Part shown: positions 1-64,000 of the stretch, piece by piece
How the letters are laid out: each line of letters opens with the position of its first letter
Position numbering within the stretch: the stretch's first letter is position 1
Source of the DNA: Vairimorpha necatrix
Lineage: Eukaryota
Assembly (NCBI GenBank): GCA_036630325.1
Contig: CP142726.1
Coordinates: forward strand, 1,178,001 to 1,242,000
Reading direction: 5' to 3'
Length of the DNA stretch: 64,000 nucleotides
Notes under the pieces: generated by a model
What the model was told of the DNA's origin: nothing
The model's database searches: none
Seen by the model: only the letters and a program-made list of their open reading frames with translations
Made by a program: the position numbers and the translations under genes

Positions 1-1
1 A

Positions 2-181
2 TCAATTGGTGAATCTTTGTCTTCATCTACAAATACTAGTCCATTTATCGTCATTGATATGTTCTTATTTCTAGTAGTTATTTTCTTAGTATATATAATC
101 TACAAAAAATACTATAAGAAAAAAATAAATTTGCTAAGAAACTCTACGAATGTGCCATCCACGAACGAAGAATCCGTATAA
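2..181 (+). CDS. 3' end of a probable single-pass membrane protein (partial; starts before the window)
   Basis: Frame 2 is open from the window edge: SIGESLSSSTNTSP-FIVIDMFLFLVVIFLVYIIY-KKYYKKK...EESV*. This is a Ser/Thr stalk, a hydrophobic helix and a basic stop-transfer cluster. Confidence 0.65.
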   Translation, partial: SIGESLSSSTNTSPFIVIDMFLFLVVIFLVYIIYKKYYKKKINLLRNSTNVPSTNEESV

Positions 182-3100
182 AATTGGGTTAATTTACATG
201 TAATAACATATAAAAAATTTCTATTGTAAAAAACAAGGATTTCATTTTTTTTAAAAAACACATTTGTAGCTTATACCTAAAACAAACTCATTTAAATCTA
301 TATAAATAAGCATTTGTAACTCAATTTACAGAGACTAATACACAACAATGTTTAATAAAAAAACCAAGCGAAAATAAAACATAGAAGTAAGAACTTAAGT
401 GAGGCATTAACATACAATAAACGTATGTTAAATCTGTATAAATAAGAACGGACGACTTAAAAAACAATGAGACATTTGATTTCATAAAAACTTAAAGAAG
501 TTGTAAATAGACAAGGAGGTTTTGTTTTTTTGATGTATACAGTGTGTTGCGTCAAAAATACCATAAGCTCAGCGACCCGAGGATTGTAATTAGTTTAATG
601 CATGTTTTTGACCAAAACAATTTTATAAGCAACACGAGACAGATAAAACCCAAATAATTTTTTAGTGGATTGTAGAGCTTTAAACAACTTGTAAATACGG
701 AAAACAAATCTGTCATTAAATATGAGAGCAATCAAAGAAGAAAAAAAAAGTAAATGGCGTAAACGCCGAAGAATATAGAGAACCGACGTTTCCTGGGGAC
801 AAAATGTAATATAAGAGAAAATCAATAAAAACAAAATGACCTTTTTACCATAATAGTACGGCTTAATTTTTTATTTGTGAATAGTAATATTTTGTTAGAT
901 TGGGAACTTTTTAAGACAAATAAAAATACATTTATTAAATATTTTTACCATATCATAGATTAATCAAAAATTTTGAAATTTTACAAAATTTAAAAAAATT
1001 AAAAAAATAAAAGTATAATACGTATCTTACATTGGGTAAAAAAATGAGTATTGTTGTAAACTTTCTAATTCCATTTCTATAAAAAATTACTTTATAGAGT
1101 ATGGTAGATTTTTGATGAGGTTTCACCAAAATACTTTTTTTCAAAAAAAAAAATATGAGTAATTATTCATAATAAGTTTATCGTATGTGTTCTGTCAATA
1201 CACTTGAAGCTCTAAATTTTTTTCATAGTTATTGTAGATAAATACTTAAACAAATTTTCGGTTTTTTCAGGTTTTCGTGATAAAACATAGATATAATTGT
1301 TTTAAATACATTTAAAATCGAGTTTTTTCATATATCAGTTTTAAAAAATCAATGATGTGAGTAGTTCTTACAAATATAGTACAACTGCCTTAATAAATAT
1401 TTTGGCAGTTGGTTTTTAATCTGATTTAGTAGTTGAAAGTATTGTCCCGTTTTTAATCGGATTTAAACAAGTGTAAAATTATCTCTTTCGAGCATATTGT
1501 TTTTATATCATATACCTTGCCAAGTACGGTTGGATTTTTATATGGAATATCATTTTACACTACAAATACAAAAAAAAAGTATTATAAAAATGGTCTATTT
1601 TTTCGCATAATATATTTTGAATATGTCAATAATATTCTGAAGGTATTTCATGCTCTTAAATTTTTTCTTTCTTAAAAAATTTCATACATGAACATATATA
1701 TGTTATTTAGATCGTAATTGATGTTATTTGTATAGAAAACAATTATTTACTAAATTACGATCTTTTACAGGATTTTTACTTTTGTAAATTTCATTGTTTT
1801 TTTTCGTAGTATCTTTTTATAAAATTTGACTATAAATGTCGAGAAACAACAAAAAGTCCGTTACACCAAATCACGAGTAATCGGAAAAGACTTTTTTAAT
1901 AGGCTAACCACTATCATTTTAAAAATTCTATTATGGAGGGTCTCTACACAAAGACCATATTAGCCACAAATAAAAAACAAAGCAGATTTAGGATAAAATA
2001 CTAGAAATGATATGATTCGGGCCGTTGCAACACTAATGTTTAAGGCAGAGATTTTAATTATCAAAATATCAAGATTCTAACAATGATATCATATTAAAAG
2101 ACAATGCAATCGTTTACAACTAAATATGATAATAATTATTCTATCTTTATAATAAGCAAAAAACATGAGAACCTAGGACAACGAGTAAAAATAACAAAAG
2201 CACCATTACAAAGTAATTTGGTTGACAAGATAAGTCAAAGTCATTTATTCAACTTATATCTTTGTATTTTAAATTTAAAACATAATATTTTATGTATACC
2301 GACATTAATGGCCATGACAAGGTATTATAGATATAACCCGTACCAATCGTAGAGACAAAGTAGGTTCCACCAAATCAAGGCGTTCCTTGATTCATGTGTG
2401 TAATATAAAAGCTGCTTTGGCCGCTTATGAATAAAGAGAACATATATTACTTTCTATTTTTACAAATTCGAACAAAATTTTCAGATTATCCCAAAATAAT
2501 TCTCAAAAAATATTAATAATGTATAATGCTAGATTTTACCAATAAAAAGTAGTTTTATTATTTTATAGATAGGTAGTAATTGCTCCACATGTTAAAAAGT
2601 GTATTCGCCTTAATTCAATAGGGAATTATATCCCTACGATGAAAGCAAGATACTCTTATGCGTAATTCTAGTATTCCATGTAAAATGATTTTGTGCGGAA
2701 ATTGAAAATGACTTACTACGCAATGTGAAGGACTTTATGAACATATGGCAGATTTGATCAACTTACATTGTAAAACCCCATCTTTATGCATCATTTTTTT
2801 TAAATTAATAATTATCTAAAGTACTATCAACCTGAACAACTTATTTTTTACAAATTGAAAGAATTCAAAAATTTTAACTACAAAATATTGAAATTAAACA
2901 ACCGAATAAAAAAAAACGCCAATAACGGATTTAAAAACTACAACTCCGTAATTAATAAATCTGTTTTTTATACTTTTTTATAATGATATTAAAATTTAAC
3001 TTTTATTAAAATAAAAGTGCAAATATAAAGTTCATATGCAGATATTGTTGCCAATATTATAAACCCTTTTTGGTAGTTGTATGGTCTTATAACTAAGCTC

Positions 3101-4426
3101 TTTTGTTGTATCTGCATTGAATTTTTACAATAAATATTTTTTTAGTTTTTTCAAGATCTTTATCAATATAATCACTAGTTAGAAAATTTTTTTATAATGA
3201 AGTGATGTCTTCAACTTTTATATTATAAAGTCAAATAAATATTATATATAGTGTCCATACGCGATTTGATTTATATGTCTAATTGTATATTTATCATAAT
3301 GAATATTTTATTTATAAATATGTATTTCTTATCATGATTAGATAATTTATCATTCAAATTTTAGATTTGTAAAAATTGGAACTTTTGCGATTTTACATAC
3401 ATATCGTTTATTCGAATCATTAGTTCACAAAAATACAATACGAGGTTAATTTTCTATATTTATTTGTTAACTAAAGATATTATTAGTTGTATGAACGATC
3501 GAATCATTTGTTAAACATACTACCTTTTGTACTGCCATTTGTTAATCTATAGGTTTTAGACATATAAAACATGCATTAAAAAGTATTTTGAGCTGCAAAA
3601 ATTTTAGCATCATTGAATTTTATTGTTATTAAAATTTAGAATGATAAAATAAAAATTCTTCGCTGTTGCATTTATAAATTGAGTAAAGTCATTATATTGA
3701 ACATGAATACTTTTGGCAAAGTTTAAAGATATATGTATGAACCATGATGTCAAGTTGGCTATGTAATATAATTAAAAAAAGGTTTCTTAAATATAGTGTA
3801 AAAACAAAAAGTCACATAATAAAACATACTTAATTTTTTTGATTATATCAACGTCGCATGTTCACAACCCGGTCCGCAGTATACATCAAAATAATATTAG
3901 TAGATAAATATGGAAAGATTATTATTAGATGCACGAAGAAAATGCTAGACATATGATCTGAAAAAAAGTAAAGGGAAGTAACTATAAGACAATTTATAAA
4001 AATCCGCAAGAAATGCAATAAAGCCGAACAAAAAAGTATAATTTAATGCTTAGATGTTTTTTGAGCATTATCTAAACAATAAATTCTTACCAACGCTGTA
4101 TTGTTTTTCGAAAGAAACATTATTCTTTATCTTTACAAGCATCTATCATTTAAAACACTACACCAAACAATAGAGAGGTCTTTTTCAGATCAATTATATA
4201 CAAACACTGAAAATAGATGGTTGTATATAATTTTCTTGTGTACATAGAGAGTGTCATTGATTATGTACAGGCGAATATTATTAAGTTTTTTCTAATAGTC
4301 CGAATGTTTACTTATTATAAGCATTTTAACATAATTTTGAGCATTAACTTTTTTTAAAAAATTTAACACTATCAACCCGTTTTTAGTCACGAAATAATTA
4401 AAAGTATAAAAAGATAAAACTTTGGT

Positions 4427-5065
4427 CTAACTACAACCGGACATTAATTGGGCAAGTGGATTGGGGGTTGATTTAACAAATTATTTTGTGTATATTCTGA
4501 ACCCATTTGACTCATTGATACTATCTAAAAAGTATGTATCTCATGCCTATCTTATATTTCCTCATTAATTTGTTGAATGTTATCATCTATAAAAACTTTT
4601 GTGACTCAAATTTATATTTTTTTACTTGTTTAAATATTAACGTACCAAGATAAATTATATTCAATCGACTTAAATCAATTTTATTCGCATTGTAATTAAA
4701 ACATATCGGGGTCTTTTATAGTTTTTTAATTTGATGCAGAATATATCTTGTTAATATAGATGCTGCTGGTTTGTCTTTATATATACCATTCAATGAAATG
4801 TCGACTTCGTTATCGATTAAACCGAAAATAAAATCAAAGTCCTTTCTTACAATTTCAAATGGCTTTTGTCTCAAATATGCTGGCCAATACGGTATACTTC
4901 TTATAGGGAAATCTTTCTATCTAGTACAACCTGAAAAAATATCTTTAAAATAATCCTATGCCTGTCCGAGAAATAAAATCTTAATGCATGGTTTGATATT
5001 TTCTCAGAGCACTTCACTACATTTTTTATATTCAGCCAATCTCTGACCAACATAAACATTAGCTA
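4427..5065 (-). pseudogene. Pseudogene paralog of the secreted protein at 6375-7100
   Basis: Minus-strand translation gives QRLAEYKKCSEVL*, FPIRSIPYWPAYLRQKPFEIVRKDF, IYKDKPAA and KKL*KTPICFNYNANKI. These match QRMNEYKKCSEVLL, FPIESKPYWPKRFRNKQYEIVREDF, IFKDKPAA and VKLYKPLICYNYNANKI in the neighbour. In-frame stops are present. Confidence 0.9.
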
Positions 5066-5069
5066 CATA

Positions 5070-6240
5070 AAAAATCGTATAGGATTTTTAGCCTTTATTT
5101 AAAAAATAAAGGAAAGAAAATGATGAGGAAGGAACAAAAATAAAAAGTAGAAAAATATTTTATAGAGCTTCAAATACTGAAAATATGGAGTTTCTTTGGA
5201 TCATATATCTAAATAAATAGAGTAGCGCAATTAGACGATCTGTTTCTTTTTAGTATGGATTTTTTTAGAGATCTCCAATTACGTTCTATGGTATTGTTTG
5301 TATTCCTGCATCCGGATCTCTAAACTGTAATGTATGATTAACCATATGATGTTGGCTAAATATTGTATTCAATGAATGCTACGCTCTCCGCATATCGCTA
5401 TATATTATAATGTTTATACTTACATGTTTTAGTAGAAATTCAGTAAGTGTTCTTTTATATCTTTTCTTAATAAAAACTACTATAATTTTACGTTGAAAAG
5501 TACGTCTAACCATTCCAAAACACCGTCATCCTTTTACTAATTCCTTATTATTTTTCTTCTCATGATCTTAGTCTCATCACTTTTTACTATAATATTATCG
5601 CCTCCAATATTCTCTATACTAGATAAATACTTTCCATAAATACTCATTTCTTTTGACTTTTTTAGTACGTTAGTTAGAGAAACTTTAGTACAACCTTAAA
5701 CTTGAGAAATAGACCTACGGGCATAACCTAGAATTTAAATTTTTAGTCTTAGTAATATTTTAACGTAATTAAGCCTAGAATCCTGATAAAAGGTTTCATT
5801 TCAAATTATAATAGTGTTTTTACATGAGTTCCATGGCCAGCTTATAAAACTTCTTTATTTCCTTCTTTGTTTTATTTTTGCATTACATACGCTACATTTT
5901 TCATTTTGTTTTATATTATTAGATCATTATATATGATAGCCAAATTTTCTCTTGATCAATTTCTTTCCTCTATTTTTTTAATAAAAAGGCAAAAAAGACC
6001 TATATCAATTCCATGTAGCTAGCTTTTGCTTTTGGAAGTTTTTTAACTAAATCTTTTTTTGTATTCAATAAATCCTCTACTATGCAATAATATCGCTTAC
6101 TTTGCAATTACGTTGAAAATTGTACTTTAGGAATATCCTTAGGCATTATGGTATGGATTTCGATTTATGCGATAAAGTTTGAAAAGTTTAACAGAGAATG
6201 TGTTACATATTTGATGGTATTGGTTTCTCTGATATCCCAG
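5070..6240 (-). mobile_element. Decayed Merlin (IS1595/ISXO2-like DDE) transposon; ends approximate
   Basis: Broken motifs IGGDNIIVKSDETKI, IIYSDMRRA and HHMVNHTLQFRDPDAG resemble ISXO2-like IGG..VEIDESK, SD.WRAY and H.TVNH...F.DP.TG. Confidence 0.8.
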
Positions 6241-6374
6241 GTTAGTGTGTATAACGGTTTTTTTTAATATTTTCTACAATTATAATAGCATTAATAAATA
6301 ATTTAACAAAAAAGATAACATTTATCGCACTATATTTATAAGTAGTGACAATATAAATTTTACACAAACAAACT

Positions 6375-7100
6375 TTATTGCAAATAACCCCCAATCATAG
6401 CCTGGGTAATAAAATTTGGATAACCTTTTGACTTAATTTTATGTACATTATCTTTTATCATATTTGAGGTCTTTGTAGTTTGTTGAATTAGCACTATCTC
6501 ATTACTTTCTTCGACTATCTTCATAATCAACTCATAGTCATTATCTCTAAATACTTGAATTATGTTAAATTTATATTTTTCATCTGTTTTTATATCTAAA
6601 AACATAGATATAATTATTTTTAATTTTTGTAGATTAATTTTGTTCGCATTGTAATTATAACATATCAATGGTTTATATAGTTTGACAACGTGTTGTGCAA
6701 GTGAATACAAAAGTCTTCGTGCTGCTGGTTTATCTTTAAAGATACTTAATGTTATGGCATTAGTACCATTTTTAATCCAATGAAACATAGGTTCAAAATC
6801 CTCTCTTACAATCTCATATTGCTTGTTTCTAAAGCGTTTTGGCCAGTAAGGTTTACTTTCTATGGGAAACTTAATATTATCTAGCACAGATTCAAATAGT
6901 ATCTTTAAGATTGGTTTTTCTCTGTCTGTAAAATAATTATCATAATATATGGGGTTACGATCTTCCAAAAGCACTTCGCTACATTTTTTATATTCGTTCA
7001 TTCTTTGGTTTTTTTCTTCAACTGAAACTTTAGGACTTGTTTCTTCAGTAGATTTTATTTTTTGTACGTTTAAAATAAACAGTAACGATACTAAAAACAT
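6375..7100 (-). CDS. Hypothetical secreted protein, 241 aa, lineage-specific family
   Basis: Intact ORF with a hydrophobic N-terminus (MFLVSLLFILNV), CCCTTAAAA before the ATG, and an adjacent paralog. Confidence 0.85.
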   Translation of the reverse strand: MFLVSLLFILNVQKIKSTEETSPKVSVEEKNQRMNEYKKCSEVLLEDRNPIYYDNYFTDREKPILKILFESVLDNIKFPIESKPYWPKRFRNKQYEIVREDFEPMFHWIKNGTNAITLSIFKDKPAARRLLYSLAQHVVKLYKPLICYNYNANKINLQKLKIIISMFLDIKTDEKYKFNIIQVFRDNDYELIMKIVEESNEIVLIQQTTKTSNMIKDNVHKIKSKGYPNFITQAMIGGYLQ

Positions 7101-9061
7101 TTTTAAGGGATATATAACTTTTTAATTTATAGAAAAAAATGTAAATTTAACCAATTGAATATTTTTACTAAATGGGAGTACTGTTCTTATTGCATTTGTT
7201 CAAATAAGATTCTAGTTTTTTATTATTTTTTTGTCTATTAATTAAAGCTGTCGTAATAATTTAATTCTTATTTTTACATTCTCAATGTAGTTTTTTGATC
7301 ATAATGTTTTGATGCAATGTATTACATTTCTAGATAATTTTGTCTTTTCTAAATTGCTTAGTTATGAAATTATTACATTACAAAATTTCATATAAAGAGA
7401 CTTTTATTTTGATTTTGTTTTTGACTTTAAATTAAAGACGTGTAAACTATTTGATCAAAATTTAATATTTCTTAAAAAGTCTTAACATGATTACTTCTCG
7501 GATTATATACATATGATGTATTTTATTGATTTTTTAGTTATGAGGTATTATTAAATTCTTTTAGTTATATGACACATTTTCACTTCCATTGTATTTACTA
7601 AACATTAAAATAATTATAAACATAATATCATACTAGTTTTTTACTTATTCAAAATAAAATCATAGTAAGATAATAATTTTGTAAGAATTTTCAGTATGAA
7701 AAAACAATAAAAGATGCTCAATATGAAATTTCCAAAGACCTTTTTTGCTACATAAGATACGATAACAAACATAAAAATTTAAAAATTGACTTTATTCTTA
7801 TAAAGTGCTACTCAAATTCAAATATTGCAACATAAAGGCAGCCAATGGTATGTAAAAACATAAAAATTGTATGATTTCCAGCACAAAATACCTACATCTT
7901 GTTAAAAACAGAACTTATGAAAAAATAATGTGGTTTTGTGACTACTATGTTTGAATTTTAGCGCCATATAGTTTTATAAGGCCTTACACAATGCATTTTT
8001 AGTAGAGTCACGAGCTAACTTAATAAATTAACGAAGTATAGATGAATGTTGGTAGATTCTATCCTAGAGGGTGTTACTTTTATTTAACAAAACTTTTAGA
8101 GACATGTGGTAATGCGCTCTAAATTTCAGGATTATTGATATTGCAATCAAAAGGCAGTAAACGAGGTAAATGGTGGTATAGAACTTTTGTATTTATGCAC
8201 GAATTTAACAAAAATTCCAATAATTTAATCTGATTTCAAATGTCTTGCGCGCGGTTAGGTACAAATAATAATCGATTCGCCGAAGTCAACTTTATCGTAC
8301 ATGACAAGATTTTTTTACACATGAAAATATAATGCGCTGTCGACATAGAATCTCGTCGTATCAGATATGTTAGTATCGTATTGTTGATTTTATGTGAATG
8401 TTTTCGCCCTCTTGCCTGTAAAAAAAACCTTTAATGTTGGAAATTTCCGAAAAAAAATATATGAAAGATGATTAAAAAAAGTTATGATCGTATTTTTTTC
8501 ACTTATATTTTTTGTAAAATTTTTTTTTAAAACAAGTTTTAATCTATGATATCGTAATTTTTGTTTGTTCAACAATAAAAAAAAATAGTATCTTAAGAAA
8601 TCGGAAAAGGAATCTGTTGTAATATTCCCATTATTAAATTTTTAAAATTTTGTAAATCAATATAATTTGAGGTTTTGAATATTAGAAAAGTATCCAAAGC
8701 AGGCAATACCACATAACCAGCCCAAATTAATGAAATGTAAATAAACAACATTCTTTTAGTAAAGCTTAACCATTAAGGTGAATACCACTTTTTTGCTACT
8801 AAGGGCATATTTCACACTGTTCCGTAATATTTTCCTGTAAAGTTTTAAGCACAAATGCAATAGAATTTTCTATCTTAAGTTCCAAAAAGCCAAATTACAG
8901 GATTATACGTGTAATTTTTTTCGGCAAACTTTTTTCGTATTAGTTTACATGATAAACTTCGTTTTACTTAAAAAAAGATCCAGAAAAATGAATTTTTTAA
9001 AAAAACAATAAAAAAGTTCATTTGGTATTTTATAGTAAAAAAACGTTTCAGAAATTTATTT

Positions 9062-9328
9062 TTATTCAATATCACTTAAATCAAACATGGTGTTTTTTCT
9101 TTTAAATCTTATTTCTGTCGTAGATGTCAATTCTTCTAGTTTGTTTACAATGATCAGATACTCGTTATATGACAATCTTCTACGTTCAGTGTTGAAATAT
9201 TGTAATATCATATCTTGTAGTTTTGTGTATTTTTCTTTATTTAGATGTTTTAAATTACTTAGAGACGAGAAACTTTTATCATCTAAGATTTGTCTAATAA
9301 TTTCTTCGTTTTTATCTTCAGTTGGCAT
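9062..9328 (-). CDS. Small hypothetical protein, 88 aa (MPTEDKNEEII...)
   Basis: The first ATG is at 9328, directly after GCCC. Composition is helical and charged, and AATAAA overlaps the stop. Confidence 0.65.
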   Translation of the reverse strand: MPTEDKNEEIIRQILDDKSFSSLSNLKHLNKEKYTKLQDMILQYFNTERRRLSYNEYLIIVNKLEELTSTTEIRFKRKNTMFDLSDIE

Positions 9329-10439
9329 GGGCAAAAAATTTTATGATATAAAAACAGTATTACTTTTAATTACAGAAAATTAGAAAAAAAATCCTATGTT
9401 TTAGTAAGCAATCTGTGACTTAATACAATGATATGACGTAATTACAGTTTGTAAATGAAAAAATATTGTATATAATGTAGGAACAATATTTAATGGGTTG
9501 GGGGTAATCGTATATAAATTGTTAGCTTAATGAATATTCAACAAAGTCAAAATGCAAATAAAACACATTTATTTGAATTAATTTGGTACGTGTCAAACAT
9601 GTCAAGGTAGAATTGATTGTCATCTACATCAAGCCCCGAGTGATACCAAATTGGGGCTGATCTCCGCAATTTTAAAGTGTTAAAATTAAAAATAATCATA
9701 TTATTAACACGCTCTTTATATTTATAAATATCTTAGAGCGTACATAAAACCTTCTATACTGATACACTAATCTTTTGTTGGACAAAGACGAGTTTACAAG
9801 GTAAAATTTTAAATAAGTGTTACTAAATTTCCCTGTTTGTTAGAAACCTAGAAGATAAAATGTTGAGTAGAAAAAAAATATTAAATTTAGAAATATATGA
9901 ACCGCTCAACCAGTAGAAATTCCTTTTAACACATATCTTCCAAATGCGAGGTTGAGCCATTGAAAGGACTTTTTTTGATATAAAACGCCAAATACATTCT
10001 CTGAAATTGTATTTGCCCTTGTATGTATGTCTCTGTAGTTTAGTTGGTGGTCAAAAGATGATAGACTCCTCACATATCGCTGTATAATATTGTTCTTTAC
10101 ATGTATGGGTTGTTGGAAATACACTCAAGTAATTTATTTATCTTTGTATAGCATATAATTCTACAGTTTATTTTGTGTCGGAGTGACAAAATATTTAGAA
10201 GCCTCTTTGCTTACCTCCATATTATTGTTAAATCTTCGTTCAGAAAGTTCCTTAAAAATATATTTAATTTTCAAATGTTTTTTGTATAAAATATCTATTG
10301 AGGGCCTGATTTCTTAGCAATCATTGACGTAATTTTCAAGAACATGAGACACATCGATAAAAGGTCTATTTTTTTTGCCTCAAAATTGGGCTTATAAAAA
10401 ATCAAAAAAAGATAAGAATGTTGTATCATTAAAAACTTA

Positions 10440-10870
10440 ATAGAGCGCGCATCATCTTCGCCGTAAAATTCTTTTGAAAACTTAGATATCCCACTTTCTC
10501 AAACCCCCTTTCTAGACATAATATATATTTAAGATGTGACCAAATTCGTAGTCTCGCCTAATACGTTTTTAAAATTTTAAACTTAGACTACAACGCGATA
10601 TCACCGTTAATAGATCAGATTGTTTTGAGATAAGATTTATGCCCATCACTTATACAAGTCGTTTCGGTTTTTATATACTCCACAGGACCGCGTTATTTGA
10701 AAATAGTACACCATTTTGATCCAAAATTTCTGTGGTTTTATATCTATTTTGTCTACTATACAAGTGCAGAAGTAGTTATGTCATAACTTCCTGTGATTAT
10801 TTGGAGATTATCCCTTTACAATAACCGCTTCGTCAGGTGTTCCACTTTAGTAATATCCACTACATATTTT
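10440..10870 (-). mobile_element. Decayed Merlin/ISXO2-like transposase fragment
   Basis: Minus-strand fragments DEAVIVKG, SDGHKSY and FKRILRRR lie in the order expected for the DDE domain. Heavily frameshifted. Confidence 0.5.
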
Positions 10871-11543
10871 TGGTGCTTGGTATGTCCTTTTTGTAGTTCA
10901 ATAATTATTTCCTTGGCCTTAACGACCCTGAAAGCTGAAATGCGGATTTTTTGTTTAGGTTCGCTGTAAACTGCTTTTCAGCAATGCATATAAAATAAAT
11001 ATTATATATGGCATGTAGGGAGTAGAAAAAGAAGTCTTATCAGTAACACTGATCGAATTTCCACTTGAACCTATAGCTATCATTGTACGAGTTTTTACCA
11101 TTTATATATAAATCGTACATCACATTGTTATTGTTATAATTTCTATTCACTAGCCAACATATTGTCTCATGTGGGTCTATAAAGTTTTTGCTTGTCAAGG
11201 CACCAAAGAAGTAAAGTATCCTTTGAAAATCCTCTAAAGAGCATAAAATATAATAAAATGCCAAATCTGTAAATTTTGACTTCTGGGCATATGATTTGTC
11301 AGACAATTCCAACTTCTTGGGAACGTTGCCACACGATTTAAGCTCAATAAGCTTACACACGTGGTAATCTGGTATTTGTATCATTACGATATAATAATTT
11401 AATTTGCAATATAAAAACTTCATTTACATTTTACTCAAATTGTCTTATCTCTCATTTTTTTATTTATGCAAATAATTTTTTATTTTTTTAAATATAATTT
11501 GTTTGTTTTTTAAATATAAAATACTTTGTTTGTTTCTACACAA

Positions 11544-14500
11544 CTATTTATTAAATTTAGATTCTAAAGAATCAATAATTTTCACTACCCATTCATTCTT
11601 TTTTAATTCCTCATAAAACATTTTAAGTCCTAAAGGCACACATTCACATTTATTATAAATCCAGACCAAAGTGATAATTTTATTAACAAGTATTTTCTCA
11701 TTTATAAAATTTCTCAGAATATTATTTGCATAAACACTTATTAAATTTTTCTCATTTAAATTGTCAATTATGCATAAAATAAATGTACTATTATTCATAA
11801 AATCTTTTAGTACAATTGTATTGCTTTGTAACATCCTTCTAATTTTAAAATATAAATTTTGATTTTCTAAATATTGAATATTATCTCTGTATCTATTAAA
11901 TATATTTCTTAAATGAATATATTTATAATTACAAATATAACTTAAATATATTCCATAAACTTTTAAGAAGTTTTTATTATCTTTTATATTCATGAATATT
12001 TTAGTACAAGGGTAAATAAATTTCTCATTTACATTTAAAACTTTTAAGATTTCTTCTGCCATGTTAAAATCGAATAATCTTTTTACAAATTTGTGCTGCA
12101 TAATTTCTAAATATCCAGTAGTGAAAAATGGGACACTTGAAGGTTTTAATAAATTTAAAAGATCGTAAATAATTTTCAAATTTTCTGATGACTCATCTAA
12201 AATATCTAGTAATTTTATTATAAATCTTGTATAAAATTTTATAAATAAATAATTCCTTCTATTGTATGCGTCTATAAAAACTTCTAATGTGTCTTTTATA
12301 TACAAACTTATTGTATTTTTTATTATTTGAGGGATTAAATCTACTTTTTGATAACAAAATAAAGTTGGAAGTTTATGATGCCTGACAAAATGTTCCCAAG
12401 AAGATTTAAAGGCTGATTTAATATTAAGATTTTGGGGTAAATTTCTAATCTTTTTATAATCTGTAAAAATTGAATATTTTTCTGATTTTATAAATTCTTC
12501 AAATTCCGACAAATTTGAATTTTCAAATAAAAACATGTACGAGCTTATTTTCTGAAAAAAGTCATAAATTTTAGAATTGTCACTAAAATTCGCCAGACTT
12601 TCTAAAGAGGCAATGAAGTCGTAAACTGTACAAATTTGAATATCTCCTGTAATTAAATTACTAATTAAATTTAGAATTTCTTCTAAATTTTCTTCATTTT
12701 TTATATTTCTTGCTAGTGCTTGATCAAATTCCACTAAATTTATTAATTGAAATTCTATAAATTTACTTATAAATTTTTCATTATATTTTCTTGTATCATT
12801 AGAATAAATTATCCAATTTTGTACTTCTTTTTGAGTTCTATTTGAGATATTAAAAATGTCTTTAAGTCTTATGAAAATCATATCTGAATTATTCCTCGTG
12901 TGGCTAGTTGTATCTTGTTCACCTCTTTTGGGGTGCTCAGTTTTTTGTAAATGACCATTTTTTATATCTTTGTGGCTACTATTTTTAATTAAATGCCCTA
13001 TTAAATATTTACATAATTTTGTACATTCTAAATCTTTATCTTCACTCTTCAAAATATATTTCTTAATTTTCTCAAAATCTTCTTCTTTATTATTTTTTAT
13101 TAAATTGTGCCATTCTTCACTTATAAAATCCATTGTGCCTGTTTTCCTTCTACTAATTTGTAAAAAATGAGATTTTAATTCTTGAAATTCTGAAGCTTCT
13201 ATTGGTTTTATATTAATTTTTTCTAAATGTGAATTATTTTCTAATATTTTTAAATTTATAAAATTCCCTGTTCCTTCATTTATTTCTGTATTTTTAAAAT
13301 ATTCATTTACACAATCTGAGATTTTTGAAGTTGCTGCTCTTTGGATTAAATTTATACAAATTTCTTGATTGTCATTTACAATTTTATGAATTTCTTCAGG
13401 GTTAATTTCTAAATTTACAAGTTTTAAGAAATAACTTATATTTCCAGACATACAAGCTCTGATTGGTTCTTGGGCCGAGACGAAACATAAAGATTTAGTG
13501 AGATTTACTAGTAAATTTCTAAATAAGACGAATTCTTTACCTTTTTCTATTTTTATAGATTTAAATAATTTCATTCCTGTTTTTATTGAAATTTCGCATG
13601 CTTTGTCGATTATTGCTTCTGCTATTTCTCTAATACTAAAATCTAAAGCCAAAAAGACGGCATGTTTAAATATTTCCAAATCTTCTTTATTATTGTAAAT
13701 ATTAGTAATGTCTTTTGTATTATTTAATTGTATTTTATATTCTAATAAATATTCTCTACTTCTAAATTTAAAAAATTCTACTTCTTTGGGTTTAATTTCT
13801 ATCTCAAAATATTTAAAAAGTTCTTCTATTTCTTTTCTTATTTCTTTTAATGTACAAGTCTGTAAATTTCCCAATAAATTTAAAATTGACATTAACCACG
13901 GATTTTTAGGTATAAAAATCTTGCCTTTTTTACCTTCTTTTAAAAAAGAACTTATAAAAAATATACCCAATTTGATTCTTCTTCCTTCTACAGATTTTAT
14001 TAAAAATTTCTTAAAATCAAATTTGTCTAAAATTATTATTCTGTTTTTTGCTAGTGTCAAATTTCCCACTAATTTTCCCAATTTTTTTATAAATTCAGTT
14101 TCTTTTTCTATTGTCAAATTTAGTAAAGAATTTACAATTTGTAAACTTGAAATTAATAAATTTGCACTAATTTTCTGGTTTAAATTATTTAGAAATTTGA
14201 AAATCAAAGGTGTTTCTTCTTTGTACAAATTAAAGAATATTCCAAAAATTAGATCATTTAAATTTGCAGAATTTAAATTCTCACTTGATATTTTCTGCTC
14301 AATATTTATAAACTCATTTGTTATATTAATCTTTAGAGATGTTTCTATTAATTCATTAAATGTTATTCTTGAGTAAAATGTCTCATCTACTAAAATCAAA
14401 TCTTTTTTCAATAAATTTTTCTTTACATTTTCAATATTCTCGATTTCTTCTAAAAATTTCGGCATCGTCCTTATAAATTTCTCAAGACATTTAAAAGCGA

Positions 14501-16082
14501 AATGAAATTCCCTTTCTGTCTCTGGAAAAGCAAGGGAATCTTTTAAATATTTCAGGCTTATTTTTAAGAAAGCTTTGGGAATTATCAAATTCTTAATAAG
14601 TTCCCCGTAAAATATGGCTAGTAGATCAGAATTGGGCAATTTATACAAGGCCTGATAATTTTCTATCAAGGTAGTGAATATTTTATAAGATAAATCTTTC
14701 ATATTTGTATCTCCATTTTGCATATTTTTAATATATTCGAGACCATCTTGGATTGACAATTGGGAATTTATAATTGAAGAAATAAAAGACGAAGCCTGTT
14801 CGTCGACATTATTTTCATTTCCTTTTTTCAATTTTATGACTAAAGGAATTTGCTTTTTTAAATTGTTAAATTTTGTCAATGTTTCGTAAGCGAGTTTGTT
14901 CTGATTTTGTTCTATAGATTTGACAATATTAATTAAAATTTCCACTGTCAAAGGGAATAATTTGTCAATCATTAAATTTTCTCTATTATTAAGATTCATA
15001 TCTTTAATTTCTCTATTTATATTTTCTATACTTTTATCATTTCTAATTTCATTTTGATTTAAATTCATCTCTTGGATTTTTATCTCTAAATAATTTATTA
15101 AAATTTTGGCAAATTGATCTTTTTTACTGTTTAAATTATTTTGTATCCATATTCCTAAATTTAAATGATCTCTTACTGAACTTAATATTATTATATCTAA
15201 ACAAATATTTGGTGGATCTAAATCTTCACTGACTTGTGGTAACATTTTGTGCTCTAAAATAACATCCAAAATTTTACTAAGAGAAATTCCTTGAGAAATG
15301 AAACTTGACAATTTCTTAAGTAAAATCTTGGGAATATTTCTAAATAAAATGTAAAATATGAAATTATTAGAAGAGCCTCTTAAGAAATTAATTATCAAAT
15401 CATCTAGAAATTTCTCAAAATGTGGATAAATGTAAGAAAGTCCTGCTGCGCACCATTCGGGCGCCTTTTTAGAAATTTGTTCTATCAAAATGTTAGAATC
15501 GAGACTTTTTATACACTCGAAAAGTTCCACACAATTAAAAGTGCTTTCATAATTCAGATTATTTTTATATCTCGTCATTCTCGTCTCATCTTGTTTTAAT
15601 ATTTTAGTAAAAAATACATTTGAATATAATTGCGTCTTCTTCTCGTCACTTTCAATTATCAACCTTATAAAATAAATTTGAGATCTCAAATTCTTCCATT
15701 TCTTAAAGAATATTTCATAAGGCACTGTAATTATTCCACTAATACAAACCCAACAATCAATAATAACATATAAACTATCAAGAGACCAAATAGTAAATTC
15801 TTCCTCTAAAAAGCAAGAATAAACATCTCGCCAATTAATTTCTTCTAAATTACTTTTTAATACTTCCATAATATTCTTAATATTCCAATTTCTCTCTGGG
15901 AAATCTGCCATAAATAAAATCATCTTGGCGATTTCTTTATGTCCGATTTTTCTACTAATTTTAAGTTTAGTAAGTAAATGGATCATGAAATCCTTGTTAA
16001 CATTTTCTGGATCTTGTTTTTCTAAGATTTCTTTTAATTCTAGATTGTCGTCAACTTCTTGTTTTTTAAAATTCTTGTCCAT
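11544..16082 (-). CDS. NOT1: CCR4-NOT complex scaffold subunit Not1
   Basis: 1512-aa helical protein with Not1-like motifs RDHLNLGIWI, LGKLVGNLTLAKNR, IFIPKNPWLMSIL, AIIDKACEISIKT and LKPSSVPFFTTGYLEIMQH. Confidence 0.9.
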   Translation of the reverse strand: MDKNFKKQEVDDNLELKEILEKQDPENVNKDFMIHLLTKLKISRKIGHKEIAKMILFMADFPERNWNIKNIMEVLKSNLEEINWRDVYSCFLEEEFTIWSLDSLYVIIDCWVCISGIITVPYEIFFKKWKNLRSQIYFIRLIIESDEKKTQLYSNVFFTKILKQDETRMTRYKNNLNYESTFNCVELFECIKSLDSNILIEQISKKAPEWCAAGLSYIYPHFEKFLDDLIINFLRGSSNNFIFYILFRNIPKILLKKLSSFISQGISLSKILDVILEHKMLPQVSEDLDPPNICLDIIILSSVRDHLNLGIWIQNNLNSKKDQFAKILINYLEIKIQEMNLNQNEIRNDKSIENINREIKDMNLNNRENLMIDKLFPLTVEILINIVKSIEQNQNKLAYETLTKFNNLKKQIPLVIKLKKGNENNVDEQASSFISSIINSQLSIQDGLEYIKNMQNGDTNMKDLSYKIFTTLIENYQALYKLPNSDLLAIFYGELIKNLIIPKAFLKISLKYLKDSLAFPETEREFHFAFKCLEKFIRTMPKFLEEIENIENVKKNLLKKDLILVDETFYSRITFNELIETSLKINITNEFINIEQKISSENLNSANLNDLIFGIFFNLYKEETPLIFKFLNNLNQKISANLLISSLQIVNSLLNLTIEKETEFIKKLGKLVGNLTLAKNRIIILDKFDFKKFLIKSVEGRRIKLGIFFISSFLKEGKKGKIFIPKNPWLMSILNLLGNLQTCTLKEIRKEIEELFKYFEIEIKPKEVEFFKFRSREYLLEYKIQLNNTKDITNIYNNKEDLEIFKHAVFLALDFSIREIAEAIIDKACEISIKTGMKLFKSIKIEKGKEFVLFRNLLVNLTKSLCFVSAQEPIRACMSGNISYFLKLVNLEINPEEIHKIVNDNQEICINLIQRAATSKISDCVNEYFKNTEINEGTGNFINLKILENNSHLEKINIKPIEASEFQELKSHFLQISRRKTGTMDFISEEWHNLIKNNKEEDFEKIKKYILKSEDKDLECTKLCKYLIGHLIKNSSHKDIKNGHLQKTEHPKRGEQDTTSHTRNNSDMIFIRLKDIFNISNRTQKEVQNWIIYSNDTRKYNEKFISKFIEFQLINLVEFDQALARNIKNEENLEEILNLISNLITGDIQICTVYDFIASLESLANFSDNSKIYDFFQKISSYMFLFENSNLSEFEEFIKSEKYSIFTDYKKIRNLPQNLNIKSAFKSSWEHFVRHHKLPTLFCYQKVDLIPQIIKNTISLYIKDTLEVFIDAYNRRNYLFIKFYTRFIIKLLDILDESSENLKIIYDLLNLLKPSSVPFFTTGYLEIMQHKFVKRLFDFNMAEEILKVLNVNEKFIYPCTKIFMNIKDNKNFLKVYGIYLSYICNYKYIHLRNIFNRYRDNIQYLENQNLYFKIRRMLQSNTIVLKDFMNNSTFILCIIDNLNEKNLISVYANNILRNFINEKILVNKIITLVWIYNKCECVPLGLKMFYEELKKNEWVVKIIDSLESKFNK

Positions 16083-16149
16083 GCTTTTTTAAGGAAAAGA
16101 ATTTTAAAAATATTTAAAAATAAAATAAGAAAAAGTAAAAAGCATTTTA

Positions 16150-16205
16150 ATAAGACTTTATAAAATATTTGTAAAATAAGACTTTATAGAATATTTGTAA
16201 AATAA
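16150..16205. repeat. 26-bp tandem repeat (~2 copies) upstream of NOT1
   Basis: ataagactttata(a/g)aatatttgtaaa repeated. Confidence 0.75.
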
Positions 16206-17110
16206 ACTTCTTTATAAAAATTTAAGCAATTATTTATTAGCATTAATTTGAATTTAAATGACAGCTCTTAATTTTGGCATAAACAAAAAGGAAAAAAATT
16301 TGTTTACTGATTAAAGATGACAAAAAAGACAAACATCAGAAACAGGTTTATTTGTATCAACACGATAATCGCACAACTTGACTATATTACTTATAATGTA
16401 AATATGCCCATCAGGGAAATGTAAAACAATTTGGAAATTTCCAAGTTGGGGATCAATTTGGCTGTATGGAAGACATCAGCATAAAGCGAAACAAAAGTGC
16501 GGCAAAGATGAATGTTGATATTTAGCATCTAAAATCCCCTTTATGACTGAAGCTTTACCTACTACATGTGCTTAAACAGAGACATAATTCTATAAATACT
16601 TTTATAAGATTGTAAATGAGAAATAGAGCTGAAATGCGAAACAACCCCTTTGAAGATGATCAATTAATTATTTCGAACCCCAAAAATGAAGTGCAAAAAA
16701 AAAACAAAATATTAAGACTTTTTAGTACAAATCCAAAAAAAAATATTTTGAATTGAACTATTTTAACCTTTAACAAATTTAAAATCGAATGCTATAAAAT
16801 CAAAATATGGGATTCAAATTAATAATTAAATTCATTCATGTTTTTGTTGTATGATTTATACATCTTATGTGCTTTTTGATTTTTGCCTTTTCTATACTTA
16901 TGGAATTCATCTAGTTTTCTAATTCAACTATTCACCTTCTGAGGGCGTTCGGCATCTTCAGCCTGAAGAATTTAATTTTTAGACATACATTATAAAAAAT
17001 AGATACGTATTTAAATTCGGACTTATCATTATTTGGTTTTTAATATTTAACATACAGTGGATTCACATGGTGTTTAAGCATTGTATAATACATTTAGAAA
17101 TAAGAAATTG

Positions 17111-17976
17111 GGCTAATTTTCACTTTATCCCCCCCCTTACCAATATAAATACAGAATTTTTTATTTTTTGCCCTGTTTTTTAAAAGTCGAAGCGTCCAGA
17201 GCGAAAAGGAACAGAGAAAAATTTACATAAGTAAAAAAATGGTCTTAGAAATATCTAATTTGATCATAGTTTATGAAAAATATATTATTTAAACCAATTT
17301 AATAATGTTTTTTTTAATAAACTATGAGTTAAATGAAAGTCTAAATTTGTAAAAATATGTTTTAACCTATTGCTTTCTTTTGTCATTACATTTAATTTTT
17401 GCTAAAGATAAACATGTTTATACACAGTTTATGTTGTTTAAAACAGAATCTAGGTTAGGTTATTCTTAGTTTGGTAGTATATTTATTAGTCTTGTTTTTT
17501 TAGGTTTTTATTGGTTTTTCTAGACAAACAAAGTAAAAATAATGTTATATTTATGCTCTTTTAAGAATTATTGAATCGTATAGAATGTCAATTTATTAAT
17601 ATATGTTATATTTTAGCTCCAAAAGTAAAATATTACATGTTTTGAAAATTCTTTAATTCTTGAAAAATATTCATTTATAACAGCAAATGAACCTTATAAA
17701 TATTGTTTATATAGAGATTTCGTTGTTATACATTGCAATGTACAATAAAGATAAATCTTGATCAATAATTGGAAGAAGGAAATTTTTAAAAAATTGAAAA
17801 AAAAACGAAAAAACAATTGTTTTATTTTTGGTAAATATGCTATTTTATTACAACTTTATTTTTTTGACTTTTGCTCCTTCACATTTTTTCCGCTTCGAAT
17901 TTCGAAAAAAAGGGATATTTTTTAAAAATTCTTAATTTATATTGGTAAGGGGGGGGGGATAAAGTGAAAATGCTCC
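17111..17976. mobile_element. Non-autonomous TIR element (MITE), Merlin- or Mutator-like
   Basis: TIR cores are attttcactttatc(c)nttaccaatataaat and atttatattggtaa(g)ngataaagtgaaaat. Ends are GG...CC. Flanks agaaattg / agaaatta match at 7 of 8 as a TSD. No ORF. Confidence 0.85.
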
Positions 17977-18958
17977 AGAAATTATATTAGAAGTGACCAT
18001 TGGTGTTTTGCGATTCTCAAATAAGTCAGAATGGTTTAGTTGAATCATGGAAATGACTCGTCACAGAACAAACAATAAACTTCGGGGCTATTTGTAGAGC
18101 ATCTCTAAGGCATCAACATTGATGCCCAGTTGCTGCCTAAATATACATATAATGTATGTGCTATAAAAACACTGGTTGAGTAGTATACATCTGGGTGGGC
18201 TATTTGAGAGAACTTAAGAGGCTATACGAGGTAAGCTGAAAGATCTTACGGAACCTTTAGAACTTTGTTACTCGTTGGCCTCTTTTTGTGTAAAACAAGT
18301 CGTAAACAAAGACAAAACTGCGGTCTCAGGGGACAGGGGTGTTTAAGATGCAGACTGATTTGAAGATTTTCCGGACTGAACGATGTCGTCTTTACTTTAG
18401 TTAAATAGATCTTGCATGTAAATATATCTGCCATGAATCCTTATATGGTTATAGAAACTAACAATCCCAAGAGGCAAAGTTTAAATGACAAATAAAATTA
18501 TAATTTTATGTCTTAAAACTATAATAATAGTTTAAAAGTTGTATTTTAAATTTAAGGTTCTTTTGTAAAGACATGCTTGCTGCTTACTTGCAGAAAGACA
18601 TATGTGACTTTTGTACAATTTCAAGTGTTTTAGATGCAGACAAGAATAGTCTAGTTAACAAGTTTTGCTGGATCTTAAGAAATATGCATCTTTATCCTCC
18701 AATGCAAGTGGAAGCACCTTTAAGGCGTATAACACTCAGAAAAAATGTTCTTAAGATCTTACATTATAAATGTTTTACCCTTTTACTCCTGTCTTCATTG
18801 TGCGCCCTCTTGTTCTTCTAAGATATTTTGGCGTCTCGTCCCTTGAATATATTAAACTTCTTCCATTTTTATATTAAAGCTAATGAGATTCTCTTATATA
18901 TATTTGTAATTATAATACTTATGTTTTTTTTTGCTCCCGCCCCTTCTTTCTTTTTGTT

Positions 18959-19894
18959 ATGAATATTTGTATTGTCGGCGGCGGTCCTTCTGGCTTATTC
19001 CTTGCCAAATATCTCGCACCAAATGTCAATAATATTACAATCTATGATAAAGACGCCACATACGGCGGCTTATATAGAAATTCACATGACCCAAAAATGA
19101 ATATATTTGATAAAATTATCAAGACTAAAAATATCAAATTCATACCCAATTATGAAATAAAAAGAGACAATTTCAAAGATATAGAGTCCAAATATGACAA
19201 GTTTGTAGTGGCGACAGGCGGCATACCCAATTTTCATAAGGAAAGTGGGCTGATTAATTCTTTAGATGTAATCCAAAATAAAGTAAAAAAAGAAGAATTA
19301 GGCAAGAATATTTGTATTTTAGGAATGGGGAATGTAGCCTTAGACATATGTAAGAAGTTACTAACTAAAATAGATCAATTAAATCCTGAAAATATTGATA
19401 TTTGTAGTAGAAGTTCGTGTTTCTTATCAAAATTCGGAAATAATGAAATGAGAGACATTTTAAAACTCGCAAATATCAAAACTTACAACTTGACAAATCC
19501 GTCAAACTTGAAAGAAAAAAGAAGGCACGATTTATTAACAAAGACAATTTACGACCCACTGAAAAGTCAAATAAACTTGAGATTTAATACAGAAATAAGA
19601 AATATAAAAAAGAAGAATGGAAAATTTCAAGTAGAATTCCAAAATGGAGACTTTTTATTTTATGATTCTGTGATTTCTAGCTGGGGATTTAAACCAAATC
19701 CATTAGAATTAGAGACAAATAAACCAGTTTACAGAATAGGGTGGTGTGAGAAAGCATATGGAAATATAAACGACGCATTAAACAAAGCCAAGGAACTTAG
19801 TGTAAACATGTTGAAACACAAAACAAAGAAGGACGAATTAGATGAGAAATTAAAGACAAATCAGATATATAAAGAATTAGAGAATTTTTTATAA
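18959..19894 (+). CDS. ARH1: NADPH:adrenodoxin (ferredoxin) oxidoreductase, mitosomal Arh1-like
   Basis: FAD motif ICIVGGGPSG, YGGLYR, the adrenodoxin-reductase-type NADP motif ILGMGNVALD, and C-terminal YRIGW. CCC lies upstream of the ATG. Confidence 0.85.
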   Translation: MNICIVGGGPSGLFLAKYLAPNVNNITIYDKDATYGGLYRNSHDPKMNIFDKIIKTKNIKFIPNYEIKRDNFKDIESKYDKFVVATGGIPNFHKESGLINSLDVIQNKVKKEELGKNICILGMGNVALDICKKLLTKIDQLNPENIDICSRSSCFLSKFGNNEMRDILKLANIKTYNLTNPSNLKEKRRHDLLTKTIYDPLKSQINLRFNTEIRNIKKKNGKFQVEFQNGDFLFYDSVISSWGFKPNPLELETNKPVYRIGWCEKAYGNINDALNKAKELSVNMLKHKTKKDELDEKLKTNQIYKELENFL

Positions 19895-20204
19895 TTTTGT
19901 GGAAATATGACAAAAACATGTAAAAAATGAGAAATTAATACGTGAATGTTTACACAACCAAAAGGAAAATGCAAAAGGCCCTGTTTTCGTAAAATAAAGA
20001 CACTTTTTTCAAAAATGTTTCTTCTCCTTTTTGTTTAGTAAATAAACCCAAAACACTGTTTCAAAGACACAAACATTCTTTTTTAACTAAAATGATCAAT
20101 TTCCTCATTTACTCCAACTTTTTTTAAATTTTGTTCTTTTTTTTTGTTTGCCTTTTGAAACATGTTTCAGAAAAAAATATAAATTCAGAAATGTTTTGTA
20201 AACA

Positions 20205-21896
20205 ATGAAGAAATCAACTTGCAGCCTTCTAATAGGAACAATAATCACGGGGATTGTTATGTTTTTATTGGGTGTTGATGTTGTTTCAAGGAAAAGAAAG
20301 CACAGTAGCCTAAGGGGGCAGGGTAGTAATTTGAAAAATAAAGACGAGGTGTCTGATGTTCAGGTATTGGATTTGATTAATAAAAGAATCGAGAAGTTGG
20401 AGAATATCCTTAATACATTCATTAAGACGACTAGTGAAGCCAGTAAGAACTTGAAGAAGAAAAGGGAGCTTAAGATGGCTCAAGCATCGAAGAATAATAA
20501 AGAAATCAAGACGCCTGTTTCACTGCCTGAAAATGGATTTAAGCCTCAACCAATTAGCAATGAAATCAAGCCTCAACCAATTAGCAATGAAATCAAGCCT
20601 CAACCAATTAGCAATGAAATCAAGCCCTTGACTGATATTAAACCCATTTCATCGACCAATCAACCCACGGCGTTGCCTCCTCTGACTGATTATCAACCAA
20701 TACAAATAATTAATGGAAAACTTAAAGATCTTAAACCTCTAAAAGGCGATCACCCTTTAAAAGATCTTAAGCCATTAAAAGACCAAAAGGATAACAAGCC
20801 AGAAATATCAGAGACGACTTTTTCGCCAATATTCAGTAGTTACAAAAATCTAAACAAAGATGAAACACATGAAGAAATTAAAGAAACCCCGAGATATTTC
20901 GCGGGTCTTTTTAACAAAGTGCATTTTGACAGCTTAAATTGGCCAATATTCGAGCCCAATGACACTGCAAAAATCAAATTAGACAAGGCTAAAGACACAA
21001 GAGATCAGAAAGAGACTGGAAAAATTAAAGTGCTAAAAAGAGAACTTGTTGATCTCGCACCTACAAAACCTGAAGAGACAAAAAACAAAGAAAAACAGAA
21101 ATCTTCAGGATTTATTACAAAATCAATGGATGAAGCCTTTAGTCCTTCAGATAATCTAACAGCTTTCTCTACTCACAAAACAGATTATCATCCAATATTC
21201 TTTACAGAGAAAACCAACACAGAGACGAGATCTTTACCATCAAACCCATTTATCAGTGAACCGAGTCTGGAAAGAATTGAAAGTCAAATAAAAGCAAGGA
21301 AATTACAAGTTAAAAAGAAAGATAAGACGAAAGATGAAGACAATGGAAGCTTAAAGATAAATAACGAAGACAATAATAAATTAAAAACAAATAATGAAGA
21401 AATTACTAAAAAGGCAGACCAGGATTTCAAAGAAGAACACAATATTAAAATAACCAATGAAGATAATATTAAAGAAGAAGATAAAAAAGCAATCAATGAC
21501 GCAATAAACATGATCTTCTCAGACGACAATCAGACAAAAAAGAAAGACAAAGACGACACACATTCATTAATTAAGGAATTGAGTAAGAAACCATCTAATA
21601 AAAGCACAAGTAAAAAATCTAAGCACAAGAAACCCAAACTAATAAAACTACAAAAAAGTAAAGAAGATCAAGAAGATAAATCTTTAATTAATAAAGACGA
21701 ACCAGTGAAAGAAGAGAATATTAAAGAACTCTTTAAGAAGGAATATTATGTGGTCCCTAAAAGCGAGCCAATAATCAAGACACCTGATAGTTTAGAAATG
21801 CATGTCATAAAATCTATGGTAGAAGATTTAAGGAATAGTCCAGTGGGGGAAAATGAAAGATCAGAGCAAGGCGAGAAGAAAACAATCGAAGTTTAA
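20205..21896 (+). CDS. Hypothetical membrane-anchored/secreted low-complexity protein, 563 aa
   Basis: N-terminal hydrophobic helix (LLIGTIITGIVMFLLGV), a K/E/D/P-rich body and KPQPISNEI x3. Confidence 0.8.
   Translation: MKKSTCSLLIGTIITGIVMFLLGVDVVSRKRKHSSLRGQGSNLKNKDEVSDVQVLDLINKRIEKLENILNTFIKTTSEASKNLKKKRELKMAQASKNNKEIKTPVSLPENGFKPQPISNEIKPQPISNEIKPQPISNEIKPLTDIKPISSTNQPTALPPLTDYQPIQIINGKLKDLKPLKGDHPLKDLKPLKDQKDNKPEISETTFSPIFSSYKNLNKDETHEEIKETPRYFAGLFNKVHFDSLNWPIFEPNDTAKIKLDKAKDTRDQKETGKIKVLKRELVDLAPTKPEETKNKEKQKSSGFITKSMDEAFSPSDNLTAFSTHKTDYHPIFFTEKTNTETRSLPSNPFISEPSLERIESQIKARKLQVKKKDKTKDEDNGSLKINNEDNNKLKTNNEEITKKADQDFKEEHNIKITNEDNIKEEDKKAINDAINMIFSDDNQTKKKDKDDTHSLIKELSKKPSNKSTSKKSKHKKPKLIKLQKSKEDQEDKSLINKDEPVKEENIKELFKKEYYVVPKSEPIIKTPDSLEMHVIKSMVEDLRNSPVGENERSEQGEKKTIEV
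20541..20626 (+). repeat. In-frame 27-bp coding minisatellite, 3 perfect copies
   Basis: aagcctcaaccaattagcaatgaaatc x3. Confidence 0.95.
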
Positions 21897-22770
21897 ATAA
21901 ACTTTATACGAAAAAAAACTTATATTTTTTTATATTGAGCCTCCTTCGCGGGGTTTATATTATTTAACTAAATGGGTGGGATATTTTTATATCTAGTTAT
22001 TTTCTTATCTTTTTTATATGGGACGTGGTTTTTTTTTGTCTCAACTAAATTAGGTCAATTGCACACTCATACATGATTTTCAACAACTTATACGCATTTA
22101 TACGCAGCGATAAGATTTGTTCGTCAAAATTTTAGATTTTACTAATCCTATGATGAACACTATTTGTTCTCTATTATTAAAAACTGTTGGTATATTCACA
22201 GATGCTCACAAGCGTATATTTTCAATTGTTCTATAAGACCAGCTTGTTGCAATTTCAAATAAAATTCAAAACAACGCAGAATTCACTGCTAATTTAAGGT
22301 AATTAGAAATTAAGTCAGTTATATTTCTTATGGTATTTAAGAAAAATATTAAATCAAGCCTAAAGCTTGTATATCTTTTCTTACGTGAAATCTTTTAAGC
22401 ACATGCTTAAATTTATGGGCGACAAGTAGTCGATTCAGCCCTTAAATACAGATTCTATGTTGTAAGTAAAAGGGATAAAGAAGATTGTAGAAATCTTTGA
22501 GTCAGTACGATGATGTCTCTCCTCGGATTATTAAATCCGTGTCAGATATTTTAATCTGTTTTTATTTGATATCTTAATCTGTTTTAACCATTCTGGGGTG
22601 TTATTTCCCTAATGCCGAAGCCTTAAACATGGTCGAGCTTAAAAATATATATAAGAAAAATAATTAAGAATCTCGCAGTATCAGTTGGATAATTTCGACT
22701 CTCTTGTTTCAAAATAGGGCCCTCATGTTTCTTACTTGCTTGAAAATTTATAACACCTTCCTCTTTGATC

Positions 22771-22852
22771 TTATGCTTGCATAATTTTATTCTTTATTTA
22801 TAAATATTTTATGCTTGCATAATTTTATTCTTTATTTATAAATATTTTATGC
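22771..22852. repeat. 38-bp perfect tandem duplication downstream of VMA1
   Basis: ttatgcttgcataattttattctttatttataaatatt x2. Confidence 0.9.
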
Positions 22853-22922
22853 ATAACCTTATTTATAAACTTGAAGTAAGTTTTCATATATTGAAAATAA
22901 ATATATTTGCGAATATTTTTAT

Positions 22923-24752
22923 TCATTTTAATTTGTTGAAAGTATTCTCAATATCTAAATATAATTCATCCAACTTCTTCTCTAATTTCTCATCAGGCAT
23001 AAAAAACTTCATTTTCATCAATCTGTAAAATATTTCTTCCGTTTCTTTCTTTATTTCTGTCCATGTCTTTTTCTTAACTGTTATCATTTTCTGTGCTTTC
23101 TCAAAATATTCAATAATATTCTTAAGCATCAGTCTCGTCTTTATAAATGGACAATATCTGTCATAATCAGAATATCCATTTTGTTGTAAATAATCTTCTT
23201 TGATTAGTTTACTAATATCTAGAATTAATTTCTCTGTCTCTGATAGTGCATTTTTCCCTACTAATTGTACTATTTCTGATAAATCGTCGTCCATTTGTAA
23301 AATCTCTTTACATTTTGTTCGGTATCTTATGAAATTTGAGTCAATATTTTCATAATAAGGTTGTAAACTCGCGAAATATTTCGAGTAACTCAAATTCCAA
23401 TTAATAGACGGGAAATGTTTCCTCTGTGCCAATTTCTTATCTAGGCCCCAGAAGACTTGGACAATTCCTAAGGTCGCAGAAGTGACGGGGTCACTGAAGT
23501 CTCCGCCTGGTGGCGAGACTGCGCCTACAATTGTAACAGACCCTGTTCGATCAGGAGACCCTAAACATGTGACAGCACCCGCTCTCTCATAGAAAAAGGC
23601 CAATTTGGCAGACAAATACGCAGGATAGCCCGAGTCAGCAGGCATTTCTGCCAGTCGCCCACTAATTTCCCTTAAGGCTTCTGCCCATCTTGACGATGAG
23701 TCGGCCATCATTGACACATTCATTCCTTGATCTCTAATAAATTCAGAGATTGTAATACCAGTGTAAATAGAAGCTTCTCTTGCTGCTACTGGCATATTTG
23801 AAGTATTCGCCACTAATACAGTCCTTTTCATGATACTGTCAGATTTGCCTTCTACTGTCAATTTCGGGAAATCCATCAAAACTTCGCTCATTTCATTTCC
23901 ACGTTCGCCGCAGCCGACGTAGACAATCGCGTCTGAGTTCGAATATTTGGACAAAGATTGAGAAATGACAGTCTTCCCGCACCCAAAGGCGCCGGGGATG
24001 GCAGTGGTCCCGCCTTGTACACAAGGGAAAAGTGAGTCAAGAATCCTCTGCCCAGTGAAAAGTGGACTAGTGGCATTTATTTTCTCCTTGACAGGTCTCG
24101 GAATCCTGACCGGCCAACTGTGAAACATAAAAATTTCCTTTTTTATTTCATTATTTTCTACTTCTGCCATGACATCCTTCAAGGTGTAATTTCCTCTTTG
24201 AGCTACGAAAGTGAGCTTGCCTGTCATTTTTGGTGGTACAAGAATTTTCGTCTGTATCAGTGAGTTCTCAAAAGTCTCTCCTAAAATATCTCCACCGAAA
24301 ACATATTCTCCTTCTTTCTTGTGCGGTATAAATTCATATTCCCTTTTTCTATCTAAAGACGGTACGTCTATTCCTCTAGGAATGTAAATACTTCTTGTAA
24401 CTTCGTGAATATCTTTTAATGGTCTCTGAATTCCATCATAAATATTTTCAAACATACCTGGTCCTAATTCAGCACAAAGAGGCTTGCCTGTTCTAATAAT
24501 AATATCATTGACACATAAGCCGCTAGTCTCTTCATAAACTTGAATTGTAACTTTGTCATTTTCTATTTTGATTATTTCGCCTGTTAAGCCTTCTGCGCCC
24601 ACTTTGACAAGTTCGTACATGGCACACCCAGACATATTTTTACCGATCACTACTGGCCCGGAAATCGAGTAAATAAGACCTTGTTCACTTTCTTTTACTT
24701 CATTTAAATCTAATTCTTTGAATATTTTCTCTATAATGTTTATTTCAGACAT
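22923..24752 (-). CDS. VMA1: V-type H+-ATPase catalytic subunit A
   Basis: GAFGCGKT P-loop, [44 protein letters not shown] and FPSINW. Confidence 0.98.
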
Positions 24753-24997
24753 CTACCCTCAAAACAAAAAAAAATATTTATAGAAAAAAAAACACCCCAT
24801 CAATTCATTTAAAAAACAAGATTTTTAATATCTTAAGTGAAAGAAACTTGTACTAGTAATAAAAAAAATGTAAAACAAGATTTTAATTTCTGTTTTGCAA
24901 ATTTATAAACAAGTTTTAAATTGTACTGTTAATAAAAAATCAAGAATTAAAACATAAAAAAACTTTTCATATTGTCGACTAAAACACTAAATTTATT

Positions 24998-26173
24998 CTA
25001 AAATAATTTCTCAAAAGGCAAAAAAAGCTTAGACATTTTTTGAAAATCTGCTAATCCAAAACTAAGCGCATTTTCATCGCGTTCTTTAAAAACGCAAATA
25101 TCCAAAATATTTATAGCGTAATTTATCCCATGAGAAACCGCCAAACTTACTAAAAAATCCAAAGCTTCAGTCTCTAAATTTACTGCTAAAAAACTTATTC
25201 TAGAAATTAAAATATTTTTGAAATCTTCTTTTCCCATTTCATCAATTTTAATAACAAGTGCTGTGTTTATAAAATTTATAACTCGGTTGTCTACAGAATT
25301 ATCAATTAATAAAATCATAGGAGAAATATTCATTTCTGCCGATTTATTTATCAGAGACAATATCTCGTCACTAAGCACATGAACATTATCAATAATTAAT
25401 ATTCCTCTTTCCATTACTACTTTCCCTTCTAAAATCCATTTTTTAATTTTCTCATTTACTTCATTTCTTACTTCTTGGAAAATTTCTCCTGTCTCGCCAT
25501 TATAAAGATTTAAATACCCGTGTGTCCTGTTATTTAAACAATCAATGTCGTGTAAAGACAAATTCTGGACTTCTTCTATTGTTTTAAATAATTCTCCTTC
25601 TGGACACGAAACAGAATTTAGATCTCCAAGAAGATCTGGATCTATTTTTGATGAAGTTATACCTAACTTGATAATTTTTCCTCTTTCTTTTATAATTCTA
25701 ATTACGTCGCCTACGACTATTTTCTCCATTTCTATTTGTCTCTGCATTTTGTCACCTATTTCGAATATTGATTCCATGTCTAAAGTCTTTAATCCTATTT
25801 TTGATGAAGTAAGACTTGTCACTTCGCCTTCTATAACTTTTAAAACTTCTTTTATTCGTAATCTTATAGACCGACGCATTTCTTGTGTAATAAATTCTGA
25901 ATAATTAATTTTTAGACTGTTGACTTCACTAGCACTTATAGAATTTATTAAAAAATCATTTTGAAATATTTCTTGCGCTAAAATCGTCTTTCCTGTGCCC
26001 GGCGCGCCTTTTATTATGAAAATTTGGTTTGATTTATTGAACGTCAAAAGAGATTTAATTTGTATCAATGCTTTCTTACATGAATCTTGTGCGTTAATAT
26101 TAACAAGATTGTTAATATCTTGAATATGAGAATGTATTCCTATTCTCTTTTGTTTATTTTCAAATTCTACCAT
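24998..26173 (-). CDS. RVB2: RuvB-like AAA+ protein (Rvb2/TIP49b type), divergent
   Basis: RIGIHSHI, GAPGTGKT, RRSIRLRIKE, IEGEV, LKTLDMES, CPEGEL, SLHDID and EVRNEVNEKI. Confidence 0.85.
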   Translation of the reverse strand: MVEFENKQKRIGIHSHIQDINNLVNINAQDSCKKALIQIKSLLTFNKSNQIFIIKGAPGTGKTILAQEIFQNDFLINSISASEVNSLKINYSEFITQEMRRSIRLRIKEVLKVIEGEVTSLTSSKIGLKTLDMESIFEIGDKMQRQIEMEKIVVGDVIRIIKERGKIIKLGITSSKIDPDLLGDLNSVSCPEGELFKTIEEVQNLSLHDIDCLNNRTHGYLNLYNGETGEIFQEVRNEVNEKIKKWILEGKVVMERGILIIDNVHVLSDEILSLINKSAEMNISPMILLIDNSVDNRVINFINTALVIKIDEMGKEDFKNILISRISFLAVNLETEALDFLVSLAVSHGINYAINILDICVFKERDENALSFGLADFQKMSKLFLPFEKLF

Positions 26174-26607
26174 AAGGACTAAAAAAACATTAAAATTTAT
26201 ACAATTTTTTACCCTATGATAAAAATTATAAAAGAATTAAAGAAAAATATAGCAGAATGCGATATTTTATTGAGGAAGTTGGAAAAGGAATCGAAATGTA
26301 TTTCTATAAATATAAAGTTATCTAATGCATTGTATGACAATCAAACAAAAAAAAATGTAAAAAATAAATGATATTTCATAATATTGTTTTTTAAGTCTTT
26401 TTCTAAATAAAATGGCATTTATAAAAAAAAACAACATTCAAAAAAAATCTTTTTTTTTAAATTAATAAATATTTTTATACGATTGGACAATTAAAAAAAA
26501 TTAGTTAATTGGTCAAAAAAATAAACAAAACATGTAAATAAATCAATAAAAATGCATTACATGTCCCTCATCAATTTAACTTATTTTTTTTTATAAATTA
26601 ATAATTT

Positions 26608-27462
26608 TTAATCATGTGCTGAATTGTCAGGTATGGCATGGATAACTTGAACAAGTGCTTGATTCTTCCAACCTACTACTCCTGGCTCAGCTCCAATACA
26701 ATCGCCTACGAATTTACAAACATTCGAAAAAACTTCTTTAGCTGGGAAATTTCCATCTAAATATAAATTCGGGACTCCTGTGATAGCTTCAATAATAGAA
26801 GATTTAATGTTAATTCTTGTTAGATCTATTCCTTGCCACAATGCTCCTATTGTTCTTCCGCATCTTTCATTTTCATTAATTTTAATTGTTAAGAAATCTT
26901 TGTTATCTTGCGGACATGTCCAAACAAAAAGGTGAAGTCCCATGTTGTCCTGATAAAGATCTTTTAATTGATTATGACTTTCATCAAGACGATCACTTAT
27001 AGGATCTTTAATTTCGCACGAGGAATCAAAAGAGTCAGTTACAATAAAATTCTCAGTTTTATATCTCGTTATGTGTAATACTATTTGTACGCCAAATCTT
27101 ATTAAATCACTATTCATTTCATTTACTATAGTACCAAGATAACTTAATACTGCTTCTCTCTCTGGTAATATCATATTCAACTTTGACTTAGAAGCACTTT
27201 CAATAGATTCTACTGCATATTTCTGAAGATGCACATTTAAGGAAACAATGAAAGTTTGGTCGGATTTCGCGCATCTAAGCTCGTCGTCCATTGGCTCTGA
27301 ATCTTTTTTAGTTAAGGCGTAGTCAGGGAATAGTCCATATTCATCCTCAAAGATGTCGCTGCCCACACTGTTGTGTTGTATAAAGTCATCTCCGCGGGTG
27401 TCGTCGTAACGAGCTCGGATATATGAGTTCCATACAAGTTGAAAGATAATAATTTTTATCAT
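26608..27462 (-). CDS. Secreted Cys-containing protein, tentatively spore wall protein 7-like
   Basis: 284 aa with a signal-peptide-like N-terminus, an acidic linker and spaced Cys residues. The family assignment rests on recollection of size and character only. Confidence 0.5.
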   Translation of the reverse strand: MIKIIIFQLVWNSYIRARYDDTRGDDFIQHNSVGSDIFEDEYGLFPDYALTKKDSEPMDDELRCAKSDQTFIVSLNVHLQKYAVESIESASKSKLNMILPEREAVLSYLGTIVNEMNSDLIRFGVQIVLHITRYKTENFIVTDSFDSSCEIKDPISDRLDESHNQLKDLYQDNMGLHLFVWTCPQDNKDFLTIKINENERCGRTIGALWQGIDLTRINIKSSIIEAITGVPNLYLDGNFPAKEVFSNVCKFVGDCIGAEPGVVGWKNQALVQVIHAIPDNSAHD

Positions 27463-27599
27463 TTATTATTTAAAAACTTAGATTAAATTTTATATATTTG
27501 TGATGAAACAGAGTTTTATAAATGAAACAAGAATAAAACAAATGAAAAACAGAAATTATTTGCAATTTATATTGTTTATTGTAGTTTTTTTTTTATAAT

Positions 27600-28376
27600 T
27601 CACTTCTTATTTATTTTATTGACGGTGTTAATTATGTTAAACGTGGCCAGTGGATTATTTTTATCAATTTCTGATACAAATTTCTCAATAGAAAATCTTT
27701 TTTTATTTTTTAATTTGTCAATTTTTTCATTTTTAAATTTAATATTTTTTAAATGTGCCATATACAAAATTTCCTTGTTTTTGATACTTTTAAACAAATT
27801 AATAAATAAACACAAATTTCCTATTTTTAAATCAGACACATCTCTTTCGTCGATAGTCAGCCCAAGACTGACTTTGTTAATTATATCTACACAAACATTC
27901 TCTACAGATTTACAATATAAAACTACATCTATTTTGGAATGTTTTATAAAATTAAATAATGAAATTTGTAGATTTTTTGAGAGCGAAAATCTTTCAGAAA
28001 AAAATGAAGCAAATTCTTCATCGATTTCTAAAGCATTTTTATGTCCATTGTGCTTTTCTAAAATATTTTCATGTACATCGTAAATTTCAATCATGTTTGT
28101 TTTTTCTCTAATAATTTCAGCTTTCATTTTTGAAATATTAAAAAGATAAAAATCAAACATCTTTGAATTTTTTTGATTGGTCAACATTTCTAGGAAAATT
28201 ATATTTTCTAGTCTTCCATCAAAAAGTATCAGAATCTTACTTTTGTATGGAATATTTCTAAAATTTTTTTGTATTTTACTTTCTAATTGTTTGATAAAAC
28301 AATCTTTACAATAATTTAGTACATTGATTTTTATAGTGGGGAGTTCTTTACATAGCGTGCAAAATAATTTCTTCAT
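27600..28376 (-). CDS. CTU2: Cytoplasmic tRNA 2-thiolation protein 2 (Ncs2/Ctu2)-like
   Basis: N-terminal CxxC-x13-CxxCF zinc motif, a degenerate PP-loop strand (KILILFDG), KEILY and C-terminal NPLATFNIINT. Confidence 0.7.
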   Translation of the reverse strand: MKKLFCTLCKELPTIKINVLNYCKDCFIKQLESKIQKNFRNIPYKSKILILFDGRLENIIFLEMLTNQKNSKMFDFYLFNISKMKAEIIREKTNMIEIYDVHENILEKHNGHKNALEIDEEFASFFSERFSLSKNLQISLFNFIKHSKIDVVLYCKSVENVCVDIINKVSLGLTIDERDVSDLKIGNLCLFINLFKSIKNKEILYMAHLKNIKFKNEKIDKLKNKKRFSIEKFVSEIDKNNPLATFNIINTVNKINKK

Positions 28377-28471
28377 TTAAAGCGGTGGAAAAAAACAATT
28401 TTTTAGTTGTGCTCCGATTTTCACATTTATAAAAAAAAAATTGTATTAATATATGTAATATTTCATTTATT

Positions 28472-30181
28472 TTATATTTTTAATGTCTCAAATATTCCAT
28501 CTCTTTTGATATGTGAAGTGACTGTATTATTCTGCAATTTTATAACTTTATCAAACATGTGTAGAAGTTCATAATTCTGTAAAACCATTATAACAGTCTT
28601 CTCTACATTGAACTTCATCAAACTGTTTAATATTTCATATTCTGCCTTTTTATCTAAAGCGGCCGTAGGCTCATCTAAGATAATAATCTGAGCATTTTTC
28701 AATGCGCATCTTAGAAGTATAATTTTTTGTCTTTCTCCTCCACTTAACCTGTGCCCTTTGTCTCCGACTTGCGTCTCATATTGATTTTCTAATCTATTTA
28801 TAGAATCGTGAACATTAATTTTTTTACTAACTTCGTAAACTTCTTCTTTGTCATTAATTGACATGCCGTAAGTTAAATTATAATAGACAGTCTCATTAAA
28901 CAAAAAAGAAGTTTGTGGTGCGTAAGCGATAAGTGAGCGGAATGATGCATTTGATATATTTTTTACGTTATAATCATCTAAAAATATCTCCCCATTATAA
29001 TTTTCAAATCTCATTAGCATTTTTATTAGGGAAGTTTTACCTGATCCATTTTTCCCGATAATTGCGACTTTCTCGCCTTTGTTTATTGTGAAATTGATAT
29101 TTTGCAGTACAATTTTTGTATTGTAAGCAAATGCCCCATCTAAAATTTTTATTTCTTTTGTAAAATTATCTACAACTTGTAAATCTTTATCTTCTTCAAT
29201 AAATTCTGGTTTAAAAGATGTCTTTGCGTTTAAAATAGCTTGTGTGTATCTTGAATAGAAAAATCCAAGATTTCCGAAACTTGAGTACAATGTTCTATTA
29301 ATTGAAATGTAAAAGACCACGTCTTTAGCTGCCATTTTGACAGTAAAAAAACCAAAGTTACCTATTGTAATTATTATAAAACATTGTATAGCAAAAATAA
29401 ACTTATTTACAAGATATAAAACGCTTAAAGATCTCCATGTTCTATTACAATTTGTTTCTACCTCAGAGACATATGTTTCATATTTCAATGATTCATTTTC
29501 TTCTGTTTTGTATGATAAAATAGTCTCATGATTTATTAAAGAATCGTGTAAATGATTTGAACACAATTGTTGTGATGCGTTGTATTCTTTTCTTATTTGT
29601 GTTCGCCAATGGACTATTTTGATTGTTGTATAAATGTAAATTATCAAAGTTATTAATATAACGAACATGTTTACTATACCTAAATTTTGATATATTGAAA
29701 AACAGGCCAATATAATTGTAAACAATATATTAATAACATTGATGAATATAACTTCTACTAATTCACTTATCGCTTTACTTTCTCTGTCGATTATAGTTTG
29801 TATTTCCCCACATCCTATTTTGTTATATTGAGTTAAATCCATATTGATAAAATTTTTAAAAGAATTTTTACCAGTCATTCTAAAAACATGTTGCACGGGA
29901 GTGACAAATATAAAATTGTTTAGTTCCGTCATAGTAATCGATAATATAGTTAATATTGCGAAATAGAATAGACTACCTGATAAATCATTATTTTTAGATA
30001 TATCGTTTGTTAATTTACTAGTAGCTTCTACAGTCAGAACATTAAACCAACAGACTCCAAATGTTCCAATTACGATGTAAAGAACGAATGTGCGAACTAG
30101 TGGTTTCGAAAAAACGTATTCTACTAATAAATCATTTAGAATGTCTAAATCGTGTTTGTAAAATGGCCTTTTATGTGTCAT
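28472..30181 (-). CDS. ABCB half-transporter, Atm1-like
   Basis: TM domain with WRTQIRKE and DSLINHETI. NBD with GKNGSGKT, YAPQ, LSGGERQ and IILDEPT. Confidence 0.85.
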   Translation of the reverse strand: MTHKRPFYKHDLDILNDLLVEYVFSKPLVRTFVLYIVIGTFGVCWFNVLTVEATSKLTNDISKNNDLSGSLFYFAILTILSITMTELNNFIFVTPVQHVFRMTGKNSFKNFINMDLTQYNKIGCGEIQTIIDRESKAISELVEVIFINVINILFTIILACFSIYQNLGIVNMFVILITLIIYIYTTIKIVHWRTQIRKEYNASQQLCSNHLHDSLINHETILSYKTEENESLKYETYVSEVETNCNRTWRSLSVLYLVNKFIFAIQCFIIITIGNFGFFTVKMAAKDVVFYISINRTLYSSFGNLGFFYSRYTQAILNAKTSFKPEFIEEDKDLQVVDNFTKEIKILDGAFAYNTKIVLQNINFTINKGEKVAIIGKNGSGKTSLIKMLMRFENYNGEIFLDDYNVKNISNASFRSLIAYAPQTSFLFNETVYYNLTYGMSINDKEEVYEVSKKINVHDSINRLENQYETQVGDKGHRLSGGERQKIILLRCALKNAQIIILDEPTAALDKKAEYEILNSLMKFNVEKTVIMVLQNYELLHMFDKVIKLQNNTVTSHIKRDGIFETLKI

Positions 30182-30569
30182 TATGATTTGTAAGGGTCTA
30201 TATTTATATGTTTGTATTTGTTTTTACCTAAACAAACAAAAGATTATTTTAGAAATGTTTAGATTAAAACATTTAAAATAGATAAAAATTTTATATTGGG
30301 CAAATTTTTGAGGCTACTAATCTAAGTAAATTATTAGTTAAAAAATATTTTTGCTATCAATAAGAAGCCAAAAAATATTAAAAGCCCTATACATACATTT
30401 AAAATCAAAAAAAAAACGTCTTTAAAAAATGGTTAAATAGATATTTGACATTTCAGGAACTTGTTTATATAATATATTTAACAAAGTTGTTCTAATAATT
30501 TCAATATTTTGTTCTTGAAATACTAAATTCATTTTTTTTATTTGTAAAGATCTTTTTTTTTGATCCCCA

Positions 30570-31394
30570 ATGGTAAAGTTTAAAATTATTTATTTGCCAG
30601 ACATCACCAAGAAAAATTGTATTTTTACAAATATAAATTTAAAGAAGTTATCTTCTCCCATCACATTATCAAGGGAATCTCCTCTAGAAGAAGAAGTTGT
30701 TTTTAATTCTAGAAAAAGAAGTGAAGTCGTAGAATACGAGACAGAAGAATATAAAAAATTAAAAAATAAAGAATCATGTCCTCTTCTTATAGAAGACGCA
30801 GACTCTTTAATGTTTTCTGGTAAGTTACAGGAAGTTGGTTCTGGTTCCTCCAGCCACTTTACCTTCATAAGACAAGGAAATTTAATTTACATGACACCAA
30901 TAAAGAAATGGTACAGATTTACACAGAAATTTACACAGAAAAATGTAGAAGAAGAAGTCACGAAATTTGTTCCTGAAAATGAAAAACACGAAGAATCAAA
31001 TGATTCTGATAGAGAAGAAATCGATTATGAAGATAATTTCCAAGATGATGACGGGGAAGATTACAATTTTGAAGTGCAAAAACAAAAGAAGCTGACCAAA
31101 TCGGGGAAGAAACTTAGAGTCTTAGTAGACAATCTTGGTAATGAAGACAGATCCGAAGAAGATGAGGATGTAGAAGATATTGAAGAAATAAAGATGCCTA
31201 ATATTCTGACTAATGAGAAAATTAGAGAATGTTTTAAAACTCCGACTTTGTCAGTGAAGGAATTGATAAGGAAATTGAGGACTAATTTTAGTTTAGGAAA
31301 TGAAGAGAAATCAATACTCAAAAAATTTATTAATGAATTTTGTGTATATGAAACAGACAAAGTCACAGGAGAAAAACAACTTAAATTGAAGTAA
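30570..31394 (+). CDS. TFG1: Transcription initiation factor IIF alpha subunit (Tfg1/RAP74)-like
   Basis: PIKKWYRFTQK, acidic EEIDYEDNFQDDD, KKLTKSGKKL and a winged-helix-like C-terminus. CCCCA lies before the ATG. Confidence 0.8.
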   Translation: MVKFKIIYLPDITKKNCIFTNINLKKLSSPITLSRESPLEEEVVFNSRKRSEVVEYETEEYKKLKNKESCPLLIEDADSLMFSGKLQEVGSGSSSHFTFIRQGNLIYMTPIKKWYRFTQKFTQKNVEEEVTKFVPENEKHEESNDSDREEIDYEDNFQDDDGEDYNFEVQKQKKLTKSGKKLRVLVDNLGNEDRSEEDEDVEDIEEIKMPNILTNEKIRECFKTPTLSVKELIRKLRTNFSLGNEEKSILKKFINEFCVYETDKVTGEKQLKLK

Positions 31395-32448
31395 CTAGCT
31401 ATTATATAATAAAATAATCTTTGAGTTAGGTTTTTTAGACAATCTTGCTTGGGGGCCTGTATGAGAACAGTCTTATTGCATTTAGGTTTTTTTCCAATCA
31501 AATACAAACTATGAGGCTTGTTGAAGTTTGTTATGTCTTTATGTTTTTTTTTGATAGGGTGTGGGCAAGTGTTCTTTTTACTATTGAGAGACGGCACAAC
31601 AAATTTTTTATATTTTTTAAGGCATATGTTTTTGTAAGAACAATTTATTATAATTCGAAGTACACATTTCTCGCAATAAATTTAAAGTAATAATGCTGCC
31701 TTTTGGACTATTAATCTCTTCTGCAGAGATTTTCCTGTTTAAATTGTCTATGTCTGAACCCATCAAAAACTAGCCAATCATCCTTTGACAAATGGAAGTA
31801 TTTGATTGGCTACTAAAACTATATTAAAACATTCCAAAAGAGGGGATGAAAATAATAATAAACAACTTGACAGTCTATACTTAAACTCTATGAATCATCT
31901 TAAGAGGAGCATATACTTTAACTTACTTACCAATTATAATACAAAAGTTGTTTTTTAAACGCTCTATTTTTTAGAGTCGAAGCGGAAAAAAAAACGATTA
32001 AAAGAATAAAGTTATAATAAAATAGAATAACAACCCAAAACGAATTTATTAATTTTTTTTCCAACTTTTTATATATTTTTTTTTCTTCTTTCACTTAAAT
32101 GATCAATTTCTATATTATTGTTGTACTGATAATAAAGATAAGAAGCGATCAATCTATTTATATTCTGATACATTATAAGTAAATGACAATGTTTTTAGAA
32201 GATGAAAACAAGCACACTATTATAAAAATAAATGATCTTTTCTTTTAGAAGGAAAAAACTACAAATCTTATACAAATCATGTTTTGGCAATTTAAAAAAG
32301 CTTGCAATTGCAGAGATATTACATTTTTTCCTGTCTATTCTTCTATAAGAATTATTAAGCACTCAAAAGACCAAATTATATGTATACTAAAGAATTGTAA
32401 TAACTAAGCCTATAACTGTATTTTTCACAACAAAATATTGTTTAAAAC

Positions 32449-32734
32449 TGAGGTATTACCCGGGAGTTGGCCATTCCTCAGATAGCATTCTATGATGCTT
32501 CTCCCGGGTGTTAAAGTTTGGTTGTTATTTATATAGTATTTATTAATTTGGCCTCCTTGGGCATAGTTCTCCCTCTTCTGGGGATGCAGCGACTCTTGAC
32601 GCTGTCTTCGGTACTCCTCCGGTTTTCTCCACATTTTTTGGTGGGGTAAAATAAAAAGAAAATATTTATAGAAAAATAAATTCTAGAAAATTCATTTGGA
32701 GGGAAAATATAATAATGTGGTAAATAATACCACA
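32449..32734 (-). repeat. 3' LTR (286 bp) of the gag-only element
   Basis: Identical by eye to 34152-34379 plus 34895-34952. Confidence 0.95.
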
Positions 32735-32753
32735 TACTACCTCCTCCAAGGGG

Positions 32754-34337
32754 TCAGCAATTTAAAATACGCGTTCCTCCGTAATCGGCAAATAGTTCTT
32801 TCCACCGTTTCCTAGTAATTGTTGGGTTAGATATTTTAAACCTCAAATCAAGGTATGAGTTCAATTCATCATATTTTAGCTTCTCAGAAACATCGTTTAC
32901 TCCATATCTACTTATGCTAAATAGCATCTGTTGCATTCTATTTTGTCTGCAAAGGTTTCTAAAGGCGCCACATTTTAATTTATTTTTCTTCTCAAAGTCA
33001 TTATAGTTGGAATTTGGTAAAGGTTTTACCTGTTTCTGGTAATCTTTAATATAATCGGGCGGCTCGTTTCTTTCCTTGTTATTTATTCTAATATTTCTTG
33101 AATACATACCTTCTAACGGTAGTGTATTCCCTGTCTTTTTCACACAATCAGACATATTAGTTAGACACATAAATGGGACGGTGTTTATTTTTCTATTAAG
33201 ATTCATTTTAATATGCCGTTCTGCATTATTTACTTTCTTTATATGTTTCTGCTTTCGGTGAATGTCCAAATCTTCCGTTTGTTTTTTAATTATAAGGCAA
33301 TTAGGCTTGCTTTGTTTTTCATCTAATTCAACGTTAGGGATTTTAATGATTTTTGAGCATTTTCTTTCGTTTTTTATTTCTCTCTCGTTGCCTTTTGGCT
33401 TTTGTAAACGACAATCTCGTGTATCATGTGATCTTGCTCGATGTATAGAGCACCACTTATCACTTTTAAAGTATCTTCCTGATTCTTTGGTTCTTTCATA
33501 ATTTCCCTTCTTGGATTTAAATTGAGATATTCGGGTCCCTTCCAGGGTTCCCTGTAAAATAATCATTTCTTCCAGATCTTGTAAATATTTCAATACTTCG
33601 TCTATTCCCTTGTTTTTCATTCCTGATTTTAAAATGTCAATGGCAGTTGATCTGCCTAATCCTCTCTCAAAAGTCTGTTGCAATCTAACATCAGATTCTT
33701 TTTTTGATAGGTTCATAGATAGTCCGTATATTTCAATCATCGACTCTATTTTCTCATAGTAATCTTCTATACTTTCGTAATTTACCTGTTTTATAGTTTC
33801 CATCTCTGTTAATAGTAAAGCTACATCATTTTTTGAATATATAAGTTCTAGTAGTTCTTTTTTTAGTTTTTTAAAGCTTTTCTTTGTAAGCTTATCTTTC
33901 ACCTTAAAGTCTTCTATCAAAGAATAGTAGATGAGTCCCATCTGCTCATCGTTCCATTTATTAGCCGTTCCTAGCTCTTCAAACAGCTCGAGATGCTTAA
34001 GGTTGCAGTCTCGTTTTACATTTCTTATTTTTAGAATTTTTTCTTTAACTACTATTGTAGTTCCTTCTATAGTCTTATCAAATGTGGTATAAGCTTCACC
34101 ATCATTTTGTTTCTCAATACTATTACTTTTTCCTAATACTAATGAGCTCATTGAGGTATTACCCGGGAGTTGGCCATTCCTCAGATAGCATTCTATGATG
34201 CTTCTCCCGGGTGTTAAAGTTTGGTTGTTATTTATATAGTATTTATTAATTTGGCCTCCTTGGGCATAGTTCTCCCTCTTCTGGGGATGCAGCGACTCTT
34301 GACGCTGTCTTCGGTACTCCTCCGGTTTTCTCCACAT
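32754..34337 (-). CDS. Gag-like protein, 527 aa
   Basis: Capsid-like IKQVNYESIEDYYEKI and FERGL, and a CHHC knuckle WCSIHRARSHDTRDC. The ATG lies inside the 5' LTR after CCCCACCAAAAA. Confidence 0.8.
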   Translation of the reverse strand: MWRKPEEYRRQRQESLHPQKRENYAQGGQINKYYINNNQTLTPGRSIIECYLRNGQLPGNTSMSSLVLGKSNSIEKQNDGEAYTTFDKTIEGTTIVVKEKILKIRNVKRDCNLKHLELFEELGTANKWNDEQMGLIYYSLIEDFKVKDKLTKKSFKKLKKELLELIYSKNDVALLLTEMETIKQVNYESIEDYYEKIESMIEIYGLSMNLSKKESDVRLQQTFERGLGRSTAIDILKSGMKNKGIDEVLKYLQDLEEMIILQGTLEGTRISQFKSKKGNYERTKESGRYFKSDKWCSIHRARSHDTRDCRLQKPKGNEREIKNERKCSKIIKIPNVELDEKQSKPNCLIIKKQTEDLDIHRKQKHIKKVNNAERHIKMNLNRKINTVPFMCLTNMSDCVKKTGNTLPLEGMYSRNIRINNKERNEPPDYIKDYQKQVKPLPNSNYNDFEKKNKLKCGAFRNLCRQNRMQQMLFSISRYGVNDVSEKLKYDELNSYLDLRFKISNPTITRKRWKELFADYGGTRILNC

Positions 34338-34379
34338 TTTTTGGTGGGGTAAAATAAAAAGAAAATATTTATAGAAAAA

Positions 34380-34894
34380 CTAGCGTATGCTTTCCCGTTT
34401 TGAAAACGGGATTTATTTATTTTGTTTGTGGCATTTACTTCCTCCTTTGTTTTTTTGATCTTCCATTTTTGGTTTGAATAAGAAAAGAAATTGTACGTTT
34501 TGAAAAATACTTTTTAGTAGCATATAAAGAGTAAAGATGAGTTAAAAACATTTATGAGTCTCATTGAAATGATTCTGGGAATTTCTAAGCTCAAATTTTG
34601 ACACCTATATTCAACTTTTTCTTTGGTTAATGTTTTTGTGAATTTTTTCTAGAAGGGTTAAATAAATTCTAAAAAACAATTCTGACGATATTTTGTAACT
34701 GAGTTGTACAGAAATAATAATTAAAACGAAAAAGTATTAACATATAGTATACGCATCTTTAATTATCAAAATGAAACATTAAATCTAAAAACACTATTAT
34801 AGTAACATAATAAGTGCAGAACATATCGTTTAGAAATTTCAAAGTCATAAAAAAGAGGGGTAAAAAATTAAATAAAATTCTTTTATATATATGA
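34380..34894 (-). mobile_element. Non-autonomous Helitron (515 bp) inserted in the 5' LTR
   Basis: The minus strand starts TC and ends CTAG, with a subterminal hairpin CCCGTTTTCAAAACGGG. It sits between A and T with no TSD, as shown by comparison with the intact sister LTR. Confidence 0.92.
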
Positions 34895-35025
34895 TAAATT
34901 CTAGAAAATTCATTTGGAGGGAAAATATAATAATGTGGTAAATAATACCACAAAAACATTTTAACAAAAAGCTTTTGTAATGACAAAAGACAAAAAAAGA
35001 TTAATATATTGTTGAAAATATATGT

Positions 35026-38000
35026 TGTATAGATTCTCCATAATGGGGTTCAAAAATATAAGAATATAAAACATCCCCCCTCCAAGACGGTTAGTCTCCT
35101 ACGTCATCATCAACCCTAAGCAGATCTTTTAAGTCATAGTACCTCTTCTTAACTAATCGCTTATTCATTAATTTTAATACATAAGAATCCCCTGGACACA
35201 CAATCCTAATCGTCCCAATATCCAAAAACCTACCTTTTTCATACTTATTAGACCCCTTTAAATTTTCACTCTTCGTAACTCGCACTCTCTGTCCTTCGAC
35301 GAACTTGTCTATATATCTCTTTTTAAATCGACTACTATAATCTCCTTCTGGTCCATTTCTTAGCATTACATTGCCCGTATTATCTTTAACTGCCTCAAAT
35401 GGTGTGCATCTTAGACCTTCATGGTAACTATTATTATAAATCTCAAAGGCCTTCATAACTCTTTCTTCAAAGCTATTTTTGGGATTCATTTTTAAAACAG
35501 ATTCTTACAACGTACCAATAACTCTTTCAACTCTCCCATTGCTTTTATGTGATTCAATACTGGTCTTTCTGTGAGTTATATCCAACTTTCTGCATAACTC
35601 TCGAAATTCCTCATTTGCAAATTCTCTTCCATTGTACGATATGATTTCTTTTGGTCTTTTACCATTTCTACACAAATTTTCTATAAATCCAGTTATCGAG
35701 CTAGCACGCTTATCTTTCAACACGCAACCCCATGCGACTCTCGTATAGTAATCAATGACCACTAAAACGAATTTCTTCAAATCTCTATAATCGATTAAAT
35801 CTATTGCCACCTTTTCTAGGTATCTACTTGTCGCAATAAAATCGCATCCTCCTGATTTTTTCCTATTGTATTTTTGGCATTTTTCACATTTTTTTTATCA
35901 TCATCTTTATATCTTATTTAATTCCTGGCCAATAATAGTCAAACTTCATAGCACAATAGACACTTCCTAGTCCTCTGTGGGCCTGTTCTTCGTGGTACCT
36001 CTTCATTAACTCTAACCTATCACCTATTGCAGGTATTTCCGCTCTACGGCCAAAATCAAAATTCTAGTACTCCTTGTCCCCGACTTTCTCAACATGCTTT
36101 AACCATTTTCCCGCTATCTGTTTTTCTGTTCTTTGTCTAATCACTTCTCTCTTCGGTTCATTTACCTCATGAATCCTGCTCAATGCATCAGCAACAACCA
36201 TCTGATCGGGTTGCCTGTACTCGATTTCAAAATCAAACTCTTGGATCATCTCTATCCACCTGTTAATCCTACTATTATTATTAAAACATGGCTTTCTTCT
36301 TATTTCTGCTAAAGCCTTATGATCAGTTTCAACCTTAAACTTTCTTCCTCCCAATTCATACTCAAACTTCTTTATGCCCCAATATACGGCATTCATCTCT
36401 TTCTCGCTAATTCCGTATCTAGTTTCATTCTGAGTAATTTTTTTTGATGCCCATTGTACCGGCACCCATTTCTCTTTTTCATTTTTCTGCATAAGTACAG
36501 CTCCCATACCAATATTACTCGCATCCGTTCTTAATAAAAATTCTTTCTCGTAATTAACAATCCTCAATTTCCCTAAATTCTTAAGCACTTTTTTCATATT
36601 CTCAAATTCAATATCCAACTCCTCAGTCCAATTCCAACTTTTGTTTTTCCCTCTTAAGCAATCTGTCATGTGTATCGTTTTCTCTGCGTAGTTCTTTATA
36701 AATCCTCTGAACCACCCAATTAATCAAAAAATCTTTTGACGTCGGTTACATTATGCGGCTTCGGAAATTCTAATGCTTCATTCTTTTTTATCTCTGATGG
36801 CATCATATCCTGCCCATTCAATATTACTCCTAATAATTTAACCTCAGATTGACGATACTGTATCTTCTTTGAGTTTAATCTCATGTTATTCTCTTCTAAC
36901 AGTCTAATTGCCTCTAAAAACAATTTGTCGTGTTCTTCTCTAGTCTTGGCATATATCACAATATCATCCATTAAACTTCTATTCCTCTTCCCAAATACTT
37001 CTCAAAAATCTTATTCATAATCCTTTGCATGATCTGTGGCGAATTTTTAAACCCCATGACAATGCTGTTCCACTCGTATACTTTCTTATCAAACTCAAAC
37101 GCGGTCTTATGCTTATCCGCTTCTTCTATCTCAACCCCCAAAAAGGCTTCTTTAAGGTCAATAACACTCATAATCTTAGAGCCTTGCGTAAACCTAATAA
37201 TATCCCTGATGTTACACAACTCATATGGATCCTTCTCTACTAAATCGTTCAGGGCCATAAGATTACTGACCAAACGTATGCTCCCATCCGGCTTAACTAT
37301 AGCCTTTATCGGATTCCGCCATTCAGAGGTTGATCATTTAATTACATTTCTTTTCTCTAAATCCTCTAAGTGCTTCATTAATTCGTTTTTATGCGCTTGA
37401 GGAATCATCTGTCCCTTCCTAACGACTTTTTCCCCTGCTTCTGTCTTGATTTTATATTTCTATTTTACAATACTTAATTTTCCCCTTATTTTCGTCAATC
37501 ACGTTTTTAAATTTTTTCTTAACATCTTCTAAAGTCAGCCCCTTGAATGTTGTCGTCTCATAACCTCTCTTCTTAATGTCTTTAACAATTCCAGTTCGTT
37601 TCCATGGTGAACCTGGCCTAACTTCTATCTGTTTCTTTTGCCTTTTACCAGCCCACGTATTCCTGTAATATCTTCCATCGCTGCCGTTGTTGTTCTCTTG
37701 ATATATCTTCTCACATTCTTGTTTATTTCTCTCCTCTCTGTATCTATTATAACATATATTACTTTTATGTCCTAATCTTTCACAATAAAAACATCACATA
37801 TACCTCACATACCGTCTCCTACGCTCTATCTCCTCTGTATATATTTCTTTCGTCAACTTCTTTGTGACCACTTCAATCATTCTAAATCTCTCTTCTCCGT
37901 CTTCATAATCTTTTACAATCTCTTTTAGTCGTATTCCTATCATGTCATGATGATCCTCTAAACTTATATTCATAACCATAAAAATTTTCAGCTCCAAACT

Positions 38001-38199
38001 TCCCTTTTCAAAAATAATTTTCTTCAAATCTTCATTGCTTCTACACTCAATAACTTTGATCTCATACATAATAATCTTATATTCTTGCAATGTTTTCTGG
38101 CCTCTTGACCACAGCCAACACTTGTTAACACACGATTTGGTATCGCCCCCATGTATTTATTCTCCATAATGGGGTTCAAAAATATAAGAATATATAACA
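35026..38199 (-). mobile_element. Degenerate Ty3/gypsy retrotransposon with 48-bp LTRs
   Basis: LTRs at 35026-35073 and 38152-38199 (TG...CA, 3 mismatches), PBS TGGGGGC and PPT GGAGGGGGGA. Frameshifted fragments of gag, RT (IDLKEAF, GFKNSP, MDDI), RNase H (LRTDAS) and integrase (VVIDYYTR, SNGRVER). No TSD. Confidence 0.92.
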
Positions 38200-39559
38200 T
38201 AAAATAATAACTATCACAACGAAAATGTATTATTTCGGCCAAGAACACATTAAGAGCAAGATAACATGTATTTATAAGGAGTAAATGGTAAACATGCAAA
38301 CACGGGGTTTCTTTTTTTTAAAATTCTATGTTTTCCAATACACATAAAAATCATCACAATATGAGACGGAATAGTGTGTATAAGTTAATAACGCGAATTT
38401 ATAAAAAAATAGAAAATATGTTAGTTCTACAATTGGCAAGCTAGATAAATAAGAATTTAATGAAAATTTTATAAACTGGATTAATATTATAGTTAAAATA
38501 GATGAATAAAAAAAGAGAAAATACGTATCACAGGAAAAGATTTTAAGGGGGTTTGATGTTTTGTAATGATGCAAAGAATTATTACTAATAATACATTATA
38601 GTTTCAGTAAATAAAATAAAACGCAGCACTCCAATGGTCAATTATATTAAATTCGTTTTGTGATTCTATAATTAATTTTTATAAAAGGCGTGCTTTTTTT
38701 AAAAAAAAAATTATTATTAAGAACATAAGATTGATAATTACAGATTGCGTCAGAGAATTATTGTATGGGATTGTACTAATACTATAAAAGAATTGGGGAC
38801 TATAAAAACCATCTCTACAAATGAAAATTACGAATTTTTCCACAAAGTTAAAATATTTGACTTAATATATCATACGAAGAAAAGAAAAATGTAAATTTAT
38901 ATAAAACTTTTTGGCGAATATGTTTTTAATATTTCTTTATGTTATAAAATATCATATATCTGTCTTCATTTTCTTTTTTAATAATTTTTTTCACACTTTG
39001 AAAATCCAAAATTTTTTTTCAAAAAGATTTTCACATAAAGTTGAATTCATGGAAAATAGGTGGCTTTAACACCAAATTAATTGTTGTATTCTATTAAAAA
39101 AATAACTATAAGTAATTTTAAAAAGACATAATAAACGAGTAAACTAAAAATAGTGAAAACATATAAATACACAGTTAAGTATGATTTTCATTAAAGATGT
39201 CTAAAACAAGATATAATAGTGCTATTTATTTTGCTAAATGTACGCGCCCTTAGGAATGTACAAAGAGGAATCATTTAGTTAAATATCAGAGAAATAATGT
39301 TTATGTAACAATTTAAAAAATCTAAAAAATACAATATTTAGTTTGTAATATGTCATGGTAATCACAAAAATTATTTGTATACTTTTGCCATAATTTTGAA
39401 GATATAAGGCGAAAATCAAAAAAAGAATCGTTTTTTATTTTTTTAAATGTACTATATAAGACTAAACAACTGTGTAATTTTTTAGTAAAACACGAATATA
39501 ACATTAAAGTCAGCTTAAGTTACCAAATTCCGATATAGCTTTTTTTTTGTTTTTTATAA

Positions 39560-40450
39560 AAATGGAGGAAAGTAAATGATGAGGAAGAAACAAAAACTAA
39601 AGTAGAATAAATAATTTAAAAATCTACAAACACTGAAGTGTTGTTTTTTTTTGAACCATATTTCTAATTAAATTTTGAGCTTTTGACGGATCTGTTTCTA
39701 TTTTCTACAATATTATTTAAAGAGATCGCCATTTACCTTAATGGAATTGGTATGAGCTATTACATCTAAATCTCTGCAATATATAAAATGATTTACTATA
39801 TGATGTTGGTTAAATATAGTATTTAAAGAATGATAGGCTTCTGTATATCACTCTATATTGTGATGCTTAAACTTAATTATTTAAAAGAAGCACAGTAAGT
39901 CTGTTTTTATCTCTTTTCTAATATATTTGTACAATTCTACATTAAATGATACGTTTTTCATTCATAAACACTAAAAATTTCTATTATTTTATCCTTAGTT
40001 TATTCTTTCCGATCTTAGTATCATCAATTTCTACAATTATATTCTCGCCACCTGGATTTTCTATACTAGAAAAATAATAATTATAAAAGTATTTTTTTAA
40101 CACTTTTAAATGCTGCAGCATTTGATTTTTTGAATCGCAAAAAATTTGAGAAAATACTTACGAAGATAGCCAAGAATCTGCATTTTAGTACTTGTAATGT
40201 TGTAATGTAATATAGCCTATAATCTTGTAACTAAATTTGATCTTATATAGAATTTGTAATTTAACATATACTTCATGAATACCTTATAATACTTCTGTTT
40301 TTTCCTCTTTGTTTCATTTTAGAATTAAATACTCCAATTTTCATTATTTAATCATTATATAAGATCGCTATTTCTTCTCTTGTTCGCATTATTTTCTCCA
40401 GTTTTTAAAAAAGAGGCAAACACTTCCCCCATATCAACATCCTAACTAAA
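39560..40450 (-). mobile_element. Decayed Merlin/ISXO2-like transposase (same family as 5070-6240)
   Basis: GGENIIVEIDDTKIGK motif. It shares aaatgatgaggaag(g/a)aacaaaaa and atatgatgttgg with the 5.1-5.9 kb relic. Confidence 0.75.
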
Positions 40451-41857
40451 GCCGACTTTGGCCAATAAATGTTCTATTTTCGATAAATAATGCGTCGTTT
40501 CGATTTATTATGTGTTTTAAATTTTATTTTTAGAATTGATTATCTGAATTTACTTGATTTTTCTGCATATTATTGAAAAATAACAAATGCGTTATCCACT
40601 CATTCAAGAAAAATCAAAAAAAAATCTTTCTAGAAAAAAAATTATTACTATAACGAAAACAGATATTTTTGTAAAATTTTTGTCAAGAAAGCATCCCGAT
40701 TACCGTTATATCTCGAAAAATTACATAAAAATTATCATCTAGTGCTATTGAAGCATTTCACTTTAGCTTATTACCAAAAGAAAAGCAGAAGTTTTAATTT
40801 TAAACTTTATTTGGCAATTTAAAGCAGAAAAAAGTGGAATAACAAAAAACTAAAAAAAAATTTAAGGTATAATAAAGTAGCATAATATTTGAAAACAAAA
40901 ATTCTTATTTTTATGTTTTTTAAACTCATAAATATTTTCCTATTTACTAAGAATTATCTTTACTATGCATTGGATTCTTAAAAAAGATAATACTTGATCA
41001 ATCTTATTAAAATAAATAGAGAGCACTGGCAAGATGCATAAACAACATAAACTCTTAGATTAATCACTTTTCCGCTCTAAAAATGAAGTGCAAAAAGGAG
41101 CAAGAAGGAAACAAAACTTGTTAAGTACTTATGGTTGAAAAAAGTAAATAAATCTGTTGTGTTTAAAATTAATTAAAAGGCAGAAGATCTGATTAACATT
41201 TTATTACTTGTAAAGGAGTTTATAAAATTAAGCTGGGATACGAAACACCTCTCCATAGATGGTATTTACAATAAATTTACCAAAAAAGGAGCGCAAAAAA
41301 GGAGAAGCAAACAGTAGCACTTAAAATAAACTATCTTCAAACATTAAAGATATCAATTCAAATTTATATATATATATATATGTCTATAATATTTAATAAT
41401 AAAATATGCTATTAAACTTTTTGATCTAATTAATGCTAATTATTTTATAAGCATTTTTTTTCATTAAAAAATTTGCTAGATTGTAGAATATGCGTTAAAT
41501 TATTCTTGTCTGTCTGGTATTCCTTTTTTTAAAAGTTGGTCTAGTATATAAGAAGATTTATGAAGAAACCCTTTATATATACTAAATCAGCAAAAAAAAG
41601 AATATTGAAAGGTTAAAAGGTCGTAAAACTTTAAATAATTGCAATGCAATGATAAAATATTTGTTTTCTTAGTATAAATATATTCCTTTGTTATTTTTAA
41701 TGTCACAAGTACTTAGAAAGTTTAATTTCCCACTTGCTCCTCCGTTTTTTTAACTTCATTTTTGGATAAAAAATAAAGAGAAACATCCTCTAAAAAGGGC
41801 TGATTGCCATTTTGCCCCTTTTTAGTATATAAAAAAAAATTTTATTTAACCCCCATT

Positions 41858-43504
41858 ATGTTCATCATGCATTTCTTTTCAATGATTGTTTTTACACAAG
41901 CAGAACTTAGCCCGTTATACGAAGCTATAAAGAACTGGTGGAACGAAAAAATTAAAGGTGGGGATTATTGGCCACTTGATACTACGAAAATATATTATCA
42001 AGCATACATAAAACCAAGATTCCAAAATTCCGACGGATTTTATAGTTGGAATTCGCGCTTATATTTTGAAGAGCGCAATCATAAACGTGAAGAGGATTTG
42101 TTAACAAATATTAAATGTGAAAAAAGTCTCCCATTAAAGATTCTTGTTGATGAATATGAGAAAGAGCTGGCGAAAATTTGGAAGAAGAAAAAAATAGATA
42201 ATTTTTTTCTAGTATACAACGTTGAAGATTTAAACAAGTTCATAGATTCTAGTGAATCAATAACATTTAAAGAAGTTATAGAAGAAATTCGAAAAAGAAA
42301 TAACGAAAGAAAAGAAACAAAAACCAAAGATCAATTTTATTTTAAAGAAATTTATGAAGGAGATAAGTATAAGGAAAAGCATTTTTTTGACATGATTAGA
42401 TGTGAACCATATTTTAAGTTTAATTATTGGGCGTCCCCGTCTAGTACAAACACGCAGCCCAATTATTGTTCAAAAACAGAAATCCTTGACGGCATTTTAT
42501 TTAGGATAAAAATAAACGAAACTCACTATTGTTTTGAACTTTCTAAGAAAGAAATAATTAACATTGTAAAAGAGTGTCTAAATGAGAAAGAAGTTATATA
42601 TCAGATGTGTTTTGATTTATACGAAGATACTTTATATATTAAAGATTCTGATAAAATTTTGGATTTATTTGCAGAGTATAAATCGTATGGTTTAAAAAGT
42701 ATACCTCGATACACGAAAAACTGCGAATTAAATAATTTAGTAAAAGATAAACAAGATATACTTCAATGGTATAAGAAAAATAATATCTCAAATTACACAG
42801 ATCAGAATTTGGATTTTGAAAGTATGAAATATTTGGAAAAAATCAAAGATCTAGCAGAAAGTTTAAATCTTAAAAGAATTGAGGCATTTGATATATTATT
42901 GAAAAGTGAAGAAATTGGGATTCTCATAGAAAAAGTTCTTCTAAGATCGGGAGCTCGCTTGGATGCATTATTTGGATATTTATTAGTAGTCGAGAAAATA
43001 ATTAGCAGAGATGATTTAAATAACTACATAAATAATATCTTAGATTATAAAAATAGCATTATACTCAAGTTATCTGACAGAATGAATAGAAAATTTAGTT
43101 TAATTGTGATTTATCTATTTGTCGAAGCAGAAAGATATATTAATGAACAAGAGGTAGTCGGGAAAACTTTTCAAATTTTGAAAGAAATTGGAAATATTAT
43201 GGAAAATGGTCTGATTAAAAGCGGAAAAGGACCAAATCAAACGATCCAATATTTAAATCTGGTTGATATTATGAATAAAGTTTTCGCAAAACAAAGTGAA
43301 AATATTGAAGTTTATGGAATATATAATATATACAATATTATTTCACTATTAGCAGATTCTAATTCTCGACTTGATAGATTTTATTTAACAAGATACAAGG
43401 AAAAAGTGGATAAAAATGGTATTATTAAAAACCTTAAGCTTGACGAAAATAAAGTAAAAGAAGATAACAAGAAAATGATGGACAAACTAAAGGGATCTAT
43501 CTAA
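41858..43504 (+). CDS. Secreted multigene-family protein, copy A (548 aa)
   Basis: ATG follows CCCCCATT. The N-terminus is signal-peptide-like (MFIMHFFSMIVFTQA). Two paralogs lie in the window. Confidence 0.9.
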   Translation: MFIMHFFSMIVFTQAELSPLYEAIKNWWNEKIKGGDYWPLDTTKIYYQAYIKPRFQNSDGFYSWNSRLYFEERNHKREEDLLTNIKCEKSLPLKILVDEYEKELAKIWKKKKIDNFFLVYNVEDLNKFIDSSESITFKEVIEEIRKRNNERKETKTKDQFYFKEIYEGDKYKEKHFFDMIRCEPYFKFNYWASPSSTNTQPNYCSKTEILDGILFRIKINETHYCFELSKKEIINIVKECLNEKEVIYQMCFDLYEDTLYIKDSDKILDLFAEYKSYGLKSIPRYTKNCELNNLVKDKQDILQWYKKNNISNYTDQNLDFESMKYLEKIKDLAESLNLKRIEAFDILLKSEEIGILIEKVLLRSGARLDALFGYLLVVEKIISRDDLNNYINNILDYKNSIILKLSDRMNRKFSLIVIYLFVEAERYINEQEVVGKTFQILKEIGNIMENGLIKSGKGPNQTIQYLNLVDIMNKVFAKQSENIEVYGIYNIYNIISLLADSNSRLDRFYLTRYKEKVDKNGIIKNLKLDENKVKEDNKKMMDKLKGSI

Positions 43505-44366
43505 GAAAAAAAAATAAAGGTCTTTTTTAAACATTTAATTTAACATTTATTGCGGTTAGATCTATGTATTTTTAATGTTTATTTTTCCTTCTGATTATCA
43601 AGTTTTATAAATTGTTTGTACATTTTAAAAAAATATTTTAAATTATACTACATCTCTGCAGTCAAATAGCATATAAATTTCAGGTTAAAAAACGAATGAA
43701 TTGTGTTGCAGGATCGCAATTTATCGGATTTATCTTAAGAGCATAGTATTAAATCTGTTTATATGAGTGCAGCTTTCTCTGACATCTCTAGCATGTTATT
43801 ATATGCAATTCAAATAGCCTCCCAAGACATAATAGAGACTAAATAATAATTCTATAATTATAACTCAATCAAGTTAAAAATTTGTGTTTTGCACCAACCA
43901 CGACATTGCGCATATTTATTGTTCTATTTTACAACCGTTTTCCATGTCGTGACGCATAAGCAAAACATACCTTCAATAATGCAATAGATCTGCAAGTTGT
44001 TCTTAAAATTTCCAAATCCATCATGTTAAGCCTTTAAAAATTTTTTAGGCTTTGTTGTGCGTTATTATTCTTTTTATATCAGAATTTTCGTTCTATTGTT
44101 TGTACAAACGAATTTTTTGTCATTGTAGGTCCCAACTGTGTTTTTTGCCTATACTGTCATACACGCACTATAGTTTTATCGGACAATATTATTGTTATTG
44201 TATAATAAAATTTGAACCCCCAGCCCTTGGCGCTTCTTTGGTATTTGCTGAATCCAAGACAACTCCCTTGTAATAGAAAAAATAGAAGAAATAGGAAAAA
44301 ATAGTAGAAATATAATTTAGTTAAATAAATTTGATAATAAATCAATATCACAACCAAGAAACTCAT

Positions 44367-44640
44367 TTAATCGTCACCTTTACAATAACTTTTACGTGAC
44401 ATAAATTCAATAAGCCAAGTATCTTTTTTTATACGCTTAATTATGTTCTTTGGCATTGCAGATTTTACTTGCACTAAATGCTCTATATTGTTGGTATAGA
44501 TTCCAACTAGAGATCTAAACTCGATAGAGAGGTTTACAGCCCTATGCACGAGGCAAAAATTTCGAATCACACCTAGATAACTTGGATGACCATCAATATG
44601 TAAAATTGAACCTATTCCTATTTTACACTTATAAGTCTCT
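44367..44640 (-). mobile_element. Merlin/ISXO2-like transposase C-terminal fragment
   Basis: IGSILHIDGHPSYLGVIRNFCLVHRAVNLSIEFRSLVGIYTNNIEHL resembles GSIIHTDG..SY...H..VNHS..F....G.HTN.IE.LW. Confidence 0.8.
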
Positions 44641-45634
44641 GTCGAACACTCGGCGGTCTTACTCTCCGCTCTTTTAATTTTAAAGTTTTTTTTTTTTTTT
44701 TTTTGGGGGGGGGGGGAGAATATCAGCTTTTATATTGCCTAATATCCAAACTATGTCAGAAATTTAATCGTCTGAACTTGTTAAATATCTTATTTTACAT
44801 TTTCTACAATTAATTTACTCATCAAGTAGGACAATTTTAGCAGTCCACCAATAATTAGACTAAAGACATGCATTTCTAAAAAAAATTTTTAATAAGTTTT
44901 TTTTTCATAAACACCTTCGATAATGATACTTCCAATTATACTTCTAATGAAAAATAGCTACTTCTACATAGAATTAGATATATACATTCGCAGTAATCAT
45001 TCGAGGGCAACTTGCTTACTTTATTTACTAATAATTTTGCACTTTGCGAATGGTCGTATGCCTGTATACTGCGCTTCTAATCTCTTCTCATTGAATATTA
45101 CTCATTTCACAACTTCACTGCATTTAAAACATATTTTCTGTTCAATCAACACGTATAACTCAATCAATGATTCTAAACAATTGTCAATACTGTAAAAAGG
45201 CCTCTGTACTGGCTTGATTTTTTCGTGCTTTTCTTCGGTATTTGATTAAAAATTCAATATTCAAATTTTTTTATTAAGGATTCGGAATTTTTTAATAAAA
45301 ATTCCGATCAAAGATCAAAAAGCGCCCTTTTTAATCTATTTTTTAAGGTATTTATTAAAAAACCTTTTATATACTAGACCAAGAAAAAAAAATACTGAAA
45401 AGTTAAAAGGATCGTATATATTTAAATAATTGCAATACATACTTTAATATCTGTTTTCTTTACTAATATACATTTGTTTTTTTAACTTCAAAAGTGCTTA
45501 AAATTTTTTGTCTCCTTTTGCTACTTTTTTACAATATTTTTTATAGAATTATAAAAAAAAGTAACACGCTTTGAAAGGGAGCTTTGGGCATTCTGCTCTT
45601 TTTTTTAATATAAATAATGTTTTTTGACCCCATT

Positions 45635-47284
45635 ATGTTTATCATGCATTTCTTTTCAATGATTGTTTTTACACAAGCAAATCATAAATTGTTTTACGAA
45701 ACCATAAAGAACTGGTGGAACGAAAAAATTAAAGGAGGGGATTATTGGCCACTTGATACTACGAAAATATATTATCAAGCATACATAAAACCAAGATTCC
45801 AAAATTCCGACGGATTTCATACTCGGACTTCGCGCCAATCTTTTGTATGGAGCATATACGAACATGAAAACTATTTGTATACAAATATTAAATATGAAAA
45901 AAGTTCTGCATTAAAGATTCTTGTTGATGAATATGAGAAAGAGCTGGCGAAAATTTGGAAGGAGAAAAAAATAGATAATTTTTTTCTAGTGTACAACGTT
46001 GAAGATTTAAACAAGTACATAGATTCTAGTGAATCAATAACTTTTAAAGAAGTTATAGAAGAAATTAGAAAAAGAAATAACGAAAGAAAAGAAACAAAGA
46101 ACAAAGATCAATTTCATTTTAAAGAAATTTATGAAGAAGATAAGTATAAGGAAAAGCATTTTTTTGAGATTATTAGGAACGAGTCAGAAATGAACATTGG
46201 TAGCGAAAAATACAGAAATAGTTCATACACGAACCTCACTTATTACTCTAAAAAAGCTGTAAAATATGACGGCATTTCATTCAGTAGGTTTTTAAACAAT
46301 ATTCACTATTGCTTTTATATATCCAATAAAGAAATACTAGACATAGTAAAACGGCGTTTAAAAGAAAAAGAGGCCATTTACCGGATGTGTTTTGATTTAT
46401 ATGAAGATATTTTTTTTGTAAGAGATTCAAGCATAATTGCTGATTTTTTTACAAGTAAAAAGGGGGATATTTCATGTGTTACACGCCCTTGCATGAAAGA
46501 CTGCGAATCAACTGAATTAGTAAAAGATAAACAAAGTATACTGCAATGGTATATTAAAAATGATATTAAAATTCCTACAGATCAGGAATTTTATCTTGAA
46601 AGTATGGAATATCTTGAAAGAATCCACGGTCTAATAAAAAATACAAACTACAAAGTGATCGATGCATTCAATATATTATTGAAAAGTAAAGAAATTGAGA
46701 TTCTCATAGAAAATATTTTTATGAGATCAGGAGATCGGCCGGATGCATTATTTGGATATTTTTTAGTCAAAGACAACATAATTACCAAATATGATTTAAA
46801 TGACCTATTAAAGAAAAAAGTTTTTCATAAAAATCGCATTACACCAAAGATATCTAACAATATGAGGACAAAATGTAATTTAATTAAGATATTTCTATTT
46901 TTTGAAGCGGAAAGATATATAAATGAACAAGAGGTCGTCGGGAAATCTTTTGGAATTTTGAAAGAAATTGGAAATACTATGGAAAATGATTTGGTTGAAA
47001 GCGGAAAAGGGCCAAATCAAACCGCCCATTTGAATTTAATCGATATAATGAATACAGTAATTGCAAAACAAAGTGAAAATATTGAAGTTTATGGAACATA
47101 TAATATATACAATATTATTTCACTATTGGCAGAATCAGAATTTCAGGAAAAAAATAATTATAAAACAGAATACATGAAAGATGCAAATAAAAATGATATT
47201 ATTAAAAATTATAACATTGACGAAACTAAAATAAAAGAAGACAACAAAAAAATCAGGGTTCAACTTGCGAGAACTAGCCAATAA
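45635..47284 (+). CDS. Secreted multigene-family protein, diverged copy B (549 aa)
   Basis: Same signal peptide and CCCCATT-ATG context as copy A, with blocks identical to it. Confidence 0.9.
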   Translation: MFIMHFFSMIVFTQANHKLFYETIKNWWNEKIKGGDYWPLDTTKIYYQAYIKPRFQNSDGFHTRTSRQSFVWSIYEHENYLYTNIKYEKSSALKILVDEYEKELAKIWKEKKIDNFFLVYNVEDLNKYIDSSESITFKEVIEEIRKRNNERKETKNKDQFHFKEIYEEDKYKEKHFFEIIRNESEMNIGSEKYRNSSYTNLTYYSKKAVKYDGISFSRFLNNIHYCFYISNKEILDIVKRRLKEKEAIYRMCFDLYEDIFFVRDSSIIADFFTSKKGDISCVTRPCMKDCESTELVKDKQSILQWYIKNDIKIPTDQEFYLESMEYLERIHGLIKNTNYKVIDAFNILLKSKEIEILIENIFMRSGDRPDALFGYFLVKDNIITKYDLNDLLKKKVFHKNRITPKISNNMRTKCNLIKIFLFFEAERYINEQEVVGKSFGILKEIGNTMENDLVESGKGPNQTAHLNLIDIMNTVIAKQSENIEVYGTYNIYNIISLLAESEFQEKNNYKTEYMKDANKNDIIKNYNIDETKIKEDNKKIRVQLARTSQ

Positions 47285-49009
47285 AGAAAAAAATAAATAA
47301 ATGTCTGTTTTGTATATACTATATTTATTCTGATTTGCTCTAAAATCTTTTGATATTTTTAATTTTTTATGTATAAACTTCTCTAATTACATAAGATTTA
47401 TGGAATTGTCTTTTTTTACACGTCAAAAATACAAAATTTTATAATGTACATTCTCTTCCGTCAAATAGCACAATAAAGGTTAATTTAAAAAAGCGAATGA
47501 AGTATGTTGCACTATCGTAATTTATCGGACTACCCGTAACGCTCTATAAATCTGTTTGTTTGGGAGCTCCTTCATCTGGCAATTTCTAGCATATTATTAT
47601 ATGCACTAACAGTAGTGACTCTCAAAAACTCGATGAAGATTAAATAGTAATTCTATATTTTTATATAACTCAATTAGGTATAGACATTTGTGTTTTTCAC
47701 CAAACCTATGACATTGGTATAATTATTTTTCTATTTTACAACTGAATTCCGTGTCGTGACGTGTGAAACAATTTAAAAAGCAAAAATACAATATATCTTC
47801 ATAATTTGATATCAATTTTCCGTATCTGCTGTTGTATAGCTCTTAAAATTTTTGTATGCTTTCTTGCGCGTTATTTCTTTTTTTTAGTATTTCATTCTAT
47901 TAGTTGTACAAATATTTTTTATCTAAAAGAATCTTATGACTGTGTTTTTAAAGTGTATACTGTTATTTATACTATACTTTTGTTGAGCAATATTACGTTT
48001 AATTCTTAAAATAAAATTTGGAGAAAAAAATCGGTTGAAAACTACTTAGATGGCCAAAAATTCAATGAAAAATTTGTTTTAGAAAAATGTCTTTTTCAAA
48101 AAAGATGTTATTGGAAGGAAAGATATAAAAATTTATTAATATTAAAAAAATAACTATCACAACGAAAATGTTTTTGATGTGGCTTAAACAAGCTCAGTCA
48201 GAATAACATGTATTTATTGAGAGGTAAATAGAAAAAAATGCAAACAGCTTCTCTCTCTATTTAAGAAAATAATATGTTTTACAATACACCTAAAAATAAT
48301 CACAATATGAGACAAAATAGCTTTGATAATTTATAGCGGAAATTTATATGCAAGTTGAAAATATACTAGTTTTACATTTGGCAAGCTAGATAAATAAAAT
48401 TAAATGAAATATTTTGAAAAATTTAAAAATAGAGCAAATTTGTAGAGTAGAAAGCTAAATCAAAAGGGGGAAATAAGTATCACAGGAAAAGCTTCAAGGG
48501 AGGTTTAGTCTTTTGTAATGGTATAGGACAATAACCTCTAAATGTTCAATTGGCAGAAGAGAAAAAATCGCAGTACTCCATTGCGCAATTATATTTATCA
48601 GAATTCTAGTGATTCTATAATTTTTTTGTGAAAGGCGTGCTTTTTTCTTGTAAAATATTATTATAAAGAGCACAATGATGTAAACTACGCTCTTTCAGTT
48701 GTAGAAAATAAAACAGCTGTATATGCTAATTCTAAGAAAAACAAATAACGTCTATGAAACTACTATGATAAATGAAGATGAAAACTTCTTGCATATTTTT
48801 CTATATTTGACTTTATTTTTTTCATAAGTAGAATCTAAAAAAAATAAATATATATATTTCTTTTGAAAGCCCAACTATGTCAGCCAGACATGGGCTTGAT
48901 ACAGATCAGGAAGGGGTCTTCGAGAGCCCAATGAGTGAATCTCGGAAGGAAGTCCTGGAACCGCCAGATGAGACTGCAAGCGGATCTTGTGAAAAATAAT
49001 TAATAAGCC

Positions 49010-52000
49010 TGTCAATAGATTTATTGTTGTCCTTCATCAAAATTAGGGGTTTATAAAATTTAAAAATAAATATCAACATCCCCCTTCTTAAAACATATCG
49101 TCAACTATTAATTTCAGCTGTGCAGCATGCCTTTTAAATCTTCTACAACCAACATCAATTAGGTAAGTGTTATTATCAAGGGAGTCAACTACCATTCCTC
49201 TGTTTAAGTATTTTGGAGCACCTTTTTTAATTATGCCTTCGTTCCTTATCATCACAACATCCCCCTTTTCGAATTTGTATTCCGCTGGTTTCCTTTCATG
49301 CTTTGTTTTGAATTTTAATATTTGACGTAGTTGTGTTTGTTTCAATTTCTCAGCATTTTCTTCATTACATGCTTCTGTTGGAGTCATTATAATTCCAGTG
49401 TGAAATGTGGTGTTGTATACGTGTAAGGCATGTATTAATCTTCGTGTCAGTAGTTTACCGGTAATATTCTTATAAATAAGGTCCTGTAAAGTCCTGTTAA
49501 AACGCTCTACCCTTCCATTTGATTGATGATGGAATGGTGAGGTATAATGCAGACTAATATTTTTGTCGGCACATAAATTTTTAACTGCATTTCCCAAATT
49601 TTCTTTAGATTGATCTAGAATTAATGTTTTTATCTTTAACTTTTCATTGATCTCTTTAATAAATTCTGCGACTTTTGAGGTTTCACGCGATTTAATTATC
49701 TTAGCAAATCCGTATCTTGTAAAATAATCAATTCCGGTGATAATGTATTGGTTATTAATAGGGCCAATAATATCAATGGCAACCTTCTCCCCCTTCTCGT
49801 ATGCTGTTACATATAAGAATCTTCTGTCCTTTTTTGGATTATATTTTGCACAAATAGTGCATCTTTTAATAACCTTTCTTATCACTTCTTCCACGTTTTT
49901 TACCTTAAATCCCCTTTTCTCGATTTCATACTTCATAGATTGTATCCCTCTATGCAAGAGCTCTTTATGAATTTGCTCTATCTGTTCTTCAAGGCAAACT
50001 GTTCTTTCAACTTCATTTATCGTAGGCCGTGAATCTAATTGTGGGAGAGGGCTAATTTCTGCTGAACAATTGGTAGGGTTTCGGCTCAGACAGTCTACGT
50101 GTGGTATCTCCTTTCCTTTTTTATACTTTATTTTAAAACTAAAATTAGCAATTCTCTCCAACCATCTTTGTATTCTTAACGACTTTATTTCTCCTTTATT
50201 TAGTGCCTCTAGGGCTTTATGGTCCGTTATGACTTCAAAATCAGTACCATACAAAAAATACTTAAAATGTTCCATGCCCCATAGTATTGCTAGGCATTCC
50301 TTTTCACTTATGCTGTATTTTATTTCCGTTTCCTGCAGTCTTCTGGATGCAAAAGCTACGGCTTTATCTTCACCTTCGAACTCTTGGGATAATATCGCAG
50401 CTATCCCACTGTTTGACGCATCTGTCTCTAATTTAAAGTGCTTATTAAAATCTGGTTGTGTCAATTCTGTGCTATGTTTAAGTGAATTTATGAGGGCTAG
50501 GAATGCATTGTTTTCTGCTTCTCTCCAGTAAAACGTCTTATCACCCTTTAACAAATCATAAAGGGGCCCGCCTATTAATGCACAATTGGGGATAAATTTT
50601 CTATAGTAATTTATCAGCCCTAGGAATTCCTGTACTTTCTTCTTATCTTTCGGAGGCTCTAGATCTTCGAGCGCCTGTGTTCGTTTCACACAAGGTAGTA
50701 CTTTATTATAGGTTATTTTGTGGCCCAAAAATTTCACTTCCTCTTTTTTGACTATTGATTTGTCCATATTTATATTCATATTATATTGTTTAAGTATATC
50801 TGTAACTCTCTTATATGCCTCGTCATGTTCTATCTCATTCCTACCAAAAACTAGAATGTCGTCCACATAGCAATAACATGACTTACCGAGCTCACTATTC
50901 AGAACATGATCCATATATCGTTGAAAAATAGCTGGGCTATTTTTAAATCCTTGTGGCATTACTGTCCACTCATATAGCACATGCTTGTATCGGAATGCTG
51001 TTTTGTGTCTATCTCTAACACTTAATGGTATCTGAAAAAATCCGTCTTTCAGGTCGATCGTGGAAAAAAACTTCATACCTCTTAAATTGCATAATATTTC
51101 GTCGATATTTGGTAACGAATAACGATCCAGTTCGACGAGATTGTTCAATGCCACCAAATTAGTCGTTATTCTAACCTTTCCATCCGGCTTTATTACTGGT
51201 CGAAGATTATTTAGCCAGGAGGAATTCGACTTACGAATGTATCCTTTCTCAATGAGTGTCTTTATAGATTTATCCGCTTCAACTTCTAGCTTTTTTGGTA
51301 AAGGGTATACCTTTTCCACAACCTTACATCCTTCTTTTGTTTTTATTTCACAAATATATTTAAATTTATCTTTGTTCATCACCTTCTTTATCGTGTTTAC
51401 TCCTATCAGAATTTTCTCAGATTTAACCTTTGGGAGGACATAGAAATCGGCCGTACAATTACTGTTTTTATATTTAAATTCTAGTGAAACATATTGTTTA
51501 ATACTAAATTGTTCTTCCAAACAGGTCCAGAATTTTATTTCCTCATTCAGTTCTTTAGGTATGAGTGATAGTCTTTGTATCACTGAGTAACTCATAAAAT
51601 TATATCTTGCACCAGTGTCAAATAAAACTGCAACTTTTACGTCTTTAACATAGATAAAACTCTCTTTATTTAAAATTTCTGCAATATCTTCGCTTATCTC
51701 ATTAATTCTCCTAGATCTATCGGTCTCTTTTCCGTTATTTCTATTTTCTGGGTACTTTCGACATGACCTAGCGAGATGACCCCGTCGTCCGCATTTATAA
51801 CATCCTGTAGACCTAGAATTTTCGTTAATTTTTAAAGCATTTAATCTTTCTAAAAGAGAATTTATGTTGTTCTTCTTGTCTACTTTTTTCTCTTTTTTCT
51901 TTTCTTCTTCCATGCTATGAATTCTCTGGAGTTCTCGAGCTCCTATTGATTTAACTGACCATAGATATTTTTTTATATCGCTATTACCTGCATTCAGTCC

Positions 52001-52455
52001 TTCTGCGATGATGTCTACAATATCTAAATCGCTCAACTTATAGATACTAGCCTTTTCTTTTACCCTTTCTATAAAGGCTATAATGCCTTCGTTCTCATCC
52101 TGGTTTAATCGGTATATCTCACCCAGGGAAATCTCTTTCTTACCAAATACTTCTTTGGCGGACTCTAACCATTTTTCATACATTAGAGCGCACTTTCTTC
52201 GCGACTCTAGAAACTCCTCATGCCATTCTATAATGGCGTAATCTGCTCTTCCTATGATGTATTCAATTTTATCTTCGTCATTCTTGTTGATGAAGAAAGA
52301 CATCATTCCAAGTCTCTTACATTCTTGAAGAAGGTTACGTTTTGTTATAACCATGTTTATGGGCTTTGATGTCCCATTCTCCACCATGTCAATAGATTTA
52401 TTGTTGTCCTTCATCAAAATTAGGGGTTTATAAAATTTAAAAATAAATATCAACA
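49010..52455 (-). mobile_element. Intact Ty3/gypsy retrotransposon, 3446 bp, identical 69-bp LTRs
   Basis: LTRs at 49010-49078 and 52387-52455 (TGTTGA...TTGACA), TSD AAGCC, PBS TGGTGGAGAATGGG and PPT AAGAAGGGGGA. Confidence 0.97.
49088..52414 (-). CDS. Gag-Pol polyprotein, 1108 aa, single uninterrupted ORF
   Basis: CCHC knuckle CYKCGRRGHLARSC, protease FDTGA, RT IDLKDGF/YVDD, RNase H ETDAS, and integrase HHCC plus DDE (IDYFTR, SNGRVER). The first ATG is inside the LTR after CCCCTAATTTTG. Confidence 0.95.
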   Translation of the reverse strand: MKDNNKSIDMVENGTSKPINMVITKRNLLQECKRLGMMSFFINKNDEDKIEYIIGRADYAIIEWHEEFLESRRKCALMYEKWLESAKEVFGKKEISLGEIYRLNQDENEGIIAFIERVKEKASIYKLSDLDIVDIIAEGLNAGNSDIKKYLWSVKSIGARELQRIHSMEEEKKKEKKVDKKNNINSLLERLNALKINENSRSTGCYKCGRRGHLARSCRKYPENRNNGKETDRSRRINEISEDIAEILNKESFIYVKDVKVAVLFDTGARYNFMSYSVIQRLSLIPKELNEEIKFWTCLEEQFSIKQYVSLEFKYKNSNCTADFYVLPKVKSEKILIGVNTIKKVMNKDKFKYICEIKTKEGCKVVEKVYPLPKKLEVEADKSIKTLIEKGYIRKSNSSWLNNLRPVIKPDGKVRITTNLVALNNLVELDRYSLPNIDEILCNLRGMKFFSTIDLKDGFFQIPLSVRDRHKTAFRYKHVLYEWTVMPQGFKNSPAIFQRYMDHVLNSELGKSCYCYVDDILVFGRNEIEHDEAYKRVTDILKQYNMNINMDKSIVKKEEVKFLGHKITYNKVLPCVKRTQALEDLEPPKDKKKVQEFLGLINYYRKFIPNCALIGGPLYDLLKGDKTFYWREAENNAFLALINSLKHSTELTQPDFNKHFKLETDASNSGIAAILSQEFEGEDKAVAFASRRLQETEIKYSISEKECLAILWGMEHFKYFLYGTDFEVITDHKALEALNKGEIKSLRIQRWLERIANFSFKIKYKKGKEIPHVDCLSRNPTNCSAEISPLPQLDSRPTINEVERTVCLEEQIEQIHKELLHRGIQSMKYEIEKRGFKVKNVEEVIRKVIKRCTICAKYNPKKDRRFLYVTAYEKGEKVAIDIIGPINNQYIITGIDYFTRYGFAKIIKSRETSKVAEFIKEINEKLKIKTLILDQSKENLGNAVKNLCADKNISLHYTSPFHHQSNGRVERFNRTLQDLIYKNITGKLLTRRLIHALHVYNTTFHTGIIMTPTEACNEENAEKLKQTQLRQILKFKTKHERKPAEYKFEKGDVVMIRNEGIIKKGAPKYLNRGMVVDSLDNNTYLIDVGCRRFKRHAAQLKLIVDDMF

Positions 52456-53020
52456 AAGCCGAATATTATACCCAAATAAATTATATATATTTCTTTTTGG
52501 CGGAAATGTTTTATGTATTCCTACATGTACTACATTTTTTTAATTATTATTCACACTTTAAAAACCAAGAAAGGTATTTTTTAATTTTTTTTTTTTTCAA
52601 CTGGAATTTATCCAAAATATGTAGTTTTAGCACTACTTAATTGAAGTATAAAAAACTATATACAAACTTAAAAAAAATTTAAGCGAGTAAACCTAATAGT
52701 GATTTTAATGTATACACTCACAATTTAGTATGATATTCATGTGAATAATATAAAAAATAATTATAATAATGCTATTTAAGATCGCGAGCCCAGGTGGTTA
52801 CTTGGGCCGGAATAATTACAACAAAAAAAGAAGTTTCTTTCTAAAATCATGCTCAAAAGAAGGTATGAAATACAATTATGAGCTGTTCCACATGTTTATC
52901 ACATAAACTTATACAAATATCACTAAATTTTTTAATTAAATAAAAAACAAAAAAATATTTATATCATTTAAATAAATACATTTTTCATAAATATTTATTT
53001 TACTGTTATTTTCAATTTTT

Positions 53021-56000
53021 TGTTGGATGGTTATAAATAGCAATATTATTAAAATACCCCTTATGTCTACTATTCCCAACATGGCACCCGATACGGAAAA
53101 CTCGTATAGAAGGATGGAAGCACCCAAATTCAGTTTAAAAAGTGCACTTGTAGATTGCATGAAGTTTGAGATATATTTTAAAGACAAAAATATAATTGTA
53201 GATGAGGAAAAAATAAACACCGTCCTATTATTTTCAGACGATGAAGCCGTTTATTTCTTGTACACAAACAAAGAAAATTTTACAAAAATTTCATGGCGAA
53301 CATTTAAGGGAAGAATAAAAAAATACATGGAAAGGAATGCTTTAGAGAAAATTTTAAAATCAAAACAAAAATATAATGAAGCAACAGCAACTTGGATAAA
53401 AAGAGTTCTTCCCCTGGCAAGTGCAGCCAACTTGCCTCAAGAATTTACTAAAATGCTTATTAAGAATACATGTGTTAACTTAGATTCAATGTTGATTATC
53501 CAAGAATGTTTGATGGAACGTAATATTTACAAAGAGAAAGAAATGATACTAAAAGATATAGATGAAGTGGAATATATTAAGAAAACTGTAAAAAAGATAA
53601 GAGCTAATAGAGAGACAGTAATGAGAAGAAAAAGCGTTTCAGAGCTAAGACATAAAGAACCCATTAAACAAACTGACAAAACTGAAATGAAAAAATTTAA
53701 TCAATTAGTAAAAGAGCCTATTGATTATAACAAAAGTGATAATGTAACTGAGATAAAACTAAACAGTGTAAATATCTCCGCTTTTATGGATGAAGGATCA
53801 GATGTGAACATCATCAATGAAAAGAAGGTAGAAGAAAGAGGACTTATTGCATTACCCTGTGAACATACAACAATAAAAAACGTGTTTGGGGTAGTAACAG
53901 AACTGACTAAAAAGGTAGAGGTAACATTAAAAATCAATGATATTATACTTACTCAGGAATGTTATGTAGGAGCTTTTAAGAATTCCAATGAAGATATAGT
54001 TATCGGCAGGCCAACTTTAAATAAAGTAAAAAAACTTTAAAATGAACTTTCAGAGCTTGTAAGAAAATTTCCAAGGGGTTTTGATGGAAAGACAAGTAAA
54101 GGATACACGGATATAATGTGTGAGATAAACACACCGATAGGTAAGAAAGTGAATATAAAATACATAAATATACCACAGGCCCTAATGAAAGGAGCACAAG
54201 AAACAATTAACAAATTATTAGAACAAGGATATATAGAATATTCGACATCAGCTTGGTGTAATCCCATAAGACCAGTATTGAAACCAGATGGCACTGTTAG
54301 AATTACAAACAATATGCAATTTCTGAATAACCTAGTTGAAGATAACAACTATACAATACCTGTAATTCAAAACATAGTAGATGCCACGCGAGGCAAGAGA
54401 TTTTTTACATTTATAGATTTGACAGATGCCTACTATCAAATACACCTAAAACCTGAACATAAATTTAAAACCGCATTTTATTTTAAAAATAAACTACACC
54501 AATACACACAGATGCCACAAGGCTTTAAGAATTCACCTGGCATGTTTCAAATGATAATTGATAGTTTACTAGAAAACCTCCTTGAAACTGCTTGTTGCGT
54601 CTATTTAGACGACATAATAATTTTTGGAACAACAGAAGAAGAACATGACAATAACCTTGCTAATGTTTTGACAATACTTGAAAAAAACAACTTCGAGGTC
54701 AACCCAACTAAATTATAATTTAAACAAGAAACTATTAAATTATTAGGAATGATGATCGATGGAAAGAAACAATATCCAATAGAACAACATCAAAAAGGTA
54801 TGAGATTTTAAAGTACCAACCACAGTTAATGAGGTACAACGATTTTTAGGATTAGCCAATTATTACAGAAGGTTTATCTCAAACCTAGCTACAATATCTG
54901 CTCCGCTTTATGAATTACTTAAAAAGAAGAATGAGTTTATATGGAAGGAGGAGCAACAAAAAGCATTTGATATTATTAAAGAAAGAATCAACAGTAAGAT
55001 TGCTAGACATATTCCCGACTACGACAAACTCTTTATACTATCCACCGACGCATCAAATACAGGAATTGGTGCATGCCTACAACAAGAGCACAAAAACGAA
55101 ATTGCAGTAGTAGATTGGGCATCAAAGAAACTGACAGATGCTGAGAAAAAATATGGAATTACAGAAAAGGAATTTCTGGCGATGGCTTGGAGTATTACAC
55201 ACTTTGATTATTATCTACGAGGAAGAAAGTTTAAAGTAATAACAGATCATTCTGCAATTTTATCTATGAAAGATAAACACATTTTTGGAAACCTACGACT
55301 AGAACGAATGAGATAAAAATTACAGGATTACGATTTCGAAATTGAATATCGAAAAGGCAAAGAACTAATAGACGCCGATGCAATTAGCAGGATTTATGAG
55401 GATCCAAAAGGAGTTGAAGAACTTAGAACTAAAAATAAAAACGTATTAATCGCTTCGGATGGGAAGTGGTACTATAAAGTAAATGAAAATGAAATTAGAT
55501 ATTTCCCCGAAGTTCTTGAAAGAAAAGACATTTTATATAAAGCACACGAAGTACACACCGCGCATGGTGGAATAAGTGCCATGACTTACGAATTAAAAAA
55601 GAACTATTATTGGCCAAAAATGACAGAATCAATAACAAACCATATCAAAAATTGCGAATCGTGTGTCCGAAATGATCAAAAAAGTTTAGGAGGTGAAGAA
55701 TTTGTAGAAACACAAAGACCGTTAGAAATATTTGGAATGGACCTAATGTTTATTGACCAGAAGACAACACTAATGACTTGTATAGATTACTATACACGTA
55801 GATGCAAGATAAAATCAATAAAATCAAAGCAAGCTAGCGTCTGTGCGAATGCAATGACCGAGATATTTGATGAAATTGGAGTTCCTGAGAAAGTTATCAC
55901 AGACAATGGAAAAGAATTCACAGCTACAACTGTAAAAGAAATAATGTCCAATATGTTAGTAAACCATCATAAAATATCCATAGATAAGCACCAGTCGAAT

Positions 56001-56555
56001 GGTAGGATAGAAAGATTACATAGGAAAATTTGGCAAGCATTAAAAAAAAATAGAATGTAATCAAAAGGAAACATTAGAAGAAATGTTATATGATGTAGAA
56101 AATAAAATTAATAATACATTTAATAGAGCAATAGGTTGTACCCCGAACGAAGCATGGGATGATCCTGATAATAAAACATTGAAAGAATTGAATAAAAAAG
56201 ATTCAAAATACGGAAAAGAATTTAAAAAACTTCCACGTGAAAAATTTAGAATTGAAGAACAAGTGTTTATTCAACAAAATCCAATGCAGGCACAGGACAA
56301 GCTCAACGATAAATACATTGAAGAGGGAATGATACATACTGTGTTAGAAAATGACTCTTACTTAGTAAAAGTAAACGATAAACTGATCAAAAAGAGCCAC
56401 TCTCAGCTCAAATCAGTACCAACTATATGATTGCTTGTTATAAAAGCCAAGTTATAAAAAAGTTAGCAGACCGTAAACGTATTTTTGGGCGGGATGTTGG
56501 ATGGCTATAAATAGCAATATTATTAAAATACCCCTTATGTCTACTATTCTCAACA
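53021..56555 (+). mobile_element. Degenerate Ty3/gypsy retrotransposon with 61-bp LTRs
   Basis: LTRs at 53021-53081 and 56495-56555 (2 mismatches), ATG at 53063 after CCCCTT, PBS TGGCACCCGA and PPT GGGCGGGA. The gag-pro, RT (YLDD), RNase H and integrase regions carry stops and frameshifts. No TSD. Confidence 0.93.
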
Positions 56556-56671
56556 CTTACAATTATCTTTAACAAATATAATCCAAAAAAGAATAAAAAA
56601 TTTGTTTTTGTGACGGCCCAAGAAGTAGGGGGAAAAGTAGCCATAGATATAATCGGCCCAGTAGAAAATCG
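56556..56671 (+). mobile_element. Older gypsy integrase fragment related to the intact element
   Basis: KYNPKKNKKFVFVTAQEVGGKVAIDIIGPVEN versus KYNPKKDRRFLYVTAYEKGEKVAIDIIGPINN. Confidence 0.85.
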
Positions 56672-57464
56672 TTTTTTTTCTTGCAAGTAAGGGTAGGGAG
56701 AAATTTTACATAGGAACCAGAGGGATTTGGGTGTGATCCTCATCCAACTGGTACTGTGAGATTCTTACTCACTAAAACTCCCTCCATACAACTTGCCGGT
56801 GCAGCAAGCTCCGCCGTATCCATTGGACTTTGGCTCCAGGAGACACTTATCATTTATACCTCAAATCGTGTCCAGAGTGACCTCACAGCGGATATACTTT
56901 ACAGGCATTGTTATCTATAACCCGAGGAGAGACATCATCGTACTGACTCAAAGGTCCCTACAATCATCCGTATTGCACACATGGCCCCTTACACGACCAC
57001 ATCCCCAGCCCGGCGTTTTTATTGGGCTGCGTTGACCACCAGTCTCCCACTAGTTTCGGCCACCGTGTCACAGAATCATGTAGGATAGGGTCCACGAGAC
57101 CTTCTATTGCCCTACTTCGTCTAGTCTCTTAGTTATCTCTAGGATCCCACTCTAGAGTGCACCAGCCATGGGCTCCAACTAAGCCGTACCCATTAAATAC
57201 TTTTATGTGTCATTAAGTCACCAAAGGGCGATACTGCTTTTTGACCTTGAGGTGCGTTTCTACACTAGATGCTAATCTTCTTGTGGCTGGACACACACAA
57301 GTTTTATTGAATCAACTTAATGATTATCGTGGACATTTTCATCATCTGAGTTGTTCCAACTGCATCATAGAAAGTAGAAACAATTTTGGTGCCCCTGGGA
57401 ATCGAACCCAGCCATTGCTCAATGGAAGCATAGCATTCAACCACTGTGCTAAGGGCACCTCACA
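56672..57464 (-). mobile_element. tRNA-headed SINE-like element (~790 bp)
   Basis: tRNA-like head with A and B boxes, a GC-rich body, an A8 tail and a candidate 7-bp TSD AAAATCG (56665-71, 57465-71). Confidence 0.8.
57387..57459 (-). ncRNA. tRNA-like Pol III promoter module (SINE head; non-canonical anticodon arm)
   Basis: GGTGCCC/GGGCACC acceptor stem, TAGCACAGTGG A box and CTGGG-TTCGATT-CCCAG T arm. Confidence 0.75.
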
Positions 57465-59527
57465 AAAATCGGAATGTACATCTCGAAATCAAGAAATCTA
57501 ATAAAAATTAAGTTGAAAAAAAAACGAATGAAGTATATCTTATGATTGCAATTTGTCATATTAATCGTAAGAGACTAGTATTAAATGCGTTTGTATGAGT
57601 GCTACTTTGTCCGGAGGCCTCTGCCTGTTGTTATAAACACCTTCAATAGTGTTTCTCAATAATTTAAAAGGAATATAAAAGAAAATCCTATATTTTTAGC
57701 TCAATATAGTTGAGGCATTTGTGTTTTACAAAAATCTATGACATTTTGTATGTTTATTGTTATATTTTACAACAGTTTTTCATGTCGTGACGCATAAAAC
57801 AAAATATACCTATAATAATGCAATAGATCTGCAAATTGTTTACAAAATTTCCATATCTCTAATGTATAGCTCCTTGAATTTTTGTAGGCTTTCTAGCGCG
57901 TTATTTCTCTTTTTTTAGTGTTTTAATTCTATTGTTTGTACAAATATTCTTTGTCTAAATGGATCTTATGACTGTGTTTTAAAAGTGTATACTGTTATTT
58001 ACACGTATGCTTTTGTTGGGCAATATCACTGTTAATGTATAAAATAAGTTGAAAAAAACAGTTAAAATCCACTTTAGGTGGCAAAAAATTTAGTGACAAT
58101 TTTGTTTAAAAAAACTTTTTCTTATAAAAGATGTTATTAGAAGGAAAAATAAAAAATTTATTTATCATAAAATAATAACTATCACAACGAAAATGTATTA
58201 TTTCGGCCAAGAACACATTAAGAGCAAGATAACATGTATTTATAAGGAGTAAATGGTAAACATGCAAACACGGGGTTTCTTTTTTTTAAAATTCTATGTT
58301 TTCCAATACACATAAAAATCATCACAATATGAGACGGAATAGTGTGTATAAGTTAATAACGCGAATTTATAAAAAAATAGAAAATATGTTAGTTCTACAA
58401 TTGGCAAGCTAGATAAATAAGAATTTAATGAAAATTTTATAAACTGGATTAATATTATAGTTAAAATAGATGAATAAAAAAAGAGAAAATACGTATCACA
58501 GGAAAAGATTTTAAGGGGGTTTGATGTTTTGTAATGATGCAAAGAATTATTACTAATAATACATTATAGTTTCAGTAAATAAAATAAAACGCAGCACTCC
58601 AATGGTCAATTATATTAAATTCGTTTTGTGATTCTATAATTAATTTTTATAAAAGGCGTGCTTTTTTTAAAAAAAAAATTATTATTAAGAACATAAGATT
58701 GATAATTACAGATTGCGTCAGAGAATTATTGTATGGGATTGTACTAATACTATAAAAGAATTGGGGACTATAAAAACCATCTCTACAAATGAAAATTACG
58801 AATTTTTCCACAAAGTTAAAATATTTGACTTAATATATCATACGAAGAAAAGAAAAATGTAAATTTATATAAAAATTTTTGGCGAATATGTTTTTAATAT
58901 TTCTTTATGTTATAAAATATCATATATCTGTCTTCATTTTCTTTTTTAATAATTTTTTTCACACTTTGAAAATCCAAAATTTTTTTTCAAAAAGATTTTC
59001 ACATAAAGTTGAATTCATGGAAAATAGGTGGCTTTAACACCAAATTAATTGTTGTATTCTATTAAAAAAATAACTATAAGTAATTTTAAAAAGACATAAT
59101 AAACGAGTAAACTAAAAATAGTGAAAACATATAAATACACAGTTAAGTATGATTTTCATTAAAGATGTCTAAAACAAGATATAATAGTGCTATTTATTTT
59201 GCTAAATGTACGCGCCCTTAGGAATGTACAAAGAGGAATCATTTAGTTAAATATCAGAGAAATAATGTTTATGTAACAATTTAAAAAATCTAAAAAATAC
59301 AATATTTAGTTTGTAATATGTCATGGTAATCACAAAAATTATTTGTATACTTTTGCCATAATTTTGAAGATATAAGGCGAAAATCAAAAAAAGAATCGTT
59401 TTTTATTTTTTTAAATGTACTATATAAGATTAAACAACTGTGTAATTTTTTAGTAAAACACGAATATAACATTAAAGTCAGCTTAAGTTACCAAATTCCG
59501 ATATAGCTTTTTTTTTGTTTTTTATAA

Positions 59528-60418
59528 AAATGGAGGAAAGTAAATGATGAGGAAGAAACAAAAACTAAAGTAGAATAAATAATTTAAAAATCTACAAACA
59601 CTGAAGTGTTGTTTTTTTTTGAACCATATTTCTAATTAAATTTTGAGCTTTTGACGGATCTGTTTCTATTTTCTACAATATTATTTAAAGAGATCGCCAT
59701 TTACCTTAATGGAATTGGTATGAGCTATTACATCTAAATCTCTGCAATATATAAAATGATTTACTATATGATGTTGGTTAATATAGTATTTAAAGAATGA
59801 TAGGCTTCTGTATATCACTCTATATTGTGATGCTTAAACTTAATTATTTAAAAGAAGCACAGTAAGTCTGTTTTTATCTCTTTTCTAATATATTTGTACA
59901 ATTCTACATTAAATGATACGTTTTTCATTCATAAACACTAAAAATTTCTATTATTTTATCCTTAGTTTATTCTTTCCGATCTTAGTATCATCAATTTCTA
60001 CAATTATATTCTCGCCACCTGGATTTTCTATACTAGAAAAATAATAATTATAAAAGTATTTTTTTTAACACTTTTAAATGCTGCAGCATTTGATTTTTTG
60101 AATCGCAAAAAATTTGAGAAAATACTTACGAAGATAGCCAAGAATCTGCATTTTAGTACTTGTAATGTTGTAATGTAATATAGCCTATAATCTTGTAACT
60201 AAATTTGATCTTATATAGAATTTGTAATTTAACATATACTTCATGAATACCTTATAATACTTCTGTTTTTTCCTCTTTGTTTCATTTTAGAATTAAATAC
60301 TCCAATTTTCATTATTTAATCATTATATAAGATCGCTATTTCTTCTCTTGTTCGCATTATTTTCTCCAGTTTTTTAAAAAAGAGGCAAACCCTTCCCCCA
60401 TATCAACATCCTAACTAA
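59528..60418 (-). mobile_element. Duplicated decayed Merlin/ISXO2-like transposase
   Basis: Copy of 39560-40450. Confidence 0.75.
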
Positions 60419-61822
60419 AGCCGACTTTGGCCAATAAATGTTCTATTTTCGATAAATAATGCGTCGTTTCGATTTATTATGTGTTTTAAATTTTATTTTT
60501 AGAATTGATTATCTGAATTTACTTGATTTTTCTGCATATTATTGAAAAATAACAAATGCGTTATCCACTCATTCAAGAAAAATCAAAAAAAAATCTTTCT
60601 AGAAAAAAAATTATTACTATAACGAAAACAGATATTTTTGTAAAATTTTTGTCAAGAAAGCATCCCGATTACCGTTATATCTCGAAAAATTACATAAAAA
60701 TTATCATCTAGTGCTATTGAAGCATTTCACTTTAGCTTATTACCAAAAGAAAAGCAGAAGTTTTAATTTTAAACTTTATTTGGCAATTTAAAGCAGAAAA
60801 AAGTGGAATAACAAAAAACTAAAAAAAAATTTAAGGTATAATAAAGTAGCATAATATTTGAAAACAAAAATTCTTATTTTTATGTTTTTTAAACTCATAA
60901 ATATTTTCCTATTTACTAAGAATTATCTTTACTATGCATCGGATTCTTAAAAAAGATAATACTTGATCAATCTTATTAAAATAAATAGAGAGCACTGGCA
61001 AGATGCATAAACAACATAAACTCTTAGATTAATCACTTTTCCGCTCTAAAAATGAAGTGCAAAAAGGAGCAAGAAGGAAACAAAACTTGTTAAGTACTTA
61101 TGGTTGAAAAAGTAAATAAATCTGTTGTGTTTAAAATTAATTAAAAGGCAGAAGATCTGATTAACATTTTATTACTTGTAAAGGAGTTTATAAAATTAAG
61201 CTGGGATACGAAACACCTCTCCATAGATGGTATTTACAATAAATTTACCAAAAATGGAGCGCAAAAAAGGAGAAGCAAACAGTAGCACCTAAATAAAAGC
61301 TATCTTCAAACATTAAAGATATCAATTCAAATTTATATATATATATGTCTATAATATTTAATAATAAAATATGCTATTAAACTTTTTGATCTAATTAATG
61401 CTAATTATTTTATAAGCATTTTTTTTCATTAAAAAATTTGCTAGATTGTAGAATATGCGTTAAATTATTCTTGTCTGTCTGGTATTCCTTTTTTTAAAAG
61501 TTGGTCTAGTATATAAGAAGATTTATGAAGAAACCCTTTATATATACTAAATCAGCAAAAAAAAGAATATTGAAAGGTTAAAAGGTCGTAAAACTTTAAA
61601 TAATTGCAATGTAATGATAAAATATTTGTTTTCTTAGTATAAATATATTCCTTTGTTATTTTTAATGTCACAAGTACTTAGAAAGTTTAATTTCCCACTT
61701 GCTCCTCCGTTTTTTTAACTTCATTTTTGGATAAAAAATAAAGAGAAACATCCTCTAAAAAGGGCTGATTGCCATTTTGCCCCTTTTTAGTATATAAAAA
61801 AAAATTTTATTTAACCCCCATT

Positions 61823-63469
61823 ATGTTCATCATGCATTTCTTTTCAATGATTGTTTTTACACAAGCAGAACTTAGCCCGTTATACGAAGCTATAAAGAAC
61901 TGGTGGAACGAAAAAATTAAAGGTGGGGATTATTGGCCACTTGATACTACGAAAATATATTATCAAGCATACATAAAACCAAGATTTGAAAATTCCGACG
62001 GATTTTATAGTTGGAATTCGCGCTTATTTTTTGAAGAGCGCAATCATAAACGTGAAGAGGATTTGTTAACAAATATTAAATGTGAAAAAAGTCTCCCATT
62101 AAAGATTCTTGTTGATGAATATGAGAAAGAGCTGGCGAAAATTTGGAAGAAGAAAAAAATAGATAATTTTTTTCTAGTGTACAACGTTGAAGATTTAAAC
62201 AAGTACATAGATTCTAGTGAATCAATAACATTTAAAGAAGTTATAGAAGAAATTAGAAAAAGAAATAACGAAAGAAAAGAAACAAAAACCAAAGTTCAAT
62301 TTTATTTTAAAGAAATTTATGAAGGAGATAAGTATAAGGAAAAGCATTTTTTTGACATGATTAGATGTGAACCATATTTTAAGTTTAATTATTGGGCGTC
62401 CCCGTCTAGTACAAACACGCAGCCCAATTATTGTTCAAAAACAGAAATCCTTGACGGCATTTTATTTAGGATAAAAATAAACGAAACTCACTATTGTTTT
62501 GAACTTTCTAAGAAAGAAATAATTAACATTGTAAAAGAGTGTCTAAATGAGAAAGAAGTTATATATCAGATGTGTTTTGATTTATACGAAGATACTTTAT
62601 ATATTAAAGATTCTGATAAAATTTTGGATTTATTTGCAGAGTATAAATCGTATGGTTTAAAAAGTATACCTCGATACACGAAAAACTGCGAATTAAATAA
62701 TTTAGTAAAAGATAAACAAGATATACTTCAATGGTATAAGAAAAATAATATCTCAAATTACACAGATCAGAATTTTGATTTTGAAAGTATGAAATATTTG
62801 GAAAAAATCAAAGATCTAGCAGAAAGTTTAAATCTTAAAAGAATTGAGGCATTTGATATATTATTGAAAAGTGAAGAAATTGGGATTCTCATAGAAAAAG
62901 TTCTTCTAAGATCGGGAGCTCGCTTGGATGCATTATTTGGATATTTATTAGTAGTCGAGAAAATAATTAGCAGAGATGATTTAAATAACTACATAAATAA
63001 TATCTTAGATTATAAAAATAGCATTATACTCAAGTTATCTGACAGAATGAATAGAAAATTCAGTTTAATTGTGATTTATCTATTTTTCGAAGCAGAAAGA
63101 TATATTAATGAACAAGAGGTGGTCGGGAAAACTTTTCAAATTTTGAAAGAAATTGGAAATATTATGGAAAATGGTTCGATTAAAAGCGGAAAAGGACCAA
63201 ATCAAACGATCCAATATTTAAATCTGGTTGATATTATGAATAAAGTTTTCGCAAAACAAAGTGAAAATATTGAAGTTTATGGAATATATAATATATACAA
63301 TATTATTTCACTATTAGCAGATTCTAATTCTCGACTTGATAGATTTTATTTAACAAGATACAAGGAAAAAGTGGATAAAAATGGTATTATTAAAAACCTT
63401 AAGCTTGACGAAAATAAAGTAAAAGAAGATAACAAGAAAATGATGGACAAACTAAAGGGATCTATCTAA
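61823..63469 (+). CDS. Secreted multigene-family protein, copy C (548 aa)
   Basis: Differs from copy A at 7 amino acids. Confidence 0.9.
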   Translation: MFIMHFFSMIVFTQAELSPLYEAIKNWWNEKIKGGDYWPLDTTKIYYQAYIKPRFENSDGFYSWNSRLFFEERNHKREEDLLTNIKCEKSLPLKILVDEYEKELAKIWKKKKIDNFFLVYNVEDLNKYIDSSESITFKEVIEEIRKRNNERKETKTKVQFYFKEIYEGDKYKEKHFFDMIRCEPYFKFNYWASPSSTNTQPNYCSKTEILDGILFRIKINETHYCFELSKKEIINIVKECLNEKEVIYQMCFDLYEDTLYIKDSDKILDLFAEYKSYGLKSIPRYTKNCELNNLVKDKQDILQWYKKNNISNYTDQNFDFESMKYLEKIKDLAESLNLKRIEAFDILLKSEEIGILIEKVLLRSGARLDALFGYLLVVEKIISRDDLNNYINNILDYKNSIILKLSDRMNRKFSLIVIYLFFEAERYINEQEVVGKTFQILKEIGNIMENGSIKSGKGPNQTIQYLNLVDIMNKVFAKQSENIEVYGIYNIYNIISLLADSNSRLDRFYLTRYKEKVDKNGIIKNLKLDENKVKEDNKKMMDKLKGSI

Positions 63470-64000
63470 GAAAAAAAAATAAAGGTCTTTTTTAAACATT
63501 TAATTTAACATTTATTGCGGTTAGATCTATGTATTTTTAATGTTTATTTTTCCTTCTGATTATCAAGTTTTATAAATTGTTTGTACATTTTAAAAAAATA
63601 TTTTAAATTATACTACATCTCTGCAGTCAAATAGCATATAAATTTCAGGTTAAAAAACGAATGAATTGTGTTGCAGGATCGCAATTTATCGGATTTATCT
63701 TAAGAGCATAGTATTAAATCTGTTTATATGAGTGCAGCTTTCTCTGACATCTCTAGCATGTTATTATATGCAATTCAAATAGCCTCCCAAGACATAATAG
63801 AGACTAAATAATAATTCTATAATTATAACTCAATCAAGTTAAAAATTTGTGTTTTGCACCAACCCCTGGCATTGCGCATATTTATTGTTCTATTTTACAA
63901 CCGTTTTCCATGTCGTGACGCATAAGCAAAACATACCTTCAATAATGCAATAGATCTACAAGTTGTTTTTAAAATTTCCATATCCATCATGTTAAGCCTT

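Follow-up and report, generated by a model that had tools for sequence, protein, structure and literature searches.

Three Ty3/gypsy elements with very short LTRs

The window, i.e., the 64-kb stretch of Vairimorpha necatrix DNA that was analyzed, holds three LTR retrotransposons of the Ty3/gypsy type, which we term E1, E2 and E3. E1 (35026..38199, minus strand, 3174 bp), recovered by a repeat search and by pol domain matches, is a decayed element with 48-bp LTRs; E2 (49010..52455, minus strand, 3446 bp) is intact, with 69-bp LTRs and 96.5% coding sequence; E3 (53021..56555, plus strand, 3535 bp) is decayed, with 61-bp LTRs. All three direct-repeat pairs of the initial annotation were recovered. 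The 5′ and 3′ LTRs of E1 (38152..38199 and 35026..35073, minus strand) are identical at 45 of 48 positions (94% in the repeat search), the AATAAA being mutated in the 3′ copy, those of E2 (52387..52455 and 49010..49078, minus strand) at 69 of 69 (100%) and those of E3 (53021..53081 and 56495..56555, plus strand) at 59 of 61 (97% in the repeat search). The TG start and CA end that had been ascribed to the repeats are likewise present in every pair, each reading TGT..ACA. Each LTR core (36–40 nt, at most three mismatches) is present at exactly two places in the window, with zero occurrences expected from 100 shuffles.

The elements are divergent in sequence, as originally described, with pol amino-acid identities of 28–45% and only one nucleotide match, of 142 nt. 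RT, RNase H and integrase domains are present in all three in that order, the integrase being C-terminal, unlike in Ty1/copia elements, where it lies upstream of the RT. E2 displays a single gag-pol ORF (49088..52414, minus strand) of 1108 aa, counted from an ATG inside the LTR, with RVP_2 (residues 251–333), RVT_1 (395–567), RT_RNaseH (655–758) and integrase (811–983) domains, a CCHC zinc knuckle and invariant catalytic residues (HHCC, D,D35E and YVDD). The union of gag and pol in one ORF is also a feature of the microsporidia-specific Ty3/gypsy groups, as stated in passages of PMC4202319. In E1, the RT, RNase H and integrase are recognizable in a reading frame that is broken several times, and the domain search gave no protease match; E3 combines a weak protease match and the three other domains with one stop codon and frame shifts. 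Rfam models run over the whole window gave nothing at gathering score. We consider it likely that E1–E3 belong to three separate microsporidian Ty3/gypsy families with LTRs reduced to 48–69 bp, of which E2 is intact and young and E1 and E3 are dead.

The repeats are complete element ends

The short repeats represent the genuine, full termini of the elements and are not remnants. The ends of E2 are fixed by a target-site duplication (TSD) together with contigs that carry the empty site. The 5-bp duplication AAGCC lies at 49005..49009, with its second copy at 52456–52460. A comparison of the E2 site with four runs, all of them contig sets, recovered the empty site in two public ones, X1 and X2 (three contigs each), in which the flank on the left (identical to 48985–49004 in 19 of 20 letters) is joined straight to 52456 with a single AAGCC. 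Another contig of X2, 91% identical to E2, has a match that begins exactly at 49010 and extends into unlike sequence. For E1, the 5′ end is established by two paralogues of its flank, at 48143 and 58168, that are without the element: their similarity to the sequence from 38200 onward begins no more than 2 nt from the LTR end, upstream of which they have other sequence, and this places the outer boundary at 38199/38200. The other flank of E1 shows borderline homology to the paralogous units (score 35, where shuffles reached at most 34).

The 5-bp TSDs that the initial annotation had called for are present on both sides of E2, but none was found at 4–6 bp for E1 or E3. Two relatives from other loci, L079 and L081, also have no TSD, and in all four cases the absence is compatible with age, rearrangement or chimeric assembly. 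Were the repeats instead chance or assembly repeats, or remnants of longer LTRs whose active copies have ordinary termini, the decay of E1 and E3 and their want of a TSD would be understandable. We regard this as extremely improbable in general and as refuted for E2, in view of its identical LTRs, TSD, intact ORF and empty-site contigs. It is further opposed by the zero shuffle matches, by the relatives L079 and L081, with LTRs of 58 and 67 bp, and by close homologues of 1000–1137 aa that are encoded on contigs of just 3.0–3.9 kb.

Promoter-like motifs and a start codon within the LTR

On the sense strand, every LTR features a TATA-like box, CCCC, an ATG, 5–9 codons and the terminal CA, much as had been proposed for these repeats. 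The LTR start consists of a few terminal bases (TGTT...), and the in-frame ATG follows CCCC by 2–8 nt. In E1 there is TATATA at LTR position 4, CCCC at 26, ATG at 33 and, in the 5′ LTR only, AATAAA at 39; in E2 there is TATAAA at 24, CCCC at 30, ATG at 42 and AATAAA at 54; and in E3 there is TATAAATAG (TATAAA) at 12, ATTAAA at 28, CCCC at 37 and ATG at 43, a layout common to L081. The AATAAA reported in both E2 LTRs and the E1 5′ LTR is confirmed, and the E3 LTR has none inside. The LTR-internal ATG is in frame and, in E2, opens the intact ORF. The junction between the CA of the LTR and the TGG of the putative primer site (CA|TGG, with its ATG at position 48 in E1, 69 in E2 and 61 in E3) creates a second in-frame ATG, and the putative primer site is therefore translated. 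A V. necatrix protein that is 83% identical to E1 (P0091) starts with the same MENKYMGAIPNR.

The upstream regions of host genes in the window read TATAAA(T), CCC and ATG, like the LTRs. Of 14 host ORFs in the window, 7 have a CCC no further than 20 nt from the ATG, against 6.1% of random 20-nt windows; many of these ORFs have TATAAA(T) 25–37 nt upstream and many have AATAAA at or shortly past the stop codon. TATA-like words are frequent anyway in this genome of about 28% GC. The statement that microsporidian genes carry a CCC-like motif next to the ATG and have tiny UTRs is backed by passages of PMC2803860, in which 5′ UTRs of under 7 nt and a CCC-like motif immediately 5′ of the start codon are described. 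The reading of the LTR as a promoter followed by an R region is, as far as motif positions go, consistent with the host genes in the window.

The claim that U3, R and U5 have collapsed into one host-style mini-promoter is upheld in part: the complete short LTRs, their likeness to host upstream regions and the relatives favor it, but an AATAAA past the presumed transcript start is found only in E2 and in the 5′ LTR of E1. This last point bears on an alternative in which the LTRs are real but are without a working promoter, the transcripts arriving by read-through, a common event in microsporidia, from flanking host DNA and the entire 48–69-bp LTR serving as the strand-transfer repeat. The lack of a downstream AATAAA in E3-type LTRs would suit such an arrangement, as would the transcriptional overrun and weak poly(A) recognition described for E. 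cuniculi in parts of PMC2803860. We nevertheless hold it to be unlikely: the TATA-like box, the CCC motif and the ATG hold their positions between E3 and L081 despite a protein identity of only 45%, the LTR motifs match those upstream of host genes, and strong-stop DNA extending into a 5′ flank of unrelated sequence would fail to pair at the 3′ LTR.

Primer sites and polypurine tracts

As the initial annotation had indicated, a TGG-starting putative primer-binding site directly follows the CA of each 5′ LTR, and a purine-rich tract adjoins each 3′ LTR. The putative primer sites are TGGGGGCGATACC in E1 (38139..38151, minus strand; in-frame (M)GAIP), TGGTGGAGAATGGGAC in E2 (52371..52386, minus strand; (M)VEN) and TGGCACCCGATACGG in E3 (53082..53096, plus strand; (M)APD), in which the candidate tRNA-complementary stretches are TGGGGGCGATACC, TGGTGGAGAA and TGGCACCCGA, respectively. 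The polypurine tracts are GGAGGGGGGA in E1 (35074..35083, minus strand) and GAAGGGGGA in E2 (49079..49087, minus strand), where it takes up all the space from the stop codon to the 3′ LTR; the purine tract of E3, GGGCGGGA (56487..56494, plus strand), is weaker than these two.

The putative primer site, of about 10 nt, is part of the gag reading frame, and its first 10 nt are common to E2 and L079 and, separately, to E3 and L081, whereas the bases and codons that follow differ within each pair. The general rule cited at the outset, that gag usually starts downstream of the primer-binding site, has a known exception in Ty1 (described in passages of PMC4974528).

Priming could in principle dispense with a tRNA 3′ end, the TGG stretch being kept for self-priming, for an internal tRNA fragment or for its coding role. 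No fitting tRNA was found in the two places searched: the only tRNA of the window, a tRNA-Met, matches just the first 6 nt of the E2 site, and the tRNA loci of the metagenome-assembled genome (MAG) containing L079, which form bacterial-type clusters, include no tRNA 3′ end that fits any of the primer sites. Since the sites are translated, some of their conservation could also lie at the protein level. Against this, the shared identity ends after 10 nt in both pairs, with the next bases and codons differing, TGG directly follows CA in all sites, as in tRNA-primed elements, and self-priming in particular is disfavored by an LTR complementarity to the site that, by eye, extends to 6 nt and occurs in E1 only. 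We therefore judge priming without a tRNA 3′ end to be quite improbable. The single 8-nt primer-site match among these loci, in L100, was rejected, as it falls in an AT-rich stretch instead of at the end of a tRNA.

Relatives and their distribution

L079 has a 58-bp LTR (TGTT..AACA) with 100% identical copies, the primer site TGGTGGAGAAC and an ORF that starts at the junction A|TG. In L081, the LTR is 67 bp long (TATAAATAG..ACCC..ATG..AACA), the primer site is TGGCACCCGACG, and the protein starts with MTHINMAPD where that of E3 has MSTIPNMAPD. Like E3, L081 lacks an AATAAA past the presumed start and has only an ATTAAA upstream of CCCC. The same set of loci includes 16 distant gypsy loci with LTRs of 120–1147 bp, a range that is defined by repeats of at least 120 bp and leaves out contig-end overlaps (L004, L005, L009 and similar, which are assembly overlaps). 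The protein motif M-x(1-18)-[NDHY]-M-[AGVDE], the translation of ..xACA|TGG.., is found in 20 of 41 full-length matches, all microsporidian-type polyproteins (12 of 23 of E1 type and 8 of 18 of E2/E3 type) and in 0 of 47 distant gypsy proteins.

The nearest relatives are microsporidian: the named matches to E2 at 33% identity or more come from V. necatrix, Nosema granulosis and Dictyocoela, with the exception of P0006 (assigned by NCBI to a Clostridium sp. MAG). Searching with the E1 type brought in V. apis and Enteropsectra as well, and matches from Pseudoloma rank lower in both the E1- and E2-type lists. Among the matches listed, a metagenome scan gave distant gypsy elements only, at no more than 41% identity; a search of viral contigs gave one irrelevant match, and the gag of E3 had no match among longer proteins.

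A proposed replication mechanism

We propose that the LTR acts as a host-type core promoter, with a transcript start predicted within the few nucleotides that separate CCCC from the ATG, in keeping with microsporidian genes whose 5′ UTRs are shorter than 7 nt. U3 would then span about 30–40 nt, and R and U5 together would occupy only the last 16–35 nt of the LTR. The AATAAA of E2 is 11 nt away from the end of the LTR, so that cleavage would be predicted at or just beyond this end, with U5 near nil. The cycle would otherwise be the standard tRNA-primed one, with first-strand transfer on a very short R and, because the primer site is translated, with tRNA annealing and ribosome passage probably using the same bases, as in yeast Ty1. 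If the ATTAAA of E3 and L081, upstream of CCCC, were the signal, R would be at most 10 nt, which would strain the standard model.

A further reading of the motif layout, which we put forward tentatively and with some doubt, is that these LTRs may come close to the least that an autonomous LTR retrotransposon needs to function and that the CA|TGG start codon may couple the tRNA primer site to Gag codons 1–4. The LTR would then be made up of an end for the integrase, a single host-type core promoter (TATA-like box and CCC), a start codon and CA, with essentially no U5 and an R of only about 15–30 nt. The CA|TGG start codon would have favorable surroundings (A at −3, G at +4) and, with initiation at this codon, the same 10 bases would serve as tRNA primer site and as Gag codons 1–4. 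If this is true, primer annealing and translation initiation would be mutually exclusive on each RNA, which would constitute a built-in switch between mRNA and genome.

E1–E3 indicate how little terminal sequence suffices for an autonomous LTR retrotransposon. If the transcript does start inside the LTR, these elements would be a naturally occurring test case for how short R can be in first-strand transfer and would represent a retroelement that has adopted the peculiar core promoter of its host. LTRharvest and LTR_FINDER have a default minimum LTR length of 100 bp. The LTRs of E1–E3 (48, 69 and 61 bp) fall under this limit, which is a software convention and not a biological criterion, and standard finders would therefore under-count such elements in microsporidian genomes. 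This matters where transposable-element load is used as an explanation of microsporidian genome size.

Comparison with known short-LTR elements

The short-LTR build is already tabulated in the supplement (Table S1, along with File S1) of Parisot et al. 2014 (PMC4202319), and its novelty is limited. Most Anncaliia algerae consensuses in that work have LTRs of 105–272 bp, but the gypsy consensuses “Aalg retro L”, “retro S” and “retro CK” have LTRs of 50, 45 and 73 bp, total lengths of 3127–3806 bp and a single polyprotein, with the ORF starting inside the LTR at nt 32 in retro L and nt 45 in retro CK (PMC4202319). Retro L begins with TGTTATATATT.. and continues with an AT tract, ACCC, ATG, 5 codons, AACA and TGGCG..., an arrangement that matches E1, with which it has the first 11 bases in common (PMC4202319). 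These entries differ from E1–E3 in coming from another genus, in their primer-site sequence (TGGCGTCA..) and in being consensus sequences, whereas E1–E3 are single copies with flanks. The initial annotation had allowed that this architecture might already have been reported for microsporidian gypsy elements. This holds for the LTR lengths and ORF starts given in the supplement; the main-text passages of PMC4202319 that deal with LTRs, however, have no word on LTR length, a start codon in the LTR or a translated primer site. The value of the present elements is tempered by this publication of LTR lengths and ORF positions. A host-type GGG motif ahead of the start codon of a transposable element was described by Panek et al. 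2014.

Ty1 of Saccharomyces cerevisiae (Ty1/copia, Pseudoviridae) resembles E1–E3 only in that its primer-binding site, of 10 nt, falls within the GAG ORF and gag translation begins before it, according to parts of PMC4974528. It belongs to a different superfamily, with the integrase before the RT, and has distinct U3, R and U5 regions, whereas the whole LTR of E1–E3 measures 48–69 bp. The S. cerevisiae Ty3 element shares with E1–E3 the order PR-RT-RH-IN, the TG..CA ends and a short primer-binding site. The LTR of Ty1 is about 334 bp long. Ty3 differs from E1–E3 by its two ORFs, its 5′ UTR and its primer-binding site outside gag, as described in passages of PMC4974528.

In Oryza brachyantha, the Ty1/copia element FRetro64 and its non-autonomous partner FRetro129 (SMART) have LTRs of 76/90 bp and 85 bp, respectively, and share TGT..ACA ends and a TATA box in the LTR with E1–E3 and a 5-bp TSD with E2; they differ in being plant copia-type elements with longer LTRs and, in the parts of PMC3281118 that describe them, no LTR start codon. 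The 48–69 bp of E1–E3 are below these 76–90 bp, the shortest plant LTRs that we found stated in the text of a paper (passages of PMC3281118). Our search for literature on the shortest LTRs gave plant and vertebrate papers only, and two recent microsporidian genome papers mention LTR elements and give no LTR length. The mag element of Bombyx has a 77-bp LTR, a value for which the literature search found no support. Also comparable are the annotated V. necatrix polyproteins P0091, P0003, P0005, P0101 and P0102, known here as protein records only, of which P0003 and P0005 are 48–51% identical to E2.

Three gypsy families with very short LTRs

The window carries three Ty3/gypsy elements, E1 (35026-38199, reverse strand), E2 (49010-52455, reverse strand) and E3 (53021-56555, forward strand), whose LTRs measure 48, 69 and 61 bp, respectively. 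A repeat search over 34000-57500 recovered precisely the three repeat pairs proposed in the initial annotation, and by exact count the paired LTR copies are identical at 45/48 (E1), 69/69 (E2) and 59/61 (E3) positions. LTR cores of 36-40 nt each occur exactly twice in the 64-kb window (≤3 mismatches allowed), with matches in 0 of 100 shuffles of the sequence. The TG...CA ends, TGG-starting primer sites and adjoining polypurine tracts claimed for these elements were likewise recovered: all LTR copies start with TGT and end with ACA, the putative primer sites (sense strand: E1, TGGGGGCGATACC; E2, TGGTGGAGAATGGGAC; E3, TGGCACCCGATACGG) lie directly after the 5′ LTR, and purine-rich stretches (sense strand: E1, GGAGGGGGGA; E2, GAAGGGGGA; E3, GGGCGGGA) precede the 3′ LTR. 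Since their pol regions share 28-45% amino-acid identity and only one nucleotide match, of 142 nt, they constitute three distinct families, as had been supposed.

The limits of E2 are fixed by an uninterrupted site. The element is flanked on both sides by a 5-bp target-site duplication, AAGCC, and three records from each of two public sequencing runs, X1 and X2 (seen as contigs aligned to the window), carry the site with a single AAGCC; in these six, the left flank directly before 52456 agrees with 48985-49004 in 19/20 letters. The E2 flanks (48850-49009 and 52456-52520) belong to a GC-rich repeat, probably another SINE-like one besides the candidate next to tRNA-Met (see below), with a contig depth far above that of the element in X1 and X2, so the empty site may represent a paralogue and not an allele; the insertion limits follow in either case. 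A further X2 contig, 91% identical to E2, has its first matching base precisely at 49010, with unlike sequence beyond it, so it represents another copy at a different location. No target-site duplication was found at the two ends of E1 or of E3. Two paralogues of the E1 flank that begins at 38200 lie in the window, one at 58168 (its first 1614 nt with 2 differences) and one, 72% identical, at 48143; the upstream parts of these paralogues are homologous to each other and not to E1, and their similarity to the E1-flanking copy starts ≤2 nt from the terminal CA of E1. At the left flank of E3, an X2 contig matches up to 53021 and is followed by 134 letters that do not align to the window.

LTRs with start codons and a translated putative primer site

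Of the order AT tract, CCCC, ATG and first gag codons initially proposed for each LTR, a TATA-like box, the CCCC and an in-frame ATG are found in all three elements. Counted from the LTR start, E1 has TATATA at 4, CCCC at 26 and its first in-frame ATG at 33; E2 has TATAAA at 24, CCCC at 30 and the ATG at 42; and E3 has TATAAATAG at 12, CCCC at 37 and the ATG at 43. AATAAA was correctly placed in both 69-bp LTRs (position 54) and in the 5′ copy only of the 48-bp LTR (position 39), and E3 has ATTAAA at 28, upstream of its CCCC. In each element a second ATG arises at the CA|TGG junction (positions 48, 69 and 61 for E1, E2 and E3), where the final A of the LTR meets the TG of the primer site. Because this junction ATG is in frame with the first, the primer site is itself read as codons: MGAIP in E1, MVEN in E2 and MAPD in E3. 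The E3 LTR has an extra in-frame ATG at position 7 (window 53027), upstream of the TATA-like box, at which the ORF listing opens the frame; if the promoter reading below is right, it is unlikely to be part of the transcript.

Microsporidian genes have 5′ UTRs of <7 nt and a motif resembling CCC just upstream of the start codon (Peyretaillade et al., PMC2803860). Host genes in the window, among them CNOT1, V-ATPase A, an ABC transporter and a RuvB-like gene, are compact and intron-free, and GC content is 24-33%. Non-element ORFs of ≥150 aa number 14, a near-identical pair included; CCC lies in the 20 nt before the ATG in seven of them and GGG in one, the frequency of CCC in random 20-nt windows being 6.1%. 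TATAAA(T) occurs at 25-37 nt upstream in many of these ORFs, and AATAAA at the stop codon or shortly past it in many. The appearance of the LTRs is thus that of host core promoters, a resemblance rather than proof.

Coding content

E2 is a single open frame of 1108 aa, starting at the ATG within the LTR, with Pfam domains in the order CCHC zinc knuckle, retroviral protease, RT, RNase H and integrase. When it is aligned with 15 relatives, its YVDD box and the integrase HHCC and D,D35E residues occupy invariant columns. A 9-nt purine tract comes next after the stop codon, ahead of the 3′ LTR, so that 96.5% of the element is coding. E1 and E3 retain RT, RNase H and integrase in the same order, in frames disrupted by stops and frame shifts. 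The ~245 residues preceding the RT of E1 gave no Pfam match to a protease, and no protease Pfam family is listed for the E1-type homologues P0092-P0136, the distant match P0147 being the one exception among E1-type homologues, and E2-type homologues having one; the ~3.1-kb family of E1 may be one without a recognisable protease. The nearest named homologues come from Vairimorpha necatrix (one of its proteins shares 83% identity with decayed E1), V. apis, Nosema granulosis, Dictyocoela, Pseudoloma and Enteropsectra, the exception being P0006, labeled by NCBI as a Clostridium sp. MAG. These homologues mark the host as a microsporidian of Nosema/Vairimorpha type, in agreement with its compact, intron-free genes and low GC content.

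Conservation of the layout in relatives

Scanning prokaryote-labelled genome contigs yielded two small contigs with full elements and their flanks. The first, L079 (265-3552), encodes a protein 41% identical to that of E2 and has identical 58-bp LTRs (TGTT..ACCC..AACA), the primer site TGGTGGAGAAC and an ORF that begins at the junction A|TG (MVEN...). This ORF ends 18 nt inside the 3′ LTR; a purine tract adjoining the LTR is absent, the coding sequence containing instead a GACGGGGGAGAGAAA tract 25 nt upstream. The second, L081, is 45% identical to E3; its two 67-bp LTR copies are identical and contain TATAAATAG, ACCC, ATG, five codons and AACA, followed by the primer site TGGCACCCGACG, and its protein starts MTHINMAPD. 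Primer sites agree in their first 10 nt between E2 and L079 and between E3 and L081, and differ in the next bases. Repeats exactly at both contig ends were excluded as assembly overlaps, as were two touching one contig end (L044, 56 bp; L082, 69 bp, without TG..CA ends). Among these loci are 16 distant gypsy elements whose repeats measure ≥120 bp, and their LTRs span 120-1147 bp.

Translation of ..xACA|TGG.. is expected to give M-x(1-18)-[NDHY]-M-[AGVDE], a protein signature present in 12/23 full-length E1-type and 8/18 E2/E3-type homologues and in 0/47 distant gypsy proteins. A direct M[AGV] start is seen in a further seven E1-type and one E2/E3-type proteins, against a baseline of 9/47 in the distant set. 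The signature is missing in seven E2/E3-type matches (P0016-P0021, P0024), and P0006 scored as lacking it because its gene call starts late, its own contig being L079, which reads MVEN at the junction. Contigs of just 3.0-3.9 kb hold close homologues of 1000-1137 aa, an indirect indication that there is little room for long LTRs.

Predicted transcription and replication

Alongside the observed structure, in-frame ATGs, translated putative primer site and conserved layout, a reading of the LTR as promoter plus R region is plausible and fits the sequence. RNA polymerase II would start a few bases before the first ATG, in the fashion of host genes, giving a U3 of ~30-40 nt, and first-strand transfer would have at its disposal a repeat made up of the rest of the LTR, 16 nt in E1, 28 nt in E2 and 19 nt in E3, with a few bases more. 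A retroviral R as short as ~15 nt is functional in MMTV, and MLV vectors tolerate an R of ~12 nt with reduced efficiency. As the E2 AATAAA lies 11 nt from the LTR end, cleavage is predicted at that end or just beyond, with a U5 close to nil. The LTRs of E3 and L081 have no AATAAA-type signal after the presumed start, and the next AATAAA lies 37 nt past the LTR; their transcripts would need either to end in the flank or to use the upstream ATTAAA, the latter leaving an R of ≤10 nt.

Published precedents

Whether this architecture is already reported for microsporidian gypsy elements has a divided answer. Among the 97 gypsy consensuses reconstructed from Anncaliia algerae (Parisot et al. 2014, PMC4202319), Suppl. 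Table S1 lists retro L (LTR 50 bp, ORF 32-3049, total 3127 bp), retro S (45 bp), retro CK (73 bp, ORF from 45) and BU (90 bp), the remaining LTRs being 105-272 bp, and in most of those rows the ORF starts within the LTR. As printed in PMC4202319 File S1, retro L begins with the first 11 bases of the E1 LTR, to which an AT tract, ACCC, ATG, five codons, AACA and TGGCG are joined in turn. The main-text passages of that paper on LTRs, compactness and extremities note only the single polyprotein, with LTR length and start codon unmentioned. The architecture is real and family-wide; published supplementary data contain it, but print descriptions of it fall short, and E1, E2 and E3 add further members to it. 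A host-type GGG motif before a TE start codon has been described (Panek et al. 2014), a translated primer site is known in Ty1 (PMC4974528), and the shortest LTRs we found stated in the text of a paper are the 76-90 bp of rice FRetro64 and FRetro129 (PMC3281118).

Neighboring repeats and insertion spots

Directly after the 3′ LTR of E3, at 56574-56700, lies a fragment of another gypsy integrase (..GEKVAIDIIGP..), 76% identical to E2 49761-49846, which places E3 in or beside an older element, a setting that may explain its missing target-site duplication. The following ~0.7 kb (56700-57459) is GC-rich, non-coding-looking sequence adjoining a tRNA-Met gene (57387-57459, reverse strand; called by ARAGORN and not in the Rfam results at gathering score). 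X1 and X2 show very high contig depth at 56729-57000, and a 52-nt piece of the region recurs at 22480-22531; it looks like a tRNA-headed SINE-like retroposon.

Three tandem ~10-kb units occupy 38200-48142, 48143-58167 and 58168-64000, the first and third near-identical (a small indel follows the 1614 nt) and the middle one ~72% identical, each with an ORF of 548-566 aa (41858-43504, 45617-47284, 61823-63469) that has no Pfam domain. The start of the unit may be a preferred insertion spot: E1 is located exactly at the start of the first, and an X2 junction links an E3-like 3′ end, at a distance of 8 letters, with 48126, close to where the second begins.

Follow-up and report, generated by a model that had tools for sequence, protein, structure and literature searches.

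What kind of sequence is the GC-rich, tRNA-headed stretch on the minus strand near the end of this Vairimorpha necatrix DNA, and where does it come from? A previous reading of the letters alone (the sequence-only reading) had proposed an unusually long SINE or a retroposed structured RNA transcribed by Pol III, possibly acquired from a host. The window, i.e. the whole 64-kb stretch analysed, encodes a V-ATPase A subunit that has 88% identity to its counterparts in Vairimorpha bombi and V. apis and 83% to the one in Nosema pernyi, which places this insect parasite among the Nosematidae microsporidia. Not1, a RuvB-like protein and an ABC transporter are encoded as well, together with several Ty3/gypsy pol regions. 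Within this window, 56672-57459 is a young copy of an old, many-copy tRNA-headed SINE family. We consider it very probable (roughly 0.85) that the family represents a tRNA-derived SINE (SINE2/tRNA) of a Vairimorpha/Nosema-type microsporidian and that a LINE reverse transcriptase copies it. The observations at the base of this reading are the anatomy of the element, the dispersal and polarity of its copies, the sharp ends of the family and the decay of its old members.

Anatomy of the element and its pseudo-tRNA head

The full-length copy (56672..57459, minus strand) measures 788 nt, i.e. 780 nt plus an A8 tail, and both of its ends coincide with a step in contig depth in the public sequencing runs X1 and X2. 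It is composed of a pseudo-tRNA head (57387..57459, minus strand; recognised by ARAGORN, Rfam RF00005 and folding), a non-coding body of 707 nt (56680..57386, minus strand) and the tail (56672..56679, minus strand), which is read directly from the sequence and confirms the A8 run previously noted; it lies at 56679-56672. The 5′ boundary, previously set at 57464, had to be moved: the real edge is at 57459/57460, and the 5-nt leader beyond it is not common to other copies. The GC-richness ascribed to the body of about 700 nt holds, with 45% GC for the body and 46% for the whole element compared to 28% for the window. Coding capacity is absent, as for a non-autonomous element: the longest ATG frame within the element is 37 aa, and a Pfam scan covering 85 of the 120 listed open reading frames gave no match in overlapping frames of at least 55 aa. 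Neither LTR, primer site nor terminal inverted repeat was found at the element ends among the 17 direct repeat families and the 25 of 52 inverted pairs listed.

Searching the whole window with Rfam gave no match at gathering score. At E values up to 10, the region 56400-57700 yielded a match to the head and no family for the body; covariance models of RNase P/MRP, SRP, snoRNA, group I intron and ribozymes were all without a match in this region and range. This Rfam result also led us to drop similarities to motifs of group I introns and of RNase P that had been seen by eye, and telomerase RNA was dismissed as a candidate as not one 5-mer of the TTAGG template occurs in the element. Nothing in the analysis shows the element to be a special folded RNA or to stem from a host.

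The near-complete cloverleaf attributed to the head was borne out: the 7-bp acceptor stem and the 5-bp T stem are fully paired, and the anticodon arm is aberrant. ARAGORN calls the head tRNA-Met(CAT), the sole tRNA in the window, and the Rfam tRNA model matches it over its full length with 27.7 bits (E 0.003; gathering score 29). The mascRNA model of Rfam gave 26.6 bits versus a cut-off of 42.5. The anticodon loop TCCATTG carries a C in place of U33 and a T in place of purine 37, and its stem contains one mismatch; in U33, purine 37, pairing of the anticodon stem and Rfam score, the head thus departs from a functional tRNA. With z -2.19 it was the sole piece beyond z -2 among 10 folded. Comparison of the head with phage genomes returned only matches of 20-25 nt to the T arm (E 0.6), which are of no help in assigning an isotype.

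The head contains an A box (57441..57451, minus strand) and a B box (57398..57408, minus strand) of an internal Pol III promoter, both matching the consensus perfectly, and uniquely on both strands of the window. In the available part of the SINEBase article (PMC3531059), such boxes count as an indication only. Pol III transcription is predicted here from the perfect A and B boxes, and not from the scarcity of T runs to which the sequence-only reading had also appealed, as this avoidance proved insignificant.

T runs terminate Pol III. The run counts themselves had been correct, with a single T4 at 56777-56774 on the minus strand, no T5, and seven A4-5 runs in addition to the tail. The proposed "Pol III strand signature" nevertheless dissolves, as few T4 runs are expected from base composition alone: of 1000 mononucleotide shuffles, 25% had no more than one T4 run, as had 59% of 2000 dinucleotide shuffles, and the first T4 lay at or past nt 682 in 9% and 27% of them, respectively. 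Set against the window background, the T4/T5 scarcity is rare (2% of 164 blocks). The element further contains 42 TT versus 64 AA (P 0.02), 9 TTT versus 22 AAA (P 0.04) and seven A4+ runs (P 0.035-0.05), all P values stemming from several tests and being uncorrected. This mild excess of A runs over T runs is a weak signal compatible with Pol III transcription. Some Pol III transcripts could end at the T4 within the body and never reach the tail.

Folding was similarly unremarkable outside the head. The three hairpins named by the sequence-only reading are present, but with z values of -0.76, -1.15 and -0.74 they are no better than shuffles. The whole element folds at z -1.80 (1 of 20 shuffles as stable) and the body at z -1.76 (3 of 60 shuffles as stable), compared to z 0.09 for the antisense. 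These statistics lend no support to a retroposed structured RNA. In a consensus fold of three sequences, many of the 36 pairs had a broken or gapped cell, so that it proves nothing, three divergent copies being too few for covariation.

Decayed copies and the extent of the family

The element is neither single-copy nor a head beside an unrelated body: the window contains three more copies, and head and body rise together in run depth. All three are headless and lie on the plus strand. The 22-kb copy (22366..22746) covers element nt 362-784 with 33% GC (nhmmer E 7.7e-10; score 134 versus a shuffle maximum of 51). The 18-kb copy (18020..18596) extends from element nt ~121 to the 3′ motif at 18583-18591 with 35% GC (nhmmer E 1.9e-9; score 112.5 versus a shuffle maximum of 43). 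The 8-kb copy (7860..8428) is the most decayed, covers element nt 153-785 with 32% GC and ends in an A9 tail (8420-8428); nhmmer alone is weak for it (E 0.03-0.07), and its alignment score of 69 compares to a mean of 30 and a maximum of 50.5 in 200 shuffles. No match was obtained by nhmmer on the reversed window. Each decayed copy extends to the 3′ end of the element and lacks the head, for which scores of 16-18 compare to a background mean of 17. The window thus holds four dispersed copies on both strands, which occupy approximately 2.3 kb of 64 kb (3.6%).

Divergence was measured for two of the decayed copies: identity to the intact copy is 55% for the 18-kb copy and 59% for the 22-kb copy, and the two are 49% identical to each other. 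Their differences from the intact copy are mainly from GC to AT, by about 3:1 (103:40 and 91:29). In local alignments, each decayed copy scores 69-134 against the intact one, while the 18-kb copy scores 34 and 44.5 against the other two, which is not above shuffles; the 22-kb and 8-kb copies score 68 against each other. Such a pattern marks old insertions that have each decayed separately after leaving a source that itself changes slowly, and the activity of the family spans a long period.

Decay was not even along the element. A central block (56917..56968, minus strand) is best conserved in the 22-kb copy, with 90% identity over 52 nt, and includes an identical run of 32 nt (22489-22531 versus 56917-56959) in a copy of 59% overall identity; none of 100000 simulations of uniform decay reproduced it. 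The run is a misfit to uniform neutral decay, and gene conversion from a young copy or constraint would explain it.

A second point of conservation is the 3′-terminal motif CTTACTTGC (56683..56691, minus strand), directly before the tail. It has 3 matches in the window, at the 3′ ends of the intact, 18-kb and 22-kb copies, compared to 0.26 expected, and none of 100 shuffles reached 3 matches; the motif was chosen after alignment and is inexact in the 8-kb copy. CTTACTTGC is a candidate recognition site of the partner reverse transcriptase. The tail that follows varies in length, from A8 in the intact copy to A9 in the 8-kb copy and in a contig of run X3. In the intact copy, 56772-56764, about 80 nt upstream, can pair with the 3′ motif at 56692-56683 (minus strand); the 109-nt 3′ end folds at z -1.74, and the pairing of the motif is lost in the decayed copies.

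Public sequencing runs extend these findings beyond the window. Of seven runs listed, none of them recorded as RNA, five contained part of the stretch, and four (X1, X2, X3 and X5) were compared, all as contigs; run depth here is summed contig depth and not copy number, and the small number of runs containing the element was not weighed against a host origin. In X1, the nine bins that span 56692 to 57447 had depths of 312-838; to their left the depth was 4-54, and at 57532 and beyond it was 0-3. For X2 it was 10,948-128,063 on the element versus 55 over the gypsy frame, with a peak at the 3′ end and a fall toward the 5′ end. The thin cover to the right of 57532 in X1, X2 and X5 was not taken as absence. 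As depth rises over head and body and drops at both ends, head and body travel together, and the ends of the family are 57459/57460 and the tail. X1 and X2 had 299 and 412 contigs on the element, respectively, with identities from 99% down to below 90%. Contigs leaving the reference were seen among the 24 of 355 loose-end rows listed: at least three from X1 break off at 57460 and continue into sequences with poor mutual agreement (0.59), at least one from X5 has another 5′ flank and lacks the 5-nt leader, and at least one from X3 has the A9 tail and another 3′ flank. At least one X5 contig carries an A at head position 2. Together with the copies in the window, the large excess in depth of the element over its flanks, seen in X1 and X2, points to many copies.

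X1 and X2 also carry a gypsy element that shares about 94% identity with the neighbour of the SINE and thus represent related strains or species, not the present assembly. The 3′-weighted depth of X2 could reflect RNA or 5′-truncated DNA copies. In X2, many contigs skip 74-516 nt internally between 56691 and 57349 (15 of 31 joints listed, nearly all in X2 alone), either as internally deleted copies or as artefacts of assembly or library. One 272-nt contig of X3 is identical to the window flank 57761-58032, the sole such match among the four runs.

Insertion site and genomic surroundings

The sequence-only reading had proposed AAAATCG as a target-site duplication. Both repeats are present on the plus strand, at 56665..56671 on the 3′ side, where the repeat overlaps the last codons of an integrase fragment, and at 57465..57471 on the 5′ side, 5 nt from the head; the chance of such a match within 10 nt is 0.001-0.003. 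The flanks, however, are unrelated and non-contiguous. The 3′ flank is a gypsy integrase fragment (56574..56671, plus strand) that lies behind the 3′ LTR (56495-56555) of another gypsy element and has 76% DNA identity to 49761-49846 (tblastn: 64% over 25 aa, E 5e-7); it does not resume past the head. From 57473, the head-side flank is homologous to the spacer behind a local gene family. The SINE either landed exactly on an older junction, or inserted with a deletion, or resulted from recombination of two copies, and the repeats are possibly, if not provably, a 7-bp target-site duplication.

The gene family in question has three members in the window (41858-43504, 45617-47284 and 61823-63469), the products of which measure about 550 aa and have a hydrophobic N terminus; Pfam matched neither of the two members scanned. 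A further spacer of this family, the fourth, starts at 57473 and lacks its gene, suggesting that the SINE site has undergone a deletion.

The surroundings are rich in other repeats. An MITE-like element of about 855 nt (17116-17971) has long inverted repeats with a C run (81% over 81 nt), and related pieces lie at 31967-32121 and 40771-40972. It ends about 50 nt before the 18-kb decayed copy, the head of which it may have removed. Gypsy elements with short terminal repeats were found at 53021-53081 and 56495-56555 (61 bp, 97%), at 49010-49078 and 52387-52455 (69 bp, 100%) and at 35026-35074 and 38152-38200 (49 bp, 94%), and the gypsy element at 49088-52414 has an unbroken frame of 1108 aa. Beside gypsy remains, an identical direct repeat of 228 bp (32449-32676 and 34152-34379) flanks a 527-aa frame without a Pfam match. 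A recent segmental duplication of 5.9 kb (38178-44034 and 58145-64000) is 99.3% identical.

Mobilisation, alternative origins and place among known SINEs

For a SINE of this build, established SINE knowledge predicts Pol III transcription, termination and LINE copying as follows. Directed by the internal A and B boxes, Pol III would start at the head, read through body and A tail, and stop at a flanking T run (minus strand: T4 at 56668, T6 at 56600 and 56590). A LINE reverse transcriptase would then bind the 3′ end of the RNA, probably near CTTACTTGC, and copy it by target-primed reverse transcription into a nicked site, with frequent early stops giving rise to headless copies. Seeding of further copies would be left to full-length, promoter-bearing copies, with the consequence that the active lineage stays GC-rich and dead copies drift to the A+T-rich average.

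SINEs depend on a partner LINE, the 3′ end of which they often share. No LINE is present in the 64-kb window. The R4 endonuclease is of the restriction-like type. Dong-R4 is the only LINE class listed for the four Nosema/Vairimorpha assemblies of a transposon survey, and it occurs in each of their rows (supplementary file 5 of PMC7313128). In the available part of the V. necatrix annotation (PMC10759460), just one protein has the non-LTR signature cd01650, and a DNase I-like endonuclease forms its N-terminal part; repeats were masked there before gene prediction, so that this annotation may miss further non-LTR proteins. R4/Dong as the partner is insecure, given the DNase I-like endonuclease of the annotated protein. 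Dong-R4 and the DNase I-like non-LTR type are both candidate partners, neither being tied to the element by evidence.

In some of the alternatives the RNA itself has a function. Enzymes of tRNA processing recognise their substrates by the acceptor and T stems. The element might be gene and mobile element at once. Its head would then be an RNase P/Z substrate and a promoter-leader from which the other 700 nt are released, either as a conserved working RNA or as a selfish one whose functional domains might include the central block and the 3′ motif, and very few LINE genes would copy it in large numbers; we regard this as improbable. Quite improbable, too, is a functional RNA gene in which the tRNA-like leader would supply the promoter and be cut off by RNase P/Z, the 707-nt body would be the working RNA and the copies retropseudogenes. 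Such a gene would fit the perfect pairing of acceptor and T stems beside an imperfectly paired anticodon arm, the central position of the intact sequence relative to the decayed copies, its retained high GC, a sense fold slightly better than shuffles when the antisense is not, and the one over-conserved block. It fits poorly with full-length headed copies at several sites, with the position of the present copy in transposon debris rather than at a conserved locus, and with contig identities as widely spread as for subfamilies; moreover, the body has neither an Rfam family at E up to 10 nor a 5-mer of the TTAGG template, the fold z is just -1.8, and the consensus fold is uninformative. Plant tRNA-snoRNA units are tRNA-led dicistronic RNA genes. 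These units and mascRNA/menRNA resemble the element in that a tRNA-like fold, its acceptor and T arms intact, is joined to a longer RNA; unlike the dispersed, A-tailed and decaying V. necatrix element, they are fixed genes, and its body contains no snoRNA.

The high GC content (46% versus 28%) could also be explained by a recent horizontal transfer of a SINE from an insect host, and host-derived transposons are reported for Nosema bombycis in the available part of its genome paper (PMC3614468). We consider such a transfer very unlikely, as copies of 55-59% identity and 32-35% GC in the same window make the family old here; furthermore, X1 and X2, the runs richest in the element, carry the gypsy element of about 94% identity, which fits parasite DNA. 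High GC does not call for transfer if it is preserved in the source lineage alone, dead copies declining to 32-35%. The suggestion of the sequence-only reading that the element was acquired from a host thus finds no support, the decayed copies reflecting long residence in the lineage; they argue against a recent host origin, though a transfer long ago is conceivable.

It is hardly credible that the element was moved by Ty3/gypsy reverse transcriptases or by a DNA-level mechanism. The window does have at least three gypsy pol regions and no LINE, and the copy sits inside gypsy debris with rearranged flanks, but the element ends lack LTR, primer site and terminal inverted repeat, the A tails and the 5′ loss in three old copies fit target-primed copying, and non-LTR elements are recorded in the genus. 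A working tRNA-Met gene beside an unrelated GC-rich insert, as the ARAGORN call might suggest, is at odds with the Rfam score below cut-off and the non-standard anticodon loop, and it is largely refuted by the joint rise in depth of head and body and by head variants in other contigs that differ at many positions, anticodon arm included.

The tRNA-derived SINE thus remains the reading of choice, and the description as an unusually long tRNA-headed SINE is upheld by the anatomy, the further copies and the joint depth of head and body. As in other tRNA-derived SINEs (SINE2/tRNA), a tRNA-like head with A and B boxes is followed by a non-coding body and a simple tail, here of variable length, and the copies are below 1 kb, dispersed and non-tandem. 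According to the available part of the SINEBase article (PMC3531059), the database holds 175 families of 75-662 nt, one definition of a SINE sets the limit at <700 bp and the working limit is 1 kb, tRNA derivation requires 60% or more identity to a tRNA across 60 nt or more, and the commonest pattern is a tRNA-derived SINE with a body of unknown origin. With 780 nt excluding the tail, the V. necatrix element is longer than all 175 families of that account; it also exceeds the <700 bp of the one definition and stays below the working limit. Fungal SINE-like elements named in the available part of another article (PMC5063351) include MgSINE (472 bp, with a cloverleaf head), mgsr1 (800 bp), Egr1 (700 bp), EGH24 (900 bp), Foxy and AfuSINE2. 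Going by these descriptions, the V. necatrix element shares with them a host of the fungal lineage, a length near that of mgsr1, Egr1 and EGH24 and the cloverleaf head of MgSINE; their hosts are ascomycetes, whereas it resides in a reduced intracellular parasite.

Within the microsporidia, the closest precedent is a "SINE" fraction of Nosema bombycis (28,669 bp, 0.18% of the genome; Table 2 of PMC3614468), given without a subtype and forming the sole mention in the available main text. By this table entry, it shares with the V. necatrix family the microsporidian family and the class label, and it contrasts in abundance, with 0.18% of a genome versus about 3.6% of one window. A SINE category does not occur in the available text of two microsporidian transposon surveys (PMC4202319, main text; PMC7313128, main text and supplements), so that the family is probably hidden there among unclassified repeats. 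The available part of a report on Microsporidia MB (PMC11585130) gives no SINE, and another article (PMC13702014) names a SINE category without a family. Searches of openly accessible full-text articles gave no description of a microsporidian SINE family; an annotation may already exist in subscription journals, Repbase or Dfam, and the element seems to be uncharacterised in microsporidia. The present analysis adds the age structure of the copies, their GC decay, the conserved 3′ motif, the sharp ends in sequencing runs and the insignificance of the T-run signature.

Other public sequence collections were searched by exact pattern and by homology. A central 20-mer had no exact match in JGI metagenomes or prokaryote genomes, nor did a head 22-mer and a tail 19-mer in viral contigs; the 5 matches of a central 17-mer in viral contigs were discarded as chance, none extending beyond 17-25 nt. 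The body had no match in phage genomes. The reverse transcriptase of the neighbouring gypsy element found one distant locus in viral contigs, and the V. bombi V-ATPase found 80 loci of at most 66% identity in JGI metagenomes. On the 86 loci retrieved, nhmmer with the element gave nothing at E up to 1, and a three-copy profile gave only two loci of chance 17-mers (E 0.7).

The family involves no new mechanism unless its body is a processed, functional RNA. In practical terms, tRNA finders will miscall the heads of the element as tRNA-Met, and differences in insertion could serve as strain markers. For the biology of the organism, the finding means that a reduced parasite genome is able to sustain a long-lived, probable Pol III/LINE parasite of unusual length.
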